This document shows positions 1 through 64,000 of a stretch of DNA of 64,000 nucleotides, one piece after another. Both the position numbers and the translations under genes were made by a program. The notes beneath the pieces were generated by a model. It was given only the letters and a program-made list of their open reading frames with translations. It was not told the origin of the DNA and searched no databases. The number at the start of each line of letters is the position of its first letter. Positions within the stretch are counted from its first letter, which is position 1. The DNA is from Stegostoma tigrinum (taxonomy: Eukaryota): positions 19,338,226-19,402,225 of the forward strand of contig NC_081354.1 of the NCBI RefSeq assembly GCF_030684315.1, written 5' to 3'.

Positions 1-269
1 CAAATGAGATACTGTATTCACAAATGTATTATTTTCAATTATGAGTAAACAAATATTTAACAGAGAGCCTTTATTAAATTATAACTGTAATCAAGGGAAT
101 CAATTAATTCAACATATGTAGTTTTTACTCAATGGATTATTATTAGTTATCTGTTTTACTGCAAGTAGCTATAGATGTAGAGACCACAACTTCATTCAAA
201 ATGTAATTCAATATGCATTTAAAATGGGAGAACATTGAAAGCTGAAGATTAGGGCCAAGAATGAGAGTA

Positions 270-633
270 GAGGTAATGGGAACTGCAGATGCTGGAGAAT
301 CCAAGATAACAAAGTGTGGGGCTAGATGAACACAGCAGGCCAAGCAGCATCTTAGGAGCACAAAAGTTGACATTTTACCCACTCCAACGTACCTGTCCGT
401 CCTCCCCGGACTGACCTATCCCTTCCCTACCTCCCCACCCATACTCTCCTCTCCACCTATCTTCTCCTCTATCCATCTTCAGTCCGCTTCCCCCTCTCTC
501 CGTATTTATTTCAGAATCCTCTCCCCATCTCCCTTTTCTGATGAAGGGTCTAGGCCCAAAACGTCAGCTTTTGTGCTCCTAAGATGCTGCTTGGCCTGCT
601 GTGTTCATCCAGCCCCACATTTTGTTATCATGA
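270..633. mobile_element. Penelope-like (PLE) pseudo-LTR fold-back mini-insertion, family A
   Basis: Inverted arms ~304-373 and ~558-629 (GATAACAAAGTGTGGGGCT...GGAGCACAAAAGTTGAC vs GTCAGCTTTTGTGCTCC...TTGTTATC). Left arm carries an extra ~30 nt tail; pyrimidine-rich spacer. Flanking AATGAGAGTA at 260-269 and 634-643. Confidence 0.8.
538..565 (+). ncRNA. Minimal hammerhead ribozyme motif (degenerate, GAAA->AAAA)
   Basis: CTGATGA-A-GGGTCTAGGCCC-AAAA-CGTC. Sister copies at 12361-12381 and 23736-23756 retain CCCGAAACGTC. Confidence 0.7.
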
Positions 634-834
634 AATGAGAGTACAGTTTAAAAGCCAGTGACAGTAAAAATGGTCCAATAACCTCCTTTGTGCTGGTCTT
701 ATGATTGTACTTTGAAAATGTTTAAAGGAAAAATCAAATGCATTTTTTTGAGCTCATTAAATTAAATTTGCCTTATATTGCTCAGACTCTCCAAATGGCA
801 TCATCTACTCAAATGTTTGCCATTTTATTATGAA

Positions 835-1375
835 CGTAGAACATAGAACAGTATAGCACAGTACAGGCCCTTTGGCCCATGATGTTGTGCTGAACTTTTA
901 CCCTAAATGTAAGGTCTACCTAACTTCCATCCCTATTTTATACTATCATCCACATGCCTTTCAAACAGTTGCTTAAATGCCCCAAATGAGGACGACTCCA
1001 CTACCCTCTTCGGCAATGCATTCCATGCCCCTACCACTCTCTGAGTAAAGAACCTACCTCTGACCTCTTCCCTATATATATCTCCACTCACTTTAAAACT
1101 ATGTCCCCTCATAATAGCTGCCTCCACCCTAGGAAAAAGTCTCTGGCTGTCCACTTTATTTATACCTCTGATCATTTTGTCACCTCTATCAAGTCACCGC
1201 TCATCCTTCGTCGTTCTAAAGAGAAAAGCCCTCACTCACTCAACCTTTCCTCGTAAGGCCATTCCAGGCAACATCCTGGTAAATCTCCTCTGCACCTTTT
1301 CTAATGCTTCCACATCTTTCCTGTAATGAGGCGACCAGAACTGGACACAATACTCCGGATGTGGCCAAACCAGGC
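835..1375 (-). mobile_element. CR1 LINE 3' fragment
   Basis: ORF 933..1175 gives a CR1 ORF2 C-terminus (RGH.FK...FFTQRVVGAWNALP); (TTCTATG)-like 3' tail near 835-850. Confidence 0.9.
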
Positions 1376-1739
1376 TGGAGCGGATAAATCTTTGAATCTA
1401 GTAAAATCTAATTCAATCTCTATGTTAATGCCTACTTTTGGTTTATGCACGTGAATGATTTTATGAGGATGATACTTCAATTTATTCTTCATCTCCTCCC
1501 ATTTTTCATCTACGCATTGCCACACAGTAGTGTCAACCGAAAACACACAACTTGTATGCAGCCAACAGTCAGGTTTATCTCACCGTCACTTCTTTGGCTC
1601 CTCAAGTGTCTCTGAATTGTCACATTGTTTGTCCGCCATCCAGAATAAACTTATTAAAAATCTCCTTTAACTAAATATTGGGAGGGATGAAGCTGTTGGC
1701 TTTGGTCTCAGCATCTCTTTCTCCCCGCCACCCTTACCC

Positions 1740-2720
1740 ACATAGACCTAAAATGATCATTCCTTGTCCATTGTTTCTATCCCTGGTCACTGTCTTAAAC
1801 TCAGCAAGACTATTTACAGCCGCAGCCTTGTGTTCGACAAAATCTTGAGTTTCTGATCAGTTATCTGCATCAGCCCTGGGACCGCTGCTTCCATCTCTTC
1901 AACACTGCTTCAGTCTTATCTTATCTCAATTTGTCTGCTCAACAAAAACAAGGTTGCTGGAAAAGCTCAGCAGGTCTGGCAGCATCTGTGAAGGAAAAGA
2001 CAGAGTTAATGCTTTGGGTCCAGTGGACCTGAAATGTTATCTCTGATTTTTTCCTTCACAGTTGCTGCCAGACCTGCTGAGCTTTTCCAGCAACTTTGTT
2101 TTTGTTTCTGATTTACAGCATCCACAGTTCTTACGTTTTTTTTTCAGTTTGTCTGCTACCCTTTTATCCTCAATTCCTGATTTTGCCAATGCTCTCCTAA
2201 CGGGCCCCCTATCTTATAGCTTTGATAAACTGGTATTCATTCAAAATCCTAATGCTCATATCTTAAATCCTATGTCATACTTATGATTGCTCAGCTGCAC
2301 TGTTACCCATTGTTCACCTTCACTCTTTCCCATTCAGAAATACTCCAGTTTTAAAATCATCACTCTTGTTTTCAAATTCCACCAAGGGTTTACTATTCCC
2401 TATTGTTTGTAGCTTTCTCTAGTCCTACAGTTTAGAGAATTTAATGCTTCTCCAGCTCTGGCTCTTGCACATCCTTCATTTGAATCGCTCAATTTGTGGC
2501 TTTGGTTTCAGTTGCCTTGGTCCCAAGCTGGAACTTCTTTTCTAATTCTCTCCAAATCCTTCTACTTTTGTAAGATGTACATTAAAGCCCAGTGTTTTCT
2601 TTTTCCAAATTCTCGTGATTTCTCCATATGTGAGGCAGTGTCAAAATTGACAAAATATTATTACTCATGGCAGTCTTGGGGAAGCACCTTAAGATGTTTA
2701 TTCTATTAAATGTTCTAGAT
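1740..2720 (+). mobile_element. Old L2 LINE 3' remnant, interrupted by a PLE mini-insertion
   Basis: Degenerate L2 C-terminal coding (DFANALLTGP...DKLVFIQN; FKIITLVFKF). Confidence 0.6.
1940..2143. mobile_element. PLE fold-back mini-insertion, family B
   Basis: Arms AACAAAAACAAGGTTGCTGGAAAAGCTCAGCAGGTCTGGCAGCA / TGCTGCCAGACCTGCTGAGCTTTTCCAGCAACTTTGTTTTTGTT plus a right-hand tail. TSD TCA(A/G)TTTGTCTGCT at 1926-1939 and 2144-2157. Confidence 0.85.
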
Positions 2721-3552
2721 AGCACTCAAACCTTTTACAGAGAAACACTGAAAGGGAGATGGATGATTTCTGTTAGGGAGAGAGGGGGAGGATGGGAACT
2801 TGCCAGGCAAGTGATGTTCATATTCACATTTTTCCACTTGCTTACTTTGCCTGTATGACTGTTCTGCATCAATACATTTGTTTAAATGTCATGTCTAGAC
2901 TTAACTGCAAGATCATTAACTGAAAGAAAGGGAACTTTTTTTAATGTGGAGGGTCATGGAAAACCTGCAAAATCAGTGATAGGAGGCAATCAACAAGGTT
3001 CTGACTGGCAAAGAAATGGATAAAAAAGACTTTGAAAAAAAACATTTGTTGATTATTGCTTTGAGCAGCATTTTTTTGAGATTGTAACTGTTCTGTTCTG
3101 TGATGGTTCATTCACCAATTGTGCTGGTTACACTGTCCCAAGTAAGGTTTAATATTCATCCAGGTTTTTTATATTCATCATCATTTTCTATTTCCAATTT
3201 GAAAAACATTGCTGTGATTTTTTGATAAGTTTGCATTTTACAATGATTTAATGGGCAGCCTGTTGGAGCACAATTTGTCAGTCAGCTGGCTTTAGTTAAA
3301 ATGTAACTTTTAGTGAAAGAAGCTGCTGCTGGAAGCAAGATTTTGAAATGACTTACCATTTCCAAGTTTTATGATAAAATCGTTTCAAGCCTTATCGGGA
3401 GACTATGCATACAGTGCTCTGGCAAATCTTTGTCATTTGGTTATAAGGACCAATTTTAATTTGACACAACTGTTGGTTTTAATCCTGTAGTCCTAGTAAG
3501 ATGGCCAAATAGTGCTTCCCATGCATCATATAAAAAGCATCAGATGTGAGAT

Positions 3553-3624
3553 AACAAGGTGTAGAGCTGGATGACACCTTGTTGTCTCAGATTCTCCAGC
3601 ATCAGCAGTTCCTACATTCTCTGA
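3553..3624. mobile_element. Very short PLE fold-back insertion, family A
   Basis: GAGATAACAAGGTGT...ACACCTTGTTGTCTC hairpin plus tail AGATTCTCCAGCATCAGCAGTTCCTAC; perfect 14 bp TSD ATCAGATGTGAGAT at 3539-3552 and 3625-3638. Confidence 0.8.
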
Positions 3625-4239
3625 ATCAGATGTGAGATTTTGATTTGCAATCCTACCCGCTGATGATATCAGGCCTCAATTCCTTGTACTCTGCTTCATT
3701 CAATGTCACGCTGTGGCATATTCTACAGCATGCAGCATACTACAACCATGCTAGCTACTCTGGCACATGTATACTGTAATACTATTGAAGGGACCTGGTG
3801 TGCAGTTTGAGGATATTGTTCCCCTTAAACCATCCACATTTTGTGGGGTGGGAATAGGAGAGATGAGGCAGGTTTGGCTCCTCACATAAAGACATGCTAC
3901 AGCTGCTTGGAAAGCATAAGCATACATGCAGGAAATTCTTCTTGTGGTCACGTACCAGCTGTACTTTGAAGAAGTTGTAGATCCTATTGTGTATGAACCT
4001 TGTGTTTAAACAATGTTCATGAATGTCTTGATGGATGCACTCGGTTACACCTTGGAACTTCCACACGGTAGAATGTCAAGGGATTGGATGAAGCTATTGA
4101 AGAAGCTTTGGCAATTTACATCTTGTAGATTGTATGTCGCTGTTGAGGGTGAATCTTGAAGCCAAAAGCGTACACATGAAGTGATCAACAAACCAGAATC
4201 TGACAATATGCACCTTGAGGCACGATGTTTCACGTTCAC

Positions 4240-4475
4240 TCAAAAACAGAAGTTGCTGGGAAAACTCAGCTAGTCTGGCAGTGCCAGTCGAGAGAAAGCA
4301 AAGTTAATGTTTCAGTCCAGTGACCCTTCTACAAAATTGAAGATCTGAAGTCAATTATGAAGAAGGGTCACTGGACTCGAAACGTTGACTCTGCTTTCTC
4401 TCCACAGATGCTGCCAGCAATTTCTGTTTTCTTTACAGATTTCCAGCATTCGCAGTTCTTTTCTGTTTTATTTTA
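4240..4475. mobile_element. PLE fold-back mini-insertion, family B, with hammerhead-like core
   Basis: Inverted arms; ATGAAGA-A-GGGTC-ACTG-GACTC-GAAA-CGTT at 4357-4386. Confidence 0.75.
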
Positions 4476-4814
4476 CACCCACGCTGTTAACCTGATTAAA
4501 AAAATCCAAAGCCATCATACCATCAAACACTTTTGTTACAATTCAAGTTATCTGTCCTCAGAAAACTGCTATCTATTTGTTATTGGCTAAATATGATACA
4601 GCGGTAATTGCCAACATGCTACTCCTGTGAGTTCGGAAAAGGGAACATGTATCCAAGAACTTGGGAAGCCATGAGAAAACACATGAATGCAAATCTTTCA
4701 GCGTACATAGACCAATCCTATTTTTTGGATCTGTTTGAAATGCCTTAAATATTAACCTGTGAGGGACAAAATCATTCCTTGTTTGTGTTTTTTCTCTCTT
4801 CAGAGAACCTGTTG

Positions 4815-5165
4815 GTGTAAAATAAGATTATGACAGCCACGGACAAGGTGAATTGAATGTAGCTGTTCCCCTTTAGTCAACGGGTCAGTAACAATGGGGC
4901 ATAATATTAAAGTGAAAGTTTAGAGGGGATTGGATGAAAAACCTTTTCATGCAGAGGGTGAAGGGGTCTGGAATGCATTGCCTGGCAAGAAAGCTAGGCA
5001 GAAAACCTCACAATATTTAAATAAGTACTTGGATGAACGCTTGAAGTTTCATAACAGTAAATGCTATGGGCTTAGGACAGAAGAGTGGGGCTAGTGTAGG
5101 TGGTATTATACTTATGGCAGTACAGACTCAATGAGCTGAAAGGCCTCTATAGTTCTATGATTCCG
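4815..5165 (+). mobile_element. CR1 LINE 3' fragment
   Basis: TTTTCATGCAGAGGGTG...TGGAATGCATTGCCTG motif and CR1 3' UTR/tail. Confidence 0.75.
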
Positions 5166-5439
5166 TGAGAGAACTGTTGTGTAGGTCACTGCAGTGAGTA
5201 CCAAGAAACTCTGTGGTTCACTATGTCGTGCATCAGGCTACAGATATTGAAAATTACAGATTCATGTCTTCACAAAATGTCCTTCACCGCCACTTTTTCC
5301 TACTACCCCTACAATACTGATTCATTTTTCAAACTGCATCACTAAAATGCAGTCAATTTAACTAAAAACAACTTTGATACGGACCATCACTATTTTGAAA
5401 CAAGTTGTTCTCATATTGGTTTACATTAAAGTGAGAAGA

Positions 5440-5710
5440 TATTTCTATACATCTCAGAGTGCACGTTGTAGTGTGGAGACTAATAGGCTGCAACTCTCTT
5501 CTGCAAAAGGCATGGAGACAGAGTCTTTGAATTTTTTTTAAGATTGAAGAGGATAGAATTTTGAAAAACTAGAAGATGAAAGGTTCATAGAGACAGTTGA
5601 GAACATTAGAGTAGAGATTACAATTAGATCAGCCATTATCTTATTGAATGGCAAAGCAAATTTGAGGGGACAAATGGCCTACTCTTGATCCTAATCTGTA
5701 TATTCTTATA
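5440..5710 (+). mobile_element. Old CR1 3' fragment
   Basis: AGATCAGCCATTATCTTATTGAATGGC...AATGGCCTACTC 3' UTR also seen in other copies in this window. Confidence 0.65.
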
Positions 5711-5714
5711 TACA

Positions 5715-6390
5715 CTCCTAATTGCCCTTGAGCAGACAGTAATGACTTGTCTTCTTGAACCACTGCAGCTCATCTTGAGTTAGTTCACTCATAAAGCTAT
5801 TCGTGAGGGTGTTACGGGATTTTGGCTCAATAACAGTGAAGGAACAGTGATAGATTTCCAAGTTAGGAAAGTGTACAACTTCCTAAGAAATTGCTGCCCT
5901 TCTCCTTACAAGTGCTAGAGATTATGGATTTATAGGATGATGTTGAACAAAACTTGTTGAGCTGTTGCTGGGCATCCAGTAGAACTACTGTGGCTACTGT
6001 AGGAAGATAATGGTGAGAGTGGATATTTCAGGTGATGAATGGTATGCCAAGCTTTGAATGCTGCTGAACTTCTTCAGGATTGTTCAAGCAGCCTCCCTTA
6101 AATTGGCTGGTATTCCACCACACTCCTGACTTGTGCTTTGTGAATACTGGAAAGTTTTTGTGGAGTTAATAAGTGAGTCATGCACAGCATAATTCCTAGC
6201 GTTTGATTAGCTCTTGTACCTGCAGTATTTTTATGGCTGGTGCACTTAAGTTTCTGGTCCAGTGTGATCCCAGCATATTGATATTGACATTCAGTGATGG
6301 TGATCCCATAGACTAACAAGGGCACTTTCTTATTGGAGATGTTCATTACCTCGCACTTCTGTGACAAGACTGCCACTTGTCACTTATCAA
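5715..6390 (-). mobile_element. Non-LTR retrotransposon (CR1-clade, second family) 3' fragment
   Basis: ORF 6098..6376: GITLDQKLKCTSH...LGIM...LTPQKLSSIHKAQVRSVVEY, a post-RT region. Confidence 0.75.
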
Positions 6391-6399
6391 TCTGACCTG

Positions 6400-6865
6400 T
6401 ATCAACATGCCTGGATGAGTTCAGCTTAAATACCACTCAAGAAGCTTAGTACCACCCATAAAGTCGCCCATTTGATTGGCACCACATCCATAAATGCTCA
6501 TTTTTCTCCACCATCAAAGCTCAGTAGCAGCAGTGTGTACCATCCACAAGATGCATTGTAAAAATTTACTACGGCTCCTTCGATAGCACCTGCTAAACCC
6601 ACAAACACTGCTGTCCAGAACAATAAGAGCAGCAGATAGGAGGGAAAACCATAAGTTCCTTTCAAAGGCACTCATGATGCTCACTTGGAAACATACCACT
6701 ATTCCTTTACTTAGTCAAAATTCTCGAACTACCACCCTATCGGCACTGTGCACTGAATAGCAATGGTTGAAAAAGGCAGCTCACCATTACCTTCTCAAGA
6801 GCAACTTGGGATAGATAACAAATGCTAGCCCAGTCAGCCAAGCACACATCCCATGAATGAATAGA
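6400..6865 (+). mobile_element. Same LINE family, 3' end in opposite orientation
   Basis: GCCTGGATGAGT...CAAGAAGCTT...CAGTAGCAGCAGTGTGTACCATC...ending CACATCCCATGAATGAAT; complementary to parts of 5715-6090. Confidence 0.7.
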
Positions 6866-7639
6866 AAACCTGAAATGTTGTGCAAACTACTTCATTATCT
6901 GAGGAACATCTCACAATATGTCTATCTTCTCTGATGTTTTTTTGTTCCAGAGCTTAAAATGGCCACTCCATCCCCATTCTAACATTGTGCAATGACTTGT
7001 AGTCTAAGAACAATGTCGGCAACAGAGAACTCACTATGCTTCATCTTATACCGAAATTTCACATCCATTTTCTCCTCCTTACATCCCTTCCAAATTTTTC
7101 TAACTTTGTGGCATTTTCTGTCATATTCTGTTAACCTTAATCCTATGCTTACTACTCCCTGGAAGCTCTCCCCTATATTCTCAAGACTGAGCAGTGAACT
7201 TTAAGGAACAAGCTAGCCTAACAACTAAAGAAAGCAATTGTAATTTTAGAGTGGTTAATCAACAAAGAGAAGGTCCAACATCAAATAAGTTGGTATTGTT
7301 TTCAGGCTGTATATTTGCTTATGTTTTTAAGCTAAAGTTGATCCCAAACCTGCGGTCTTGGCCCTAGACACGCTATGCGATGTGGGGCCCCAGCTATCTT
7401 TTTGTTCATTTTAATTATAAATATATCATCACAATTTTAATTTCCTGGATTTAAAATGTTGAAGCCATTTTAGAGAGGGTTAATTGTTCAGATTACCCCT
7501 TTAGACCTATATGGAAATTCCATTTACCAGCCTTGGTTTGCAACCTTTACCTCATTGAAGTGAAAATCATTCTCCTGACACTTTTGGGGAGTTGTTCAGA
7601 TTTTCACTACTTAGTGCATGAGTAAGTGCCTGCTTATAT

Positions 7640-7780
7640 CAGCACCGAGGAGCTTTGCTCTCAGACTGTAGATATTTTCCTAATCAGCCTGTTCAGAGAT
7701 TATTACCTCTGGCACAGGTAGGACTTGAATCCAATCCTTCTTGGCCAGAGGCAGAGATACGACCATTACTCCACTACCAT
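7640..7780 (-). mobile_element. tRNA-derived SINE remnant
   Basis: Minus strand TAGTGGAGTAATGG (A-box-like) ... GGATTCAAGTCC (B-box-like); related copy at ~43500-43610. Confidence 0.45.
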
Positions 7781-8467
7781 GACACTATTACAGTACAAAG
7801 GCCCCATCTTGCATAATGATTGGACTCACTTATGCTGTACTCTCCACCAGTGGAAAAAAGAACTCATATATCCGAAGTGCTATTATGCGCTGCTGAGTGA
7901 CTTTCTTCTCACCAAAATCACAGAGACTTTTTCTTTATAGTTTCTTTTTCACGTTTTTAAAGACCAACAGTAATCACTCATATAGCTAATGAAATATTTA
8001 TAAGCAACGCCAATTCTGGGCCATACAAACTGTCAAACTCTCCACCGGAGGAAGTCATTTCTCTTTAACTACCTTATTAACTTATTTAATTATCTGAAAC
8101 ACTGCAATTCAATCACCCCCTCACCCTGGACACTCAAGCAAAATACAACCTTAGTTTAGACCACCTGCCCTTCTCATTGGCCCGTTTTATGCATACAGAA
8201 TATTGAAAGCTAAAGAGCTGGAATTTATAATATGCATGAGGGGAAAGCAAAACAGTTATCCTGATATAACATCTCAGTGAATATAATTTACCAAATATAA
8301 TCATATTACATCCAACGATGGAACCACTCATAGAGCTTAATATTATTATAGGCCTAAATTTCCTTCAGCCTAACAACCAAGATTAACCATGGGTGCTTCT
8401 GCTACACCTGTATATTAGCTCAGTTCATTTACATTGTTAAGCTCCAAACTCTAACGGTAGTTTCTCC

Positions 8468-9375
8468 AAAAATTTGCGGATGACACCAAACTTATATAGT
8501 GGACAGTGAAGAAGGTGTCCTAAGATTACAAAGAGATCTTGATCAATTGGATCAATTTGCTGAGGAGTGGCAGATGGAGTTTAATTTGGATAAATGCGAG
8601 ATGTTGCATTTTGGTCAAAAAATAAGACCAGGGCTTATACTATTAAAAGTAGGGCCTTGTACAGTATTATAGAATAGAGAGCTCTGGGCATTCAGCTACA
8701 TAATTCTTTCAAGTTTGTTTCACATGTGGATAGGATAGTTAAGAAAACATTTAGCACACTTGCATTAATTGCTCAGACCTTTGAGTATATGAGTTGGCAT
8801 GTCATGTTGAGATTGTACAGGACATTGATAAGGCCTCTTCTGGGGTATTCTGTCCAGTTCAGGGAAGGCTATTATTAAGCTGGAAATAGTTCAGAAAAGA
8901 TTTCCCAGGACGTTGCTGGGAATGGAAGGTTTGAGTTATAAGGAGAGGCTGGTTAGAATGGGACTTTTTTCATTGTAGCGTAAGAGATTGAGGGGTGACC
9001 TTATAGAGGTTTAGAAAATCATGATGGGTATACATAAGGCGAATGGCAGGTGTCTTTTTCCCTAGACTGGGGGATTTCAAGACTAGGGGACATATTTCTA
9101 AGGTGAGAGGAGAAAGATTTAAAAATGACATGAGGGGCAACCTTTTTACACAGACAGTGTTTCCTGTGTGGAATGAACTTCCAGAGGAAGTGATGGATGT
9201 GGCTACAGTTAAAATGTTTACAAGACATTTGGATAAGTACGTGAATAAGAAATATTTGGAGGGAGGGATATTGGCCAAACGTAGGTAGGTGGGACTAGTT
9301 TAGTTTGGGATTATGTTCAGCATGGACTGGTTGGACCAAAGGGTCTGTTTCTGTTCTCTATAAATCTATGACTCT
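8468..9375 (+). mobile_element. 5'-truncated CR1 LINE
   Basis: Starts at KFADDTK codons (AAATTTGCGGATGACACCAAA), runs through the ORF2 C-terminus (ORF 9043..9288) to a TCTATGACTCTA tail. Confidence 0.9.
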
Positions 9376-11389
9376 AATATCAATATTCACACTTTAACAA
9401 CAGTTAATATTTTAAAATCATCACAAATGGAGAATGCTCGAGAATGTATTAAAGTTAATTATATTCTTCAGGACAGTTCAGTTTTTGTTCTTGAACTATC
9501 ACAATAAATAAAAGATGTCTGAAATGGCAAGTAACTTTTACAAAAATGTTTTTCCTATAGGTGCAGCCAATAGTATGCATGCTTGTATTTAAATTATAAT
9601 TTTAAAATAAATTGGATAGCTTGGAAAATTCTATATCGCATGATCTGCAAGTTCAGGGATAATCTGACAAAACAAACACAATTCCTTCTGCGTTAAAGTT
9701 GTGGAAATCTCAACTCTCTCAATTGATCATTCTACTGAAGAAAATGTCAGTCTGGGCATTTAGTTCAGATTTGAAACTTGACTCTACTTCCAATAAAGCA
9801 TTATTTCTTTTTTCAATTTTATAGCACACAAAAATACACCCGAATTGAGAGCTATTGTAGCAGCGTCGGTATTGTTGTTGATATTGGTTCCTATAGTTTT
9901 ATTTTACAAGAAACAACAGAAAATTCAGAGAAATAGAAGAAATACAACAGCAGTACCAGGTATGTGACCGATAATCATTTATTAAAAGAAAAATATTATA
10001 CTCAAAATTTAACTTTTTCTCTCCACAAATATACTGCCAGACTAGCTGGGTGTTGACAGACTTTTCTTCATTTATCCCCCTCTGTTTCACAAAACCTGTA
10101 GTTGTCAATGTGGCCACTGGGAACATTTACACGTTATGTTCCTGGCTAATTAGTTCTGTTCTATTTTGCAGTTAGAGAGAGTCTGCATCTCATTACGTGG
10201 TTGGTTCGCTGCCACCATTCTCTTTAAGTGTACGCATCTGCAAGGCGTGGGTGGTTTAATTTCTTCTTCAAAGTAGAAGACACAAATTATATATAAAGAA
10301 TAGAGGGCAACTTAAATGATCAATATGCACCAAAAATTTTAAGATGATTAATATTAGCATAGAGAAAATATTGGAGGAACCTGAGGGATTAAAGTTTAAC
10401 GTAGCCCAAGGGTCTGATGGCCTATATCCTCAAGTTCTAAAAGTAAATGTTGTATTGATATGCTGGTTAATATTTCCCAAAATTCCCTATATTATGGGAC
10501 AGTCTCAGCAAATTTGAAATTTTCAAATGTAACATCACAATTCAAGAAAGGACTGACAGAGGAAATAGAGATACAGGGTAGTTGACCTGACCTGGCCTCA
10601 GCTGTTAGGAAATGTTGAAAACTATTTTTAAGGAAATCTTTACAATACACTTTAAAAATCACAATATGCTCACATAAAGTGAACATCCAGTGGCAAAAGG
10701 AAAATTGTTTCTGTCAATTTTATTACAGATCTTTGAACCCATAGATGTATTATATCAGGATTTCCAAAAGACATTCAATAAGATGCCATATAAAACTTTT
10801 GTTGTAATAAATGAGCATAGACAGAGCATTGATTCATGAATAAGAGGCAAATAGTAATGACATATGGGAAATCTTCAAGTTTTTAGGCTGTGTCTGATGG
10901 AAAGTCACAAGGAAAAGTATGAGGACCTCAGATATTTACAATCAATATTGAAGATTTAGATGAATAGGAAGAGAGCATGTTTCTAAGTTTCAGGATAATG
11001 TAAAGCTAGTGGGAATGCAAGCTGCAAGCACACAGTGAGATATAAAGCATTATAGACAGGTTTAGTGAGTGGGCAACAAGATAGCAGATAGAGTATTATG
11101 TGAGAGAGAGCAAAATTATTCACTTCAGTTGTAAAAGAAAGGCTGTATTTTTTTAAAAGTCAAGAAACGTTTAAAGAAACTTGTTTGTATTTGTACAAGA
11201 AACATCAACACTTAACATACAGGTGCAACAAGCAGTTGGGAAAGCAAATGGCATATTGTTCTTTATTGAAAGGTTTTGGAGAGAAGGAATAACAAAGTCT
11301 TGCCACAACTATACAGGACTTTGCGACTACTCCCAGGACTCTGTGCACAGTTTTGCCTTCCATATTTAAAAGATATACTTGCATTACAT

Positions 11390-12566
11390 GACTTACTTGA
11401 TTTACATAGATGATTTGGAGTTGGGGACTGTGTGTGGTGTGTCAAAATTTGCAGATTACACTAAGGTGAGTGGTACAGCAAAGTGTGCAGAAGACACTAA
11501 AGTCTACAGAGGGATATAGATTGTCTAAGTGAGTGGGCAAAGGTCTGGCAGATGGAGTACAATGTTGATAAGTGTGAGGTCATCCATTTTGGTAGGAATA
11601 ACAGCAAAATTGACTATGTTTTAAATGGTAAAAACTTGCAGCACGCTGCTGTGCAGTGGGACTTGGGTGTCCTTGTGCATGAATCGCTAAAAGTAGGATT
11701 GCAAGTGCAGCAGGCAATTAAAAAGGAATTTTAAAACAGGGAGGCTTTGCTGCAGCTGTATCGGATCCTGATGAGGCCACACTTGGAGTACTGTGTGCAG
11801 TTTTGGTCTCCTTACTGCAGAAGGGATATACTAGCACTGGAGGGGGTGCAGAGGAGATTCACTCAGTTGATTCCAAAGTTGAGAGACTTGGATTATGAGG
11901 AGAGACTGAGTAGGCTAGGATTATACTCATTGGAATTCAGGAGAATGAGGGGAGATCTTATGGAAACATATAAGATTACGAAGGGAATTGATAAGGTGAG
12001 GCAGGGAGGTTGTTTCCATTAGCAGGTGAAACTGGGACAAGGGAGCCTAGCCTCAAAATAATGGGAAGCAGATGTAGGACTGAGGTCAGGAGGAACCTCT
12101 TCACCCAAAGGGTTGTGAATCTGTGGAATTCCCTGCCCAGTGAAGCGGTTGAAGCTACCTCACTGAATGTGTTTAAGGCAAGGCTAGATAAATTTTTGAA
12201 CAGTAAAGGAATTAAGGGTAATGGTGTACATGCGGTTAAGTGGAGATGAGTCTCAAAAAGATCAGCCATGATCTTATTAAGATAATAAAGTGTGGAGCTG
12301 GATGAACACAGCAGGCCAGGCAGCATCTCAGGAGCACAAAAGCTGACGTTTCGGGCATAGAGGGTCTAGACCCGAAACGTCAGCTTTTGTGCTCCTGAAT
12401 GCTGCTTGGCCTGCTGTGTTCATCCAGCTCCACACTTTATTATCTTGGATTCTCCAGCATCTGCAGTTCCCATTATCACAGCCAAGATCTTATTGAATGG
12501 CAGGGCAGGCTCGAGGGGCTGGATGGCCTACTCCTGCTCCTAGTTCTTATGTTATTATGTTCTTAT
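11390..12566 (+). mobile_element. Younger 5'-truncated CR1 LINE
   Basis: ORFs 11552..11734, 11747..12022 and 12010..12249 (YNVDKCEVIHFG; RPHLEYCVQFWSP; FTQRVVNLWNSLP); tail (TTCTTATG)n at ~12543-12566. Confidence 0.92.
12279..12478. mobile_element. Young PLE fold-back mini-insertion, family A
   Basis: Near-perfect ~75 bp inverted arms meeting at ~12360, right-hand tail; TSD CAGCCA(T/A)GATCTTATT at 12263-12278 and 12479-12494. Confidence 0.9.
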
Positions 12567-13154
12567 CAGAGAGAGTATGGTGAAGGTTCACGAGATTGAT
12601 TCCTTGAATGAGGCAGTTATTTTATGATCAGAAGCTGAGTAAATTGGACTTTGATTCTCTAGAAGTTGTAAGAATAAAAGTGATTTAATCAACATTTACA
12701 AGATTCTGAACTAGATTGATGGGACACATATCAAGAGGTTGAAATGGTGGGGGAATCTTGAACATGGGAGCACAGTTCGAGGATAAAGGGTTTGCCATTT
12801 TGGGCCAAGACGATGAAAAATTTCTTCACTCAAAGGGTTGTAACCCTTCAGAATTCTCTACCCATGAGATTTGTGGATGATTGTTTATTGAATATATTTA
12901 AGGATAGGCTAGACAAACATTTAGTTTCTCATGGCATCAAGGGGTACATTGAATGGGCAGAAATGTGGAGTTGAGGATAAAGATCAGTAATGATCATTAT
13001 GAATGGTGCAGTAGCCTCAATGCTTGGCATGTTCTCCTATTGCTCCTATTTCTTATGTTGTTAATGGTGAATAATTAGGCCTTGTGCTACTTAAATTACT
13101 GACTATTTTGTGTATTAATGTGACAAATTAAATTCCATTTGTACCTTTTTTAAG

Positions 13155-13249
13155 TCCTGTTTGATGCTGCAAGAGAAGAGATTAGTGAAGAAAATCAGGA
13201 GAATGAAGGGAATGAGGAAAACTCATCCTCAAGAGGCTCATCTCATTGG
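13155..13249 (+). other. Candidate spliced exon (95 nt) of an unidentified host transcript
   Basis: CCTTTTTTAAG acceptor, TGG|GTATGT donor, purine-rich body; open in two frames (LFDAAREEISEENQENEGNEENSSSRGSSHW or SCLMLQEKRLVKKIRR...). Confidence 0.35.
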
Positions 13250-13269
13250 GTATGTCATATTATGTCTGA

Positions 13270-14790
13270 ATTTTTTGTTTACAAACAACAACATTTATGC
13301 ACAGTACACTTAATTTCCCCAAAGTAAACTTCTTCTCCCACCAGTAACCAATCTGGGCAATCCCCCTTTTGGTCACCCACTTCCTCCAAAAAACACAGAC
13401 AGAGAGAGCACCAGGAGGCTGCCGGGAAGGTAAGGATGTTTTCCCCACTTTAAAAAGCTTACCTCGAGCGGGAGCAGTCTTCATATATTTGGGCAGCGGC
13501 TGAACCCGAGACACTACACATGTAGTGTCTCCCACCCGCCCTCCTCCTCTAACCAAAAAATAATGACTCGGTGATGTGTAGATAAGGTAAGGCTTTTTCT
13601 ATTTCACGTTTCTTTATATATATCGTGTGATTGCCAAAAACTTTTTGGCACCTTCTTCATTTACCTAAGTTAAGTTTAATAATGTCAGGAGACCTCCCAC
13701 CCGTGTTGTGCTCGTCTTGCTCAACGTGGGAGCTCAGGGACAGGGCTGATGTCTCTGACTCCTTCACGTGCAGGAAGTGTGTCCAGCTGCAGCTCTTGTT
13801 AGACCGCATGATGGCTCTGGAGTGGCAGATGGACTCACTTTGGAGCGTACACAATGAAGAGGGGGGCGTGGATAGCACGTTTAGCAAGTTGGTCACACCA
13901 CAGATTAGGATTGCTGAGGGAGATAGCAAATGGGTGACCAAAAGGCAGAGGAAGAGCAGGAAGGCAGTGCAGGTGTCCCCTGCGGTCATCTCCCTCCAAA
14001 ACAGGTATTCTGTTCTGGATACTGTTGGGGGAGATGGCTCACCAGGGGAAGGCAGCAATAGCCAGGTTCAAGGCACCGTGGCTGGCTCTGCTGTACAGCA
14101 CAGTGGGAAAAAGAGTGGAAGGGCGATAGTCATTGGGGATTCAATTGTAAGGGGAGTAGATAGGTGGTTCTGCGGTCGAAAACGGGACTCCCGAATGGTA
14201 TGTTGCCTCCCAGGTGCATGGGTCAGGGATGTCTCCGATCGGCTGCAGAACATTCTGAAGGGGGAGGGTGAACAGCCAGTTGTTGTGGTGTGTATAGGCA
14301 CCAACGATATAGGCAGAAAACGGGATGAGGTCCTACAAGCAGAATTTAGGGAGTAAGGAGCCAAGTTAAAAAGTAGGATCTCAAAGGTAGTAATCTCAGG
14401 ATTGCTACCAGTGTCACGTGTTAGTCAGTGCAGAAATGAAAGAATATCCAGGATGAATGCGTGGCTTGAGAGATGGTGTAGGAGGGAGGGGTTCAGAGTT
14501 TTGGGACATTGGAACCGGTTCTGGGGAAGGTGGGACTATTACAAATTGGACGGTCTACACCTGAGCCGGACTGGAACCAATGTCCTTGGGGGTGCTTTTG
14601 CTAATGCTGTGGGGGAGGGTTTAAACTAATGTGGCAGGGGGATGGGAACCAAATATTGGACAGAAAAGAGGTAGTAATGAAAGCCTGTAGGGAACTAGAT
14701 AATGGAGTCAGTGTGCCTAAAGGGAATAGTAGTTGGGGAGCAGATGATGAACACAAAGGGACAGGTGATCTGAGGTGCATTTGTTTTAAT
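13270..14790 (+). mobile_element. Young CR1 LINE 5' portion (5' UTR, ORF1, start of ORF2), 3'-truncated
   Basis: GC-richer leader, ORF1, then ORF2 start MWQGDGNQ...LRCICFN (first endonuclease motif), after which similarity stops. Confidence 0.85.
13682..14629 (+). pseudogene. CR1 ORF1p: CxxC-x16-CxxC zinc finger, coiled coil and SGNH/GDSL esterase; one nonsense codon
   Basis: ATG 13682; CSSC...CRKC; IVIGDSIVRG, LPGA, IGTND, LDGLH. In-frame TAA at 14354-14356 (FRE*GAKLKSR); normal stop TAA at 14627-14629. Confidence 0.9.
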
Positions 14791-14929
14791 GTTTTAAATT
14801 TGTTTAGCCAATGCAGGCCTCATTGGCTGGTGTAGTATTTATTGTCCATCTCTAATTGCCCAGTGACAGCAAGGTAGTTCCAACACAGAGTGGGAAATTT
14901 ACAGGTTGAGGTGTTCCAATCCGTTGGCT

Positions 14930-15240
14930 TTTTAAAAATGTATTTCCTCATGTCACCAGCAAGGCCAGCAATTGTTGCCCATCCCTAACTGCCCTTGAAC
15001 AGAGGTGAGTCACATGTCAGCCAGACCAGGAAAGGACCGAAAATTTCCTCCTCTAAAAGGCATGAGTGAAGCAAGTGGTGTTCTTACAATAACTTCATGG
15101 TCACCGTTAAACTAATTTGTATCTCCAGATTTGAGTTACTTGGATTGAAATTCCAGCAATTGCCAAAACAGGATCTGAACCTGTGTCTTCAGAGCAGTGG
15201 TCTGGATCTGCAAATTACTAAACTCATGGCACCACCTGCC
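14930..15240 (-). mobile_element. tRNA-derived SINE (same family as 57430-57757)
   Basis: Shared body GAGTCACATGT...CAGACCAGG..AGGA...TCCTCCTCTAAAAGGCATGAGTGAA; B-box-like GGTTCAGATCC on minus strand. Confidence 0.6.
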
Positions 15241-15299
15241 GAAGCCTGCTAGGTGCGAGAGGTCATGGGTTGGAAGGTATTGCTGATGGATCCAGGTGA

Positions 15300-15785
15300 T
15301 TTATTGATATAGCAATCGAAAATGTTTGGTCCCCTCAGAGACACTATGCTTTGAAGCTCTGTAGTCATGTTTTGGTACTGAGAAGCATAGGTGACTGGAG
15401 AAAATAATGGGTCTTAAGTAGGTCAAATAGAAAAGAGTGGAAAAAGTACCAAAGTGAAGATTTCTGATGGGGTGGAAGATGAGACAAATTAAATGACAAA
15501 AGAGATTGCTTTGCAATACCAAAAATAGTAATAATATGAATAGGCCATGAAAAGAAACAAAAGGTTGGTCCATAAGAGGATTGGATGGCAAACTATCAGA
15601 ATCAACAGCTAGATGATGGGCAAAAGGAAGATAGTTAGGATGGGCCACTGTAAAGGGTAAGAGACAAAATGGGGAGGGGTGTTCAGAAAGAGATGACACG
15701 TTTCTGCCTCATCACAGTTCCTATCCCTTTTCACCCTGCGTCATTTCACCTCCTGATTATTTCTGGTTTTGACAAAAGGTCTTTC
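15300..15785. mobile_element. Old PLE 3'/pseudo-LTR remnant
   Basis: Purine-rich stretch resembling 62540-62740, followed by a short pyrimidine-rich inverted segment ending TTTTGACAAAAGG. Confidence 0.35.
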
Positions 15786-16034
15786 TGAGGTGGTAGGAGT
15801 TTTGCCAGCTGGCTGAAGAGCTGCCTAAAATACCCAAGCTGATTGTTTAAGGCGGGGACCGCCAAAACAAACAGCTACACCACTGGTGGACTTTCAGTTG
15901 GAATTAAGGCCCAATGGAAGCAGAAGCTTTGCCAGCAAGAACTGCTGGACACTTCAGAAGCACTTGGCTGCATCATGCAGGGGACCCTGATGGCTGAAGC
16001 TGAAAGGCTACTGAGGATTGCAGAGGAGCACTGA

Positions 16035-16625
16035 GTGTAGAAGTTGGCAGGCCATGTTGTAGCTGAGCAGAATATTAGTCAAGTCACTTTTGGAATACTA
16101 CATTCAATTCTGGTCACCCTGCTATAGGAAAGTTGCTGTTATACTTAAAAGGGTGCAGAAAAGATTTACAAGGCTGTTGCTAGGGTTGGGAGGTTTGAAC
16201 TATAGGGAGGGCTGGGGCTATTTTCCCTGGAGCTTTGAAGGCTGAGGGGTGACCTTTATTAAAGTTTCTAAAATCATGAGGCACATAGATAGGGTCAATA
16301 GCTAAGGTCTTTTTCCAAAGGTAGGGGTGTCCAAAAGTAAATGGCATAGGTATAAGGTGAGAGGGGCAAGATTTAAAAGGCATCTACAGGACAACTTTTT
16401 CATGCAGAGGGTGGTGTGTGCATGGAACGAGCTGCCAGAGTAAGTGATGGAGGCTGTACAATTACAACACTTAAAAGGCATCTGGATGGGTACATGAATA
16501 CGAAGGGCTTAGAGGGACTTGGACAAAATGCTGGCAAATGGACTTAGATTAATTTAGGATATCTGGTTGGCATGGACCAGTTTGGCCAAAAGGTCTGCTT
16601 CCAAGCTGTACGACTCTATGACCAC
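16035..16625 (+). mobile_element. CR1 3' fragment
   Basis: CAATTCTGGTCACCCTGCTATAGGAA (QFWSPCYR), TTCATGCAGAGGGTGGTG, ACTCTATGA tail. Confidence 0.88.
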
Positions 16626-16679
16626 AGACTAAGGGAAGTGATTTGTGTGTGGGCCACAGGACAGGTAGCACCTAATACG

Positions 16680-16990
16680 AGTGTATAAGGTTATGAGGAC
16701 ATGATGAATAGAAAGTAGCGCTTCCCCTTCATTGAAGGGTCAATAACAAGAGGATGTTATGTTAAAGAGAAAGGCAGGAGGTTGAGAGGAGCTTTGAGGA
16801 AAATGTTTTTATCCAGGTCAGGGGAATATGGAAAGCATTATCTGAGAGATTAGTTGAGGCAGGAAATGTCACATCTTTTGAATGAGCATTTGAAGTCTAA
16901 TAACATTGAAGGCTATTGACCTAGTGCAAGGTAGCGGGACGAGTGTAGTTAGTAGCATTTTTTGGCAGTACAGGCTTGACTGTATGATTG
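16680..16990 (+). mobile_element. CR1 3' fragment (same subfamily as 4815-5165)
   Basis: GAAGGGTCAATAACAAGAGG...GAAAATGTTTTTATCCAG similar to 4875-4960. Confidence 0.6.
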
Positions 16991-17175
16991 TTTGAGGGGA
17001 CAGAGGTCATGGGGTAAGTGGGGCAGGGGTTCTCGATAGCAAGACCATAGGGGTGGATCTCAGTCTGACACTGTCCTGTTCCATGTACAGCCACTCAATC
17101 AGGTACCGACCCAATAACTCAGGTGGACTAGTTGCCTGCACAGGTTGACCTGTCAGGCAAGTAGCATGGCAACAG

Positions 17176-17303
17176 AGATAGTAGGAACTGCTGATGCTTG
17201 AGAATCTGATATAACAAGCTGTAGACCTGGATGAACACAGCAGGCTAAGCAGCATCAGAGGAGCGGGAAAGCTGATGTTTCAGGTCTGGACCGTTCTTCA
17301 GAA
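17176..17303 (-). mobile_element. Single-arm PLE pseudo-LTR insertion, family A
   Basis: Tail plus arm up to the hammerhead; flanked by ATGG(C/A)AACAG at ~17166-17175 and ~17304-17313. Confidence 0.75.
17274..17301 (-). ncRNA. Minimal hammerhead ribozyme motif with intact core boxes
   Basis: Minus strand CTGAAGA-AC-GGTC-CA-GACC-T-GAAA-CA-TC. Confidence 0.6.
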
Positions 17304-18080
17304 ATGGAAACAGGACTCCTTTCAGGTGGGTCGATTCTAGTGATGGTGAACTGAGGCGATGAAGTGGACTTCAACTGACCACCTTAAGGGCCTAATGTAT
17401 TGGTGGGATGAGATGGTTTACTATAGAAATTCCCCACCCAAACATAATTCAGTCAAAGGGGGAAGGTGATGGTGTCAGATACACCACCACCTCACCTCAT
17501 TACATGGCCTTCCAAAACTCGCCAACTCCCAGAGCATAATGTTCTACTCTGCTTTTCTCTCTCGCAGGTGTTGCCAGACCTGCCGAGTATTTCCAATGTC
17601 TTCTGCTTTCAATCCAGAATTTCAGCACTTACAGTATTTTGCTTTTATATTTGGAATCCATTTGACTATCCAACAGGAGGAGAATACCTTCATCTTATTA
17701 TTACGAACTGCATGAATTTGAAACTGTCTCAGAGAAAAAGAGAGAAATAGGTCAATGCCCAATCCATCCATTCTTGATTTTTAATGATGCAATTTCAACA
17801 ATTCAATGTCTTAGGCAAACTGGAATTGTCATTTACCATCATAAAGTATTCATGTCATGCTCTATGTTTCAGGAAAAGAAACACTTGAGATACCACAAGT
17901 TTAAAGCTATAAAAACAGGCATCACCTCATTTGGAAAAATCCTTAGCAGTGTTTTAGAAATGAGGGTAAATCAAAAATTTCTTCTTTGCTCAGTGACACA
18001 TTGGAAAAGACTGTGATGAGTCAGATATTACTTTTGGAGAGTTTCATTCAACTAACACAGAACTCCTTGGTCTTTTTCAG

Positions 18081-18167
18081 CTGGCCTCATCATTGTATGA
18101 ATCATTTGACTACTTTGCAATCCAAAATGTAAACGAAGAAGTCAGATGCTCAGTCTCATCCAGATGA
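18081..18167 (+). other. Candidate terminal coding exon segment
   Basis: Strong acceptor CCTTGGTCTTTTTCAG; phase-0 frame LASSLYESFDYFAIQNVNEEVRCSVSSR* in non-repeat sequence. Confidence 0.25.
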
Positions 18168-18939
18168 ATCTTCAACATACACGTGAAAGTAGAAGACTAT
18201 TTTCAAAATTGACTTTGTTCATATTTTAAATTGTTCACCATTTCAGGAAGACTGAGAGTCAAGCCTGCTTTCTAACTGGAGACTTGGCTGTTGCCATGTG
18301 TTAACAGAAGCTATGTCAGGTCAGAAGATTGAGTGCAGCACCAGTTGAAACTCTGTGGATCAGAGAGATGAACAAGTTCATTGCCTTTTCTGTTGCCAGC
18401 TACTGTATGGGGTGAGGCACCAAATGGTGCAGAACCATCATCCCAGGAGGACTTTAGGAATGGAATGGATGCAAGATCTCCACAAAAGGAGGCCATGGGA
18501 GAAAAATTGTTGATCCATTACTACACATTAATTTAACAGCACAAAAAATCATAAATCTGTGATTTTGAGAGATCCAATCTATTTTTACAGTTGAAGTTCA
18601 TTTAAAGGTTATGATCATGGAGTGTAGTGACAGTTGTGATGTTTAGACCGCAGAATTGTGCAACACTGTGGAAAGTTGCATTGGCCCCTCCCTGAGTTTC
18701 CTGTTTTCAGCTTTTGGTGATTCTGCAAGATGTTTGCCAAGCCATCATTGCAACTCAGAAAAGGAAAAAAAAATCAAAGTTTTAACTTTTTTTAAAAATG
18801 GTTGCTCATGAGATGTGTACATCATTGGTTTCACCAGCATTTTATGCCCATCACTAGGTGCCCTGAGGAATGTAATGGAGAGCTGCATTCTTGAACCAGA
18901 TCAGTCTATAAGGTGTAGAAACACCCAGAGTGGTGTTAT

Positions 18940-19705
18940 AAAACATGGAACATAGAACACAGAACAGTGCAGCACAGTACAGACCCTTTAACCCACGATG
19001 TTGTGCTGAACTTTTACACCAAACCTAAGGTCTATCTAACCTCCATCCCTACCTTATATTATGCCTATCTGTCTAATAGCCGCTTAAATGCTCCAAATGA
19101 GGGCGACTCCACTACCCTCTCCAGCTATGCATTCCACACTCCTACTATTCTCTGAGTAAGGAACCTACTTCTGACATGTCCCCTATATCTGCCTCCACTC
19201 ATCTTAAAACGATATCCCCTCGTAATAGCTACTTCCACCCTAAGAAAAAGTTTCTGGCTGCCCACACTATCTATACCTCTGATCATTTTGTACACTTCTA
19301 ACAAGTCACCTCTCATCCTTCGTCGTATAAAGAGAAAAGCCCTAGCTCTCTCAACCTTTCCTCGTAAGACCGTCCCTCATGCCAGGCAACATCCTGGGAA
19401 ATCTCCTTTGCACCTTTTCCAACACTTACACATCTTTCCTGTAATGAGGCGACCAGAACTGGACACAATACTCCGGATGTGGCCGAACCAGGGTTTTGTA
19501 CAGCTGGAGTATAACTTCACGGCTCTTGAACTCAATCCCTCCATTAATGAAAGCTAACGCACCATACAGCTTCTAACAACTCTATCCACCTGGGTGGCAG
19601 CTTTCAGGGAACTGTGGACATGAATCCCAAGATCTCTCTGCTCCTCCACACTGCCAAGAATCTGTATGTTAACGCTGTATTCTGCTTTCATGTTTGTCCT
19701 TCCAA
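18940..19705 (-). mobile_element. CR1 3' fragment (same subfamily as 835-1375)
   Basis: ORFs 19125..19316 and 19554..19766 (QRDLGIHVHSSLK; RGDLLEVYKMIRG); long near-identical stretches with 835-1375. Confidence 0.92.
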
Positions 19706-19789
19706 ATATGGAATATAGAAATGGATTGTCTGACATTATGGCACAGATATGTGGTTTGAAGCTCATCTCAGGGTCATGATTGTGAGCAG

Positions 19790-20830
19790 TCTAAACTTTG
19801 AAGAGTCTGTGAAGGGATATAGATAAGTTAGGTGAACAGGCAAAAAGTTGACAAATGAAGTATAGTGTGGAAAATTGTGATCTTGTTCACATTGGTAGGA
19901 CAAATGGACAAACTATATAGAACGTAACTGGAGAGATATTTCTAAATTCTGTGGTACTAAGGGATCTGGGACTTCTGGTATGCGAATCAGAGCATATTAG
20001 TATGCTGGTGCAGCAATTGATAAGAAATACAAATGAACAATGTTGTTAGAAGAGGAATGGAATATAAACACATGGACAACTTGCTACAATTGTACAGGGT
20101 GTTGATGTAACCACATTTGGAGAAATGTTTAAGATGTGGTCTTTTTACTTGAGAAAAAATGTAATTGCAATAGAAGCGTATTGGAGAAACATATGAAATA
20201 GGAGCAGAAGACAACATTCGGTCTCTCAAGCCTGCTCCACCACTCAATAATTTGTATTTAAAATCCCACATTTCCAGCTATACCCTCTGCAACGTTCTAA
20301 TACTCCCACCACCACCATTCCCTTCCCACCCGGATATCTAGAATTGATCCATCAATGTCATCAAAATACTTATCTGTTCTCACTTGAATGATCCCTGGAA
20401 TGAAGGTATTGCTGAAAAGGAAAGTTGGACAGGTTGGGCCTATAATTAATGAAGCTTAAAAGAATGAGAATTGATCTTTTTAAAACTTCTAAGATGTAGA
20501 TGGGATTTGACAGTAGATGCTGGGATGATACTTCTCCTTATGGGAGGGACTAGAACTTTGGGACACAGTTTAAAAATGAGAGGTCTCTATTTAAAATGGC
20601 GATGGGGTTTATTTTTACATTCTGGAGTCATTCGTCTAAGCTATTCTCTGTCCCAGTTTGCAATGGAGGCAGGATCAATAAATATACTCAGGGTCAAGTT
20701 AGAGAGATTCTTGAATGACAAGGGATTCAAATAACACTGGAGGGAGAAAGGGAAGTAGGACTGAGGCCAAAATGAGATTTGATCTTTCAAACAGCAAAGC
20801 AGCTCCTGCTCCTTATTCATTTGCTCAAAC
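19790..20830 (+). mobile_element. Old CR1 3' remnant with an internal opposite-strand fragment (~20190-20400)
   Basis: Degenerate post-RT coding; ORF 20471..20734 (TLGHSLK...LERFLNDKG). Confidence 0.65.
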
Positions 20831-21248
20831 ATTTGTCAGGAGAGGAATAAAGATGTTCACAAGGAGTTTACAGTATGGAGCAAAGACAGTGGTCTGCCTC
20901 TTACCAAAACCTAATTGCAAGAAATTTTCGGCTCTGCTAGATGTCAGACAAGCAATTTGATAACTGGGTTATAGTAGATGAATTAAGAGGAGGATAGTAA
21001 TGAAAAGCTGGATGTTGATGAATGTGTGAACACACTGACAATGTGCTCTTGGATAACGCTGCAGAGTAGCACCATGCAAATGAAAATTTGGATAGAACCT
21101 TGGCATAACGTGGGAAGAGAAGTTAGTGGCAGTGATATTCTGACTATGGTTAGATAGATGAGAATAGGGGAGGCAAATCAATGTTCTGAAATACTGGAAA
21201 ACAGTGCAGCCAACTGAAAATATCTGCAGAAGAGAAACACTTTTTTCA

Positions 21249-21371
<123 letters not shown>

Positions 21372-21700
21372 TCACAGCTGCAGCCATCTGTGCATGACTT
21401 GTGCACTGAAAAGTACCCAAAAAGTTTCTATGTTAAATTTTGCAAAGAGCCATATAATTCAGGCCACTGATAAACAATTTTTGTTTGGTTATCAAACTCT
21501 GCATATTTGGCAAATATAATGTTAAAACCATTTTGTGAAACAGTGCTGTTCTACGTGCAAAATGAGTCTCTGTCCTATTAATGTAACAATTTACGTCCAA
21601 AGTCTAAAAATGGAACTTAAGTTTTCATCATATAAATAGCAATGTTAGCAAGTCACGAAGAATTTCTATAAAATTAATGCAAACAAAAAAGTTTCACAAT

Positions 21701-21960
21701 TGTTAGGGCTGCCCATAACTGACTGCACAAAATGGCTGTTAAGGCTGCCGATATACAAAATGACTGTGACGGCTGCCCAAAACTATTGCTGACAAACATT
21801 TTCTCGAGGTCACAACTGATCCATAAGAAGATCATAAGAAGAAAAAATAAGTAGAACAATAGCAACTCTGCAAGCCATAGAACATTTGACGCTAAAGACA
21901 AGATAACAACATTTGACATTTGATTCAACTCTGTAAGCCATAGATAAAACATTTAACATT
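21701..21960. repeat. Cluster of degenerate short direct repeats
   Basis: TGT(T/G)A(G/A/C)GGCTGCC x3 (21701, ~21737, ~21764) and CAACTCTG(C/T)AAGCCATAGA x2 (~21862, ~21926). Confidence 0.55.
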
Positions 21961-22084
21961 TGCAGCTCACACGAAAGATAATATTTGAACAATAACACAT
22001 TAGACCACCTCATACTAATTAGTTGTTTAATCAACAATTATAGATTATACTTAGTTCATAAAAGGATTCAATGATGAAGGGAGG

Positions 22085-22680
22085 AAAGAATGATGAAACA
22101 GTTCCAAGTAAGGAAGATGTGTGACTGAGAGGAAGGTTTGCAGGTGATGGTTTCCCAATGTCCTTCTATCTGGTAGAGGTTGCAGGTTTGGAAAGTGCTG
22201 TCGAAAGAGCCATGGTGAGTATACTACAGTCCATCCTGTAGATGGTAGACACTGCTGTCATTGTGCATCAGTGGCAAAGGGAGTGAATGTTGAACATGGC
22301 CGATGGGATGCAAATCGAGTGGGCTCTTCATCCTAGATGGTGTTAAAGGTTATTGAAACAGCATCCATTCAGACAAGTTATGAGTATTTCTTCACACTCC
22401 TGATGAGACTGGGGACAGGTTTTGGAGAGGCAGGAGGTGAGTTACTCATGGCAGAACTTCCAGCCTCTGATCTGTTTTTTTTAAATTCCTTCAGGGAATG
22501 CGATAGGTAAATACCAGTTCGGCCAACATTTTCCACCCATCCCTAAATGTCCAGAGGGCAGCTAAGTGTCTGTCATATTGCTGTGGGTCTGGAATCACAT
22601 AAAGGGCAGACCAGGTAAGGATGACCGTTTCCTTCCTAAAGGACATTAGCGAACCAGATGGTTTTTTTCCTGACAATCTG
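22085..22680 (-). mobile_element. LINE 3' fragment (family of 5715-6865) plus SINE tail
   Basis: CATCCTGTAGATGGTAGACACTGCTG and ACACTCCTGA...GAGTTACTC match 6100-6560; 22490-22680 matches the SINE body at 57440-57600. Confidence 0.65.
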
Positions 22681-23632
22681 TGCTCCTCTTCTTCCAATGG
22701 GTGAGTCAGCTGACAACATTTTGAGTCATGAAAAATGAACAACAGGGACCAATGTTCCATAATGGAGCTAGATTTTAAAAGCAGGATCAGGAATCTGACA
22801 CCTGGATGAAATGTGGTACCTGACACCCTCATTTTGAATGTGGTAGCTCTAATAGGCCAGGCAGAGAGGAGTTTGCTGCCCAATTTGTGAGGAAGACTGC
22901 ATTCCAGTGTCAGCAACAGCTTGGTCATACTGATGTTTGCCACTACTTTCAGGATAGAACACGCAGCTGATCATAGGGCTAGAAGGATTAATGTTCAAGA
23001 ATGGTAGCCAGGAAAAACTAAGGTAGCGCACAGATTTTGTCACAGATTACCTCAGGGCTCAATATATCTCACATTCAGTGCTTTTCCATAACCCTGTGAA
23101 TAGACTGGGAAAAAGGCAACTGCCTGTTTGCATTCATCAAAATAATAATTTACAAAATCTATTCCCGATTGTACTAACCCCCAACCAAGGTCCTAAAGGA
23201 GGTGGATAGGCCATTAGATGGCACCAGGCAGGTTATCCACTCTGTCCAACAAAAGCACTGGAAATCTGAAATAAAAACAGAAAATGCTGGAGCAAGCCTG
23301 GCAGCATTTGTGGAGAAAGAAAGAGACCAATACTGTATTTTTCCAGACTGTTAAATACTAAGCACACGGCATGGAAATAGAGCATAGCTGATTTTGCCAA
23401 GTCAGATGTTGAAATTTGGGAGGAAAATAACTTGAAGGTTTTCATTCACGCGATGGGTTTTCAATTAAGTCTGGTTCTAACTTCATCAGCCTGCTTGATT
23501 AACATTGAATTTTGTCAGGTGCAGGTTTGTTTGTTCTAACATTAACAAAGGCATTTTCAACTTTACATTAAGAAAAAATTCAATTTTATTTTCCCCAGGT
23601 CTACATGTAATTCATAGTAACATCTAGATGCA

Positions 23633-23822
23633 GAGATTGTAGGAACTGCAGATGCTGGAGAATCTGAGATAATAAGGTATAGAGCTGGATGAACACAGCA
23701 GGTCAAGCAGCATAAGAGGAAATTTTTTCTCAAGTAGGGTCTAGGCCCGAAACGTCAGCTTTCCTGCTCCTCTGATGCTGCTTGGCCTGCTGTGTTCATC
23801 CAGCTCTATACTTTGTTATCTC
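23633..23822. mobile_element. PLE fold-back mini-insertion, family A
   Basis: Left tail plus arm; right arm with degenerate hammerhead CTCAAGT-A-GGGTCTAGGCCC-GAAA-CGTC (23729-23756); perfect 14 bp TSD AACATCTAGATGCA at 23619-23632 and 23823-23836. Confidence 0.9.
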
Positions 23823-25149
23823 AACATCTAGATGCAATTCGTTAGGTTGTGGGTGGATGAGAGTCTGGAAATGAGGGAAATGTGTGTGTGTGGTCAATGC
23901 CTTTTATCTTCTCCAGAGTGGTAGCATATCAGTCGTTCCGTTACTTTGGCAACTAACCAGACAAAAACGTACATAAAGTGGAAGTGAACTGGTTCACTCT
24001 GTGAAGTACCAAGGGTTAACTGTCTGGTTCAGGAAATAGTCTGCACTATTGGTGATATTATCAGCACTTGGCAGTTAAACAGACAAAAAGAAGAATGTAA
24101 AAATGTTAATTGTGACTTTTTATTGCAATGTTACCAAGACAAAATACAAGGAAACCTAGTGCAGAATTAAAATTTGGTGATAAGTCAACTATATTACACC
24201 TGTTATGACTGTTCACACAATGTAAAAAGATATATGCTTTGCTAACATTTTTAAAAAAGATATCCTTAGTCTGGAAGCAGAAATTAAATGCAACATGTCA
24301 ATGCTTGTAGAAGCCTAACTTGGTAAAACATAAAGAGACAAAATGTTAACGGCCAAGAATTTGGTGAATCAAGTATCTGAAAAAGTTAGCCAATACATTT
24401 TCCTCACCCTTCAAATTCAAATGTGTTGCACATCTAATTGCTGGAAATGTGCGCTGATAATAGGGGTAATAGGGTACTTATGGCACAAGACCAACAGACT
24501 CAAACAAAAAATTTAGGGAATTTTAAACAAACAGGAATGATGGAGAAAGATGTATTTTAAAGTTATATACTTAAATTAAACTGTCATTAGATTTTACTGA
24601 AACTCTTCCTGGTTTTCCATTTGTATGATTATGAAGAGCTCAACACATACAACGAACAGTTCTGGTGAACTTGCTATTAAGTTGTCCAAAAAGGAAAGAT
24701 GCAATTTGTTATGTTATAGTCTCAAAATTAGAAATACAGCTTAAAAACAAAATATGTACTTTGAGGGCAACAAATTTTAAATAATTTGAAAGACTTACTG
24801 ATGACAATATGAATGCACTCATTGGAGGTACCGTTATATCTTGGAAGAAAAATTTATGCATTCAAGGCAGGCAGCACAAACCCACATGCAGATCTACATC
24901 AGGAAATGGAACATTTCAAAGTTCTGTATCAGTCAATCAGTTGACATATCACGTAGACCAACTGGAAGAAGTGTGGTTTGTGACACATTGTTTAACAATT
25001 TTTGGAATTAGAAACAGTACCTTAGATTTTCATTAAGATTGTCTTTTATTAGCTGACACTTTATTGACAACGTGTAGAATAAAACAGGATTTTTATTATT
25101 GATTTTTAATGAAAGGAATGATGTTGCTTTTTTACAAAATTTGACTCAA

Positions 25150-25600
25150 TTCACTTTGAGTTTGAACTGACCGAAGGATAGAGATAGCCCATTTCAACCC
25201 TTTAGACCATTCAGCGTGAATGCGGCTGATTTGGATCACAGCCCCATTTAGCTACTTAGCTTCACACCCCATAGTACTCCTATACAAGCAATAATCTATC
25301 GATTTCAGTCTTGAGTTTCAATTTCCCCAAAAACTGTAGCCTACTGTGAAAGAAAACTTGAAATTTCTACAAACTATGTATGATCAAATGTTTCCCAACA
25401 TCTTTCCCAACTGGCTTGACACTAAGTTTAAGGTTATGTTTCTGTGTGCTCAACTGCCCCGCAAGTGGAAGTAGTTTTCATAATGTACCATTTTAACATT
25501 TTAGACAAGTTGATCAGACCACCTTCTGATCTTTAACACTTTAGAGATTGCAATGCAAATTTATACAACCTGGCATCATAATTTGATCTTCTAAATCCCT
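25150..25600 (-). mobile_element. Old CR1 3' remnant
   Basis: Degenerate reverse complement of CR1 3' UTR and C-terminal coding. Confidence 0.5.
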
Positions 25601-25604
25601 TCTA

Positions 25605-25800
25605 GGAGATCTTGTAACACTGTGGGTAGTGCTTTGGAGGTAAAAACTCCAGGTTCAGTCCTTCTCCAGAACTTAATGAGCAAGGAAGATGCATGAACAT
25701 GGCCAAAAGTTGAATATTGGCTTGTAAATCCTTCCAATGCATGTGGGTGGCAGGCAATAGGAACAGGAGGAACTCCTGGTCAGCCATATGATGGAAAGAA
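25605..25800 (+). mobile_element. tRNA-derived SINE-like remnant
   Basis: TAACACTGTGGGTAG (A-box-like) and GGTTCAGTCC (B-box-like). Confidence 0.4.
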
Positions 25801-26328
25801 TTGTAGCCTCTACCATTGCTGAGCTACAACATATATGTAATAGTGTACGTTGTTGGAGTGATTTGGATTCCTTGATTCTGTTAGGTCAGTGTCTAGACAG
25901 CTGGTCTGGATCACATTTGGTACCATCAGCATGGTGTTTGGCTCCTATAGCGGTCGGGGTGGAATCAGGGCCTCACCCCACCCTTTTCATGTTAGAGGCT
26001 GTGATGCTGAAGATTGAACTTAATTTTGGGCAGGGAGAGAAGAAAAAGCCACTTCTGGTACAATTCTACCTGCAAGACTATAGAAAGACAGGAGCGGCAG
26101 TAGGCAATTTGGCTCTTTGAACCTGCTTCTTCACCATTCAATAAGATCATGATTGATTTGTTTGAGGTATGCTCTAGTGTCCTGTCTGCACCCCATTGCT
26201 CTTGAAACCCTTGACTATCAAAACTCTATCTAACTCAGCTTTAGGTAAATGAAAACCCATAGGGTCCACTACCTTATTGAAAGAAAAAAAATCTACAAAG
26301 TAATCATTTTCAGGGTGAGTAAATATCT

Positions 26329-28157
26329 TTATAGTTTTCAAGAAGATTTGTATTTTGGTTTGCAGGTGAGGTTGTAGACATGCTTGCTGAGCTGGTGGGT
26401 TTGATTGCAAATGTTTTCTCACCCTGCTAGATAACTTTGTCAGTGCGCCTCCGATGAAGCCTCAGTATTCTGTCTGTCTTGTTATTTATATGCCTCAGTT
26501 TGTTGGGGTGTTTGGGATCACTTCCAGTCCTGTTTCTCAGTGGTTTGTACACAAGGTCTAATTTAATGTGTTTGTTGGAGTTCTGGTTGGAATACCAGGC
26601 CTCTAGGAATTCCCTGGCATGTCTCTGTTTGGCTTGTGCAATTATGGAGGAGTTGTCCCAGTCCAATTCTTGACCCTCGTTGTCTTTGTGTAGTGAGACA
26701 AATGAGAAATGGTTGTGTCTCTTGGTGGCTAGTTGGCGTTCGTGTATCTGTATTGTCAGTTTTCTTTCAGTTTAGCCTGTGTAGTGTTTCTCACAGTCCT
26801 TGCAATGTATTTTGTATATTACACCAGTTTTGCTGGTTTACCATTGCCAGTAGCTGTCGTAGGGTGGTTGTTGGTTTGTGGGCTATTCTGACACCTAGAG
26901 GTCTGAGTACGCTTGAGATCATCTCTGAAATGTTCTTGATATACAATAAAGTGATTAATGATAAGTAACAGCAGGTTGTGCTTTTTGGGTATCCATTCCT
27001 TTTGGAGACTCTGTATGGGTCCTCCTGTTCTGATTTGCGTAGTTCCAGTTTGCTGCAATGTGTTGTGGCTCATTTAAATAGCATCCTGATGCTGCTCCAT
27101 TTGTGGGGCATTGGGGTGGTTGCTACTGTAATTGAGCATGGGGTCCGCATCTGTGGTCTTTCTATATATACACACATTAGTCTGGAGTTCCCTGTTGTTT
27201 TTGCATTGTACCAGTACAACCAGGAAGGGTGGTTAGTCATTGTTCTCCTCCTTTTTTGTGAATTTTATCCCAGTGGGTTTCTTCTAGTTTTATGTGTTTA
27301 ACAAATACAAAGATGTCACCTACATATCGGACCCAAAGTTTGGGTTGTGTAGTGGGGAAGTGCTGTCTATTCTAACCTTTGCACTACTGCTTCTGCAATC
27401 AGTCCTGATATTGGGGAACACACTGGTGTTCTGTTGAAGGTGAAGTGAGTTGTGAGGCACAGAGGTAGTAGTTTCATGGTGGTGTCCTTATTAATGTTGT
27501 CGGTATTCTGGACAGCCTGTCTACTTGATTTGTCCTGTAGTGTGGCAATTGTCTCTTTAGCTAGGTCAATGTTTATGGATGTAAATAGTGTTCTTATGTC
27601 AAAGGATATCATCACCATGTCCTCTTCTATCCTAGTGTCCTTGGTCATGTTGAGGAATTCTTGGGATGAGTGGATGGAGAGGGTAGTGTTGTCCACTAGA
27701 TATTTCAATTTCTGTTGTAGTTCTTGGGCCAATAAATATGTTGATGTACCTGGTAGTGAGACAATGGGTCTGAGCGAGAACTCCCAGTTTGTGCACCGTG
27801 GAGTGTCGAATGAAGCGAGGTGTGTTCGAACCCTCTGGCTTCATTTTTGGGTAGTCTGTTTTGATGATGTCTCCTGAGTTGTGCAATTTCTTCAGGGTTG
27901 TTGTAATCTGGGTCCCTCACTATGGTGTTGAATCTACCGCCATCTAGGGGTAAGTGTCAGTATATGCGAGTAGTGCATGAGCTTTCTTGATGTATTGGGC
28001 TCTATTGAAGATTACTGTCATGCTTTCTTCATCCACACCTCAAAAAATTGAGGCATATAAAAAGAATAAGCAGGACAGAACACTGACACTTCACTGGAGG
28101 CGCAGTGATGCTGATAGCTAGCAGGGTGATGAAATATTTGGAACTGAACCCACTGGC
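26329..28157 (-). mobile_element. Penelope-like retroelement (Penelope/Poseidon type), 5'-truncated, with inverted pseudo-LTRs
   Basis: RT motifs MISFDIRTLFTSI, SPISGLIAEAVVQRLE, LWVRYVGDIFV (~27305-27340); GIY-YIG VIYKIHCKDCEKHYTG (~26775-26825); AREFLEAW. Inverted repeat ~26385-26500 vs ~28045-28157; flanking TGAGTAAA(T/C)ATCT at 26316-26328 and 28158-28170. Confidence 0.92.
26427..28015 (-). pseudogene. Frameshifted PLE reverse transcriptase / GIY-YIG endonuclease ORF
   Basis: Pieces 27705..27920, 27632..27886, 27367..27732, 26819..27073 and 26427..26666 are collinear PLE domains with frameshifts; catalytic YVDD reads YVGD. Confidence 0.88.
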
Positions 28158-28814
28158 TGAGTAAACATCTCTTCTTCTTTGTCTTCAACCAGAGAGCCTG
28201 TATTCTTAAACTTTGTCCCTGGTTTTGGTTTCCCCGCAAGAAGAAACTCCTCCCAGTGCTCTCAGAATCTCATAGGATTCAATTGGATCCCCACTTATTG
28301 CTCTAAGCTCCATGGGATACACACAAACCTAACTAGTTCAACCTATCTTCAGAACACAAGCCCTTCTTCCTGGGAAGGAGTGAACGTGCTACAAACTGTT
28401 TCCAAAGCAATTATATTTTTTTTCCAAATAAGACAACCAGACCTGTACATGATACTCTAGATGTTGTCTCACCAATACCTGTCCAGCTGCAGTAAAAGCT
28501 CCCCACTTTTATATTCCTTTGCTCTTGCAATAAATGACATTTCAATTGCTATCCTAATCACTTGCTATATCTCTGTACTAATTTTATGTGAGTCATGTAC
28601 CAGGATACTCAGATCTCTATGTACTATCAAATTCTGTAATCTCGCTCTCATTTAAAAACAATAAGGCTTTTTTACTCTTCCTGCCAAATTAGACAAATTC
28701 ACATTCACCCACTTTACACTCCTTCTGCCAATCTTTTAGCCATTCAGTTAACCTGTCGATACCCCTGCGCAGACTCTCTATCTCGTCTTGACAATTTACT
28801 ATCTTACTTATTGT

Positions 28815-29022
28815 AAAGCAAAGAACTGTGGACGCTGGAGATCAAAAACAAATAAAAAACAGAATTTGCTGCAGAAACTCAACATGGTCTGGCAGCATCT
28901 ATGAAGAGAATTGTCCTTTTCTATTCTGAAGTGTCACTGAACTCGAAACATCCACTCTGTTTTTCCTTTCACAGGTGTTGCCAGATTTGCCGAGTTTGTC
29001 TTGTAATTTCTGTTTTCATTTG
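28815..29022. mobile_element. PLE fold-back mini-insertion, family B (degenerate)
   Basis: Tail plus arm AAAGAACTGTGGACGCTGGAGATC...GGTCTGGCAGCATCT; opposite arm TGTTGCCAGATTTGCCGAGTTT; remnant CTGAAG..TCACTGAACTCGAAAC. Confidence 0.7.
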
Positions 29023-32000
29023 TTGTTTTCCTACCTATCTTGGTGTTACTGTCAAACTGAGCTATCATACATTTGGTCTCCTCTCATCCAAATCATAGAC
29101 ATAAGTTGTAAATAGTTGAGGACCCAGTACTGTTTCATGTGGCTCTCCACCAGTTATAGTTTGACAATCAAAAAAAAATCCTTCTATGCCTGTTCTGTTA
29201 GCCAACCAATCCTTTATCCACGCTAACAAAGTTACCCTCTACAACATATGCTCTTTTCCACTGGAACAACCTCAGATGTGGCACCTAATCAAACACCTTG
29301 AGGAAAGTTAAGAAACCACATTTATCAGTTCCTCACTATTCACTGTGAATGTCACTTCACCAAGGCACTCCAACTGATTATTTAAACTCAATTCCAGAGG
29401 TATTAAATAGGAATGTCTGTTTCACAAAGCTATATTAGCCTTAGATCACCTTGAGATTTTCTCAGTATCCTGCCACAAAGTCCTTGATAATAAATTTTAG
29501 CACCTTCCAAAAACCGATGTTAAGCAAACTGGTCCATAGTCTCCTGATTTCTGTCACCCTTGTTTTTTTTTAATAAAAGGGTATTTTCCAATCTGTTAGG
29601 TCCATTCCAGAATCTAAATGGAATGTTGCAATATGATAACAATATATCATCTATCTGTGCTGACTGTTCTTTTAAAATTTTAGTATGTAGGTCATCCAGT
29701 CCTTGGGACTTATCATTCTTTAAATCCAAAAATTTTTTTAGCATCTTTTGTTTGGGAATTGTGATTGTTTTAAGTTCGAGCCTTATTATCAACTCTTGAG
29801 CTTTAATTAACTTTAAGAAATTTTCTAAGTCTTTTGCCATGAAATCAGACACAAAATAACTGTTCTAAGCCTCCAACATTTCTTTAATTTCCAATATTAA
29901 TTCTGAAAGCATGATCTCTGGAGGATTAATGCAAATTCTAGTTACTTCTTTTTCTATTCACATAATTGTAGGAACTCTAACTCTGATTTTTAAATTACTG
30001 GCAAGCTTTCTCTCATACTCTGCTTTGTGCATTTTTATTACCTTCTTTGTCACGCTTTGTTGGTTCTTAAAATCTTTTCAATCCTCTGTTCATACCATTA
30101 TTCTTTACATATTTGAGCAGTGTCTCTTCCAGTTGAGTTTTGTTCTGAACTATCTTATTTAACCAGAGATTACGCATTCTTCTCAAAGAACCTTCATTTT
30201 TCATAAGAATTGATTTTTCAGTTTTTAAAGCATCTCCCTAAAAATCTGCTACAGGAATTCTACTGTCCTACTTTTTAACCTAGTCTACCAGTTCACCTTA
30301 GCCAATTTTACTTTCATATTTTGTTTTATTTAGCTTTGGAACACTGGTCATGGACTACACTTGCACCTTTCATACTGAGCATGAAATTCTGTCACATTGT
30401 GATTAATGTCCCTAGGATTCTAGAGGATCTTTTGACATTAGATTATTGATTAATCCTGTCTCATTGCACATTACCAAGCTTGGGATACACTGCTATTTGA
30501 TTAGCTCAAGAAATTGACCTGAAAATACTCTATTAACTCATTTTACAGTCTACCTTTGCCAGTCTGATTCTCTGAATACATCTGGACTAAAGTCATCCAT
30601 GATTATTGTAATATATTGCTTTCAAGTCCCTTTATTTCTTCCTGTATGCTGTGTCCTACAGTGTAAATACTGTTAGAGAATTGTAGTCTATTCCCCAACT
30701 GAGCTCTTATCTTTACCATTTCTTTCCCAACCCAAAAAGATTTGACATCTTGATCTTTCAAGTTAAGGTCACCTCTCAGTACTGAACTAAAAAAAATCTT
30801 TCATGAATAGAGCCAGCTTGTCCACTTTTCCTAGCTTTCTGAAATCCTGATTAATCAAATACTCTTCATCATTCAGGTCAGATTCTTAGTTACCTTTCAA
30901 TAATGTCCCTGTAATGTTGATGAGGTCATCCATATTAATATCTATCTGTGCTAATAACACATCATTTTCATTACAAATGCACTGTGCAATCAGATACAGG
31001 ACCTGAAACTATGCTTAAGACCTAAATGATTGCTTTGAGAAACAGATTGCTACATAATGACTGAATTTTCCAGCCAAGTGCTGTTTAACTGACAATAAGA
31101 GAAGCACCAAGCTGGTTCTAAGGTGTTTGTTAACAAAGAGAGAGAAAATTGAATTGAAGATTGAATTTATTCCAGTTGCTTTAATGCCTCACTGGAGTAG
31201 TATACTGGAAATCAAACCCTGCTATTCCCAGAGTTGTCAAAAAAGAATAAGATTACATAGAAGTGTGCAAATTCCCCAATTTACCTGATCTCCAGACAAA
31301 GGTCAACATAAACCACAGGCCAGGTTTTGATACTTAACAATTAAACGGACTGTAGCTTCAATTAAATAATAATGAACTGTCATCATATTATTCTTCTAGT
31401 TAAAACCTTAACCCCTTCTAAACTCCCCCTTTCTCTCTGTATATCTTCATTACTTACACACACACACACGAAAAAAAATGGAGTTATGGATGGAAGGAAA
31501 ATTGTGGAAACAGTTCAGTAATCTATGTTGACAAGATCTGATGATATTATTCTTGATTAGAATGCTGATTATTAGTTTTTCTGTGGGTGATTTCACTAGC
31601 TTATGGAAGCCTGGGCGGCAGGTTCACACAATTATAAAACATCTCTATCTTATTAATTAAAAGCCATAGTTATCATAACCACTGAATGAAAACTAAACTG
31701 GTTTGCTTCAGGATTAAAGTGACCCTTTTCTGCAGAGAACAGAGACAGCTACTGGGCTGCGCTCATCTGCTGGCTTCTCCCTATCTTGTTCACAGCACCA
31801 AATTGTTCAGCTACCTAAGAACCAATCACATAGTTGATGGCAGGCAAAAGGCCTTTGTCAATGAAAACTGGTCACTAGCCCACAGACCAATCACCTACTT
31901 TTTTTCTAGCTGGATTTCCATTTGTACAGATCCTTGGTTGCAGTTCATCTGCACCATCCCCAACTACTGCTTGAATTAGCAGCTGTCTAAACAACGCTTA

Positions 32001-33418
32001 CAATGAATGTTAGCAAACTCACTTTAAAACTATGGTAAATCTTCAACAATTCTTGACTTTAAAATAGTTCTTTTCTTGTTCTAGTTCACAATGAAACATA
32101 CAGCAAATAAAAATATACATACACTCTTTGCATTATTTTATATATTTTTTAGACCTTAAAAAGTACTAAGCAGGAATAGGATCTTCTTGTTTCTTACTTT
32201 GTCTTTTATGGGGGGAGGTTAGATTTCTCAGGAAAAAAATGACAGGAAGCAAAGATCTTTTTATTTCTCTTCTGTTTATGCTAATCTCTTCGCAGAGTTA
32301 CTTTGCAGACTAGGACCCCTAAGTCGAGTTTAAGTGTTCTTGTCTTTGTGAGATGGGCTGTTGGAAGATGATCTAGAAGCAGTTCCACTATAAAAGAGAG
32401 AATAAAATTCATAATAAAGTTGTACACAGAATTGTGTGAATTAAAAACAAGTCCATCAGAGTCAAAATCAGATTTTCAAATTCTCTCAGTAACTCAAAAG
32501 TGAGATGATGAAATTCAATGCAAAGGAGAAAAGAATTCTATTCAAAAGACGTGGGTTTTCACTGCTTGGTCTAGACACTCAGTGGCCAGGGTTCTCGCTA
32601 ACATTTATTTGCAGGCTTTCAGGTTGGAAATCTTACTTTATCAAGAGGACCACTTCAAGATTGCTTTCTCCCTCCCACAAAACAAATACACTATGTACCT
32701 ACTATACTGGATAGCCACTCTGGTCTATCCAATAGAGTACTGATATTCCTGGCTGAGGTACTGCCACACAAACATGATGGTCATTCTCTGGCAAGTCCTA
32801 GGATTATTTCTGGGATATTATGACCAACACAACTTGAGTGGTCTCCTGTATTTTCACATATTGAACCTCTGGAGAGAAAACATACTCCTAAAAGAATACC
32901 ATTAGTTAACAAATTACTCAATTAGTATCTCAACCTATTTAACAGTGTGGGTGTTGTGTGCAATTAAAATTGCAGTTTTCTGCTAAACTATGTCTAACAT
33001 TGACTACTGAATCAATCAGCACACAAACATGTATCTCTGTTTCTGCTAAAGAATTGACAGACATTTTTCTATTCTACTTGTGTAAATGCTTTTATTGTTT
33101 TATGCATTGCATTGGCGCAGATTGAAAAAATAGTAACAAAGAAAACAACTCAGCATGTGTCGTTCTATTTTTAGTTGATGAGAATGATTAATTCTCAGTC
33201 AGCTGAAGCAGTGAACAAGTACAGTATGATTCCACTAACAATGACCTTGTAACAAGGCAGTAAAAATCATGCGTGTGTAATTCAGAAATAATCTAAAAGC
33301 TTCTATTACATAAATGTCAATGCAAAAACTTCCTCAGATCCAAATGTTAAGATCATGGTGCAGTTAGTCATCATAGAATAAATGCATAAGGTAGACATGT
33401 TTATTGAAGGAAATTGAA

Positions 33419-33745
33419 GGCAGCCCAGTGGCTCACTGGTTAACGCTGTTACCTCACAGCACCAGAGACCTGGGTTTGATTCCAGCCTTAGCGGACTGTC
33501 TGTGTGGAGCGTGCATGTTCTCCCTGTCTCTCTGTGGGTTTCTGCCAGATGCTCTGGTTTCCTCCCACAGTCCAAAGATGTGTGTGTTACATGGATTGGC
33601 CATGCTAAATTACCCATAGCATTCAGGGATGCTTGGGTTAGCCATGAGAAATGTAGGGTTAAAGGGATGGGTCTGGGTGGGATGCTCTTCGGAGGGTTGG
33701 TTGGACTGACTGGCCTGTTTCCACACTTTAGGGATTCTACATTAA
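33419..33745 (+). mobile_element. HE1-type (V-SINE) tRNA-derived SINE
   Basis: A box TGGCTCACTGG, B box GGTTTGATTCC, core TGTGTGGAG..TGCATGTTCTCCC...TTCCTCCCACAGTCCAAAGATG, CR1-like tail. Confidence 0.85.
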
Positions 33746-34070
33746 AAAAAAGTTTGTTTCTAAAATGCTGTACTGTGACCTGCTGTCTTGTAATTAGAAA
33801 TTCTAATTAGATTTGGCACCTTCATTAACAATTTTTGGCTGACTAGGGAAAATAACTGATGTTGAACTGATAACTCACTAATTTTGATGACCAATTTAGA
33901 TGTGTAGTTGTCCAAAGTCAATTTTTAGTCCTAAAATGGAGAAAAACAATCTTAAGATCAGCTTTAGTTGTAGAATTTGAGCGCCATCTGCTGTCAGGGC
34001 TACAGTAACAAAATCAAATTGAAGCAAGTATGATTGGAGCAAATGAGGATATCTAAATGAAAGTCAATAT

Positions 34071-34358
34071 CATAGAATCCCTGCAGTGGGCAAGTTTGGA
34101 GTTTGCAGTTTGGTCCATCAAATCCACACCGACCCTCAAAAGAGCATCCCCCCCCAGACCCACCCGCTTCATCCCTGCATTTCTCTCTGCCGATCCACCT
34201 AACTTGCACATCTTTGGACTATGGGAGGAAACCACAACACCCCAGAGGAAACCCACACAGGCACAGGGAAAACATGCAAACTCTACATTCTGGTCTGGAA
34301 TTGGACCTCAATCCCTGGCACTGTGAGACAGCAGTGCTAACCTCTGAACCACCGTGCT
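34071..34358 (-). mobile_element. HE1-type SINE
   Basis: Reverse complement of the same family (GCACGGTGGTTCAGAGGTTAGCACTGCTG...). Confidence 0.85.
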
Positions 34359-35439
34359 AAACTGAAAGCGCTTTAATATAACATCTGTGCCTGTTCTACC
34401 ATTCCTATCTCCTCCCATCAAGTTTAAACCATGTAGCCCAGCTTACACATCCTACTATTTTATCAGCTAAATTTCTCAACAATTTGTTATTTACAGATAA
34501 AAACACCGAATAATAGCATATTAGAATTTCGTACTATTTTGAACATGCAACATTGACAAGAGTAAACAAAAACTAATAAATCTGCGTTAACTGAATAAAA
34601 TGTCATGGGAAACATTATATGCGCTTAGTAAGTTCTGCCTGTTATCTAAGTTTGTACTAGGTTCCGAATCCATTTGCAGAAAGATTGTCAACACAGCTGA
34701 CTCCCCAGGCATATCCGGAAGTTGAAATTTCCAATGGACAATTGCCTGGCATCTGGAAGACTCTGAAAACATTCCAAACTCTGAACAGAGATTTCCAAAC
34801 GACATAGGTTAACAGCTACCCCAGAAAGGTTTGAAGGATCAAAACCACTCTGGTTCATTACTACTAATGCCCAATCCACCCATCTTCATACTCATGTTGA
34901 ACCAAATCTCCAATCTAATCCAGTATACGACTTGCTCACCCACCCGCCACATTCAGCTTCTTTCACCAGCTGTCAAAATTGCTACAGGATATTTAACACT
35001 TTAAATATGGCAGCTAGTGTCAAATCTGGGCCTTGTTGATCCATTCCACTTTTGGCTGTAGAGATTACAGGCCCAGGCTGCTTCAGCTGGGCCTGGACAC
35101 TTGCAGAGATAACTCCTTATGTGTATTTCTTTTGTCTGATCAAGGTATCAATAGGGGCTGAGATTTTCCACTTGAGTTAAAAGTATGGAGCAGAGTGTGT
35201 TAAAGGTTGTCATTTGCAACATGGCAGAGGGCTCGTCATATTGTATGATCTTGTGCTTTTCACTTTATTATCCGTGCAAGGGAAATGTTCTGAGAGTGAC
35301 TTTATGTGGGCAGGTAGTTCTCACCTGGGCAGAAACTTCCAGAATCATATGTTCTATTTAACGACCATCATTCACTGAGTAGGAGCTTCAAAAGAGCCTT
35401 GTGTTTGACTCCCTTGAGATGCTATATAAGGAAATGCTC

Positions 35440-35640
35440 ATCCCTTCCCTCAGTGCCACTCCTTAAAAGGTTCTGTTGGGTGCTGTCTCGGAAAGAAGAG
35501 ACACCCTATTTCCCAGAAATGCCACACAGTGGCTCTCCGAACAAAACCACACTGCCTGGCCCCAGGTAACTTTGAAGGTGAATGCCAATGGCTTGCAGTG
35601 AAAAATCTACAGCACTCCACCAGGGCAAATAACTTGTGTC
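35440..35640 (+). pseudogene. Harbinger Myb/SANT-like DNA-binding domain remnant
   Basis: Manual translation: PSLSATP*KVLLGAVSERRDTLFPRNATQWLSEQNHTAWPQVTLKVNA, matching the PRFS...LEVLL.AV..RR..LFP...AW..VA..VNA pattern. Confidence 0.65.
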
Positions 35641-37984
35641 ACTCCCAAGGAGTATTAATCAGTCTAACTGTGCCCTATGCAGGCAGCTTACTAAGTGGGC
35701 CAGCCTACAAGTCTCAGCATCACATGCATAATGTGGACTGAAGGCCTCACACTCACCTGATACTCTCCCTTCCTGGGCACTGTGCTTCCTACCCACTCAT
35801 TGGGAATGGCTCACTCCTAACATGCTCCTGCTGTCATTACCTTCCCATCACACTCAATCCGTCTCCTGACCTCACTGCAGGATTAGTTAGCACAGAACCA
35901 AAACAGAGAGGACCAAAGATCAGTTGAGGTGTGCCAGATATTAAACACTCAGCCCTTTGAGTAACATGCAATTGAATAGGCTGGGGAAGACCAGCAGTAT
36001 CCTTATGACAATGGCCTCATATTTCCCCAATAAACGTCATAACAGTCTGCTCTTCTTTGATGGATCCAAAGCAAACACATTTGGTGAAGATGTGCAACAG
36101 ACCACTTTCCTTTCTTCCAAAGCCATGAACAGTACCCAGGATTCAGGAGAGTGCAAGAGGCTGCAGCCTCAAAACCAGCAATGTTAGCAGCACCCGTGAG
36201 GGTGAATCATGGGAATACTATCAGGTTGCACTAGCAAGTGATCATCTGCACTTGCCATCAGCAGAGCGGCAGTCACCTTGGTGGGGGCACATTTGCTACA
36301 ATACACTCAGGGGACACATCACCAACATGGGTCTGCAGCCAATGGAGGTAGAAACGTCAGAGATCCCTGGGACTCAGTGGTCTGCCAGAGACCAAGCACC
36401 TGCTTAGAATCATGCTGACGCCATGCCTCTGCACTCATCATAAGTGTCAGGGCCAACCTGCAGACATGTGTGCGTGTGAACAGAAGATCGATGCACCAGA
36501 GACCCTCGCTAGACTCGAGTGAAAGATACAGGAATTCACCCATCTTCTGACTACTGTGGTCTTTTCGTGATAGTGTACGTGGCTGTCTCCATGGGAAGGG
36601 TAAGGGCCACCTGGAGACTCAGGTGCAACGGTATATTTTGACTGTGGAGGGCAACTCTTCCTCACTCCACATACCTCATCTTCTCAAGCAGACAAGGGAG
36701 GTGCCAGCAGAACCCACAAGGAGGAAAAGTGACAGTCAAGCGTTCTGGATCTCAGTACAGTCCAGGAGGTGCACTGCCCCCCCAATGCCCCACTCTCTGT
36801 AACCCACTGCCTGCAGCAGATGAAGCTGTTCTGATGCAGGGTATTCTCAAGAGGTTACAGTACTGTAGGCCCCCAGAGAATGGCCTCCAACATCTTTAAA
36901 ATCACCAGGATATACCACCCTGCATAATCCACCCAAAGCCCCAAGAGTCAGGACAGCACCAAGATATGGAGGAATTGTGAGAGAAAAATGTTCTAAATTG
37001 TGTTGATGACACAGGTTTTCAATCAATATATGTATTCTGCTCTTTCGTAAACATATAAATCATAAGCAAGTACAGATGTTGGGTGTAGTATTTTTTTTAT
37101 TAACAATAGTAGCCAAGGTTATTGGAAAGTGAAAGTTGTGGAGCATCTTATTTTATGGAAAGGATGTGTTGTTTTACATTCAGCAGAACTTGAAACCTTT
37201 AAGAAACAGCAAAAGTGGTGGCTAGAGAGTACCATATCTCTTGAACCATAGAGCCATTAGTTGAGGAATTGGGATCAAGGTATTCCAGATTACTTCTGAT
37301 TTAACAGCAAGGTTTTGGGAGCAACTGGGGACTGGGATATTTCATCATTGAACCTTGCACAGACACACCTTATGGGAACAGTAGTGGAATGTGTCATGCA
37401 CTCACCGACTCCATGAGGGAAAGGTGTGTTCCACTTCTGGAATTCTCCAAACCAAGCTAGAAAATCAAATGACATGATGCTGGCAAAGATATTTCACATC
37501 AGTTTCTCACAAGTGTGGTGCACAAGAGGGGAAAACCTCAAAACATTGTAACCCATAGTAGTGGAAACGTTGCCAGCAAGGATGCTTAAGTATTGCAAAG
37601 CTACACTAATCTGCAGCACAGCAATGATAATGAGGATGTAAGGACCTTAACTAGCAGTCACAGGATGTGGGACAGCTCAGCAGAATTCACCAGGGAACAG
37701 ACTTTCTATTTTGACTGGTATGTCTTTGAAATAGAAGCCATTTTAGCACAATCACACAAGAGTGCATCGGGTCACGGAAGTGTTCAATGTATTACAGGTG
37801 CTGACACATTAATGTTAGTCCAGGGCAAGGTTTATATGCAAACTATAAATGAAAAGTCACTGTTTTATTGGACAGATAATGAAAGTGAAAATTCATCTCA
37901 CTCAACAAGGATTGATGAACACAGCAAGCAGAAGTATAATGTGCAAATGTAAAGTGTAACGTGTAGAAAATATCTCTGAGAAGC

Positions 37985-38345
37985 ACAGTCATCCTGGAAG
38001 TGAGTTGCTGTAAGTTTGTCTCTGGCATCTCAAGCTCAATGGGACATTACCTGGTCTTCTTTACCTTTTTGATGTTCTTCCTGGCCCATCTCAGGATCCC
38101 CCTTGCCCTCATTCTCATTTGAGAACTATGAAATACCATAGAGGTCCCCAGAAACCAAAATCAGCTGTAACCTTCAGAGCTACAGGACGAGACTGCCACC
38201 TGGTGGTCACAGGTTTTCATCCAGCAGCAGGTATAGCTACAAGATGTTGGCTGAGGAGTTGTCTACACTGACTGTCGCACACCTAGAGATCTTTAAGCCT
38301 ATAGCTCTTGCTTTGTGTGACAGATCTCGTTCAATATGGTAGCTC
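37985..38345 (-). pseudogene. Harbinger (HARBI1-like) transposase remnant lacking the DDE core
   Basis: N-terminal LLDENL*PPGG../PVALKVTA (~38160-38230) is followed within ~50 bp by the acidic C-terminus ENEGKGDPEMGQEE...DARDKLTATHFQ (~37990-38115). Confidence 0.55.
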
Positions 38346-40129
38346 TCGTCCTGCTCCTTCTCCCTCTGCGATCCATATGGCAACTGGTGGTGGATGTTGC
38401 TTCAACAGTGGCCCCTTCAGAGTTATAAGAGCACAGGACAGATGGTAGGGCTAATTTCTGTCATGGTCCTTTCGCTTCCAGGAGTAAGAACACACACTGT
38501 TAATAGAAAGGCTTACATGGACATCTTTTCTGACGAAATTGTAAGCAACATACTAAGGTTGATCTCATATCTGTCCACGTCCATATGCTCTGTATGATTC
38601 TGCTCAGTGGCTAGTGACGGCATCCGTTTGTCACCAACATCACAGTGCTTGCAAGTAGCTACAGCTTTTGAATCACGTTCTAGCCTGACAATACCTCTTC
38701 CAGTGCACAAGTCATCCTGAACTAATTTATGTTGCTCTAATAAATGTGAAGCTAGCCTTGACTCGGAGCAGTTGCTGTTGGAAGTATATAATGCCTTTAA
38801 GAGGATTTACACTCAAGGACTCCGCAGCCTGTGTAAATACAATGTTGAGAGTCTGGAGTCAGAATGTCCGCTCTATGGTTTGCCAGTTGCACACAGAAAT
38901 CCATTGTTTTGTTGTACTATCTGCTTTATGACCCAATGTATTTTACCATTTGAATGAATGACTGATTATTGGATCATTATCATTAACATGATCAGACCCT
39001 TCCATACCTCTTTCCAATCCAATCACATCAGTCTTCTCCTACACTCATCTTCTTGTGCATGGGGATAGGATAACTGCTATATCATAGCAGCTATTCCTTG
39101 TGACAGTCTGCCATTGCCGATGTAGAAGATTAAGTTTAGCCTGAAAGTTCCTTGTTCTGTTAGCACCTGTAGACTTGAGGTCATCATAAGGTGTCTATCA
39201 CGCCACAACGTACTTTCACTCTCTACTTTACAAACTTAGATTACAATTCGCTGATGTGAGTTTCTCTTCTGAAATCCATGAAAACAAATAAGCCCAAGTT
39301 ATCGGAATTTAAAGGGGAACTATAACTGAAGAAAATCCCAAATGAAGCTGATAAATACAAACTCAAGTGTGGTTTTGGGGTCTCATGATGCACTGCAGCG
39401 CCAATGAAGGCCCTGAATGCTTTAGTCGACACCACTTCATACTTTTCCAAGGCGGGTGGCGGGTGGTGTGCAGTGTGCAACACTTCTTAATCTGTTCAAT
39501 CTAGTTATATGAAATAAGCCGACTTAAACAAATGAAGACAAATTAAACTGGGTTAAAAAGGATGTCAGCACATGAAACACAAGATGATAAGAAATAGGAG
39601 TAGGAGTAGGCAATTCAGCGCTGAGGTCTGAACCTCATGAGTGCTAACCTTATGCAAAAAATGCTTGGTCAAGCTTGTTTTACTTTCTGTGAATCAATTC
39701 ATGATAATAGACCTCACCATAGCACACAAAACACAGTGTTCATCTGGTTCTTCAGCTTACATGAACAAAATTCCTCCGTTTTAACATTAGGATGGAACCC
39801 TTTATAAAGATACACCACAACCTGGTGGTGTACATCATTTCTCAAATCAGCAGTTGTCTAAAGTACAAACTAAAATAATTCCAAAAATTTACACCATTGT
39901 ACCCTGAAATGTAGTTAGTTCTGATATAATATGTATTGAACAAATATTTCAGATTAACTATAAACACTCTTTTCTACAACATTATATTTAAATTATAAAT
40001 GCTATATTTTTAGAAAAAGTTGGTTATTGTTTCAGATACCAACTTACAAGCTTTCATAAAACATGGAATGTTAAGTTTATTAACCTAATGATATTGAACT
40101 TGCACTTATAGAGTCAGAGAATCCTGGTA

Positions 40130-40560
40130 TGGGAGATTTTAGCTATGAAGAAAGAGCAGATAGGTTGGGTTTGTTTTCACTGAAAAATGCAGGAGGTTAA
40201 GGAGCAACCTGATAGAAGTTTATAAGATTGTGAATGCACGGATAGAGTGAAAAGTGAGGCTTTTTCTCCAGCATGGAGGCGTCAATTACTAGGGGACACA
40301 AGTTCAAGGTGTATAGAGGCCTGAGGAAATTTAAGAGATGTGCGAGATGCTCATACAAACAGTGGCAAGTGCCTGGAATGTGCTGCCAGAGGAGGTTGTG
40401 GAAGCAGGCACAGTTGCAGCATTCAAGCACCTGAACAGGAAGGGAATAGAGGGATACAGATGCTGTAAGAGAAGACAGTTTTCATATGCAAGGGTAAAAC
40501 GTGTCGGCACAGGTTTAGAGGGCCAAAAGGCCTGTTTCAGTGCTGTACTGTTCTTTGTTC
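40130..40560 (+). mobile_element. CR1 3' fragment
   Basis: ORF 40338..40586 (AWNVLPEEVVEAGTVAAFK); TGTTCTTTGTTC tail. Confidence 0.8.
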
Positions 40561-40569
40561 ATATTCTAG

Positions 40570-41450
40570 ACATACAAGGAAACTGACCCTTTTGTCCAAC
40601 CAATCCATGCTGACCATAATCGTAAACTAAACTAGTCTCACCTGCCTGCATTTGACCAATAACCCATCAAACATTTCTTATTCATGTACTTATCAAATGT
40701 CTTAAGCGTTGTAACTGTACCAACATCCAACACCTCTTCTGGAAGTTCAGTGCACACATGCACCACTCTCTGTGCAAAACAGTTGACCCGCATTGTTTTT
40801 TTAAGCTCTTTCTCCTCTCACATTAAAAATATCACCTGTGTCTTTAAACCCCGCTATTCTATGGAAAAGACACCTGCCATTCACCTCATCTATGCGCCTT
40901 ATGATTTTATAAGCATCTACAAGGACACTCCTAAACCTCCTATGTTCCAGTGAGAAAAAGTCCCAGCCTATCCAGCCTCTTCTTATAACTCACCTTCCAC
41001 TCCCAGCAACATCCTGGTTGAACCCTCTCCAGCTTACTTATCCTTCCTGTGACAGCGCGAGCAAAACTAGACAGTGTTATAGAAGAAACCTCACCAAATT
41101 TCTGAATAAGCTCAACATGACCAACTCCTATACTCAGAGGTCTGAACAATGAAGGCAGCCATGCTAAAGGCCATCTCAACCAACCTGTTTACATGAAATG
41201 CAAACTCCAAAAAATTATGTACCTGAACTCCCAGGTGTCTCTTTTCTACAACACCACCCAAGGCCCTACTTCTAATTGTCCAAGTCCTGCCCTTGTTTGT
41301 TTTACCAAAATGCAATACTTCGCCATTATCTAAATTAAACTCTGTTAGCCATTCCTCAGCCCATTGACCCAATTAATCAAGATTGTTTTGTAATCTTAGA
41401 TAACCTTCTTCACTGTCCACTACACCACAAATTTTGGTGTCATCTGCAAA
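40570..41450 (-). mobile_element. 5'-truncated CR1 LINE, tail-to-tail with the previous copy
   Basis: ORF 41112..41372 (WAEEWLTEFNLDNGEVLHFG); begins at FADDTK codons; same subfamily as 8468-9375. Confidence 0.88.
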
Positions 41451-41480
41451 GGTTTTAAACATCTGCAAAGGTTTTAAACA
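41441..41480. repeat. Perfect 19 bp tandem duplication
   Basis: CATCTGCAAAGGTTTTAAA x2 (41441-41459, 41460-41478). Confidence 0.95.
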
Positions 41481-41989
41481 TATTTCTATATTTTCATCTA
41501 AATCATTTATATAAATTATTTAATTTGTCTGCAAGTTATTCAATATGTTTATTGAAGTAAAAGCAATCTTCATGAAGGGAAGTAACAAGATGTCAGTGAC
41601 AGATTCTTTGGGATGGTTTTCAATAGCTAATTATATCTCACTGATTGACAGTAGTTGGTAACATATACTGTCATTAAAGTGACAATTCAATTACGCCCAT
41701 GTGATGAGAATGCCTTAAATATTAAAACCAAGCATTGATAGAATTCCAGAAATAGGACAGGGATTTCTGCAAGTAATAATGTCCTTGTAAATACTGCATT
41801 CCTCCTCTGTCAAAAATAACATAGTACGGGTGGATCAAGTACAGATGTATCATTTGATTTAACCACATTCTGTAAGAAATACTTTGTAAAGAAGGAGGTG
41901 CAAATATTCAATGCAGTGAGCTATAGCATCGTTGAAACGCCTCTATACAATAAGGGAAGCAGGCCAAAACAGGTCACAATAGGCTTGTT

Positions 41990-42570
41990 AGCTTAACATC
42001 TGTCATTAGAAAGATGTGAGAGTATATTACAAAGGATGTAATAGCAAAGCATTTAGAAATGCATAATATAATCAAGCACATCAGCCTGGCTTCATAATGG
42101 GGAAATCATGCTTGATAAATTTATTACAACTCTGAAGTAGTAACGAATAGGATTGATAAAGGGGGAGCTGTGGATGGACGGTAATATATTTGGATTTCCA
42201 GAAGGTGTTTGATAAGGTAAAACACATTATACTACTCATTAAGGTAAAAGCCACGATATCATGGTCACATAAATGGATGATTGGCTAAGTTACAGATGAC
42301 AGTTGAAATAAGGGGGCTATTTTCAGGATGACAGTCTGTAACTAGTGGAGTACCACGGATAAGTGCTGGGACCACAATTATTCTCAATATTGTGATGACT
42401 CACAGGAAAGTGCACTGAATATCAAGCCTTGCCAATCTTGGAGTCTTAAAAGAAGTTAAAGATTTTACGGAAGTATGTAAACTCATCGATTTACCAGACT
42501 TTCAGAATCAGCTTGACAGAAAGCATCGACAAAGGCCGAATGGCCATTTCTTCTCCTACATCTTATTGTT
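41990..42570 (+). mobile_element. CR1 RT-domain fragment
   Basis: GGGAAATCATGCTTGATAAATTTA (GKSCL.NL), TATTTGGATTTCCAGAAGGTGTTTGATAAGGT (YLDFQK.FDKV), AGTGGAGTACCAC (SGVP). Confidence 0.8.
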
Positions 42571-42659
42571 TAAAATAAATGTACATTTGTAGGTGATGTG
42601 ATTTCTTCATGCATTTTTGTTGTTGACTACAGACATTAATCCGTTTGTTTTAAATGAGT

Positions 42660-42910
42660 TACTTGCTCTGCCTCTCTCAGCTCATTCTCTACCACCTCCT
42701 CATGAGCCACACCAATTTTCTCATCTCCATCCCCAGATTCTGAACTGAATGTCATTTCATCCTGAGTGACTTCAACCTCCTTTTCAATTTATTACTTTTG
42801 TCCCCTCTTTGGCATCCTATGTCTAATTTCTCCAGCCCATCTATCTTGAACTTGCTGTATCTCAAGGCCTGACTATCCCCGGAGCTTCTATCACTCAAAA
42901 GGCCAACATA
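42660..42910 (+). mobile_element. L2 LINE endonuclease fragment
   Basis: ATCCTGAGTGACTTCAACCTC (IL.DFNL) and CTTGAACTTGCTGTATCTCAAGGC (L.LAVSQG). Confidence 0.5.
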
Positions 42911-43929
42911 GAGTCCATCAAAAATGAATACTATACACAACATGAGGGGTGCTGCCACTGTGCAGGCTGTGACATCAGTACATTCTGACATTCAGTGCAA
43001 TTTACTTACAGGGAGGATGAAAACAAACCTCTTTTTGGATCACCATCAGGTCAAGACTGCTATAGATGAAGACAGACGTATGTAGGCTCCTGCTGATGCT
43101 TTACTAAGGTAAATAGGCAAACCTACCTTCCATAAACCATCTGATAGCAGCCTAACTATAAATGGCACAGTCTAGCATAAACCTGGATGTCTAGCCATCC
43201 TAGTCACAGCACACTTCCCCTCCAAACCCAAGCCTTGGTGTTCACGTTTGGAACGGAGTCCCCAAATTCACCACGACCCGCACTGTCAAAATGCCCAATC
43301 CCTAAGCCTTAGCTGTCACAAGACATTTCTGCAGCTACTGAAATGATATTCTTTGTGACTATAATGAAAATAAAGGTATTGCTCCAGGTCCTTAATAACT
43401 TGCCACCAGAATTTGGCAGAGTTGCTCATACCATCCTCTGCTGCCTGTCTATCATCATTCAGCTGGGTGGGGCTGGATGATCTGGATTCGTGTTTTTACA
43501 TATCTTTAAACAACCTGTTAAGAAAGGTCTCTGCAGTGGGTAGGACTTGAAAGCAGGCCTTCTGCGCCCAGAGGTAATTATGCTACCACTGCACAGAAAG
43601 AGCCCTCTGGGGTTTCATGCTTTAAATTTGGTCAAAGCCTGCATGTTTCCTGCAGCAGCATCTCTGTCCTTTCCCAAATGGTTACTTCGTGTTTCTGAGC
43701 AATCAATTCAGAAACACTTCAGCTCCACACAAATGCAAGAGGAGATTGAGCTTGATTTCATCAAAATTGTCAGTCTGTTTGTTTGACACACAGCACTTGA
43801 TAAGAAGAAATTTTTTTCAATTAAATACATAAGTAACAAGAAGTGAGTATCTTCAACATACTCATCACTCACTCTACTCACTAGCAGCTGACTCTGTCCC
43901 ACACTGGCACTGTATGAGGTTGTACCATA

Positions 43930-44600
43930 GTATCATATGTGATGCCAAGATTGCTTTCAATTATGCATTTGTGCCATAAATTAATTTCCACTTTTACAGC
44001 ATCTCATGACTGTCCCATGCTCAGCTCATCTGCTGCCAAAATGTTTATCCATGTCTTTGTTACCTGTAAGCTCTACTCTTCTAATGCACTTCTAGCCGGT
44101 CTCCAAAACTTAATCATTCATAAACTTGAAATCATCTAAATCTTAGCAAATCATGGCCTGATTTTACATCATCCCATTCACCCATCATCCTTGTTTGTTG
44201 ACCTACATTCTGTCACTACAATAGAGATTAACTTGATATTCTGGTAATCATCTAGGTTGGATGTGTCTTTTTTTTAAAACGCACAGGACATGGCCACAGG
44301 TCCTACATGACCATATTCCCTCTAGGCTGGAAACACCCCCAGCGCTATAACCCTCAGGTAGCAGCATTCCTTTAAATCTGTCCACTTCAGGTTCTTTAAC
44401 TTTAACACTCTACCATTGATAGCTGTGCTTGAGCCCAGAGTTCTCAAATTTCCTCCATAAATATCTCTGTTCCACTTTTGCCCTTTAACACATTCTTTAA
44501 AATATATCTCTTTTATCAAGCTGCAGGTTAACTGGTGGTTCAGTATCACATCATGTTCTATGTTGTTAGAGAACCACATTGAGTTTTTTTTTTATATTAC
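43930..44600 (+). mobile_element. L2 LINE 3' remnant
   Basis: ORF 43939..44139: LSSSAAKMFIHVFVTCKLYSSNALLAGL...HKLEII. Confidence 0.75.
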
Positions 44601-44649
44601 AACTACTGCTTGTGTTATATGGGACAGGTTTCAAACAGATCAAACAACT

Positions 44650-45380
44650 CAAAACTGAGCAAACATGAGGCAATGTGGGCCACCACGAGGCAATGTGGGC
44701 CACGAACAGCAGCAGTAACATTGTATTCAACCACAATCTGGAACCTCATGGGCTGGTTCATCCCCCATTCTAAAATTAACAGGGGAGGACAAACTCTGTT
44801 AACAAAGATTGAAAACAGTAATGCCAGGAGCAGCATCAGGCTGACCAACAAATGAGTTATCAACTTGAGAGCTACAGGACTACTCACATGCCAAATAGCA
44901 CAGGCAAAATGCAATAGATGGAGTTAGACAATATGACAACCAACAGGTCAGGTCTAAATTCTGCAGCCCTGACGCTTCCTGTCATGGATGGTGGTGAACA
45001 ATTAACAAATATCTATACGTCAAGACTCCACAAACATTCCCATCCTCAAAAATGGGGACAAGTCCAACACATCACTGCAAAACAAAAGGCTGAAGTATAC
45101 GCATCCATCTTCATCCGTAAGTGCCAAGTGGACGATGAATCTTGGCCTTCTTCTGGTATACCCGGCATCACAGATTCCAGTCTTCAGCTACGTCGACTTC
45201 ACTCCACATGAAATCAAAAAAATGGCTGAATGTACTGGATTATGGGCCTGACAACACTGCATGCTTCAGCCATGCCGCTAGTCAAGCTGCTTTAAAGGAT
45301 AACCACACCACTGGCAATTGCCTGACATTGCAGAAAACTTACCTCAGCATAAAAAAAAGCATAAATCCAACCTGGACAAT
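44650..45380 (+). mobile_element. LINE internal fragment (CR1-clade second family)
   Basis: ORF 44918..45211 (HITAKQKAEVYASIFIRKCQVDD), an EN-RT linker-like segment. Confidence 0.6.
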
Positions 45381-45389
45381 GAATAACAA

Positions 45390-45573
45390 ACAGAAATTGC
45401 TGGTGAAACTCAGCAGGTTCAGCAGCATTTGTGGGAAGAAAGCAGAATTAACGTTTCCACCCAGTGACTCTTCTGATGAAGAGTTAGCTCTACTTTCTTT
45501 CCACAGATGCTGCCAGATCTGCTGATTTAAAACAGGAGTTTCTGGTTTTGCTTCAGATCTCCAGCATCCGCAT
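45390..45573. mobile_element. PLE fold-back mini-insertion, family B
   Basis: Arms CAGAAATTGCTGGTGAAACTCAGCAGG / AGATGCTGCCAGATCTGCTGA, central CTGATGAA; flanks AATAACA(G)AACAGAAA at ~45382 and ~45574. Confidence 0.7.
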
Positions 45574-45923
45574 CAATAACAGAACAGAAACAATAATCCT
45601 GAACGTTTTACTTGAATGAGAACCCCACACCACGTACTCTACAGGACTGCAGTCTTTATATGAAACAGGACATAATCCAATTTCCAATTGGTTCACTTGT
45701 CGCCACTTTGCCGAGTTGTAATATTGAGTTCCCAATCAGAAGGCACTGACCTTGACTTTCAACTAATTCTGAACCATGCAGTTGGGCCACTTGGCAATTT
45801 CTCATCCTGGCCTCACCAAGGCAAATCTTTTTTAATTTTCAGAGCATGCATCTGTTCAACCAGAGACTGTGTCCCCTCTCACATTCTGCTCAGTAACTCT
45901 GAGAAGCAAAACAGTCCTCCTTG

Positions 45924-46253
45924 CTGAATACACAAGATGCAACCTTTTGGCGCAGTGAGGTATTCCTTGCTCTCTCATTCTTTCTGTCCAAAATCTCAGA
46001 GAAACAGTGTCCACTTACCCAATATTTCGGCCTTCAGATCTGAACATTTTTTTAAACCTGTTCTGAGTAGGACTAAGCCCATAGTCTCCATGTTAACCAA
46101 GTCACAAGCTTGCTATGTGGCAGAATACACAGCAAATCAAATGGCTTCTTTCAAATTTCATTTTACCTGATTTTTCCTCTGTTACATAGTGGAGGACAGT
46201 CAAGCTGTTAGTCTCACATGAAAATTGATATTTGGCAAAGAAATTAGATAAAA
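45924..46253 (+). repeat. ~330 bp diverged direct repeat, copy 1
   Basis: Collinear with 49764-50078 (CTGAATACACAAGATG.AACCTTTTG...AGTAGGACT..GCCCA.AGTCTCCA...CAAGCTTGCTAT...AAATCAAATGGCT). Confidence 0.85.
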
Positions 46254-46285
46254 GTGACCCAATGGAACTTCATTTTAACAGTAAT

Positions 46286-46568
46286 GGGTGGCATGGTTGC
46301 TCAGTGGTTAGCACTTCTACCTCGGTGCCAAGAACCCTGGTTTGATTCTGGCCTTGGCTGACTGCAAAATCCACGCAGTCACACTCTCCCTGTGGCTGCA
46401 TGAGTTTGCTCTGGTTTTCTCCCACAGTCCAAAGATGTGCATGTTGGGTAGGGTGGCCATGGAAAATTGCCCTAGAATGTGCTGGCTAAGTTGATGCAGT
46501 GTTAGGGTAGGGGATATGAGTCTGGGGGAACGCTCTTTGGAGGGTCAGTGTGGACTTAATGGGCCGAA
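46286..46568 (+). mobile_element. HE1-type SINE
   Basis: GGGTGGCATGGTTGCTCAGTGGTTAGCAC, GGTTTGATTC, CCCACAGTCCAAAGATGTGC. Confidence 0.85.
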
Positions 46569-47364
46569 AATACTCAGAGAAAGGGAGGTCTCTAGCATTC
46601 AGATAAAGAATTCAAATAGGCAAGTTCATGGCACCTTAGCCTTTATTGCAAGAAAATCTTATACAGGATTTTGGTGCAACTAACCTGGAGTGTCATGTGT
46701 AATTCTGGATGCCATTTAAGAAGAAAAAAATATATCACTTGCATTGGAGGTAGCATTGTGATGGTTCACAAGATTGGTTCATGAAGTGAGAGGACTTCCT
46801 ACAATGAGAGGCAGAGTAAATCAGGTCTCTCAGATTTAAAAAACCAAGAGGTGAACTCATTGAAACATTATGAAGGTCCTTGATGAAGTAGGTACTGTAT
46901 CCCAGGCTGGGCAATGTAGAACACGGGCCAATAATTTAGCTCTGAGATAGGGACATGTTTCATCACTCAACAGGTTGTGAATCTTTGGAATTTTCTTCCA
47001 CAGAAAGCTGTTGGGGTCAGGTGGTGAGGTACCACCATGGTGACAGTTCAGTTCGCTGAGTTGGCCAAATGGTTGGTGTGTGATGCAAATCAATGCCAAG
47101 AACACTGGTTCAATCCCTATGTCAGCGGTGGTAGTTCGTTGTCCGTGTACCTTGAACTGCTCTGCCTCTATTATTCTTCATGGGCTACAACTAAAGTCCA
47201 ATTAGTCCAGAGGGTTGTGGGTGATCCAACAATTAATGCTGAAATAAATGTTTGATCGTACAAAGTAAAAGGAATAAGATGAGCAGACAGAAAGTAGAAA
47301 TAAAGCCCGAGAGCAGCCATGACCATATAAAATGGTGAAGTAGGATGCACAGATTTACTAGACA

Positions 47365-47545
47365 AAAAAATGACCAAGAACTATGGTTGCTGGAAGTCAG
47401 AAACACAGACAGAAATTGCTGGGAAAAAAGACATAGCCAGTGCGGAGAGAAAGCAAAGTTAACATTTCGGGTGCAGTGATTTTTCTTCAGAACTCTGATA
47501 CTGCCAGACCTGCTGAACTTTTCTAGCAGTTCCTGTTTGCATTCA
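47365..47545. mobile_element. PLE fold-back mini-insertion, family B, in a CR1 3' UTR
   Basis: Minus-strand GTT-CTGAAGA-...-CCC-GAAA-TG-TT-AAC at 47458-47493; short inverted arm to the right. Confidence 0.7.
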
Positions 47546-47799
47546 AACGTTTACTCTGGCTCCTATCTCTTACACTCTTATTCTCAGTGAGATTGCCTAC
47601 TCTCTCAGGAAGGCCTCACATTACTTCCACTAAATCGAGCAAAGTGTACTGCAGATTCTTCAACTTCAGTTCAATTGTATAAAATTGTACTGTACAATTG
47701 GCTTGTAAATATCTGAAGAAAGCATCAGTGATAACACTCGATCACTAAACATTGAACCACAATAGTAGGGGTGGGTGGGTGGCGGCGGCGCAAGAAAGG

Positions 47800-49580
47800 A
47801 GGGGGAGTGGCGTTTTTGATTAGTGATAACATTACAGCAGTATTTAGGGAGGATATTTCTGGGAATATGTCCAGGTAAGTTATTTGGAAATAAGAAAAGA
47901 ATGATCACCTTATTGGGATTGTACGAGAGACACCCCCCCAATAGTCAGAAGGAAATGGAGAAATAAATTTGAGGAGATCTCAGTTATTTGTAAGAACAAT
48001 AGGGTGGTTATGGTAGGGAATTTTAACTTTCCAAACAAAGACTGAGACTGCCAGAGTATTAAGGGTTTTTTTGGAGAGGAATTTAAGTGCGTACAATATA
48101 ATTTTCCGATCCAGAATGTGGATGTACCTATGAGAGAAGGCGTAAAACTTGACCTACTGTTGGGAAATAAGGCAGGGCAGGTGACTGAGGCGTCAGCAGG
48201 GGAGCACTTCGGGAGGAGTGACCATAATTCTATTAGTTTTAAAACATTAATGGTAAAGGATAGACTGGATCTAAAAGCTAAAGTTCTAAACTGGAAGAAA
48301 GCTAATTTTGATGGTATTAAGCAAAACATTCAACAGTTAATTGGGGGCAGACGTTTGCAGGTAAAGGGTCGGCTGGAAAATGGGAAGCATTCAAAAATAA
48401 GATAATGAGAGTCCAGAAACTGTATGTTCCTGTTAGGGTAAAGGGCAAGGCTGGTAGTTGTACGGAATGCTGGATGACTAGAATAAGAAGGAAGCAGATG
48501 TCAGGTAGAGACAGCTGAGATCATGTGAATCTCTGGAACAGTATAAAGGAAATAGGAGTACATTGAAGAAGAAAATCAGTAGGGCGATTTAGGGCCATAA
48601 GATAGCTTTGGCAAATACAGTTAAAGAGAATCCAAAGGGATTCTACAAATACTTATTCTAGTCATCCAGACAAATGGGAGGTGCTGCATTTTGGAAAAAC
48701 AAATCAGGCCAAGAGTCATTCATTTAATGGCAAGGTCCTGGGGAATGTTGCTGAACAAAGAGACCTTGGAGTGCAGGTTAGTATTTCCTTGAAAGTGGAG
48801 TTACAGGTAGATAGGATAGTGAAGAAAGTGTTTGGTATGCTTGCCTTTATCGGTCAGGGCATTGAGTATTGGACTTGAGAGGTCATATTGCAACTATATA
48901 GGGAATTAGTTAGGCCACTATTGGAATATTGCATGCAATTCCGGTCTCCCTGTAATTGGAAGGATGTTGTGAAACTTGAAAGGGTTCAGAAAAGATTCAA
49001 AAGGACGTTGCTAGGGTTGGAGGGCTTGAATTATAGAGAGAAGCAGAGGAGACTGGGGCTATATTCCCTGGAACGTCAAAATGCTAAGAGGTGACCTTAT
49101 AGAGGTTTACAAAATCATGAGGGGCAATGAACAGGGTAAATAGCCAAGGTCTTTTCCCCAGGGTGGGGACCCAAAACTAGAGTACTTGGGCTTAAGGTGA
49201 GAGGGAAAAATTTAAAAGGGACTCAGGGTAACAAAGTGTGGAGCTGGATAAACACAGCAGGCCAAACAGCATCCAGCTCCACACTTTGTTATCTTGGATT
49301 CTCCAGCATCTGCAATTCCCATTATCTCAGGGACTCAGGGTGTAGCTTTCTCATGCAGAGGGTGGTCCTTGTATGGAACGAGCTGCCACAGGAAGGGGAG
49401 GAAGCTGGTATAATTACAACATTTAAAAAGGCATCCGAATGGGTATATGAATAGAAAAAGTTTAGAGGGATACCGTGCAAATGCTGACAAATGGGACTAG
49501 ATTTATTTAGGATATTGGTCGGCATGGACGAGTTGGACTGAAGTGTCTGTTTCCATGCTGTATATCTCTATGACTCTAAG
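47800..49580 (+). mobile_element. CR1 ORF2 with large internal deletion
   Basis: Endonuclease (VMVGNFNFP, LDLLLGN, GRSDHNSISF) to ~48650 (ENPKGFYKY), then directly post-RT (LHFGKTNQ, RPLLEYCMQF) and tail. Confidence 0.88.
49230..49328. mobile_element. Short PLE fold-back insertion, family A
   Basis: TAACAAAGTGTGGAGCTGGAT / ATCCAGCTCCACACTTTGTTA hairpin plus tail; perfect 13 bp TSD AGGGACTCAGGGT at 49217-49229 and 49329-49341. Confidence 0.9.
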
Positions 49581-49763
49581 TGGAGCTACAGTGAAGCTGA
49601 TGGAAGCTAATTGTGGTTAGGTTGAAGATTGCATTGTGCAAACTTCATTGTGTTGTAAAAATTTCTCCACTCTAATCAGATTGTGGTCAGGTCAGCTTAG
49701 AGGCACTTGAACATCAACTGGGTGGCAAAGGGCTGTTTTTGGTTACACAAGCCTGAAAAAAAC

Positions 49764-50078
49764 CTGAATACACAAGATGTAACCTTTTGTCTCAGTGAGA
49801 CATTTCTTGCTCTCTCACTCTTTCTGCCCAAAATCTCAAAGACAATGTATCCACTATCTACCTAGCATTTCTGCTTTGAGATGTGAAATTTTTTAAAACT
49901 GTTTTCAGTAGGACTCGCCCACAGTCTCCACAAGCTTGCTATCCAGCAGAACACACACAAAATCAAATGGCTAATTTCAAATTCTAATTTATCTGATTTT
50001 CCCTCAGTTAGATGACGGACGGAAGTCACATTCCTACTCTCACACAAAAAAAATTTTTGTTAAATAAACTAGATAAAA
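49764..50078 (+). repeat. ~320 bp diverged direct repeat, copy 2
   Basis: See 45924-46253. Confidence 0.85.
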
Positions 50079-50719
50079 CTAAACTATTCTTCATATCTAG
50101 GACTAAAGTCTAGTCTCTCTACGTGCTTTACACTGCATTAACAAAAGGTCTGAGGTGGCTTTATTTGCAGCATTTTTGGTAAAAGAATCTAGGGCCTGGG
50201 ACAAAGGCTCATTTTTAATCAGTCCAAGTCTTTCCAAGTTAACCCAGAGTTCCTGCTACCAACATAGGAAAAGAAAGGGGAGGATTGGTAGCCAAATGTT
50301 TATTTGCTGTAGAATCAGACAGTATAAGATCACAATGTTGTGTGTTATTTTGGAACACAGAACTTGCAATACAATTTGTTTAGTTTCTAATCATTTCATC
50401 TGTTCAAATGAAATTAACTGCAATTCAGTAATTTGTAATTTTATCTTGGGTTATTGGAGAATCAAATTCCATTTCATCCATTCCAGGGCACATGGTAATA
50501 AACTGAAAACAACTGCTTGATGCATTGTTAGGATGTTCAACTAATTATTGACAGTTTGGGAAAAATCTAACCGCTATTGGATTAGTTCATTTATTTTGTT
50601 AACCAGTCACTGTTTCTATTGTTCAGGACACTATTAAGCTTAACACTAAAATATTTACATGCATTTTATAAACGTAATCAGCATAAAACACATCATATTT
50701 CTAGTTGTTGTCAAGAAGT

Positions 50720-51016
50720 GGGGTGGCACGGTAGCTCAATGATTAGCACTGCAGCCTCACAACACCAGGGACCCAGGCTCGATTCCAGCCTCGGGCAATT
50801 GTCTGTGTGGAGTTTGCACATTCCCCCAGTGTCTGCGTGGGTTTCCTCCCACAGTCCAAAAATGTGCAGGCTAGGTGGATTGGCCATGCTAAATTGCCCT
50901 TAGTATTCAGGGGTGTGGGGGTTATTGGGGGGTGGGTCTGGGTGGGACATATCAAGGGGCGGTGTTGACTTGTTGGGCCGAAGGGCCTGTTTCCACACTG
51001 TAGGGAATCCAATCTT
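50720..51016 (+). mobile_element. HE1-type SINE, well preserved
   Basis: A box TAGCTCAATGA, B box GGCTCGATTCC, V-core, tail GGGCCGAAGGGCCTGTTTCCACACTGTAGGGAATC. Confidence 0.9.
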
Positions 51017-52319
51017 AAAAAAAAGTTCAAGTATTTACAAATCTATTCTCTGGTAAATAAAATGGATTGACTGTTTTAAAAACTATGCTATTATTAAAAA
51101 TGTTGCTATAAAAATGGAAAAGTGTGACAATGTGCAAATTGTACTTAAATCTATACATTACATGTGACAAAGTGGATACAATTTATGTATGACTAAAAAG
51201 ACACACGAAGTTGAAGCTTATCATCTTGCATTAATCAAGAAATGCAAGGAAACAAACTTTTTAGCAAATGTTTAAGTTCCACACTACCAAACAATTATTT
51301 CTAATGCACCAACATCATATATAGGATTATTGCAAGTTAGGTCCATATACAAGTGACACATTGATATCTGTCTATATTGACAGTTGCTGTTAAGTGATTA
51401 CCTGCGAACAAATTCAAGCAATTATCCAGGAATGCTTTTGCTCAAGGAGAGGCAAACAGTATGTAACAAAAACCAGGAATTAAATCAAGTTCCTGCAAAA
51501 TACTAGAATTGAGTTGCTTTAGAATGTACGAGTTGCCTCCTCGTGTTTCCAAACCATCTTTCACAACACTCTTTGAGCACAACACCTATTGGGAATGGGG
51601 GGGTGAGGAATTTGAGAGAGGTAGGGTGTCTTATTCCAATCATAAAATGCACCAAATTTGTTCAGGTATATTAAAAAGCAGCAAAGACTGGTTCTCATTC
51701 TGATCAATTATGTCTCAGTGAAAATCAAAAATGTAAATAATGGAAAATAAAATTAGTTTTGAAGTAAATTGAGTAGTCAACACAATCTTATTTTGGCCTA
51801 ACTCAGTGGGAAACTAACTCTCAAAATATAGCTTGCGCTTTTAGTTTTAACAGGACTAATCAAAGCAAGCAATTTGGCACATAATTTCATGCGGTGAACG
51901 TTGCCATGAACAAGTCATTCTAACTTTTGCCTGTCACCACAATCAGTTAACATTAGCTTTGCAACAGCACGTGACTGAGTTCACAGGGATGAATTATTCA
52001 GTGTAATTAAATCTCGAGGAAAAACTTCTCAGGAATAATGCCAACAGCTTCAGATTGGAAATGTAGGTCTAAGCTCAGTTTCCTGTTAAGTTGTCGCCCC
52101 AGAGTTTATGGGATTGGGTCTGGAGCGGACATGAAGGCAGTGGCCCAGCCTCCTGGCAAAGTTTACTACCCTTCTTCTGAAAACACGTTCAGTGGGGGCC
52201 ACAACATCCAACACATTGCTTCAGATCTCTTAATCAAATTTAATTTATCACGTATCTGCCCATTTCAATATTCTACCTATGCTCCTGAAATTGTTACATT
52301 TGATTGTTGGTATTATTAG

Positions 52320-52760
52320 TAAACTTTGCAATTACGTCCCTCAATGTGGAAGCCCAGAACTTCAATATATATCCAAATCTGCAGTAGTCCTAATCCTGGG
52401 AGAAAAATCATAAACCACCTGTGCTTTCTGTCAACTAAAGCTGTCGCTTCTGCTTTAATTCTATCAAATTCAAACTTGCCAACAAGTTTGTTTCTCAAAT
52501 GTTGTTTGAAAGTCCCGATACATAACATCAACTGCATTTCTCCCGATTTATTCATCAAATAATTCTATCAAGTTTGTCAGATACAAGTTGCCTTTAACAA
52601 AATCATATTGACTGCAACGTATTAACTCAGATTTTCCTGTGACAATTAACTTTGTTCTGGATTTATGGTCTCTAGGTGTTTCACTGACATTACACTGACT
52701 GGCCTAATTACAAGAAATATTTTTCTTTTTGAACAGGGCTGTAATTCCTAATTTGTAAAA
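52320..52760 (-). mobile_element. Old CR1 RT fragment
   Basis: Minus strand GATGCAGTTGATGTTATGTATCGGGACTTTCAAACAACATTTGA (DAVDVMY.DFQ..F). Confidence 0.55.
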
Positions 52761-53569
52761 TTATCCAAAGCTGAGAAATTGATATTTATGCACACATACA
52801 GGCAATATGTTCTACATCAACTCTCTTACAAACACATTCTCATAAAAGAAACACGAACATAACATTAGTCCTTGTATAAATGATACTGCAGAGATTTGTA
52901 GAGCTCATTGTAATATAATCCCTAAAAAAATCACCTGCTCACTTTTTTAAACGGCTATTAAATCCCTTGGGTTGCTGAATGACTTGAAGAAACAGTTTAA
53001 AAAGGTCACTGCGGATCTGCCATCTGTGAAGTATATTTTCTAGTTATCAGTTATTTAATGTGACAATCATTTACATTTTGAAACATAACTTGATGCATCT
53101 GAAATTGTTACAATCAAATATTCTATAATAACCCTCACAACGTAGAATTATTAATAATTGCTTGTTCATAAATAACACGTTTCAAACTGCAATCTTTTTC
53201 AATTTAAGTTTTCTCCTGGGCGTAGAGCAGTTTCGCCTATTAATACCCCTTTGTTTATAGCGTTCTAATCATTGAATTTAGGTGGGTAAAAAAGATCAGT
53301 TTATAAATAATGATGTTCGTTTAGAAGGTACTAATCTCTTCAGTTAATCTCCATTTGTTGACATTAACATTGCCTTCTGAGAGTGATTCACATCCAGTTT
53401 AAGAATAACGTGAGAAATTATGATTATTTAATTTACAATGTTTACAGTAAGTTCAACAATGTGGCCACTGGAAGACTGCACTAACGTTGTGTTTTTGAGC
53501 GAAGTGTGTCATTGTTTGGTTTTAGGTATTTTCTGGGTCTGTAGATTGTAAAAGGGGCTGAAATGATTT

Positions 53570-54540
53570 TTAGTAGGATGATGTGCCCATCCTGTCAGAT
53601 GAGACACATCAGGGAGAGTTTGAATGTTCCTGGAGACTATGTCTGCAGCAAGTGCATTTCGTTGTGAATCCTCTTGGACCACATGAATCAATTGGGGCAG
53701 CAGCTCGAGGCAATGAGTTGTTAAAGGGGTGTGATGGAAGGCAGTTTCAAGAGCGTGGAAACACCACAGATGCAGGCAGGTATGTGGTTGACTGCTGGGA
53801 AAGGTGGAAGTAGGCAGGTGGTACAGGAGTCTCCTATGGCTATTCCCATCTCTAAGTTATGCCATATTGAATAGTGTGGGGGGGGGTGCTGAATGGCTCT
53901 AATGTAGTGACGGATACATCAGTATCCAAGTGATCAACTGTCATTGGGGGCTATATAGTCTGCAGCACAGACAGGCATTTCTGCAGCTGTCAGTTGGACG
54001 TCAGGATAAGTGCGTTGACTTTCTAGTGCCTGGGTTGAGGATGTCTCAGAGAGGAGTCGGAATATTTTGGAAGAGGACATTGACCAGCAGGAGGTCGTTG
54101 TGTACCAAAGACTTAAGGAGGGGAAGTTATGAGATTCTGCAGAGAAAACAGGAAATTAGGCAGGAGGTTAAAAGGTATATCCTCAAAAGGTAGTGATATC
54201 TAGACTTCTACTGGTGCTATTTGCCAGTGGCAGTAGGAATAGGAGGGAGAGCAGATGAATGCATGCATGGTTGAAGAGATGGTGCAGGAAGCAATAATTC
54301 ACATTTTGGACTTTTGAGATCTCTTCAGCAGTAGAAATGACTTGTTCAAGAGGGACATATTCCATCGGAATTGGAAGGAAACCAATATCCTTATAGGGAC
54401 ATTTACTAGTGCCATTTGCGAGGCTTTAAGTCAGTATGAGGGGGAGGAGTTGTGGGAACCAAGGTGACAGAAAAGACAAAAAAGCAGCTTCAGCCATGGT
54501 AAATTAGAGGAGAAAGTCAAGTAGTCAAGGTAGACCATAA
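53570..54540 (+). pseudogene. Degenerate CR1 ORF1 (zinc finger + esterase)
   Basis: CPSC...DYVCSKC; VPGLRMS~PGARV.D; WLKRWCRK; collinear with 13682-14629. Confidence 0.65.
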
Positions 54541-54629
54541 TTGCATGATGCCAGAAATGCTTTTCCCAACTCAAAAATAACAGCTGCAACCAAATTTCTT
54601 CAGGAATATGCTTTATTCTTGTTGCCATT

Positions 54630-54810
54630 AAAATAACTCCACCGAGGCCAGTATCCCATCACCAAGTCACTCTTGACTTACATGTGTGAGGTCCTTGACA
54701 CTGATCCAGCTCCCTCACCATATATCGGAGTGACAGGATGTCTGACGCTCCTGTTTTTATCTGGCAACCAGGGCTCCTAGATTGGATCAGATTAACGGCC
54801 CCTTTCAATA
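54630..54810. mobile_element. Possible solo LTR fragment
   Basis: GC-richer block; on the minus strand GATCCAATC precedes GATAAAAACAGGAG (CCAAT/TATA-like order). Recognised by eye only. Confidence 0.3.
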
Positions 54811-56069
54811 CCCAGGTTTACATCATTGTCAAAGCGTGTTATTGTTTTACACCAAAGGAAGAGCGCTTTTGGGCTGTACAGGAGCTTCTCCACTGAACAA
54901 AGGCAAAAATACATTTTTCATATATTTGCTTATAGCCCACCTCGGCTGTTAAGAGAAAAAAAACATATTATTAATTAGTTACACACAAAATCTGATTTAA
55001 CATCTGATTGTGTGATCAGTTCGTAGACAGCTCTCAGCCGACTCATGGTCTCACGTCTACTGGATCCCCTTATCAATTGTCCTTCAGTCTTCACAATACA
55101 TCTTAGTGAGCCACATTCCAGAGAGTACTCCTTTGCTGATAAGAGTGGTTCTCCTCAATCCACTTAATTCTGAATTTTCACAGGATTATAATTAAAACCC
55201 ATATGGCTGTAGTTTCAAACTCCATTTCAATGCGTGATAGATGATTATACTTCATTTCAGATTAATTCTCCACAGAAAACAATACATGGCTTTGCTTTTA
55301 CCACATTGTACGTTACTTCAGGTAGCTCACTCTGGTGTTCTACACAAGCATCTACATCTGTTTCTGTATAACAGAGCCCATTGTATGCATTGCACAGGAC
55401 CCTTTGTGTGTTATCTTTATCTTGTTACCATGGATATTCTCCCTCTATGAGGAAATCTATTTACTCCAGCTTATAGTTTGACTTAAAACAATGGCCTGTA
55501 CAAGCTAAAAGTCTTCAGTTAAAAATCTTCCTCACTTTTTTTTAAAAAATCAACTTAGGGCTACTTTGAGCCATTTTGCGCTGCTTCAGCCATAGGCAGG
55601 CACAACACACTTTGAAACTTGCCTAAAAGAGTTACCAGCAGTTTAAGACCTGCTGCAACCATGTGTGTACTTGGTCATTTACAGAGCAGGCCACATATTG
55701 GCTTTTTAAAAAAATATTGTTCCAACCTATGCAAATGGTCACTCTGTGAATAGTAGAAAAGCATTTCCATAATTTGCATGCATCTGGAATGCATCCACCA
55801 TATTTTACAACTCGTGTCACTTCTGTGAAAAAGAATTCAAAATAAAAGCAATACCTGCTTCTGCAAGTTGTGGTCATGCCAAAGGCTGGTACATCTTTGG
55901 TGTAAAATTCTGCTTTTAAGGTATATCACTTTAGGAAAGCTTTTAACTTCCTTTTATATGGGCAACTAAGCAATCCTACCAGCGGTGGATCGAATTAAAT
56001 TTCTGAAATGCTTCTACATCCAGTTCTGAATGGTGGTGACCAGTAAACCATTTAATGGAAGAAAGCAAC

Positions 56070-56590
56070 TTAACACTTAATGGTATGGCACTGGGGAGCA
56101 TGGCTGAACACAGACCTTGGAGTGCAAGTTCATAGGTCCTTGAAAGTGGAGTTAAAGTAGACAGGTTAGTGACTAAAGTGCTTGGTACACTTGTCTTTAT
56201 TGGTCAGGATAGATGTTGGGATGTTATGTTGCAGCTGTACAGCACATTGGTTAGGCCACTTCTGGAATACGGTGTTCAATTCTGGAAAGCTGCTATAGAA
56301 AAGATGTTGTAAAACTTGAAAGGGCTCAGAAAAGATTTCCAAGAACATTGTCAGCATTGGAGGGTTTGAGCTATAGGGAGAGACTGAACAGGCTGGGCCT
56401 ATTTTCCCTGGAGTGTCAGAAGCTAAGACGTGACCTTATAGAGGTTTCTAAAATCATGAATGGCATGGATAGGCCAAATGGACAAGGTCTTCTTCCTGCC
56501 GTAGGCAAGTCCAAACCGAGAAAGTACAGGTTTATGGTGGGAGGGGAAAATTCAAAAGGGACCCAACGAGCACCATTTTCATGCAGGAAT
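56070..56590 (+). mobile_element. CR1 3' fragment
   Basis: ORF 56348..56641 (LEGLSYRERLNRLGLFSLE...RDLIEV). Confidence 0.85.
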
Positions 56591-56699
56591 GAGCTGTTCC
56601 AGTTACATCTACAACATGGGCATCTACTCAAAAATGTGTAAAATTATCCAGCTATGTCCTGCCATGAAAAGCAGTAAACAGCCAATTACCCCTCATTAG

Positions 56700-57310
56700 T
56701 TGGGTGATGTGCTGCTGCTGTAACATGTGGAAGCTGCTGAATACGAATGTGTAATTTGTAGTAAGAGTTTTCAACCGAAGGAAATTTGGATCTGAATTGA
56801 GGAGCTAAAATTTGAGTTGCAAACATCGGATCACATCAGAGAAGGGGGTACTTTGTTCTAAAGGTCAGTTTAAACCCACAGTCTAGGTATTTCAGAGTGG
56901 TGTGATCAGGGATAGAGGGGTGTTGCTGTAGTCGAGGCAAGTACGAGGATGAGGTGGTTACAACAGAGTCCCTGCAACTGTCCAACAGTTACGAGGTTCT
57001 TGCAAGCTGTGCAGATGAGAGTGGGGACAAGAGGAAGGATGAGCAAACCGACTATGGCACATTTGCACAGGGACCAATTCAAGTAGGGAGAGACAACAAG
57101 AATGCAGGGAACAGCATGATTAGTTCTCTGCAGCTATGAGCATGATGGCCTGCCTCGTGCTAAGGTTAAAGATATCTTCTCATCATTGTAGAAGAACTTG
57201 AAGAGCTCCTGGATCGATCCACTGATCACTGTCCACATTGATGCCAATGACATTGGTAGGATTAGAAAAGGAGGTTCAGCTGAAGAATATTAAACAGTTC
57301 AGAGTGTAAA
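56700..57310 (+). pseudogene. Highly degenerate CR1 ORF1 fragment
   Basis: CCCCNMWKL...CSK; LQLSNSYEVL; GTCCACATTGATGCCAATGACATTGGT (VHI..NDIG). Confidence 0.55.
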
Positions 57311-57429
57311 AGTAGAGGTTTTGCTCAAAATTATACAAGGCAGAAGTCACTACACAGCTGGAATACTGTGAAACATTTTGGCCTCGTTATCTGAGGAAGG
57401 ATATACTGGCATTGGAAGCAATTGAGAAG

Positions 57430-57757
57430 GTTCTTTCTTCATGGCATGACAGCATCACTGCAAGGCAACATTTATTGTCTAGAGGGTTGTTAAGAAACAA
57501 CCACATTGCTGTGGGTCTGAAATCACATGTAGGACAGACCAAATCAGGATGGCAGTTTCATTCCCTAAAGAACATTAGTGAACCATAGTTTTTCCAACAA
57601 TTGACGATGATTCACAGTCGTTATGAGATTCTTAATCCCAGACACTTTTCAAATTCTACCATCTGCCATGGTAGGATTTGAACCCAGGTCCCCAGAACAT
57701 TATCTGGATCTCTGGATTAACAGTCCAGTGATAATACAACTTGGCAATCACCTCCCC
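57430..57757 (-). mobile_element. tRNA-derived SINE inserted in a CR1 fragment (57310-58075)
   Basis: Minus strand head GGGAGGTGATTGCC...GGGTTCAAATCCTACC (B box); CR1 coding breaks at GAGAAGGTTC and resumes at ACTAGACTTGTACC. Confidence 0.7.
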
Positions 57758-58079
57758 CCATTACTAGACTTGTACCAGGTACAGATGGATTGTCTTAAGA
57801 GGCAAGGCTGGGTAGGATGGGCCTGTGCTCGTTCAAATTGAGTAAAATGAGAGGCGATCTCATTGAGACATGCAAGATCCTTACAGGGCTTGACAGAATA
57901 GGTGTAGAAAGACTTTTCCATCAAAAGGAAACAACCTAAGTCAAGAGGATGCTTTCTCAGAATAAGCAGTGATTATTTAAGGAGTTGAGGATGATCAGAT
58001 TAGCCGTGATCTTACTGAACGTGGTAGCAGACTCATTGAGCTGAATGGCCGACTTCTCCTCCTTTGTTTCATGGTTTGA

Positions 58080-58535
58080 AGGTCACAGAGATGTACAGTA
58101 TAGAAACAGATGCTTCAGTCCAACTCATCCATACCGACCACATATCCTAAATTAACCTAGTGCCATTTGCCAGCATTTGGCCCATATCCCTCTAAACCCT
58201 TCCAATTCGTGTATCATCCTTTTACATGTTGTAGATGCATCAGCCTCCAAAAAATTCCTCTGGCAGCTCATTCCATTCATGCACCACTCTCTACATGAAA
58301 AAGTTGCCCTTCTGGTCCTTTTAAATCTTTCTCCTCTCACCTAAGACCTAGCATCGAGGTTGGACTCTTCTACCCTGGCAAAAAGACCTCTATTCACGCC
58401 GCTCATGATTTTATAAACTTCTATAAGCTCACCCCTTGGGCTCTGGTGCTCCAGGAAAAATAGCCCTACTCTGTTCAACCTCTCCCTATAGCTCAACCAC
58501 TCCAACCCTGACAACTTCCTGGTAATTTTTTTCTG
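58080..58535 (-). mobile_element. CR1 3' fragment
   Basis: ORF 58152..58340 (VRGERFK...); 3' UTR matches 16520-16620. Confidence 0.85.
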
Positions 58536-58539
58536 CAGG

Positions 58540-60520
58540 TGTTAAATTTGAATGAGGAAAATTATGAAAACAAGAAGCACAAGTTGGCTACTCGGATTGA
58601 GGAACTATTTTATAAGGCATGACTGAACATCAGCAATGGATTGTCGTTAACAAATTATTACTTGACTTACAGCAATTATACATTCCTTCAAAAGGTGCAA
58701 AAGCCAAATGGTCAACCATGGCTAACAAAAGAAGTTAAAGACTGTATAAAATTAAGAGGCACACAACGTGGCCAGAAATATTAATAACGCTGGAGATTAG
58801 GAACATTGTAGAATATACTAAAAGGAGGACCAAGAAATTGATGAGAATAAATACTACATATGTAAACTAGCAAAAAACAAAAATGAATCATATAGGTACT
58901 TAAAAAGGCAATGTCTGGCTATGACAAATGGGACCATTAAGAGTCAAGAGAATTTATAATAGGAAAGGAAGAATGGTAGAGAAGCTAAATTAGTGTTTTA
59001 TGACTATTTTCAATAAGGAAGTTACAAGTAATCTCTCAGAATTAGAGCCTCAAATGACTAGGGAGAATGGAGAACTGAAGATAACTCGTAACAATATTGG
59101 ACTGGAGAAATTAATAGAACTGAAAGTTGTTAAGTCTGCAGGACCTGATGGCTGACTTTTGAGAATGTTGAAAGCGGTGGTGAAAGAGACAAGTTGATGC
59201 ATTGGTAATCATCTTCCAAAGTCTGTCATGTTCTTGTCCGGTCACTGCAAATTTGCAGTTTGCAGATATCACCTATTTAAAAAAGAGCAAGACAAAAACT
59301 ATTGACACGTCAGTTTACATCAGTAGAAGGGAAACAATGCAATCTATCAAAGAAATTGAAAGGACACTTGAATAAAAATGATTTGATTGTGCATCATCTG
59401 CATGGACTTACAAATAGAAAATCATGTTTGATAAACCTGGAATTTTTTTAAAAAGGATATTATGAACAAAATTGACAGAGGGAAGTTGACAGATGTGGTG
59501 TATTTGGGTTTTCAGAAGGCTTTTGGTAAGGGGCCTTATGAGATTGGTTAGCAATCACATGGTACCAGTGGCAATGTACTGGCATGCATTAAAGGATTAG
59601 CTAACGGACAGAAAACAATAGGAATAAATGGGTCACTCGTTGGTAGACTGTGACTAGTGAGGTACTTGAGCTCTAGAGATTCACAATATATAAGTGACTT
59701 GAATATGGGGACCAAATCTAATATGATTGCATATGATATAAAACTAAGTAGGAATGTGTGTTGAAAACCATAAGTTGGTTTCTAGATGATTCAGATAGGC
59801 TCAGTGGTTGGGCAATAGCATGGCAGATTGAATAATGTGAAAAAAACATTAGGTTGTCCTCTGTGCAGAATGTTCCCTAAATGGTAAGAGGTTGGAAACT
59901 GTAGATACACAAAGGACTTGGATCCCTTGTCAATGAGTCACTTAAGGCTAGCATATAGGAATAGCCAGCTATTTGTACGGTAATTAGAATATGTATTGCA
60001 ATAGGACTTGAGTACAGAATTACTGAAGTCATTCTGCAATCATATTGGAGGTTGGTTAGGCTGCACTGCAACTAACGGGTAATTTGGTCCCATTTCAAAG
60101 ATATTATTGCCATAGAAAGAGTGCAAAAGGGCCACCAGACTTTTCTCAGGATGGCAGACTATTCGGTGAAGAGAGATTGGGGAAACTGGACCTGTATTCT
60201 CTAGATTTTCAACAAATGAGATGAGATATGATCTCATTCCAAAATAGAAGACAGCATAGATGGAGGTAGGATATCGCCCCTCGGCTGAGGTGTCTAGGCT
60301 TGGATTATAATTTAAAAATGAAGTTGCCATTGGAAGCTGAGATGAGAAGTGCTTTTACTCAGAGGGTAATGAATATTTGAAATTCTCCACCCAAGAGGGC
60401 TGTGTAAGTTCAGTCTTTGAGTATACTTAAAGTTGAGGTTGATAATTTTTACATCAATAATGGTGTAAAAGATTGGGGAAATAGTGTGCACAAAAGTCAT
60501 TGGAGTGCTTGATCAACCAT
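58540..60520 (+). mobile_element. Old CR1 ORF2 remnant
   Basis: AAGTCTGCAGGACCTGATGG (KS.GPDG), GATGTGGTGTATTTGGGTTTTCAGAAGGCTTTTG (DVVYL.FQKAF), TTTACTCAGAGGGTAATGAAT (FTQRVMN). Confidence 0.75.
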
Positions 60521-61809
60521 AAGCATACTAAATAAAGTCCATAAAAAGCCCCACTTCTCTGCCTGAGGTGAATCTCTAGGCAAGGTCCTTCCTTTCCTGG
60601 GTGAAATGCTGTCCCACTATGACCTTGGGTCCAGACTGACCTTCCAGGCCATTCTGAGAGTTAGTGATACTATTCTTATCATTCAGCAGTTATCATGAAC
60701 CATAGTATCCATGTTTCCATTGTCCACACGAACGATTTGGTGGGCTAAGCAACTGTCAATGCAAAGTTTATACATCCCTATTAGTATTTCAGTTTTGAGT
60801 CGCCTCCTTGCATTCCCATCTCTAATTGAAACAGAAGGGCCATCAGCAGAACTCAAGGTTTTCATTTCAAGTGACTTCCGAGACACGAACCAGCCCAGTC
60901 AGTCCGAAATAAGGTCATCTGGCCCTTTGCTCCTCCTATACACTGCCTCACCATCTTCAAAAAAACAAGTTAAATTTGTCCTTTTCTTCATTAATTTGAG
61001 TCATATTATGCAGGTTAACAAGAGTTGCAAGAAAAACTACAAAGGGAGACATTTTTTAAATATAGTGAGAATTCAGGATTGCCTCCCTTGGTTTTTATAA
61101 TTTTGTGCTGCAACATTGCTTTGGTATTGTGTCAACCATTGCCAGATATGCATTATATTAAAAGGAGACTAGGAACAATTTTCAATAAGATTTCATAAAT
61201 TCATGTCATACTGCCCCTTTATTGTCTGCACAGCGAAATTAAACATTTTAAGACTGGACATGAATCCCTGCCTCAAAGATAAAAATAGAAGCAATTTAAT
61301 CCATGCATCAAATAGCTTCCAGGCTAAAGTATGTTGAACTTGCAACAAAAATTCATCTGACGCTGCAAGGATTTAGCAAAGAATAACATACTGATTCTTC
61401 AATAATCTTCAATAATGCTTTGCCAGAGAAAACATTCATGTGTTTAATGATGCCATTAAATAGTCCTATTGTCTAGACCAATCAGTAATAATGACATTCA
61501 AATGACACTGTATGGGCTGAGACAACTGTGCACATGCACAGAACCTGAGACAACAAGTGATATTCACTAACTATATCACAGTGCCATGCATCCGTTAATA
61601 TAAAACTACTGTATAGCTGAAGCATGATAAACACAGAAATACACCAGTCACGATGTCTGACTTATTTACTCACGCCATTACCCAGGGTATCTAGATACAA
61701 AGCAAAGTACTAACGATATTCCAGGTTGGAGGTATTTCGGTAATTACAACTATAATTAGCTATAAAACAATTCAAACATCAAAATATAACAATTAAGACT
61801 TTTACTGAC

Positions 61810-61940
61810 CTGCAATAAACACTGCTTTCTTTTTGTGAATTCAGTGGGAATACGTATCTAACTCAAGCAAGATAGAGACACTTCAACCTCTAATGTAGAG
61901 TTTGTCTGAGAATTGTGTCATCTTTGCACTCACAATAAGA
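61810..61940 (-). other. Candidate non-coding/UTR exon (131 nt)
   Basis: Acceptor CCTGTTCTTTCCTTTTTAAG and donor CAG|GTCAGT on minus strand; stops in all three frames. Confidence 0.25.
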
Positions 61941-62539
61941 CTTAAAAAGGAAAGAACAGGTACAGGAAAGGAAAGAGTGGCAGCATGTTGGCAGGCAAGG
62001 GAAAACTGAATGAAAATAGGAGCCATACAGATATTGATCTTGTCCAACAACAATATACTTCATGCTAGTGAGAGATACAGAGTCAGGCTATCAGACAGAG
62101 AGAATGCTAACTAAGGCACTATAAGCTGGAGGCTTTCCAAAGGCCAGAAGAGTATAATAGGTATGCAGTACAGAAAGTACTAATAGTACGAGGTTAAAAG
62201 AATATGTCAATATAGCTGGAAAGGAATTTGGAAGGTGGCAGATTAGGATGTGTTTGTCCATGTTACGAGTGAAATAAGTAACAACCCATTGATAGAGCAG
62301 AGGCAGAGTGTAAAACCACCAGAAAGATACAAAGCCTTCGAAAATTTAATCACAAAAATGGGCTGTTTAAGTTAGGCTTGTTTTTCCTTGAGTTTAGAAG
62401 CTTCAAGGGTGATTTAAATCAAGACATTTGAATTGGTAAAGTAATTTTATACAGAAATCCTACTGTAGTCAGAATAGGGAAGTACAATTTTCAAAGTGGA
62501 GTCAGGCAAGTTAAGAGATGGAGTGGAAATCTGGGGCTT

Positions 62540-62905
62540 TAAAAGTGTAAGTGACAGGTGGAGGGTATGCCTACAGGGAGCGAAAGGCAGGGAGACAAAA
62601 GGGGTGGATAATGGTAAGTGGGGAAAACAGAAGAGCTGTTAATGGGGACTGAAACAGGTAAAAATGGGTTGACAGTTGCTGAAAGCAGCCCAAGTGATGA
62701 CAAGGCCTGGGCTGTGGCAAAGGTCATGGAAGGAGGTGCTCTGGCCCTAAAATTAATGAACTCAGTACTGAGAACTGAAGGCGACAGGGTCCCCCAAGCA
62801 GAAAATGAGATGCTGTTCTTCAAACTAGCACTGAACCTCGGTGTAGCAATGAAACAGGCCTGGAACAGAAATGTTCCAGATTTCCAGCATTCACAGTTAT
62901 TATTA
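62540..62905 (-). mobile_element. Neptune-like PLE 3' end (GIY-YIG C-terminus)
   Basis: Manual translation LHCYTEVQC*FEEQHLIFCLGTLSPSVLSTEFINFR (EEQHLIFRLGTL.P.GLN.EF type); inverted pLTR tail CAGATTTCCAGCATTCACAGTT at ~62877-62898. Confidence 0.75.
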
Positions 62906-64000
62906 TTTAAGAAACTCTTCTAGTTCTTTCCTTGGGCTGATACCAAAAATACCCACTTTATCATAAGAGCTGCAACTTGTTCCACATACTGATAACAATT
63001 TGAAAGAGCAAATAAGAACTGACCTTTAACCTATTTCTATGTTGGCACAACTTATATGTATGACCCCTCACTTTCTCTAATCTATTTCAAATAGTCTGTC
63101 TTGACAGATAAGGGGCTAGTCTAGTGCTAAAACAAATGCAAAATAATTTAGTCCTGTCATTATTTTGACTGTTTAAATTAACCCTCCCAGAAACGAAGCT
63201 AGAATAAACAGATCCAGCTTAAGTCTACGGTTGTTAAAAATGGCTTTAATAAAACTGAATTTTCTACTGGTCCATTTTTGTGAATGTTTTCTATGGCCTA
63301 ACACAAGGGAACTGTGGAATTGTTTTCAATAGTGACCAAGATCAGTGAGCAGCAAGGCTAGCATTTTAAATGAACATCCACAGTAGCACAGTTTCAGGTG
63401 GCAATGGAATCCAAAGTACAGTTTCACAGTAGCCTCTTTTATACACAGTTTTTACATACCATAAAATGTTAGCACTATAGTGTCACATATTTGCATCTAT
63501 TGCACATAACTCTGTGTGACATCTGTCCTTGGGAAGCATGAGATAGTTTAAGCACTTGCTCAATCCTGATGGGGATTTATATTGTATCCAGTCTGAGTCT
63601 GCATGATTAAGAGGTGTTAGTCTTTTTGTCTTTAAAGATAATAATGTTAGTAGAAATATTAGACATATATGATCTAAATAAGTGAGAAATTAAGTGTGTT
63701 ACTAAATAAAAAGTATAGAGAATATTAAACTGATCTCCCGCAGCTGCGTCGTGAGATGTCATCCACTATTGCCAGTTTTTACACATTCATTCACGCAGTT
63801 TCATGGAAGTGCTGTTTTGATAGAAACTTTCTTGAAGGGGGCAGCAGCCTTATTTAGTATGTTTTTAAAAAGTATAAATCCGTACATTAGAACAAGATGG
63901 TAGTCCGGAATAAAAGTTAGAACTAGGTGGTACAATGTTATGGAAATAGGTAGTATATAAGGAAACTTCAGAGATAAACAGCAGCAGACTGTTAGGATAT

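Follow-up and report, generated by a model that had tools for sequence, protein, structure and literature searches.

Minimal hammerhead ribozyme copies within Penelope-like element fragments in a 64-kb stretch of the Stegostoma tigrinum genome

Minimal hammerhead ribozymes (min-HHRs) of metazoan Penelope-like elements (PLEs) were described by Cervera and de la Pena in 2014 (PMC4209133). In the accessible part of that paper, the conserved features are an extra base at 9/10.1, the G10.1-C11.1 pair and a palindrome at 15.2-16.2, and the consensus is given as CUGANGAH-G...C-GAAAN-palindrome-NUH. The same part reports low cleavage of dimers, places the motif in the Xena, Poseidon and Neptune elements of fish, and includes in its alignment examples with a helix I of 2 bp. 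The dimer cleavage is credited to Lunse et al. in an excerpt of a review (PMC6765202), and the function of the ribozyme in EN+ PLEs is called unclear in the accessible part of another paper (PMC8557442). For the Poseidon element PAc of Anolis, the accessible text of Frangieh et al. 2024 (PMC11167929) reports cleavage that was assayed in vitro, was assisted by the protein and was dispensable for insertion, whereas the present study deals with sequence only.

We analyzed a stretch of 64,000 nucleotides (64 kb) of shark DNA, hereafter called the window, in which a sequence-only reading had pointed out six copies of a hammerhead motif. The motif shares with the metazoan PLE min-HHRs the CUGANGA box followed by an extra base, the G10.1-C11.1 pair, the GAAA box, a palindrome without loop III, and NUH. 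It also shares with them the short helix I, the position in the pLTR, and the occurrence of the copies mostly as solitary units or opposite-strand pairs. The sequence-only reading had supposed that helix III would arise from the pairing of the ACGU of two copies, and this is the same as the published min-HHR model, as set out in the accessible part of PMC4209133. On the other hand, the novelty that it implied is not borne out, because both the palindrome at 15.2-16.2 and an additional base between 9 and 10.1 are already standard features there. That is, this kind of ribozyme was already described in 2014, and what stands out is only the copy number: about 127,000 intact palindromic cores extrapolated here against 4,000 in the coelacanth and 9,000 in Xenopus, numbers called remarkable in that part of the paper but obtained with different descriptors. 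Sharks are absent from the searched supplement file of PMC4209133, and descriptions of these motifs in sharks were not found in our literature searches, which ran outside subscription journals and Repbase. The present data add three shark-type families with a very high copy number to the known range of the PLE min-HHR, and this depth of copies allows population-style tests of the role of the PLE ribozyme.

The families, which we call F1 (with F1a and F1b), F2 and F3, can be compared with described elements as follows. F1 and F2 share with Neptune/Nematis-type EN+ PLEs an RT followed by a C-terminal GIY-YIG and a linker with CX4CxxC (accessible part of PMC8557442), and they also share a partial tandem, an inverted 5' arm and a tail, which in EN+ PLEs is optional and 30-40 bp long. 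Some PLEs also contain a spliceosomal intron in their pLTR. The features in common with PAc are a ribozyme at the junction of pLTR and ORF and two 3' ends that correspond to the tail (accessible text of PMC11167929). F3 in particular resembles PAc in that it has a Poseidon-like ORF without a linker zinc finger and an AC-rich tail. Canonical type-I hammerheads and non-LTR retrozymes have the catalytic core and the dimer model in common with the present motif, whereas the 6-bp helix I, loop III, an Rfam match and, in the window, tandem monomers are absent here.

Each of the six sites proposed in the window was found to be occupied by a copy of one repeat superfamily. The consensus that had been proposed agrees with the genome-wide majority, but it is a composite, and the strict descriptor of an intact core matched nowhere in the whole window. 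The CUGANGA core, which had been presented as common to the copies, is complete in three of the six and damaged or absent in the other three, and the boxes or stem II are broken in all six. Decay at CpG sites was seen and was statistically confirmed, but it affects three of the six copies (538, 17301 and 47490), that is, half rather than most. The window copies are thus unable to form an active core and are inert leftovers.

The copy at 538..565 (+) is a min-HHR of family F1a, a Neptune-like PLE, with a helix I of at most 2 bp. It consists of the core at 538-544, the extra A at 545, stem II at 546-557, ACGU at 561-564 and C17 at 565, and its G12 is changed to A at base 558; G12 is the general base of the hammerhead according to the accessible part of PMC6155905. 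Upstream of the ribozyme lies a C-rich 3' UTR remnant of the PLE at 377..537 (+), a sequence that forms the spacer between the end of the GIY-YIG ORF and the motif in loci L002-L030. The pLTR sequence past the predicted cut site occupies 566..629 (+), lacks the tail and has, of the two usual 3' ends, the shorter one. An inverted, 5'-truncated arm of the same insertion, which carries the tail and is broken within GAAA, occupies 270..376 (-), and the whole insertion is bounded by a 10-bp target-site duplication (260..269 on the left and 634-643 on the right, +).

The copy at 4357..4386 (+) belongs to family F2 and has C3 changed to A, a 5-bp stem II and a GUU triplet; its inverted partner lies at 4334-4239 (-). 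The F1 copy at 12361..12381 (+) starts at the extra A and lacks CUGANGA because it was cut at the fold-back junction with its inverted arm at 12361-12272 (-). The F1b copy at 17274..17301 (-) retains CUGAAGA, with G10.1 changed to C, C11.1 to U and G16.2 to A, so that both the 10.1-11.1 pair and the palindrome are lost. Another F1b copy at 23729..23756 (+) has a damaged core (G5 to C, A9 to U), an inverted arm at 23720-23630 (-) and a 14-bp flanking duplication at 23619 and 23823. The F2 copy at 47461..47490 (-) retains CUGAAGA, with stem II broken and C15.2 changed to U.

The window contains further copies that had not been listed before. An F2 fold-back insertion at 1941..2130, joined within stem II and without CUGANGA, is flanked by a 10-bp duplication at 1930 and 2148, and degenerate F2 fold-backs occupy 28855..29018 (motif remnant at 28926-28952, +) and 45385..45554 (motif remnant at 45475-45450, -). 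Two F1 fold-backs consist solely of sequence downstream of the ribozyme or of the tail: the former lies at 49222..49330 with a 13-bp duplication, and the latter at 3544..3623 with a 14-bp duplication. Flanking duplications of 10-14 bp were found at five window insertions, that is, the insertion at 538 and four other units. A broken, 5'-truncated PLE of family F3, which is Penelope/Poseidon-like, occupies 26337..28172 (-) with remnants of RT and GIY-YIG; it carries a decayed min-HHR at 26443-26410 (-), and its inverted arm lies at 28057-28172 (+). A tblastn search of the window with F1 proteins gave no ORF remnants. Head-to-tail motif monomers or tandem arrays were not found in the window, where the copies are single or inverted and kilobases apart.

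In order to estimate the abundance of the motif in the genome (3.2 Gb in 835 contigs), we sampled 98 arbitrary 10-kb stretches (980 kb) with a descriptor that required only the CUGANGA and GAAA boxes and, between them, a stem of 4 bp or more, and used five dinucleotide shuffles as the control. Core plus stem II gave 85 matches in 980 kb against 1-5 per shuffle, and when NNUH was placed right after GAAA, 78 matches remained against 0-1 per shuffle. The extra base at 9/10.1, which had been noticed in the window copies, was present in 82 of the 85 matches (74 A, 7 U, 1 G). The ACGT palindrome was likewise confirmed: among 263 copies, positions 15.2-16.2 were CG in 165, the CpG-decayed CA or TG in 89 and other letters in 9, and UH follows this palindrome without a loop III. 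The G10.1-C11.1 pair closing stem II is present in the family consensuses. With the strict descriptor, the 980 kb yielded 39 intact cores with the palindrome, from which about 127,000 are extrapolated genome-wide; helix I was at least 3 bp in only 4 of the 39, corresponding to about 13,000. A single F1a 28-mer occurs exactly 92,176 times in the genome. A pattern barring G at 10.2 matched 16,450 times against 47 for the reversed control, and among the 100 matches listed most belonged to F3, the third family, which has U as the extra base and a 6-bp stem II unrelated to those of the other families. In an Rfam scan of the window, where the scanned copies are all broken, the hammerhead family was absent among the 8 matches at E<=10; the best matches were miRNA hairpin models below threshold, which we rejected as fold-back artefacts.

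The association with PLEs that had been proposed for the motif proved correct, since in related loci the motif lies directly downstream of an ORF with RT and GIY-YIG. Many of the best 30 relatives of the 538 copy run upstream through the C-rich UTR into RT/GIY-YIG frames, and locus L009 has a 428-aa open frame that extends from RT motifs through GIY-YIG. Matches in linked loci to GIY-YIG (PF01541, E=0.015 and 5.9e-4) and to RVT_1 (PF00078, E=2.3e-5) were below the curated cut-offs, which we attribute to the broken state of the copies. Two other RT fragments had no match in Pfam, and a PDB sequence search with an RT fragment gave 0 matches. Upstream walking led to a partial tandem (L229) whose motif is located before the ORF start, that is, in the pLTR, with a unit of about 3.5 kb and a Thr/Pro-rich low-complexity stretch ahead of the RT. 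Among the loci examined, this partial tandem was all that we obtained; a complete pLTR-ORF-pLTR copy whose frame is intact was not found.

The linker joining RT to EN of the F1 ORFs has CX4CxxC, and CX2-5CxxC at this place is the mark of Neptune/Nematis in the accessible part of PMC8557442. F1 and F2 thus appear to be Neptune/Nematis-type EN+ PLEs, the clade being assigned from the linker motif alone. F2 (the copies at 4357 and 47490) is related to F1 and sits downstream of older PLE ORF remnants. The F3 motif also follows a GIY-YIG ORF, one in which the linker CX4CxxC was not seen. Apart from these features, locus L062 (1-2832, oriented) is a 2.8-kb palindrome of a young F1a element with 99.4% identity, and the L067 copy shows 98%; the palindrome reflects either very recent activity or an assembly artefact.

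The insertions are truncated at the 5' end, many of them carry an inverted arm, and they have target-site duplications. Their 3' ends, counted from C3, cluster at +89 to +94 and at +124 to +128, giving two ends about 35 nt apart, which is the PLE tail. The ragged 5' ends scatter between +100 and positions past -480, continuing into the ORF, and most copies are short and contain little besides the ribozyme and the tail. The main pile-up of 5' ends is at the 5' edge of the ribozyme, where 69 of the 157 ends lie between -10 and +9 relative to C3, a figure that is partly inflated by F1b copies whose upstream sequence differs from the reference. This pile-up fits the finding in the anole that uncut RNA is the main template (accessible text of PMC11167929). 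Fold-back at CTAG or AGCT is seen at many junctions. The F1 stem II (e.g., window 546-557) is near-palindromic, and its exchange between two molecules would give 12 bp; the centre of this stem (+14) is the fold-back point of several insertions.

We analyzed decay in 144 F1a copies whose loci had been picked independently of the ribozyme. Of 576 sites at the two core CpGs, 88 carried transitions, compared with 63 of 3,024 sites at other C or G (p=5e-34). Changes of the non-CpG core (62/1,440) and of the flank (90/2,880) showed that the core is no better kept, which indicates that the dispersed copies decay neutrally. A sub-lineage defined by G12A was considered and rejected, since C11.1 to U (21) and G12 to A (23) are equally common in the 144 copies. 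The consensuses of F1a, F1b, F2 and F3 all retain both core CpGs; in view of their hypermutability this retention is consistent with, and points to, selection in the parent lineages.

The length of helix I differs between the families: F1 has 2 bp, F3 has 3 bp and F2 has 4 bp. Its pair 2.2-1.2 was C-G in 81, U.G in 74 and U-A in 29 (n=198), and its pair 2.1-1.1 was U-A in 198, A-U in 31 and U.G in 20 (n=263). The helix I pairs thus seem to change together across families, with counts that cover all loci, some of them selected on motifs, that are inflated by shared descent and that represent about 3 or 4 independent changes. Covariation of stem II, which the sequence-only reading expected among subfamilies, was weak within the related families, where it is only one-sided (F1a against F1b or F2), and was two-sided only against F3, which belongs to another PLE clade.

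According to nearest-neighbour energies, which ignore core contacts and help from protein, core and cleavage strand of the F1a monomer are predicted to pair with each other (-11.4 against -3.6 kcal/mol), and an inactive duplex is the predicted optimum for the F1a dimer (-38.0 against -5.5 kcal/mol). The active-type dimers of F2 (-11.5 against -25.2 kcal/mol) and F3 (-16.7 against -33.6 kcal/mol) were likewise predicted to be less stable than other folds. The dominant young family F1a, with its 2-bp helix I, is therefore predicted to form an inactive hairpin, which counts against the reading preferred below.

If cleaved RNA had been copied, the 5' ends of copies would pile up at N1.1. The F1a mismatch copies numbered 5,943 at C17, 2,512 at U16.1 and 2,405 at N1.1, and among the first 30 listed for each, truncations accounted for 25, 10 and 6, respectively. 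The excess of F1a 5' ends at the predicted cut is thus about 6-10 fold, but it is confounded by microhomology. In eleven of the 30 listed C17 copies the AGCT palindrome serves as the fold-back point (four of these junctions are counted on both arms), and about 7 further ones have AG or AGC in common with the joined sequence; these features indicate that the excess is largely due to microhomology. In F3, for which the test is a letter-count proxy without flanks, mismatch copies numbered 359 at C17, 278 at U16.1 and 226 at N1.1, and a hand count of transversion-type letters in the first 100 listed (32, 34 and 51) gave about 115, 95 and 115 copies, that is, no excess. We consider it improbable that this genome, with one of the largest known hammerhead loads (about 100,000 intact cores), records the ribozyme at work in its copy ends, such that the about 5,000 F1a copies starting at the predicted scissile bond, 6-10 times the neighbouring bases, would be reverse-transcribed products of a hairpin-locked ribozyme opened by the element protein. 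If it were true, the copy ends would be the first genomic evidence of PLE hammerhead cutting in vivo.

Taken together, it is very likely that the motifs in the window are dead, neutrally decaying end fragments of PLEs, each with a copy of a minimal type-I hammerhead, and that in the active parent cleavage after GUC/GUU is predicted to require the pairing of two copies via ACGU and probably also help from the element protein. As judged from the literature, reverse transcription would start at an internal site, some 90 or 125 nt downstream of the first base of the ribozyme, and would often stop near its 5' edge, which may leave very many short stubs bearing the ribozyme. Dimer cleavage would process tandem transcripts and appears to be unneeded for insertion. 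Within the same PLE origin, it is possible, though we rather doubt it, that the F1a ribozyme is locked or vestigial; that is, U7, the 2-bp helix I and the self-complementary stem II would favour the inactive hairpin, and the motif would be kept not for cutting but for its structure, as a signal at which RT stops, the sequence folds back or protein binds. The predicted inactive folds of monomer and dimer, the 5'-end pile-up near C3 (in a set that includes F1b copies) and the junctions at CTAG or AGCT speak for such a role, as does the result in the accessible text of PMC11167929 that mutants of the anole Poseidon ribozyme had no effect on insertion in vitro. However, the F1a consensus retains all catalytic bases and both hypermutable CpGs, and published min-HHRs with a 2-bp helix I exist (accessible part of PMC4209133). 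Moreover, the calculated energies leave out core contacts and protein, and in the anole the ribozyme needs its protein for cleavage (accessible text of PMC11167929).

The shortness of most copies, with ribozyme plus tail, might also suggest an independent non-autonomous family, either a non-LTR retrozyme or a SINE-like one, that spreads via small circular RNAs; animal retrozymes have been proposed to be PLE derivatives, and they are reported from one chondrichthyan in the accessible part of 10.64898/2026.07.22.740005. The ragged 5' ends reaching the ORF and the single or inverted window copies, kilobases apart rather than in head-to-tail arrays, make this very unlikely. An accidental likeness to the hammerhead in MITE-like or miRNA-like fold-back repeats, which the sub-threshold miRNA models and the many fold-back copies might recall, is effectively refuted by the counts against the reversed (16,450 vs 47) and shuffled (78 vs 0-1) controls, and by the recurrence of the core, the extra base, G10.1-C11.1 and ACGU in a family whose stems are unrelated and whose PLE ORF is a different one. 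The chance that one or more of the window copies were domesticated as host ribozymes is close to nil: we found no evidence for it in these copies, and the window has 0 intact copies and a neutral decay pattern.

Several other features were observed around these copies. At window 4387-4410 (+), and in the F2 loci L032-L060, the cut site is followed by an overlapping branch-point-like TTRAC, a pyrimidine run and CAG immediately before ATG. By the splice consensus, this F2 segment resembles a 3' splice site that would overlap the 3' strand of the ribozyme; F1b lacks the AG of this segment. A 241-aa frame at 13631-14356 (+) has a weak match to GDSL/SGNH (PF13472, E=0.0026) and is presumably ORF1 of a CR1-type LINE. 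An interspersed repeat (D3, D5, D7-D11) occurs in many copies, at 8500-9350, 16030-16620, 40200-41420, 48860-49570 and 56200-58540, which we assume to be 3' ends of CR1-type LINEs; the fold-back at 49222-49330 is inserted inside the copy at 48860-49570. A SINE-like repeat (D12, D20) lies at 33418-33640, 46413-46497 and 50726-50924, and a sub-threshold tRNA-like match of 24 bits was obtained at 57663-57746 (-). The D12/D20 copies and the tRNA-like match are likely to be SINE heads.

Follow-up and report, generated by a model that had tools for sequence, protein, structure and literature searches.

Endonuclease-bearing (EN+) Penelope-like elements (PLEs) are found as inverted, 5'-truncated copies in head-to-head orientation, with target site duplications (TSDs), palindromes at the junction and a hammerhead motif in the pseudo-LTR (pLTR), and a tail of 30–40 bp often lies at one end only (PMC8557442, PMC3846280, PMC8969392). 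Earlier work on these elements has already described inverted truncated pLTRs, a one-sided tail of 30–40 nt, the cutting of both strands and a pair of RT start sites (PMC8557442, PMC3846280, PMC11167929). For PAc (Poseidon_Ac) of Anolis carolinensis, it is reported that both strands are cut and extended, that two adjacent internal RT start sites bound the tail, that the RNA template is uncleaved and that the protein is a predicted dimer; this account, to the extent that it is drawn on here, is silent on the pairing of start sites within an insertion, on the cut stagger and on cDNA joining (PMC11167929). What happens late in PLE integration, and what part the PLE hammerhead plays, are questions that PMC11167929 and PMC8557442 describe as open. 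A literature search for short palindromic PLE remnants found no paper describing them, and UCON13, as far as PMC5753468 is drawn on here, is only listed as Penelope.

Anatomy of the insertions

Our sample is one 64 kb window of Stegostoma tigrinum (the whole stretch of 64,000 nucleotides, hereafter the window), with 11 listed insertions and four extra remnants. All 11 of the insertions named in the original prediction are present where it had placed them, with sizes of 72–361 bp, and its description of inverted arm pairs plus a single-armed copy, 17176, holds as well: 10/11 are head-to-head pairs and 1/11 has one arm. The element 3' ends face outward in every two-armed copy (10/10, all pairs being minus-then-plus). 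Eight inserts are bounded by TSDs, and the limits of copies 4240, 28815 and 47365 are set by alignment alone. The two families proposed earlier, A and B, are both real but not separate, as each profile retrieves the arms of the other, which makes them one homologous lineage. Family A in turn comprises subfamily A1 (270, 12279 and 49230), for which the tail sequence quoted earlier for the whole family is right, and subfamily A2 (3553, 17176 and 23633), for which it is not.

Copy 270 of subfamily A1 spans 273–633 (361 bp), with a tailed left arm at 273–375 (minus strand), an untailed right arm at 531–633 (plus strand) and a pyrimidine-rich middle at 376–530, seen in this single copy, that we take as putative element sequence upstream of the ribozyme. 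Its 13 bp TSD (260–272, plus strand, and 634–646) matches at 12/13 positions (p = 0.003). Copy 12279 (12279–12478) joins an untailed left arm (12279–12361) to a tailed right arm (12361–12478) within stem II, between TSDs at 12263–12278 and 12479–12494 (15/16 match). Copy 49230 (49230–49328) has an untailed left arm (49230–49273) and a tailed right arm (49270–49328) with a 4 nt junction overlap, and its TSD is a perfect 13 bp (49217–49229 and 49329–49341).

The smallest insertion (72 bp) belongs to subfamily A2: copy 3553 (3553–3624) consists of an untailed left arm (3553–3574) and a tailed right arm (3574–3624), with a perfect 14 bp TSD (3539–3552 and 3625–3638). Copy 23633 (23633–23822), also with a perfect 14 bp TSD (23619–23632 and 23823–23836), has its tailed arm on the left (23633–23721) and its untailed arm on the right (23725–23822). 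The single tailed arm of copy 17176 (17176–17303, minus strand) is truncated just 5' of the hammerhead core (17274–17301) and has a borderline 10 bp TSD (17166–17175 and 17304–17313).

Among the B copies, 1940 (1940–2143) joins an untailed left arm (1940–2025, minus strand) to a tailed right arm (2024–2143, plus strand) in hammerhead loop II, between TSDs at 1926–1939 and 2144–2157 (13/14 match), and 45390 (45389–45571; borderline 10 bp TSD at 45379–45388 and 45572–45581) joins an untailed left arm to a right arm with a shortened tail at the hammerhead core. No TSD was detected around the remaining three, namely 4240 (4241–4472; the left arm is untailed, and the right arm is tailed but has lost 20 nt by deletion) and the old copies 28815 (28815–29021; tailed left arm, untailed right arm) and 47365 (47366–47538; the left arm is tailed and extends to the 5' strand of hammerhead stem I, and the right arm is short and untailed). 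Four further B remnants had not been noted before: one decayed, apparently untailed arm at 10005–10074 (plus strand), one tailed arm at 17531–17650 (plus strand) and one arm with a partial tail at 23253–23334 (minus strand), the latter two without TSDs, and a tail region alone at 62872–62911 (plus strand).

TSDs of 10–16 bp had been reported around most copies. Tested against 1500 random flank pairs, six of the 11 copies have significant TSDs (p ≤ 0.003), all of 13–16 bp, and swapped flanks never reached such scores (0 of 182 pairs); two of the 11 are borderline and three undetectable. The borderline pairs, at 17176 and 45390, match at 9/10 positions (p about 0.03), and that of 17176 weakens to p = 0.09 at a wider search tolerance. 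The significant lengths differ from the 8–10 bp described for Adineta PLEs (PMC8557442, PMC3846280, PMC8969392). Empty paralogous sites confirm two of the insertions: copy 12279 interrupts a repeat, a paralog of which, near 5630, carries a single copy of the target site, and five paralogs of the repeat around copy 49230 are without 111–112 nt, which equals the insert plus one TSD. An AT-rich target preference was not seen in the eight sites (TSDs 38–80% AT, window 60%), whereas PAc prefers AT-rich or ATT targets (PMC11167929).

While the tail of EN+ PLEs is often confined to one end, here exactly one arm is tailed in every pair, as established by an unbiased profile scan (10/10). If the two strands chose their ends independently, a long and a short end would be paired in all ten copies with a probability of at most 2^-10 (p ≤ 0.001). 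Measured past the first TCCAGC, the TSD-anchored short ends lie at 19–26 nt and the long ends at 54–60 nt, except in copy 45390, which is outside both windows (16 and 41 nt). Tails are 28–41 nt long across the six copies with significant TSDs. The two start sites predicted earlier fit these ends, not as fixed points about 30 nt apart but as windows about 7 nt wide, separated by 28–41 nt. TCCAGC is present twice, the two occurrences being 30 nt apart in A and 29 nt apart in B, and each is 19–30 nt before an end. An origin of the tail by tandem duplication of the 30 nt before it finds no support beyond TCCAGC: the identity is 0.36 at lag 30 (A) and 0.47 at lag 29 (B), with no clear peak.

Hammerhead motif and inner junctions

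The arms carry a minimal type I hammerhead motif, a hallmark of PLE pLTRs that the earlier note overlooked. A minimal-hammerhead descriptor matches the window at 538, 4357 and 23729 only, every time within a copy; two of the three matches have at most one mismatch, compared with none such in 20 shuffles, and both fit the published consensus (PMC4209133, Fig. S3). The motif of copy 270 (538–565, plus strand) has one core mismatch and a predicted cut after 565, that of copy 4240 (4357–4386, plus strand) has a 5 bp stem II, a palindromic ACGT helix III and one core mismatch, and that of copy 23633 (23729–23756) is decayed. All of the hammerheads are mutated, a fully intact ribozyme being kept in no copy, and an Rfam scan of the window (E ≤ 5) gave six weak matches from which the hammerhead family is absent. 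In common with the minimal hammerheads of metazoan PLEs, the A/B motifs have the CUGANGA core, the extra nucleotide before G10.1, the G-C closing pair, GAAA and the palindromic CG/U helix III; unlike them, family A has a stem I of only about 2 bp (PMC4209133). By eye the family A motif appears nearest to that of Acropora Neptune, a lead from sequence comparison and not a clade test. The PLE hammerhead alignment of that source, as far as it is drawn on here, includes no shark sequence, and for Schistosoma dual motifs are described 100–700 bp apart on opposite strands (PMC4209133).

Junction position is different in each copy, with no two alike. Inner ends lie inside the uncut ribozyme in 12 of 21 cases, and 14 of the 21 arms run past the hammerhead cut site; none of the 21 inner ends falls within 3 nt of the cut, and we therefore reject hammerhead cleavage as the cause of truncation. 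The termination rate is 13-fold higher between −14 and −45 relative to the cut site, where 12 ends fall in 197 nt, compared with 8 in 1756 nt; the nominal p = 6e-8 for this is an overstatement, because the inner ends were curated by hand, the interval was picked after the data were seen and each copy contributes two non-independent ends. The untailed arm is nested within the tailed arm in three of the ten pairs and comes within 3 nt of this in two more, and in the other five it extends further inward, by 12, 23, 42, 43 and 181 nt. In 12279, 1940, 4240 and 45390 the inner ends agree within 3–4 nt, even though the two arms start about 35 nt from each other. Variable, non-nested junctions could also be the outcome of central deletions that followed insertion.

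We also looked for conserved RNA structure downstream of the ribozyme and discarded it: a single arm folds like shuffles (z = 0.65), and proposed downstream stems pair in 87% of cells with covariation that is not significant (34/500 shuffles as high).

Probable assignment to Penelope-like elements and a proposed mode of integration

We consider it probable that the copies are extremely 5'-truncated pLTR insertions of an endonuclease-bearing PLE lineage (subfamilies A1, A2 and B), each made independently, by two-strand priming, by an autonomous element located elsewhere. The original reading of them as minimal PLE products and not MITEs gains support from the minimal hammerhead, the variable TSDs, the empty sites, the variable junctions and the one-sided tail; it stops short of proof of PLE membership because no RT or GIY-YIG ORF could be linked to the A/B termini, none adjoining them in the window. 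Two protein searches with translated arms gave 0 matches among 55 and among 5 candidates. A third gave three matches, of which two are very long proteins matched in repeated stretches, taken for low-complexity matches, and the last, a whale-shark gene model, does no more than include family A sequence. No direct (partial tandem) pLTR pair is present among the arms found, the copies being too short to display one. The same anatomy is seen in an unrelated RT-bearing element at 26329–28172. A/B differ from EN+ PLEs in general in that only pLTR sequence is left, in 72–361 bp, with about 15 insertions per 64 kb.

DNA-transposon superfamilies have characteristic TSD lengths; here neither TSD length (13–16 bp) nor insert size is uniform, and the ends, one tailed and one not, do not match as terminal inverted repeats and shift by about 7 nt between copies. 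In L1 twin priming the element RNA is primed by two target 3' ends, which leaves an inversion within TSDs, much as in A/B, but the segments joined in an L1 inversion do not overlap and the insert finishes in poly(A), while in A/B one sequence is copied into both arms, from starts that lie about 35 nt from each other. DIRS elements are defined by inverted termini without TSDs (PMC8969392), and TSDs are present here. Non-LTR retrozymes, which are derived from PLE pLTRs and are present in the one chondrichthyan sampled, resemble A/B in being short, non-coding and hammerhead-bearing (bioRxiv 10.64898/2026.07.22.740005); they consist of head-to-tail tandem units, each with a hammerhead, in contrast to the head-to-head pairs or single arms with TSDs seen here.

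In the mechanism that we propose, an RT–GIY-YIG protein, probably a dimer, would cut both strands with a stagger of 13–16 nt, the stagger being given by the TSDs and the enzyme presumptive. Each 3'-OH would prime cDNA on element RNA, yielding two arms with their RNA-3' ends outward, which is the geometry seen here, and cDNA synthesis would begin in the distal window on one strand and some 35 nt upstream of it on the other, presumably on a single RNA, leaving a one-sided tail. The template would not be cleaved by its own hammerhead (14/21 arms pass the cut site), both cDNAs would tend to stop in the ribozyme and may be joined via 1–4 nt overlaps or self-complementary stems, with fill-in to follow, and the inserts would be dead-on-arrival footprints. 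The earlier proposal that both strands are primed at two start sites fits this anatomy but has largely been published for PAc, which also shares with our model the cutting and extension of both strands, the internal sites bounding the tail, the uncleaved template and the predicted dimer (PMC11167929). The two differ in start context (an AC-rich stem loop in PAc, U-rich windows in A/B), and PAc showed no strand difference in start site whereas long and short ends are paired in A/B, which, like the AT-rich target preference of PAc, counts against the proposed model (PMC11167929). That both arms share one short RNA had also been suggested; we infer the sharing, and the RNA need not be short because PAc starts internally and the right arm of copy 270 copied about 250 nt.

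More tentatively, PLE integration may be an obligatorily paired form of twin priming, in which a dimer on one uncleaved RNA uses two motifs about 30 nt apart, with a 13–16 nt stagger and one cDNA per site, and the hammerhead serves as a structured palindromic place to stop and join and not as a nuclease; we hold this to be possible rather than probable. A search of the freely accessible literature found no paper stating the pairing of start sites or a junction role for the hammerhead.

Arms within one copy have private variants in common and are always of the same subfamily (5/5 two-armed A copies), for which arm-to-arm conversion could be an alternative source. Shared variants would also be expected if a single strand, either the first cDNA or an antisense RNA (PMC3846280), folded back at a palindrome and was copied into the second arm, an endonuclease resolving the intermediate to leave a one-sided tail (PMC8557442). 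Such self-priming accounts for the one tail per insertion and for junctions clustered in the self-complementary hammerhead region, and the three nested copies, with the two that come within 3 nt, are as it predicts. It requires, however, that the untailed arm lie within the tailed arm, and in the five copies where the untailed arm is longer inward it is not a copy of the tailed arm; moreover, in PAc reactions in vitro, sense RNA served as template for the extension of both target strands (PMC11167929). We regard self-priming as unlikely. The same grade of doubt attaches to priming of each strand on a separate RNA, for example in a dimer held by the hammerhead palindromes, with the long/short asymmetry arising from the protein dimer or from trimming. 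Minimal hammerheads are thought to act as dimers (PMC4209133), two molecules would make it easier to copy the overlap region two times, as the model demands, and the expected anatomy is otherwise identical; against this stand the common subfamily and private variants of the two arms, which co-transcription from one locus would also explain.

A palindromic non-autonomous master, either a MITE-like DNA transposon or a SINE-like unit, that moved whole and acquired its varied junctions through later central deletions would fit copies that are short, high-copy, non-coding and built of inverted arms. Yet the ends differ by a 28–41 nt tail, the outer ends vary by about 7 nt, TSDs are 13–16 bp, all junctions are different, one-armed copies exist and a hammerhead motif is present; this explanation is very improbable and largely refuted here.

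Two-strand priming on element RNA remains our preferred reading. To what is published the window adds the strict long/short pairing, the non-nested arms in 5/10 copies and the clustering of inner ends in the ribozyme. Minimal insertions that are ORF-less and bounded by TSDs isolate the late integration steps, each recording a stagger, a start on each strand and a junction, so that twin priming and self-priming could be told apart in shark assemblies already at hand. If paired twin priming is true, shark genomes would be rich in such footprints (in this window two-armed copies number about one per 6 kb, should that be typical) and would offer a readout of the mechanism in vivo.

Hairpins and genic context

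None of 90 selected non-repeat ORFs and none of nine others has a convincing Pfam family that would point to a host gene. Three Rfam matches lie within copies, all of them to miRNA models and sub-threshold; in practice, minimal copies resemble MITEs or microRNA hairpins. Self-folding repeats are strong substrates for A-to-I editing; in lizard, heavy editing of Penelope has been described (PMC5625713). Six of the ten two-armed copies are predicted to form a helix of at least 46 bp, and the folds of copies 3553 and 47365 do not surpass those of shuffles, so that a long hairpin would be seeded roughly once per 10 kb in the window and not every 6 kb or so as was first estimated.

Inverted insertions and their target sites

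Aligning the window against itself and searching it for inverted repeats recovered all 11 of the short insertions (72–361 bp, each named by its start position) claimed in the original prediction. When profiles made from the arms, which are truncated copies of a putative Penelope-like element (PLE) terminal repeat, were scanned over the window, they re-found the known arms plus four one-armed B remnants (near 10005, 17531, 23253 and 62872). The two proposed sequence families, A (270, 3553, 12279, 17176, 23633 and 49230) and B (1940, 4240, 28815, 45390 and 47365), are both present but homologous, and since each profile matches the arms of the other family, A and B form one lineage. Family A subdivides into A1 (270, 12279 and 49230) and A2 (3553, 17176 and 23633), and its sequence also occurs in one whale-shark gene model. 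In all ten two-armed copies (17176 has a single arm) the arms are ordered minus then plus, so that the same repeat end faces outward on both sides; arms within one copy have common private variants and a common subfamily.

Target site duplications (TSDs) of 10–16 bp had been reported around most copies. A flank search with controls returned significant TSDs in six of the 11 (13, 14, 16, 14, 13 and 14 bp; p ≤ 0.003 versus 1500 random pairs, with 0/182 swapped-flank pairs scoring as high) and borderline ones (9/10 matches) at 17176 and 45390, but none at 4240, 28815 and 47365, nor at the two B remnants examined (17538 and 23258). Two copies were inserted into older repeats, presumably CR1-type LINEs, which provide empty-site controls within the window. 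The repeat surrounding 49230 has five paralogs that are shorter there by 111–112 nt, corresponding to the 99 bp insert and one 13 bp TSD, and the target site of 12279 is present once in a paralog near 5630. One LINE-like family used for such controls has six diverged 3′ fragments (8473–9377, 16028–16623, 40579–41450, 48669–49579, 56074–56586 and 58082–58537). The copies are a real feature; the open-access literature searched yielded no paper on these shark families or on paired start-site use.

Outer ends and ribozyme-centred junctions

With the TSDs as anchors and positions counted from the first TCCAGC motif, short (untailed) ends lie at 19–26 and long (tailed) ends at 54–60, with per-copy tails of 28–41 nt; copy 45390 is an outlier, ending at 16 and 41. 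Every two-armed copy (10/10) pairs one long with one short end, an outcome with a probability of at most 2^-10 under independent strand choice, or 0.016 when only the six copies whose TSDs are significant are counted. These ranges and this pairing indicate that the start sites are windows, not the two fixed positions first proposed, and that their use is coupled between strands, a modest conclusion from a small sample. TCCAGC occurs twice in the arms of both families (e.g., 12422–12457), spaced 30 nt in A and 29 nt in B, and each occurrence is 19–30 nt ahead of an arm end; the pair are candidate protein-binding sites. Wider periodicity around the repeat was not significant in A or B arms.

The inner part of the arm is a minimal type I hammerhead motif, overlooked in the original prediction. 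A descriptor scan matched only at 538, 4357 and 23729, all within copies; two matches have at most one mismatch versus none in 20 shuffles, and at up to two mismatches 4 of 20 shuffles also yield matches. The minus strand has an additional core at 17301. There is no intact hammerhead among the copies, and an Rfam scan reported none. As in the PLE min-hammerheads of PMC4209133, an extra base precedes G10.1, the closing pair is G–C and helix III is palindromic.

Inner ends were hand-curated for 21 arms. Fourteen extend beyond the predicted cut site, with no arm of the 21 ending within 3 nt of it, which argues that the template was uncleaved. An uncleaved template is also described for PAc, the PLE of Anolis carolinensis, for which PMC11167929 further describes cutting and extension of both strands, two start sites that account for the tail, and a predicted dimer. 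Twelve arms stop within the ribozyme, in the interval 14–45 nt 5′ of the cut, at a rate 13-fold higher than elsewhere, the p-value of this excess being only indicative because the interval was chosen post hoc and paired ends are non-independent. In four copies the inner ends of both arms agree within 3–4 nt even though their starts are separated by ~35 nt (25 nt in 45390), an indication that the join is set by position. The ribozyme-centred junctions, drawn from few copies, are a modest addition. In copy 47365 the arms meet (47490–47500) at hammerhead stem I, which has 7 nt of complementarity between its two strands; the stem may have mediated the join, with a short deletion afterwards.

The copies themselves record a 13–16 nt stagger, outward-facing 3′ ends, coupled long and short ends, ribozyme read-through and non-nested arms. 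The original prediction saw them as minimal PLE integration products; the core of that mechanism is already in print for PAc, and coupled starts and ribozyme-centred junctions are the testable addition here. One RNA would serve both primers, with the cDNAs joining via short overlaps or ribozyme palindromes; L1 twin priming offers a comparison.

Self-priming or fold-back with subsequent endonuclease resolution, as outlined in PMC8557442 and PMC3846280, would suit the three of ten copies that are nested and two more within 3 nt, but in the other five the untailed arm extends past the inner end of the tailed arm by 12–181 nt (the 181 nt value takes 376–530, a stretch present only once in the window, as element sequence; otherwise it is ~27 nt). 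Since fold-back from the tailed strand needs nesting, it fails for half of the copies, barring later reshaping by central deletions, and we regard it as improbable. Templating of the two arms by two separate RNAs is about equally doubtful, and a palindromic master as the source is very unlikely. The 376–530 segment of copy 270 is pyrimidine-rich, lies upstream of the hammerhead and contains a splice-acceptor-like TTTCAG; possibly it represents 3′ UTR or the end of a retained PLE intron.

Relationship to Penelope-like elements

The copies combine a hammerhead, a head-to-head truncated inversion, a one-sided tail and variable TSDs, all PLE features, and A and B very probably belong to the PLEs. 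Membership is likely but not proven because the link to a reverse transcriptase (RT) plus GIY-YIG endonuclease ORF was not made, neither among ORFs in the window nor in protein searches with translated arms. MITE features were absent when tested, in agreement with the earlier claim. The defining features of retrozymes and of DIRS elements were likewise looked for and not found.

An element at ~26329–28172, unrelated in sequence to A/B, carries broken RT remnants on the minus strand (52–55% versus Stegostoma and Chiloscyllium proteins), and its motifs suggest the Penelope/Poseidon type. A 138 nt inverted terminal copy (28035–28172) abuts its truncated 5′ end, which gives this coding copy the same head-to-head design as the A/B copies. 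Its right end is ambiguous, since a 12/13 TSD partly coincides with bases alignable to the arm as well. Putative endonuclease remnants are likewise on the minus strand; the element also has an AC-rich tail at the left and, judged by eye, a decayed hammerhead-like motif near 28105–28138. A second small remnant of the same kind of RT protein lies at 44676–44919 (tblastn E = 6e-7).

Hairpins and neighbouring repeats

Copy 12279 folds at −158 kcal/mol (z = −24.6). Helices of at least 46 bp are found in six of the ten two-armed copies; for two, folding is no stronger than in shuffles. If transcribed, the hairpin copies could be editing substrates, for which PMC5625713 gives a precedent in Penelope copies. 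A Pfam search of 90 chosen non-repeat ORFs plus nine more identified no host gene in the window. SINE-like repeat copies occur at 33428–33754, 34123–34287, 46296–46562 and 50731–51027; two are in opposite orientation ~400 bp apart and might be a further source of dsRNA. A 241 aa ORF at 13631–14629 matches a GDSL/SGNH esterase weakly (E = 0.003) and resembles a LINE ORF1 remnant. A weak tRNA-like match with an insertion at 57663–57746 (minus strand), related to 22548–22666, is likely to be the head of a SINE derived from a tRNA.
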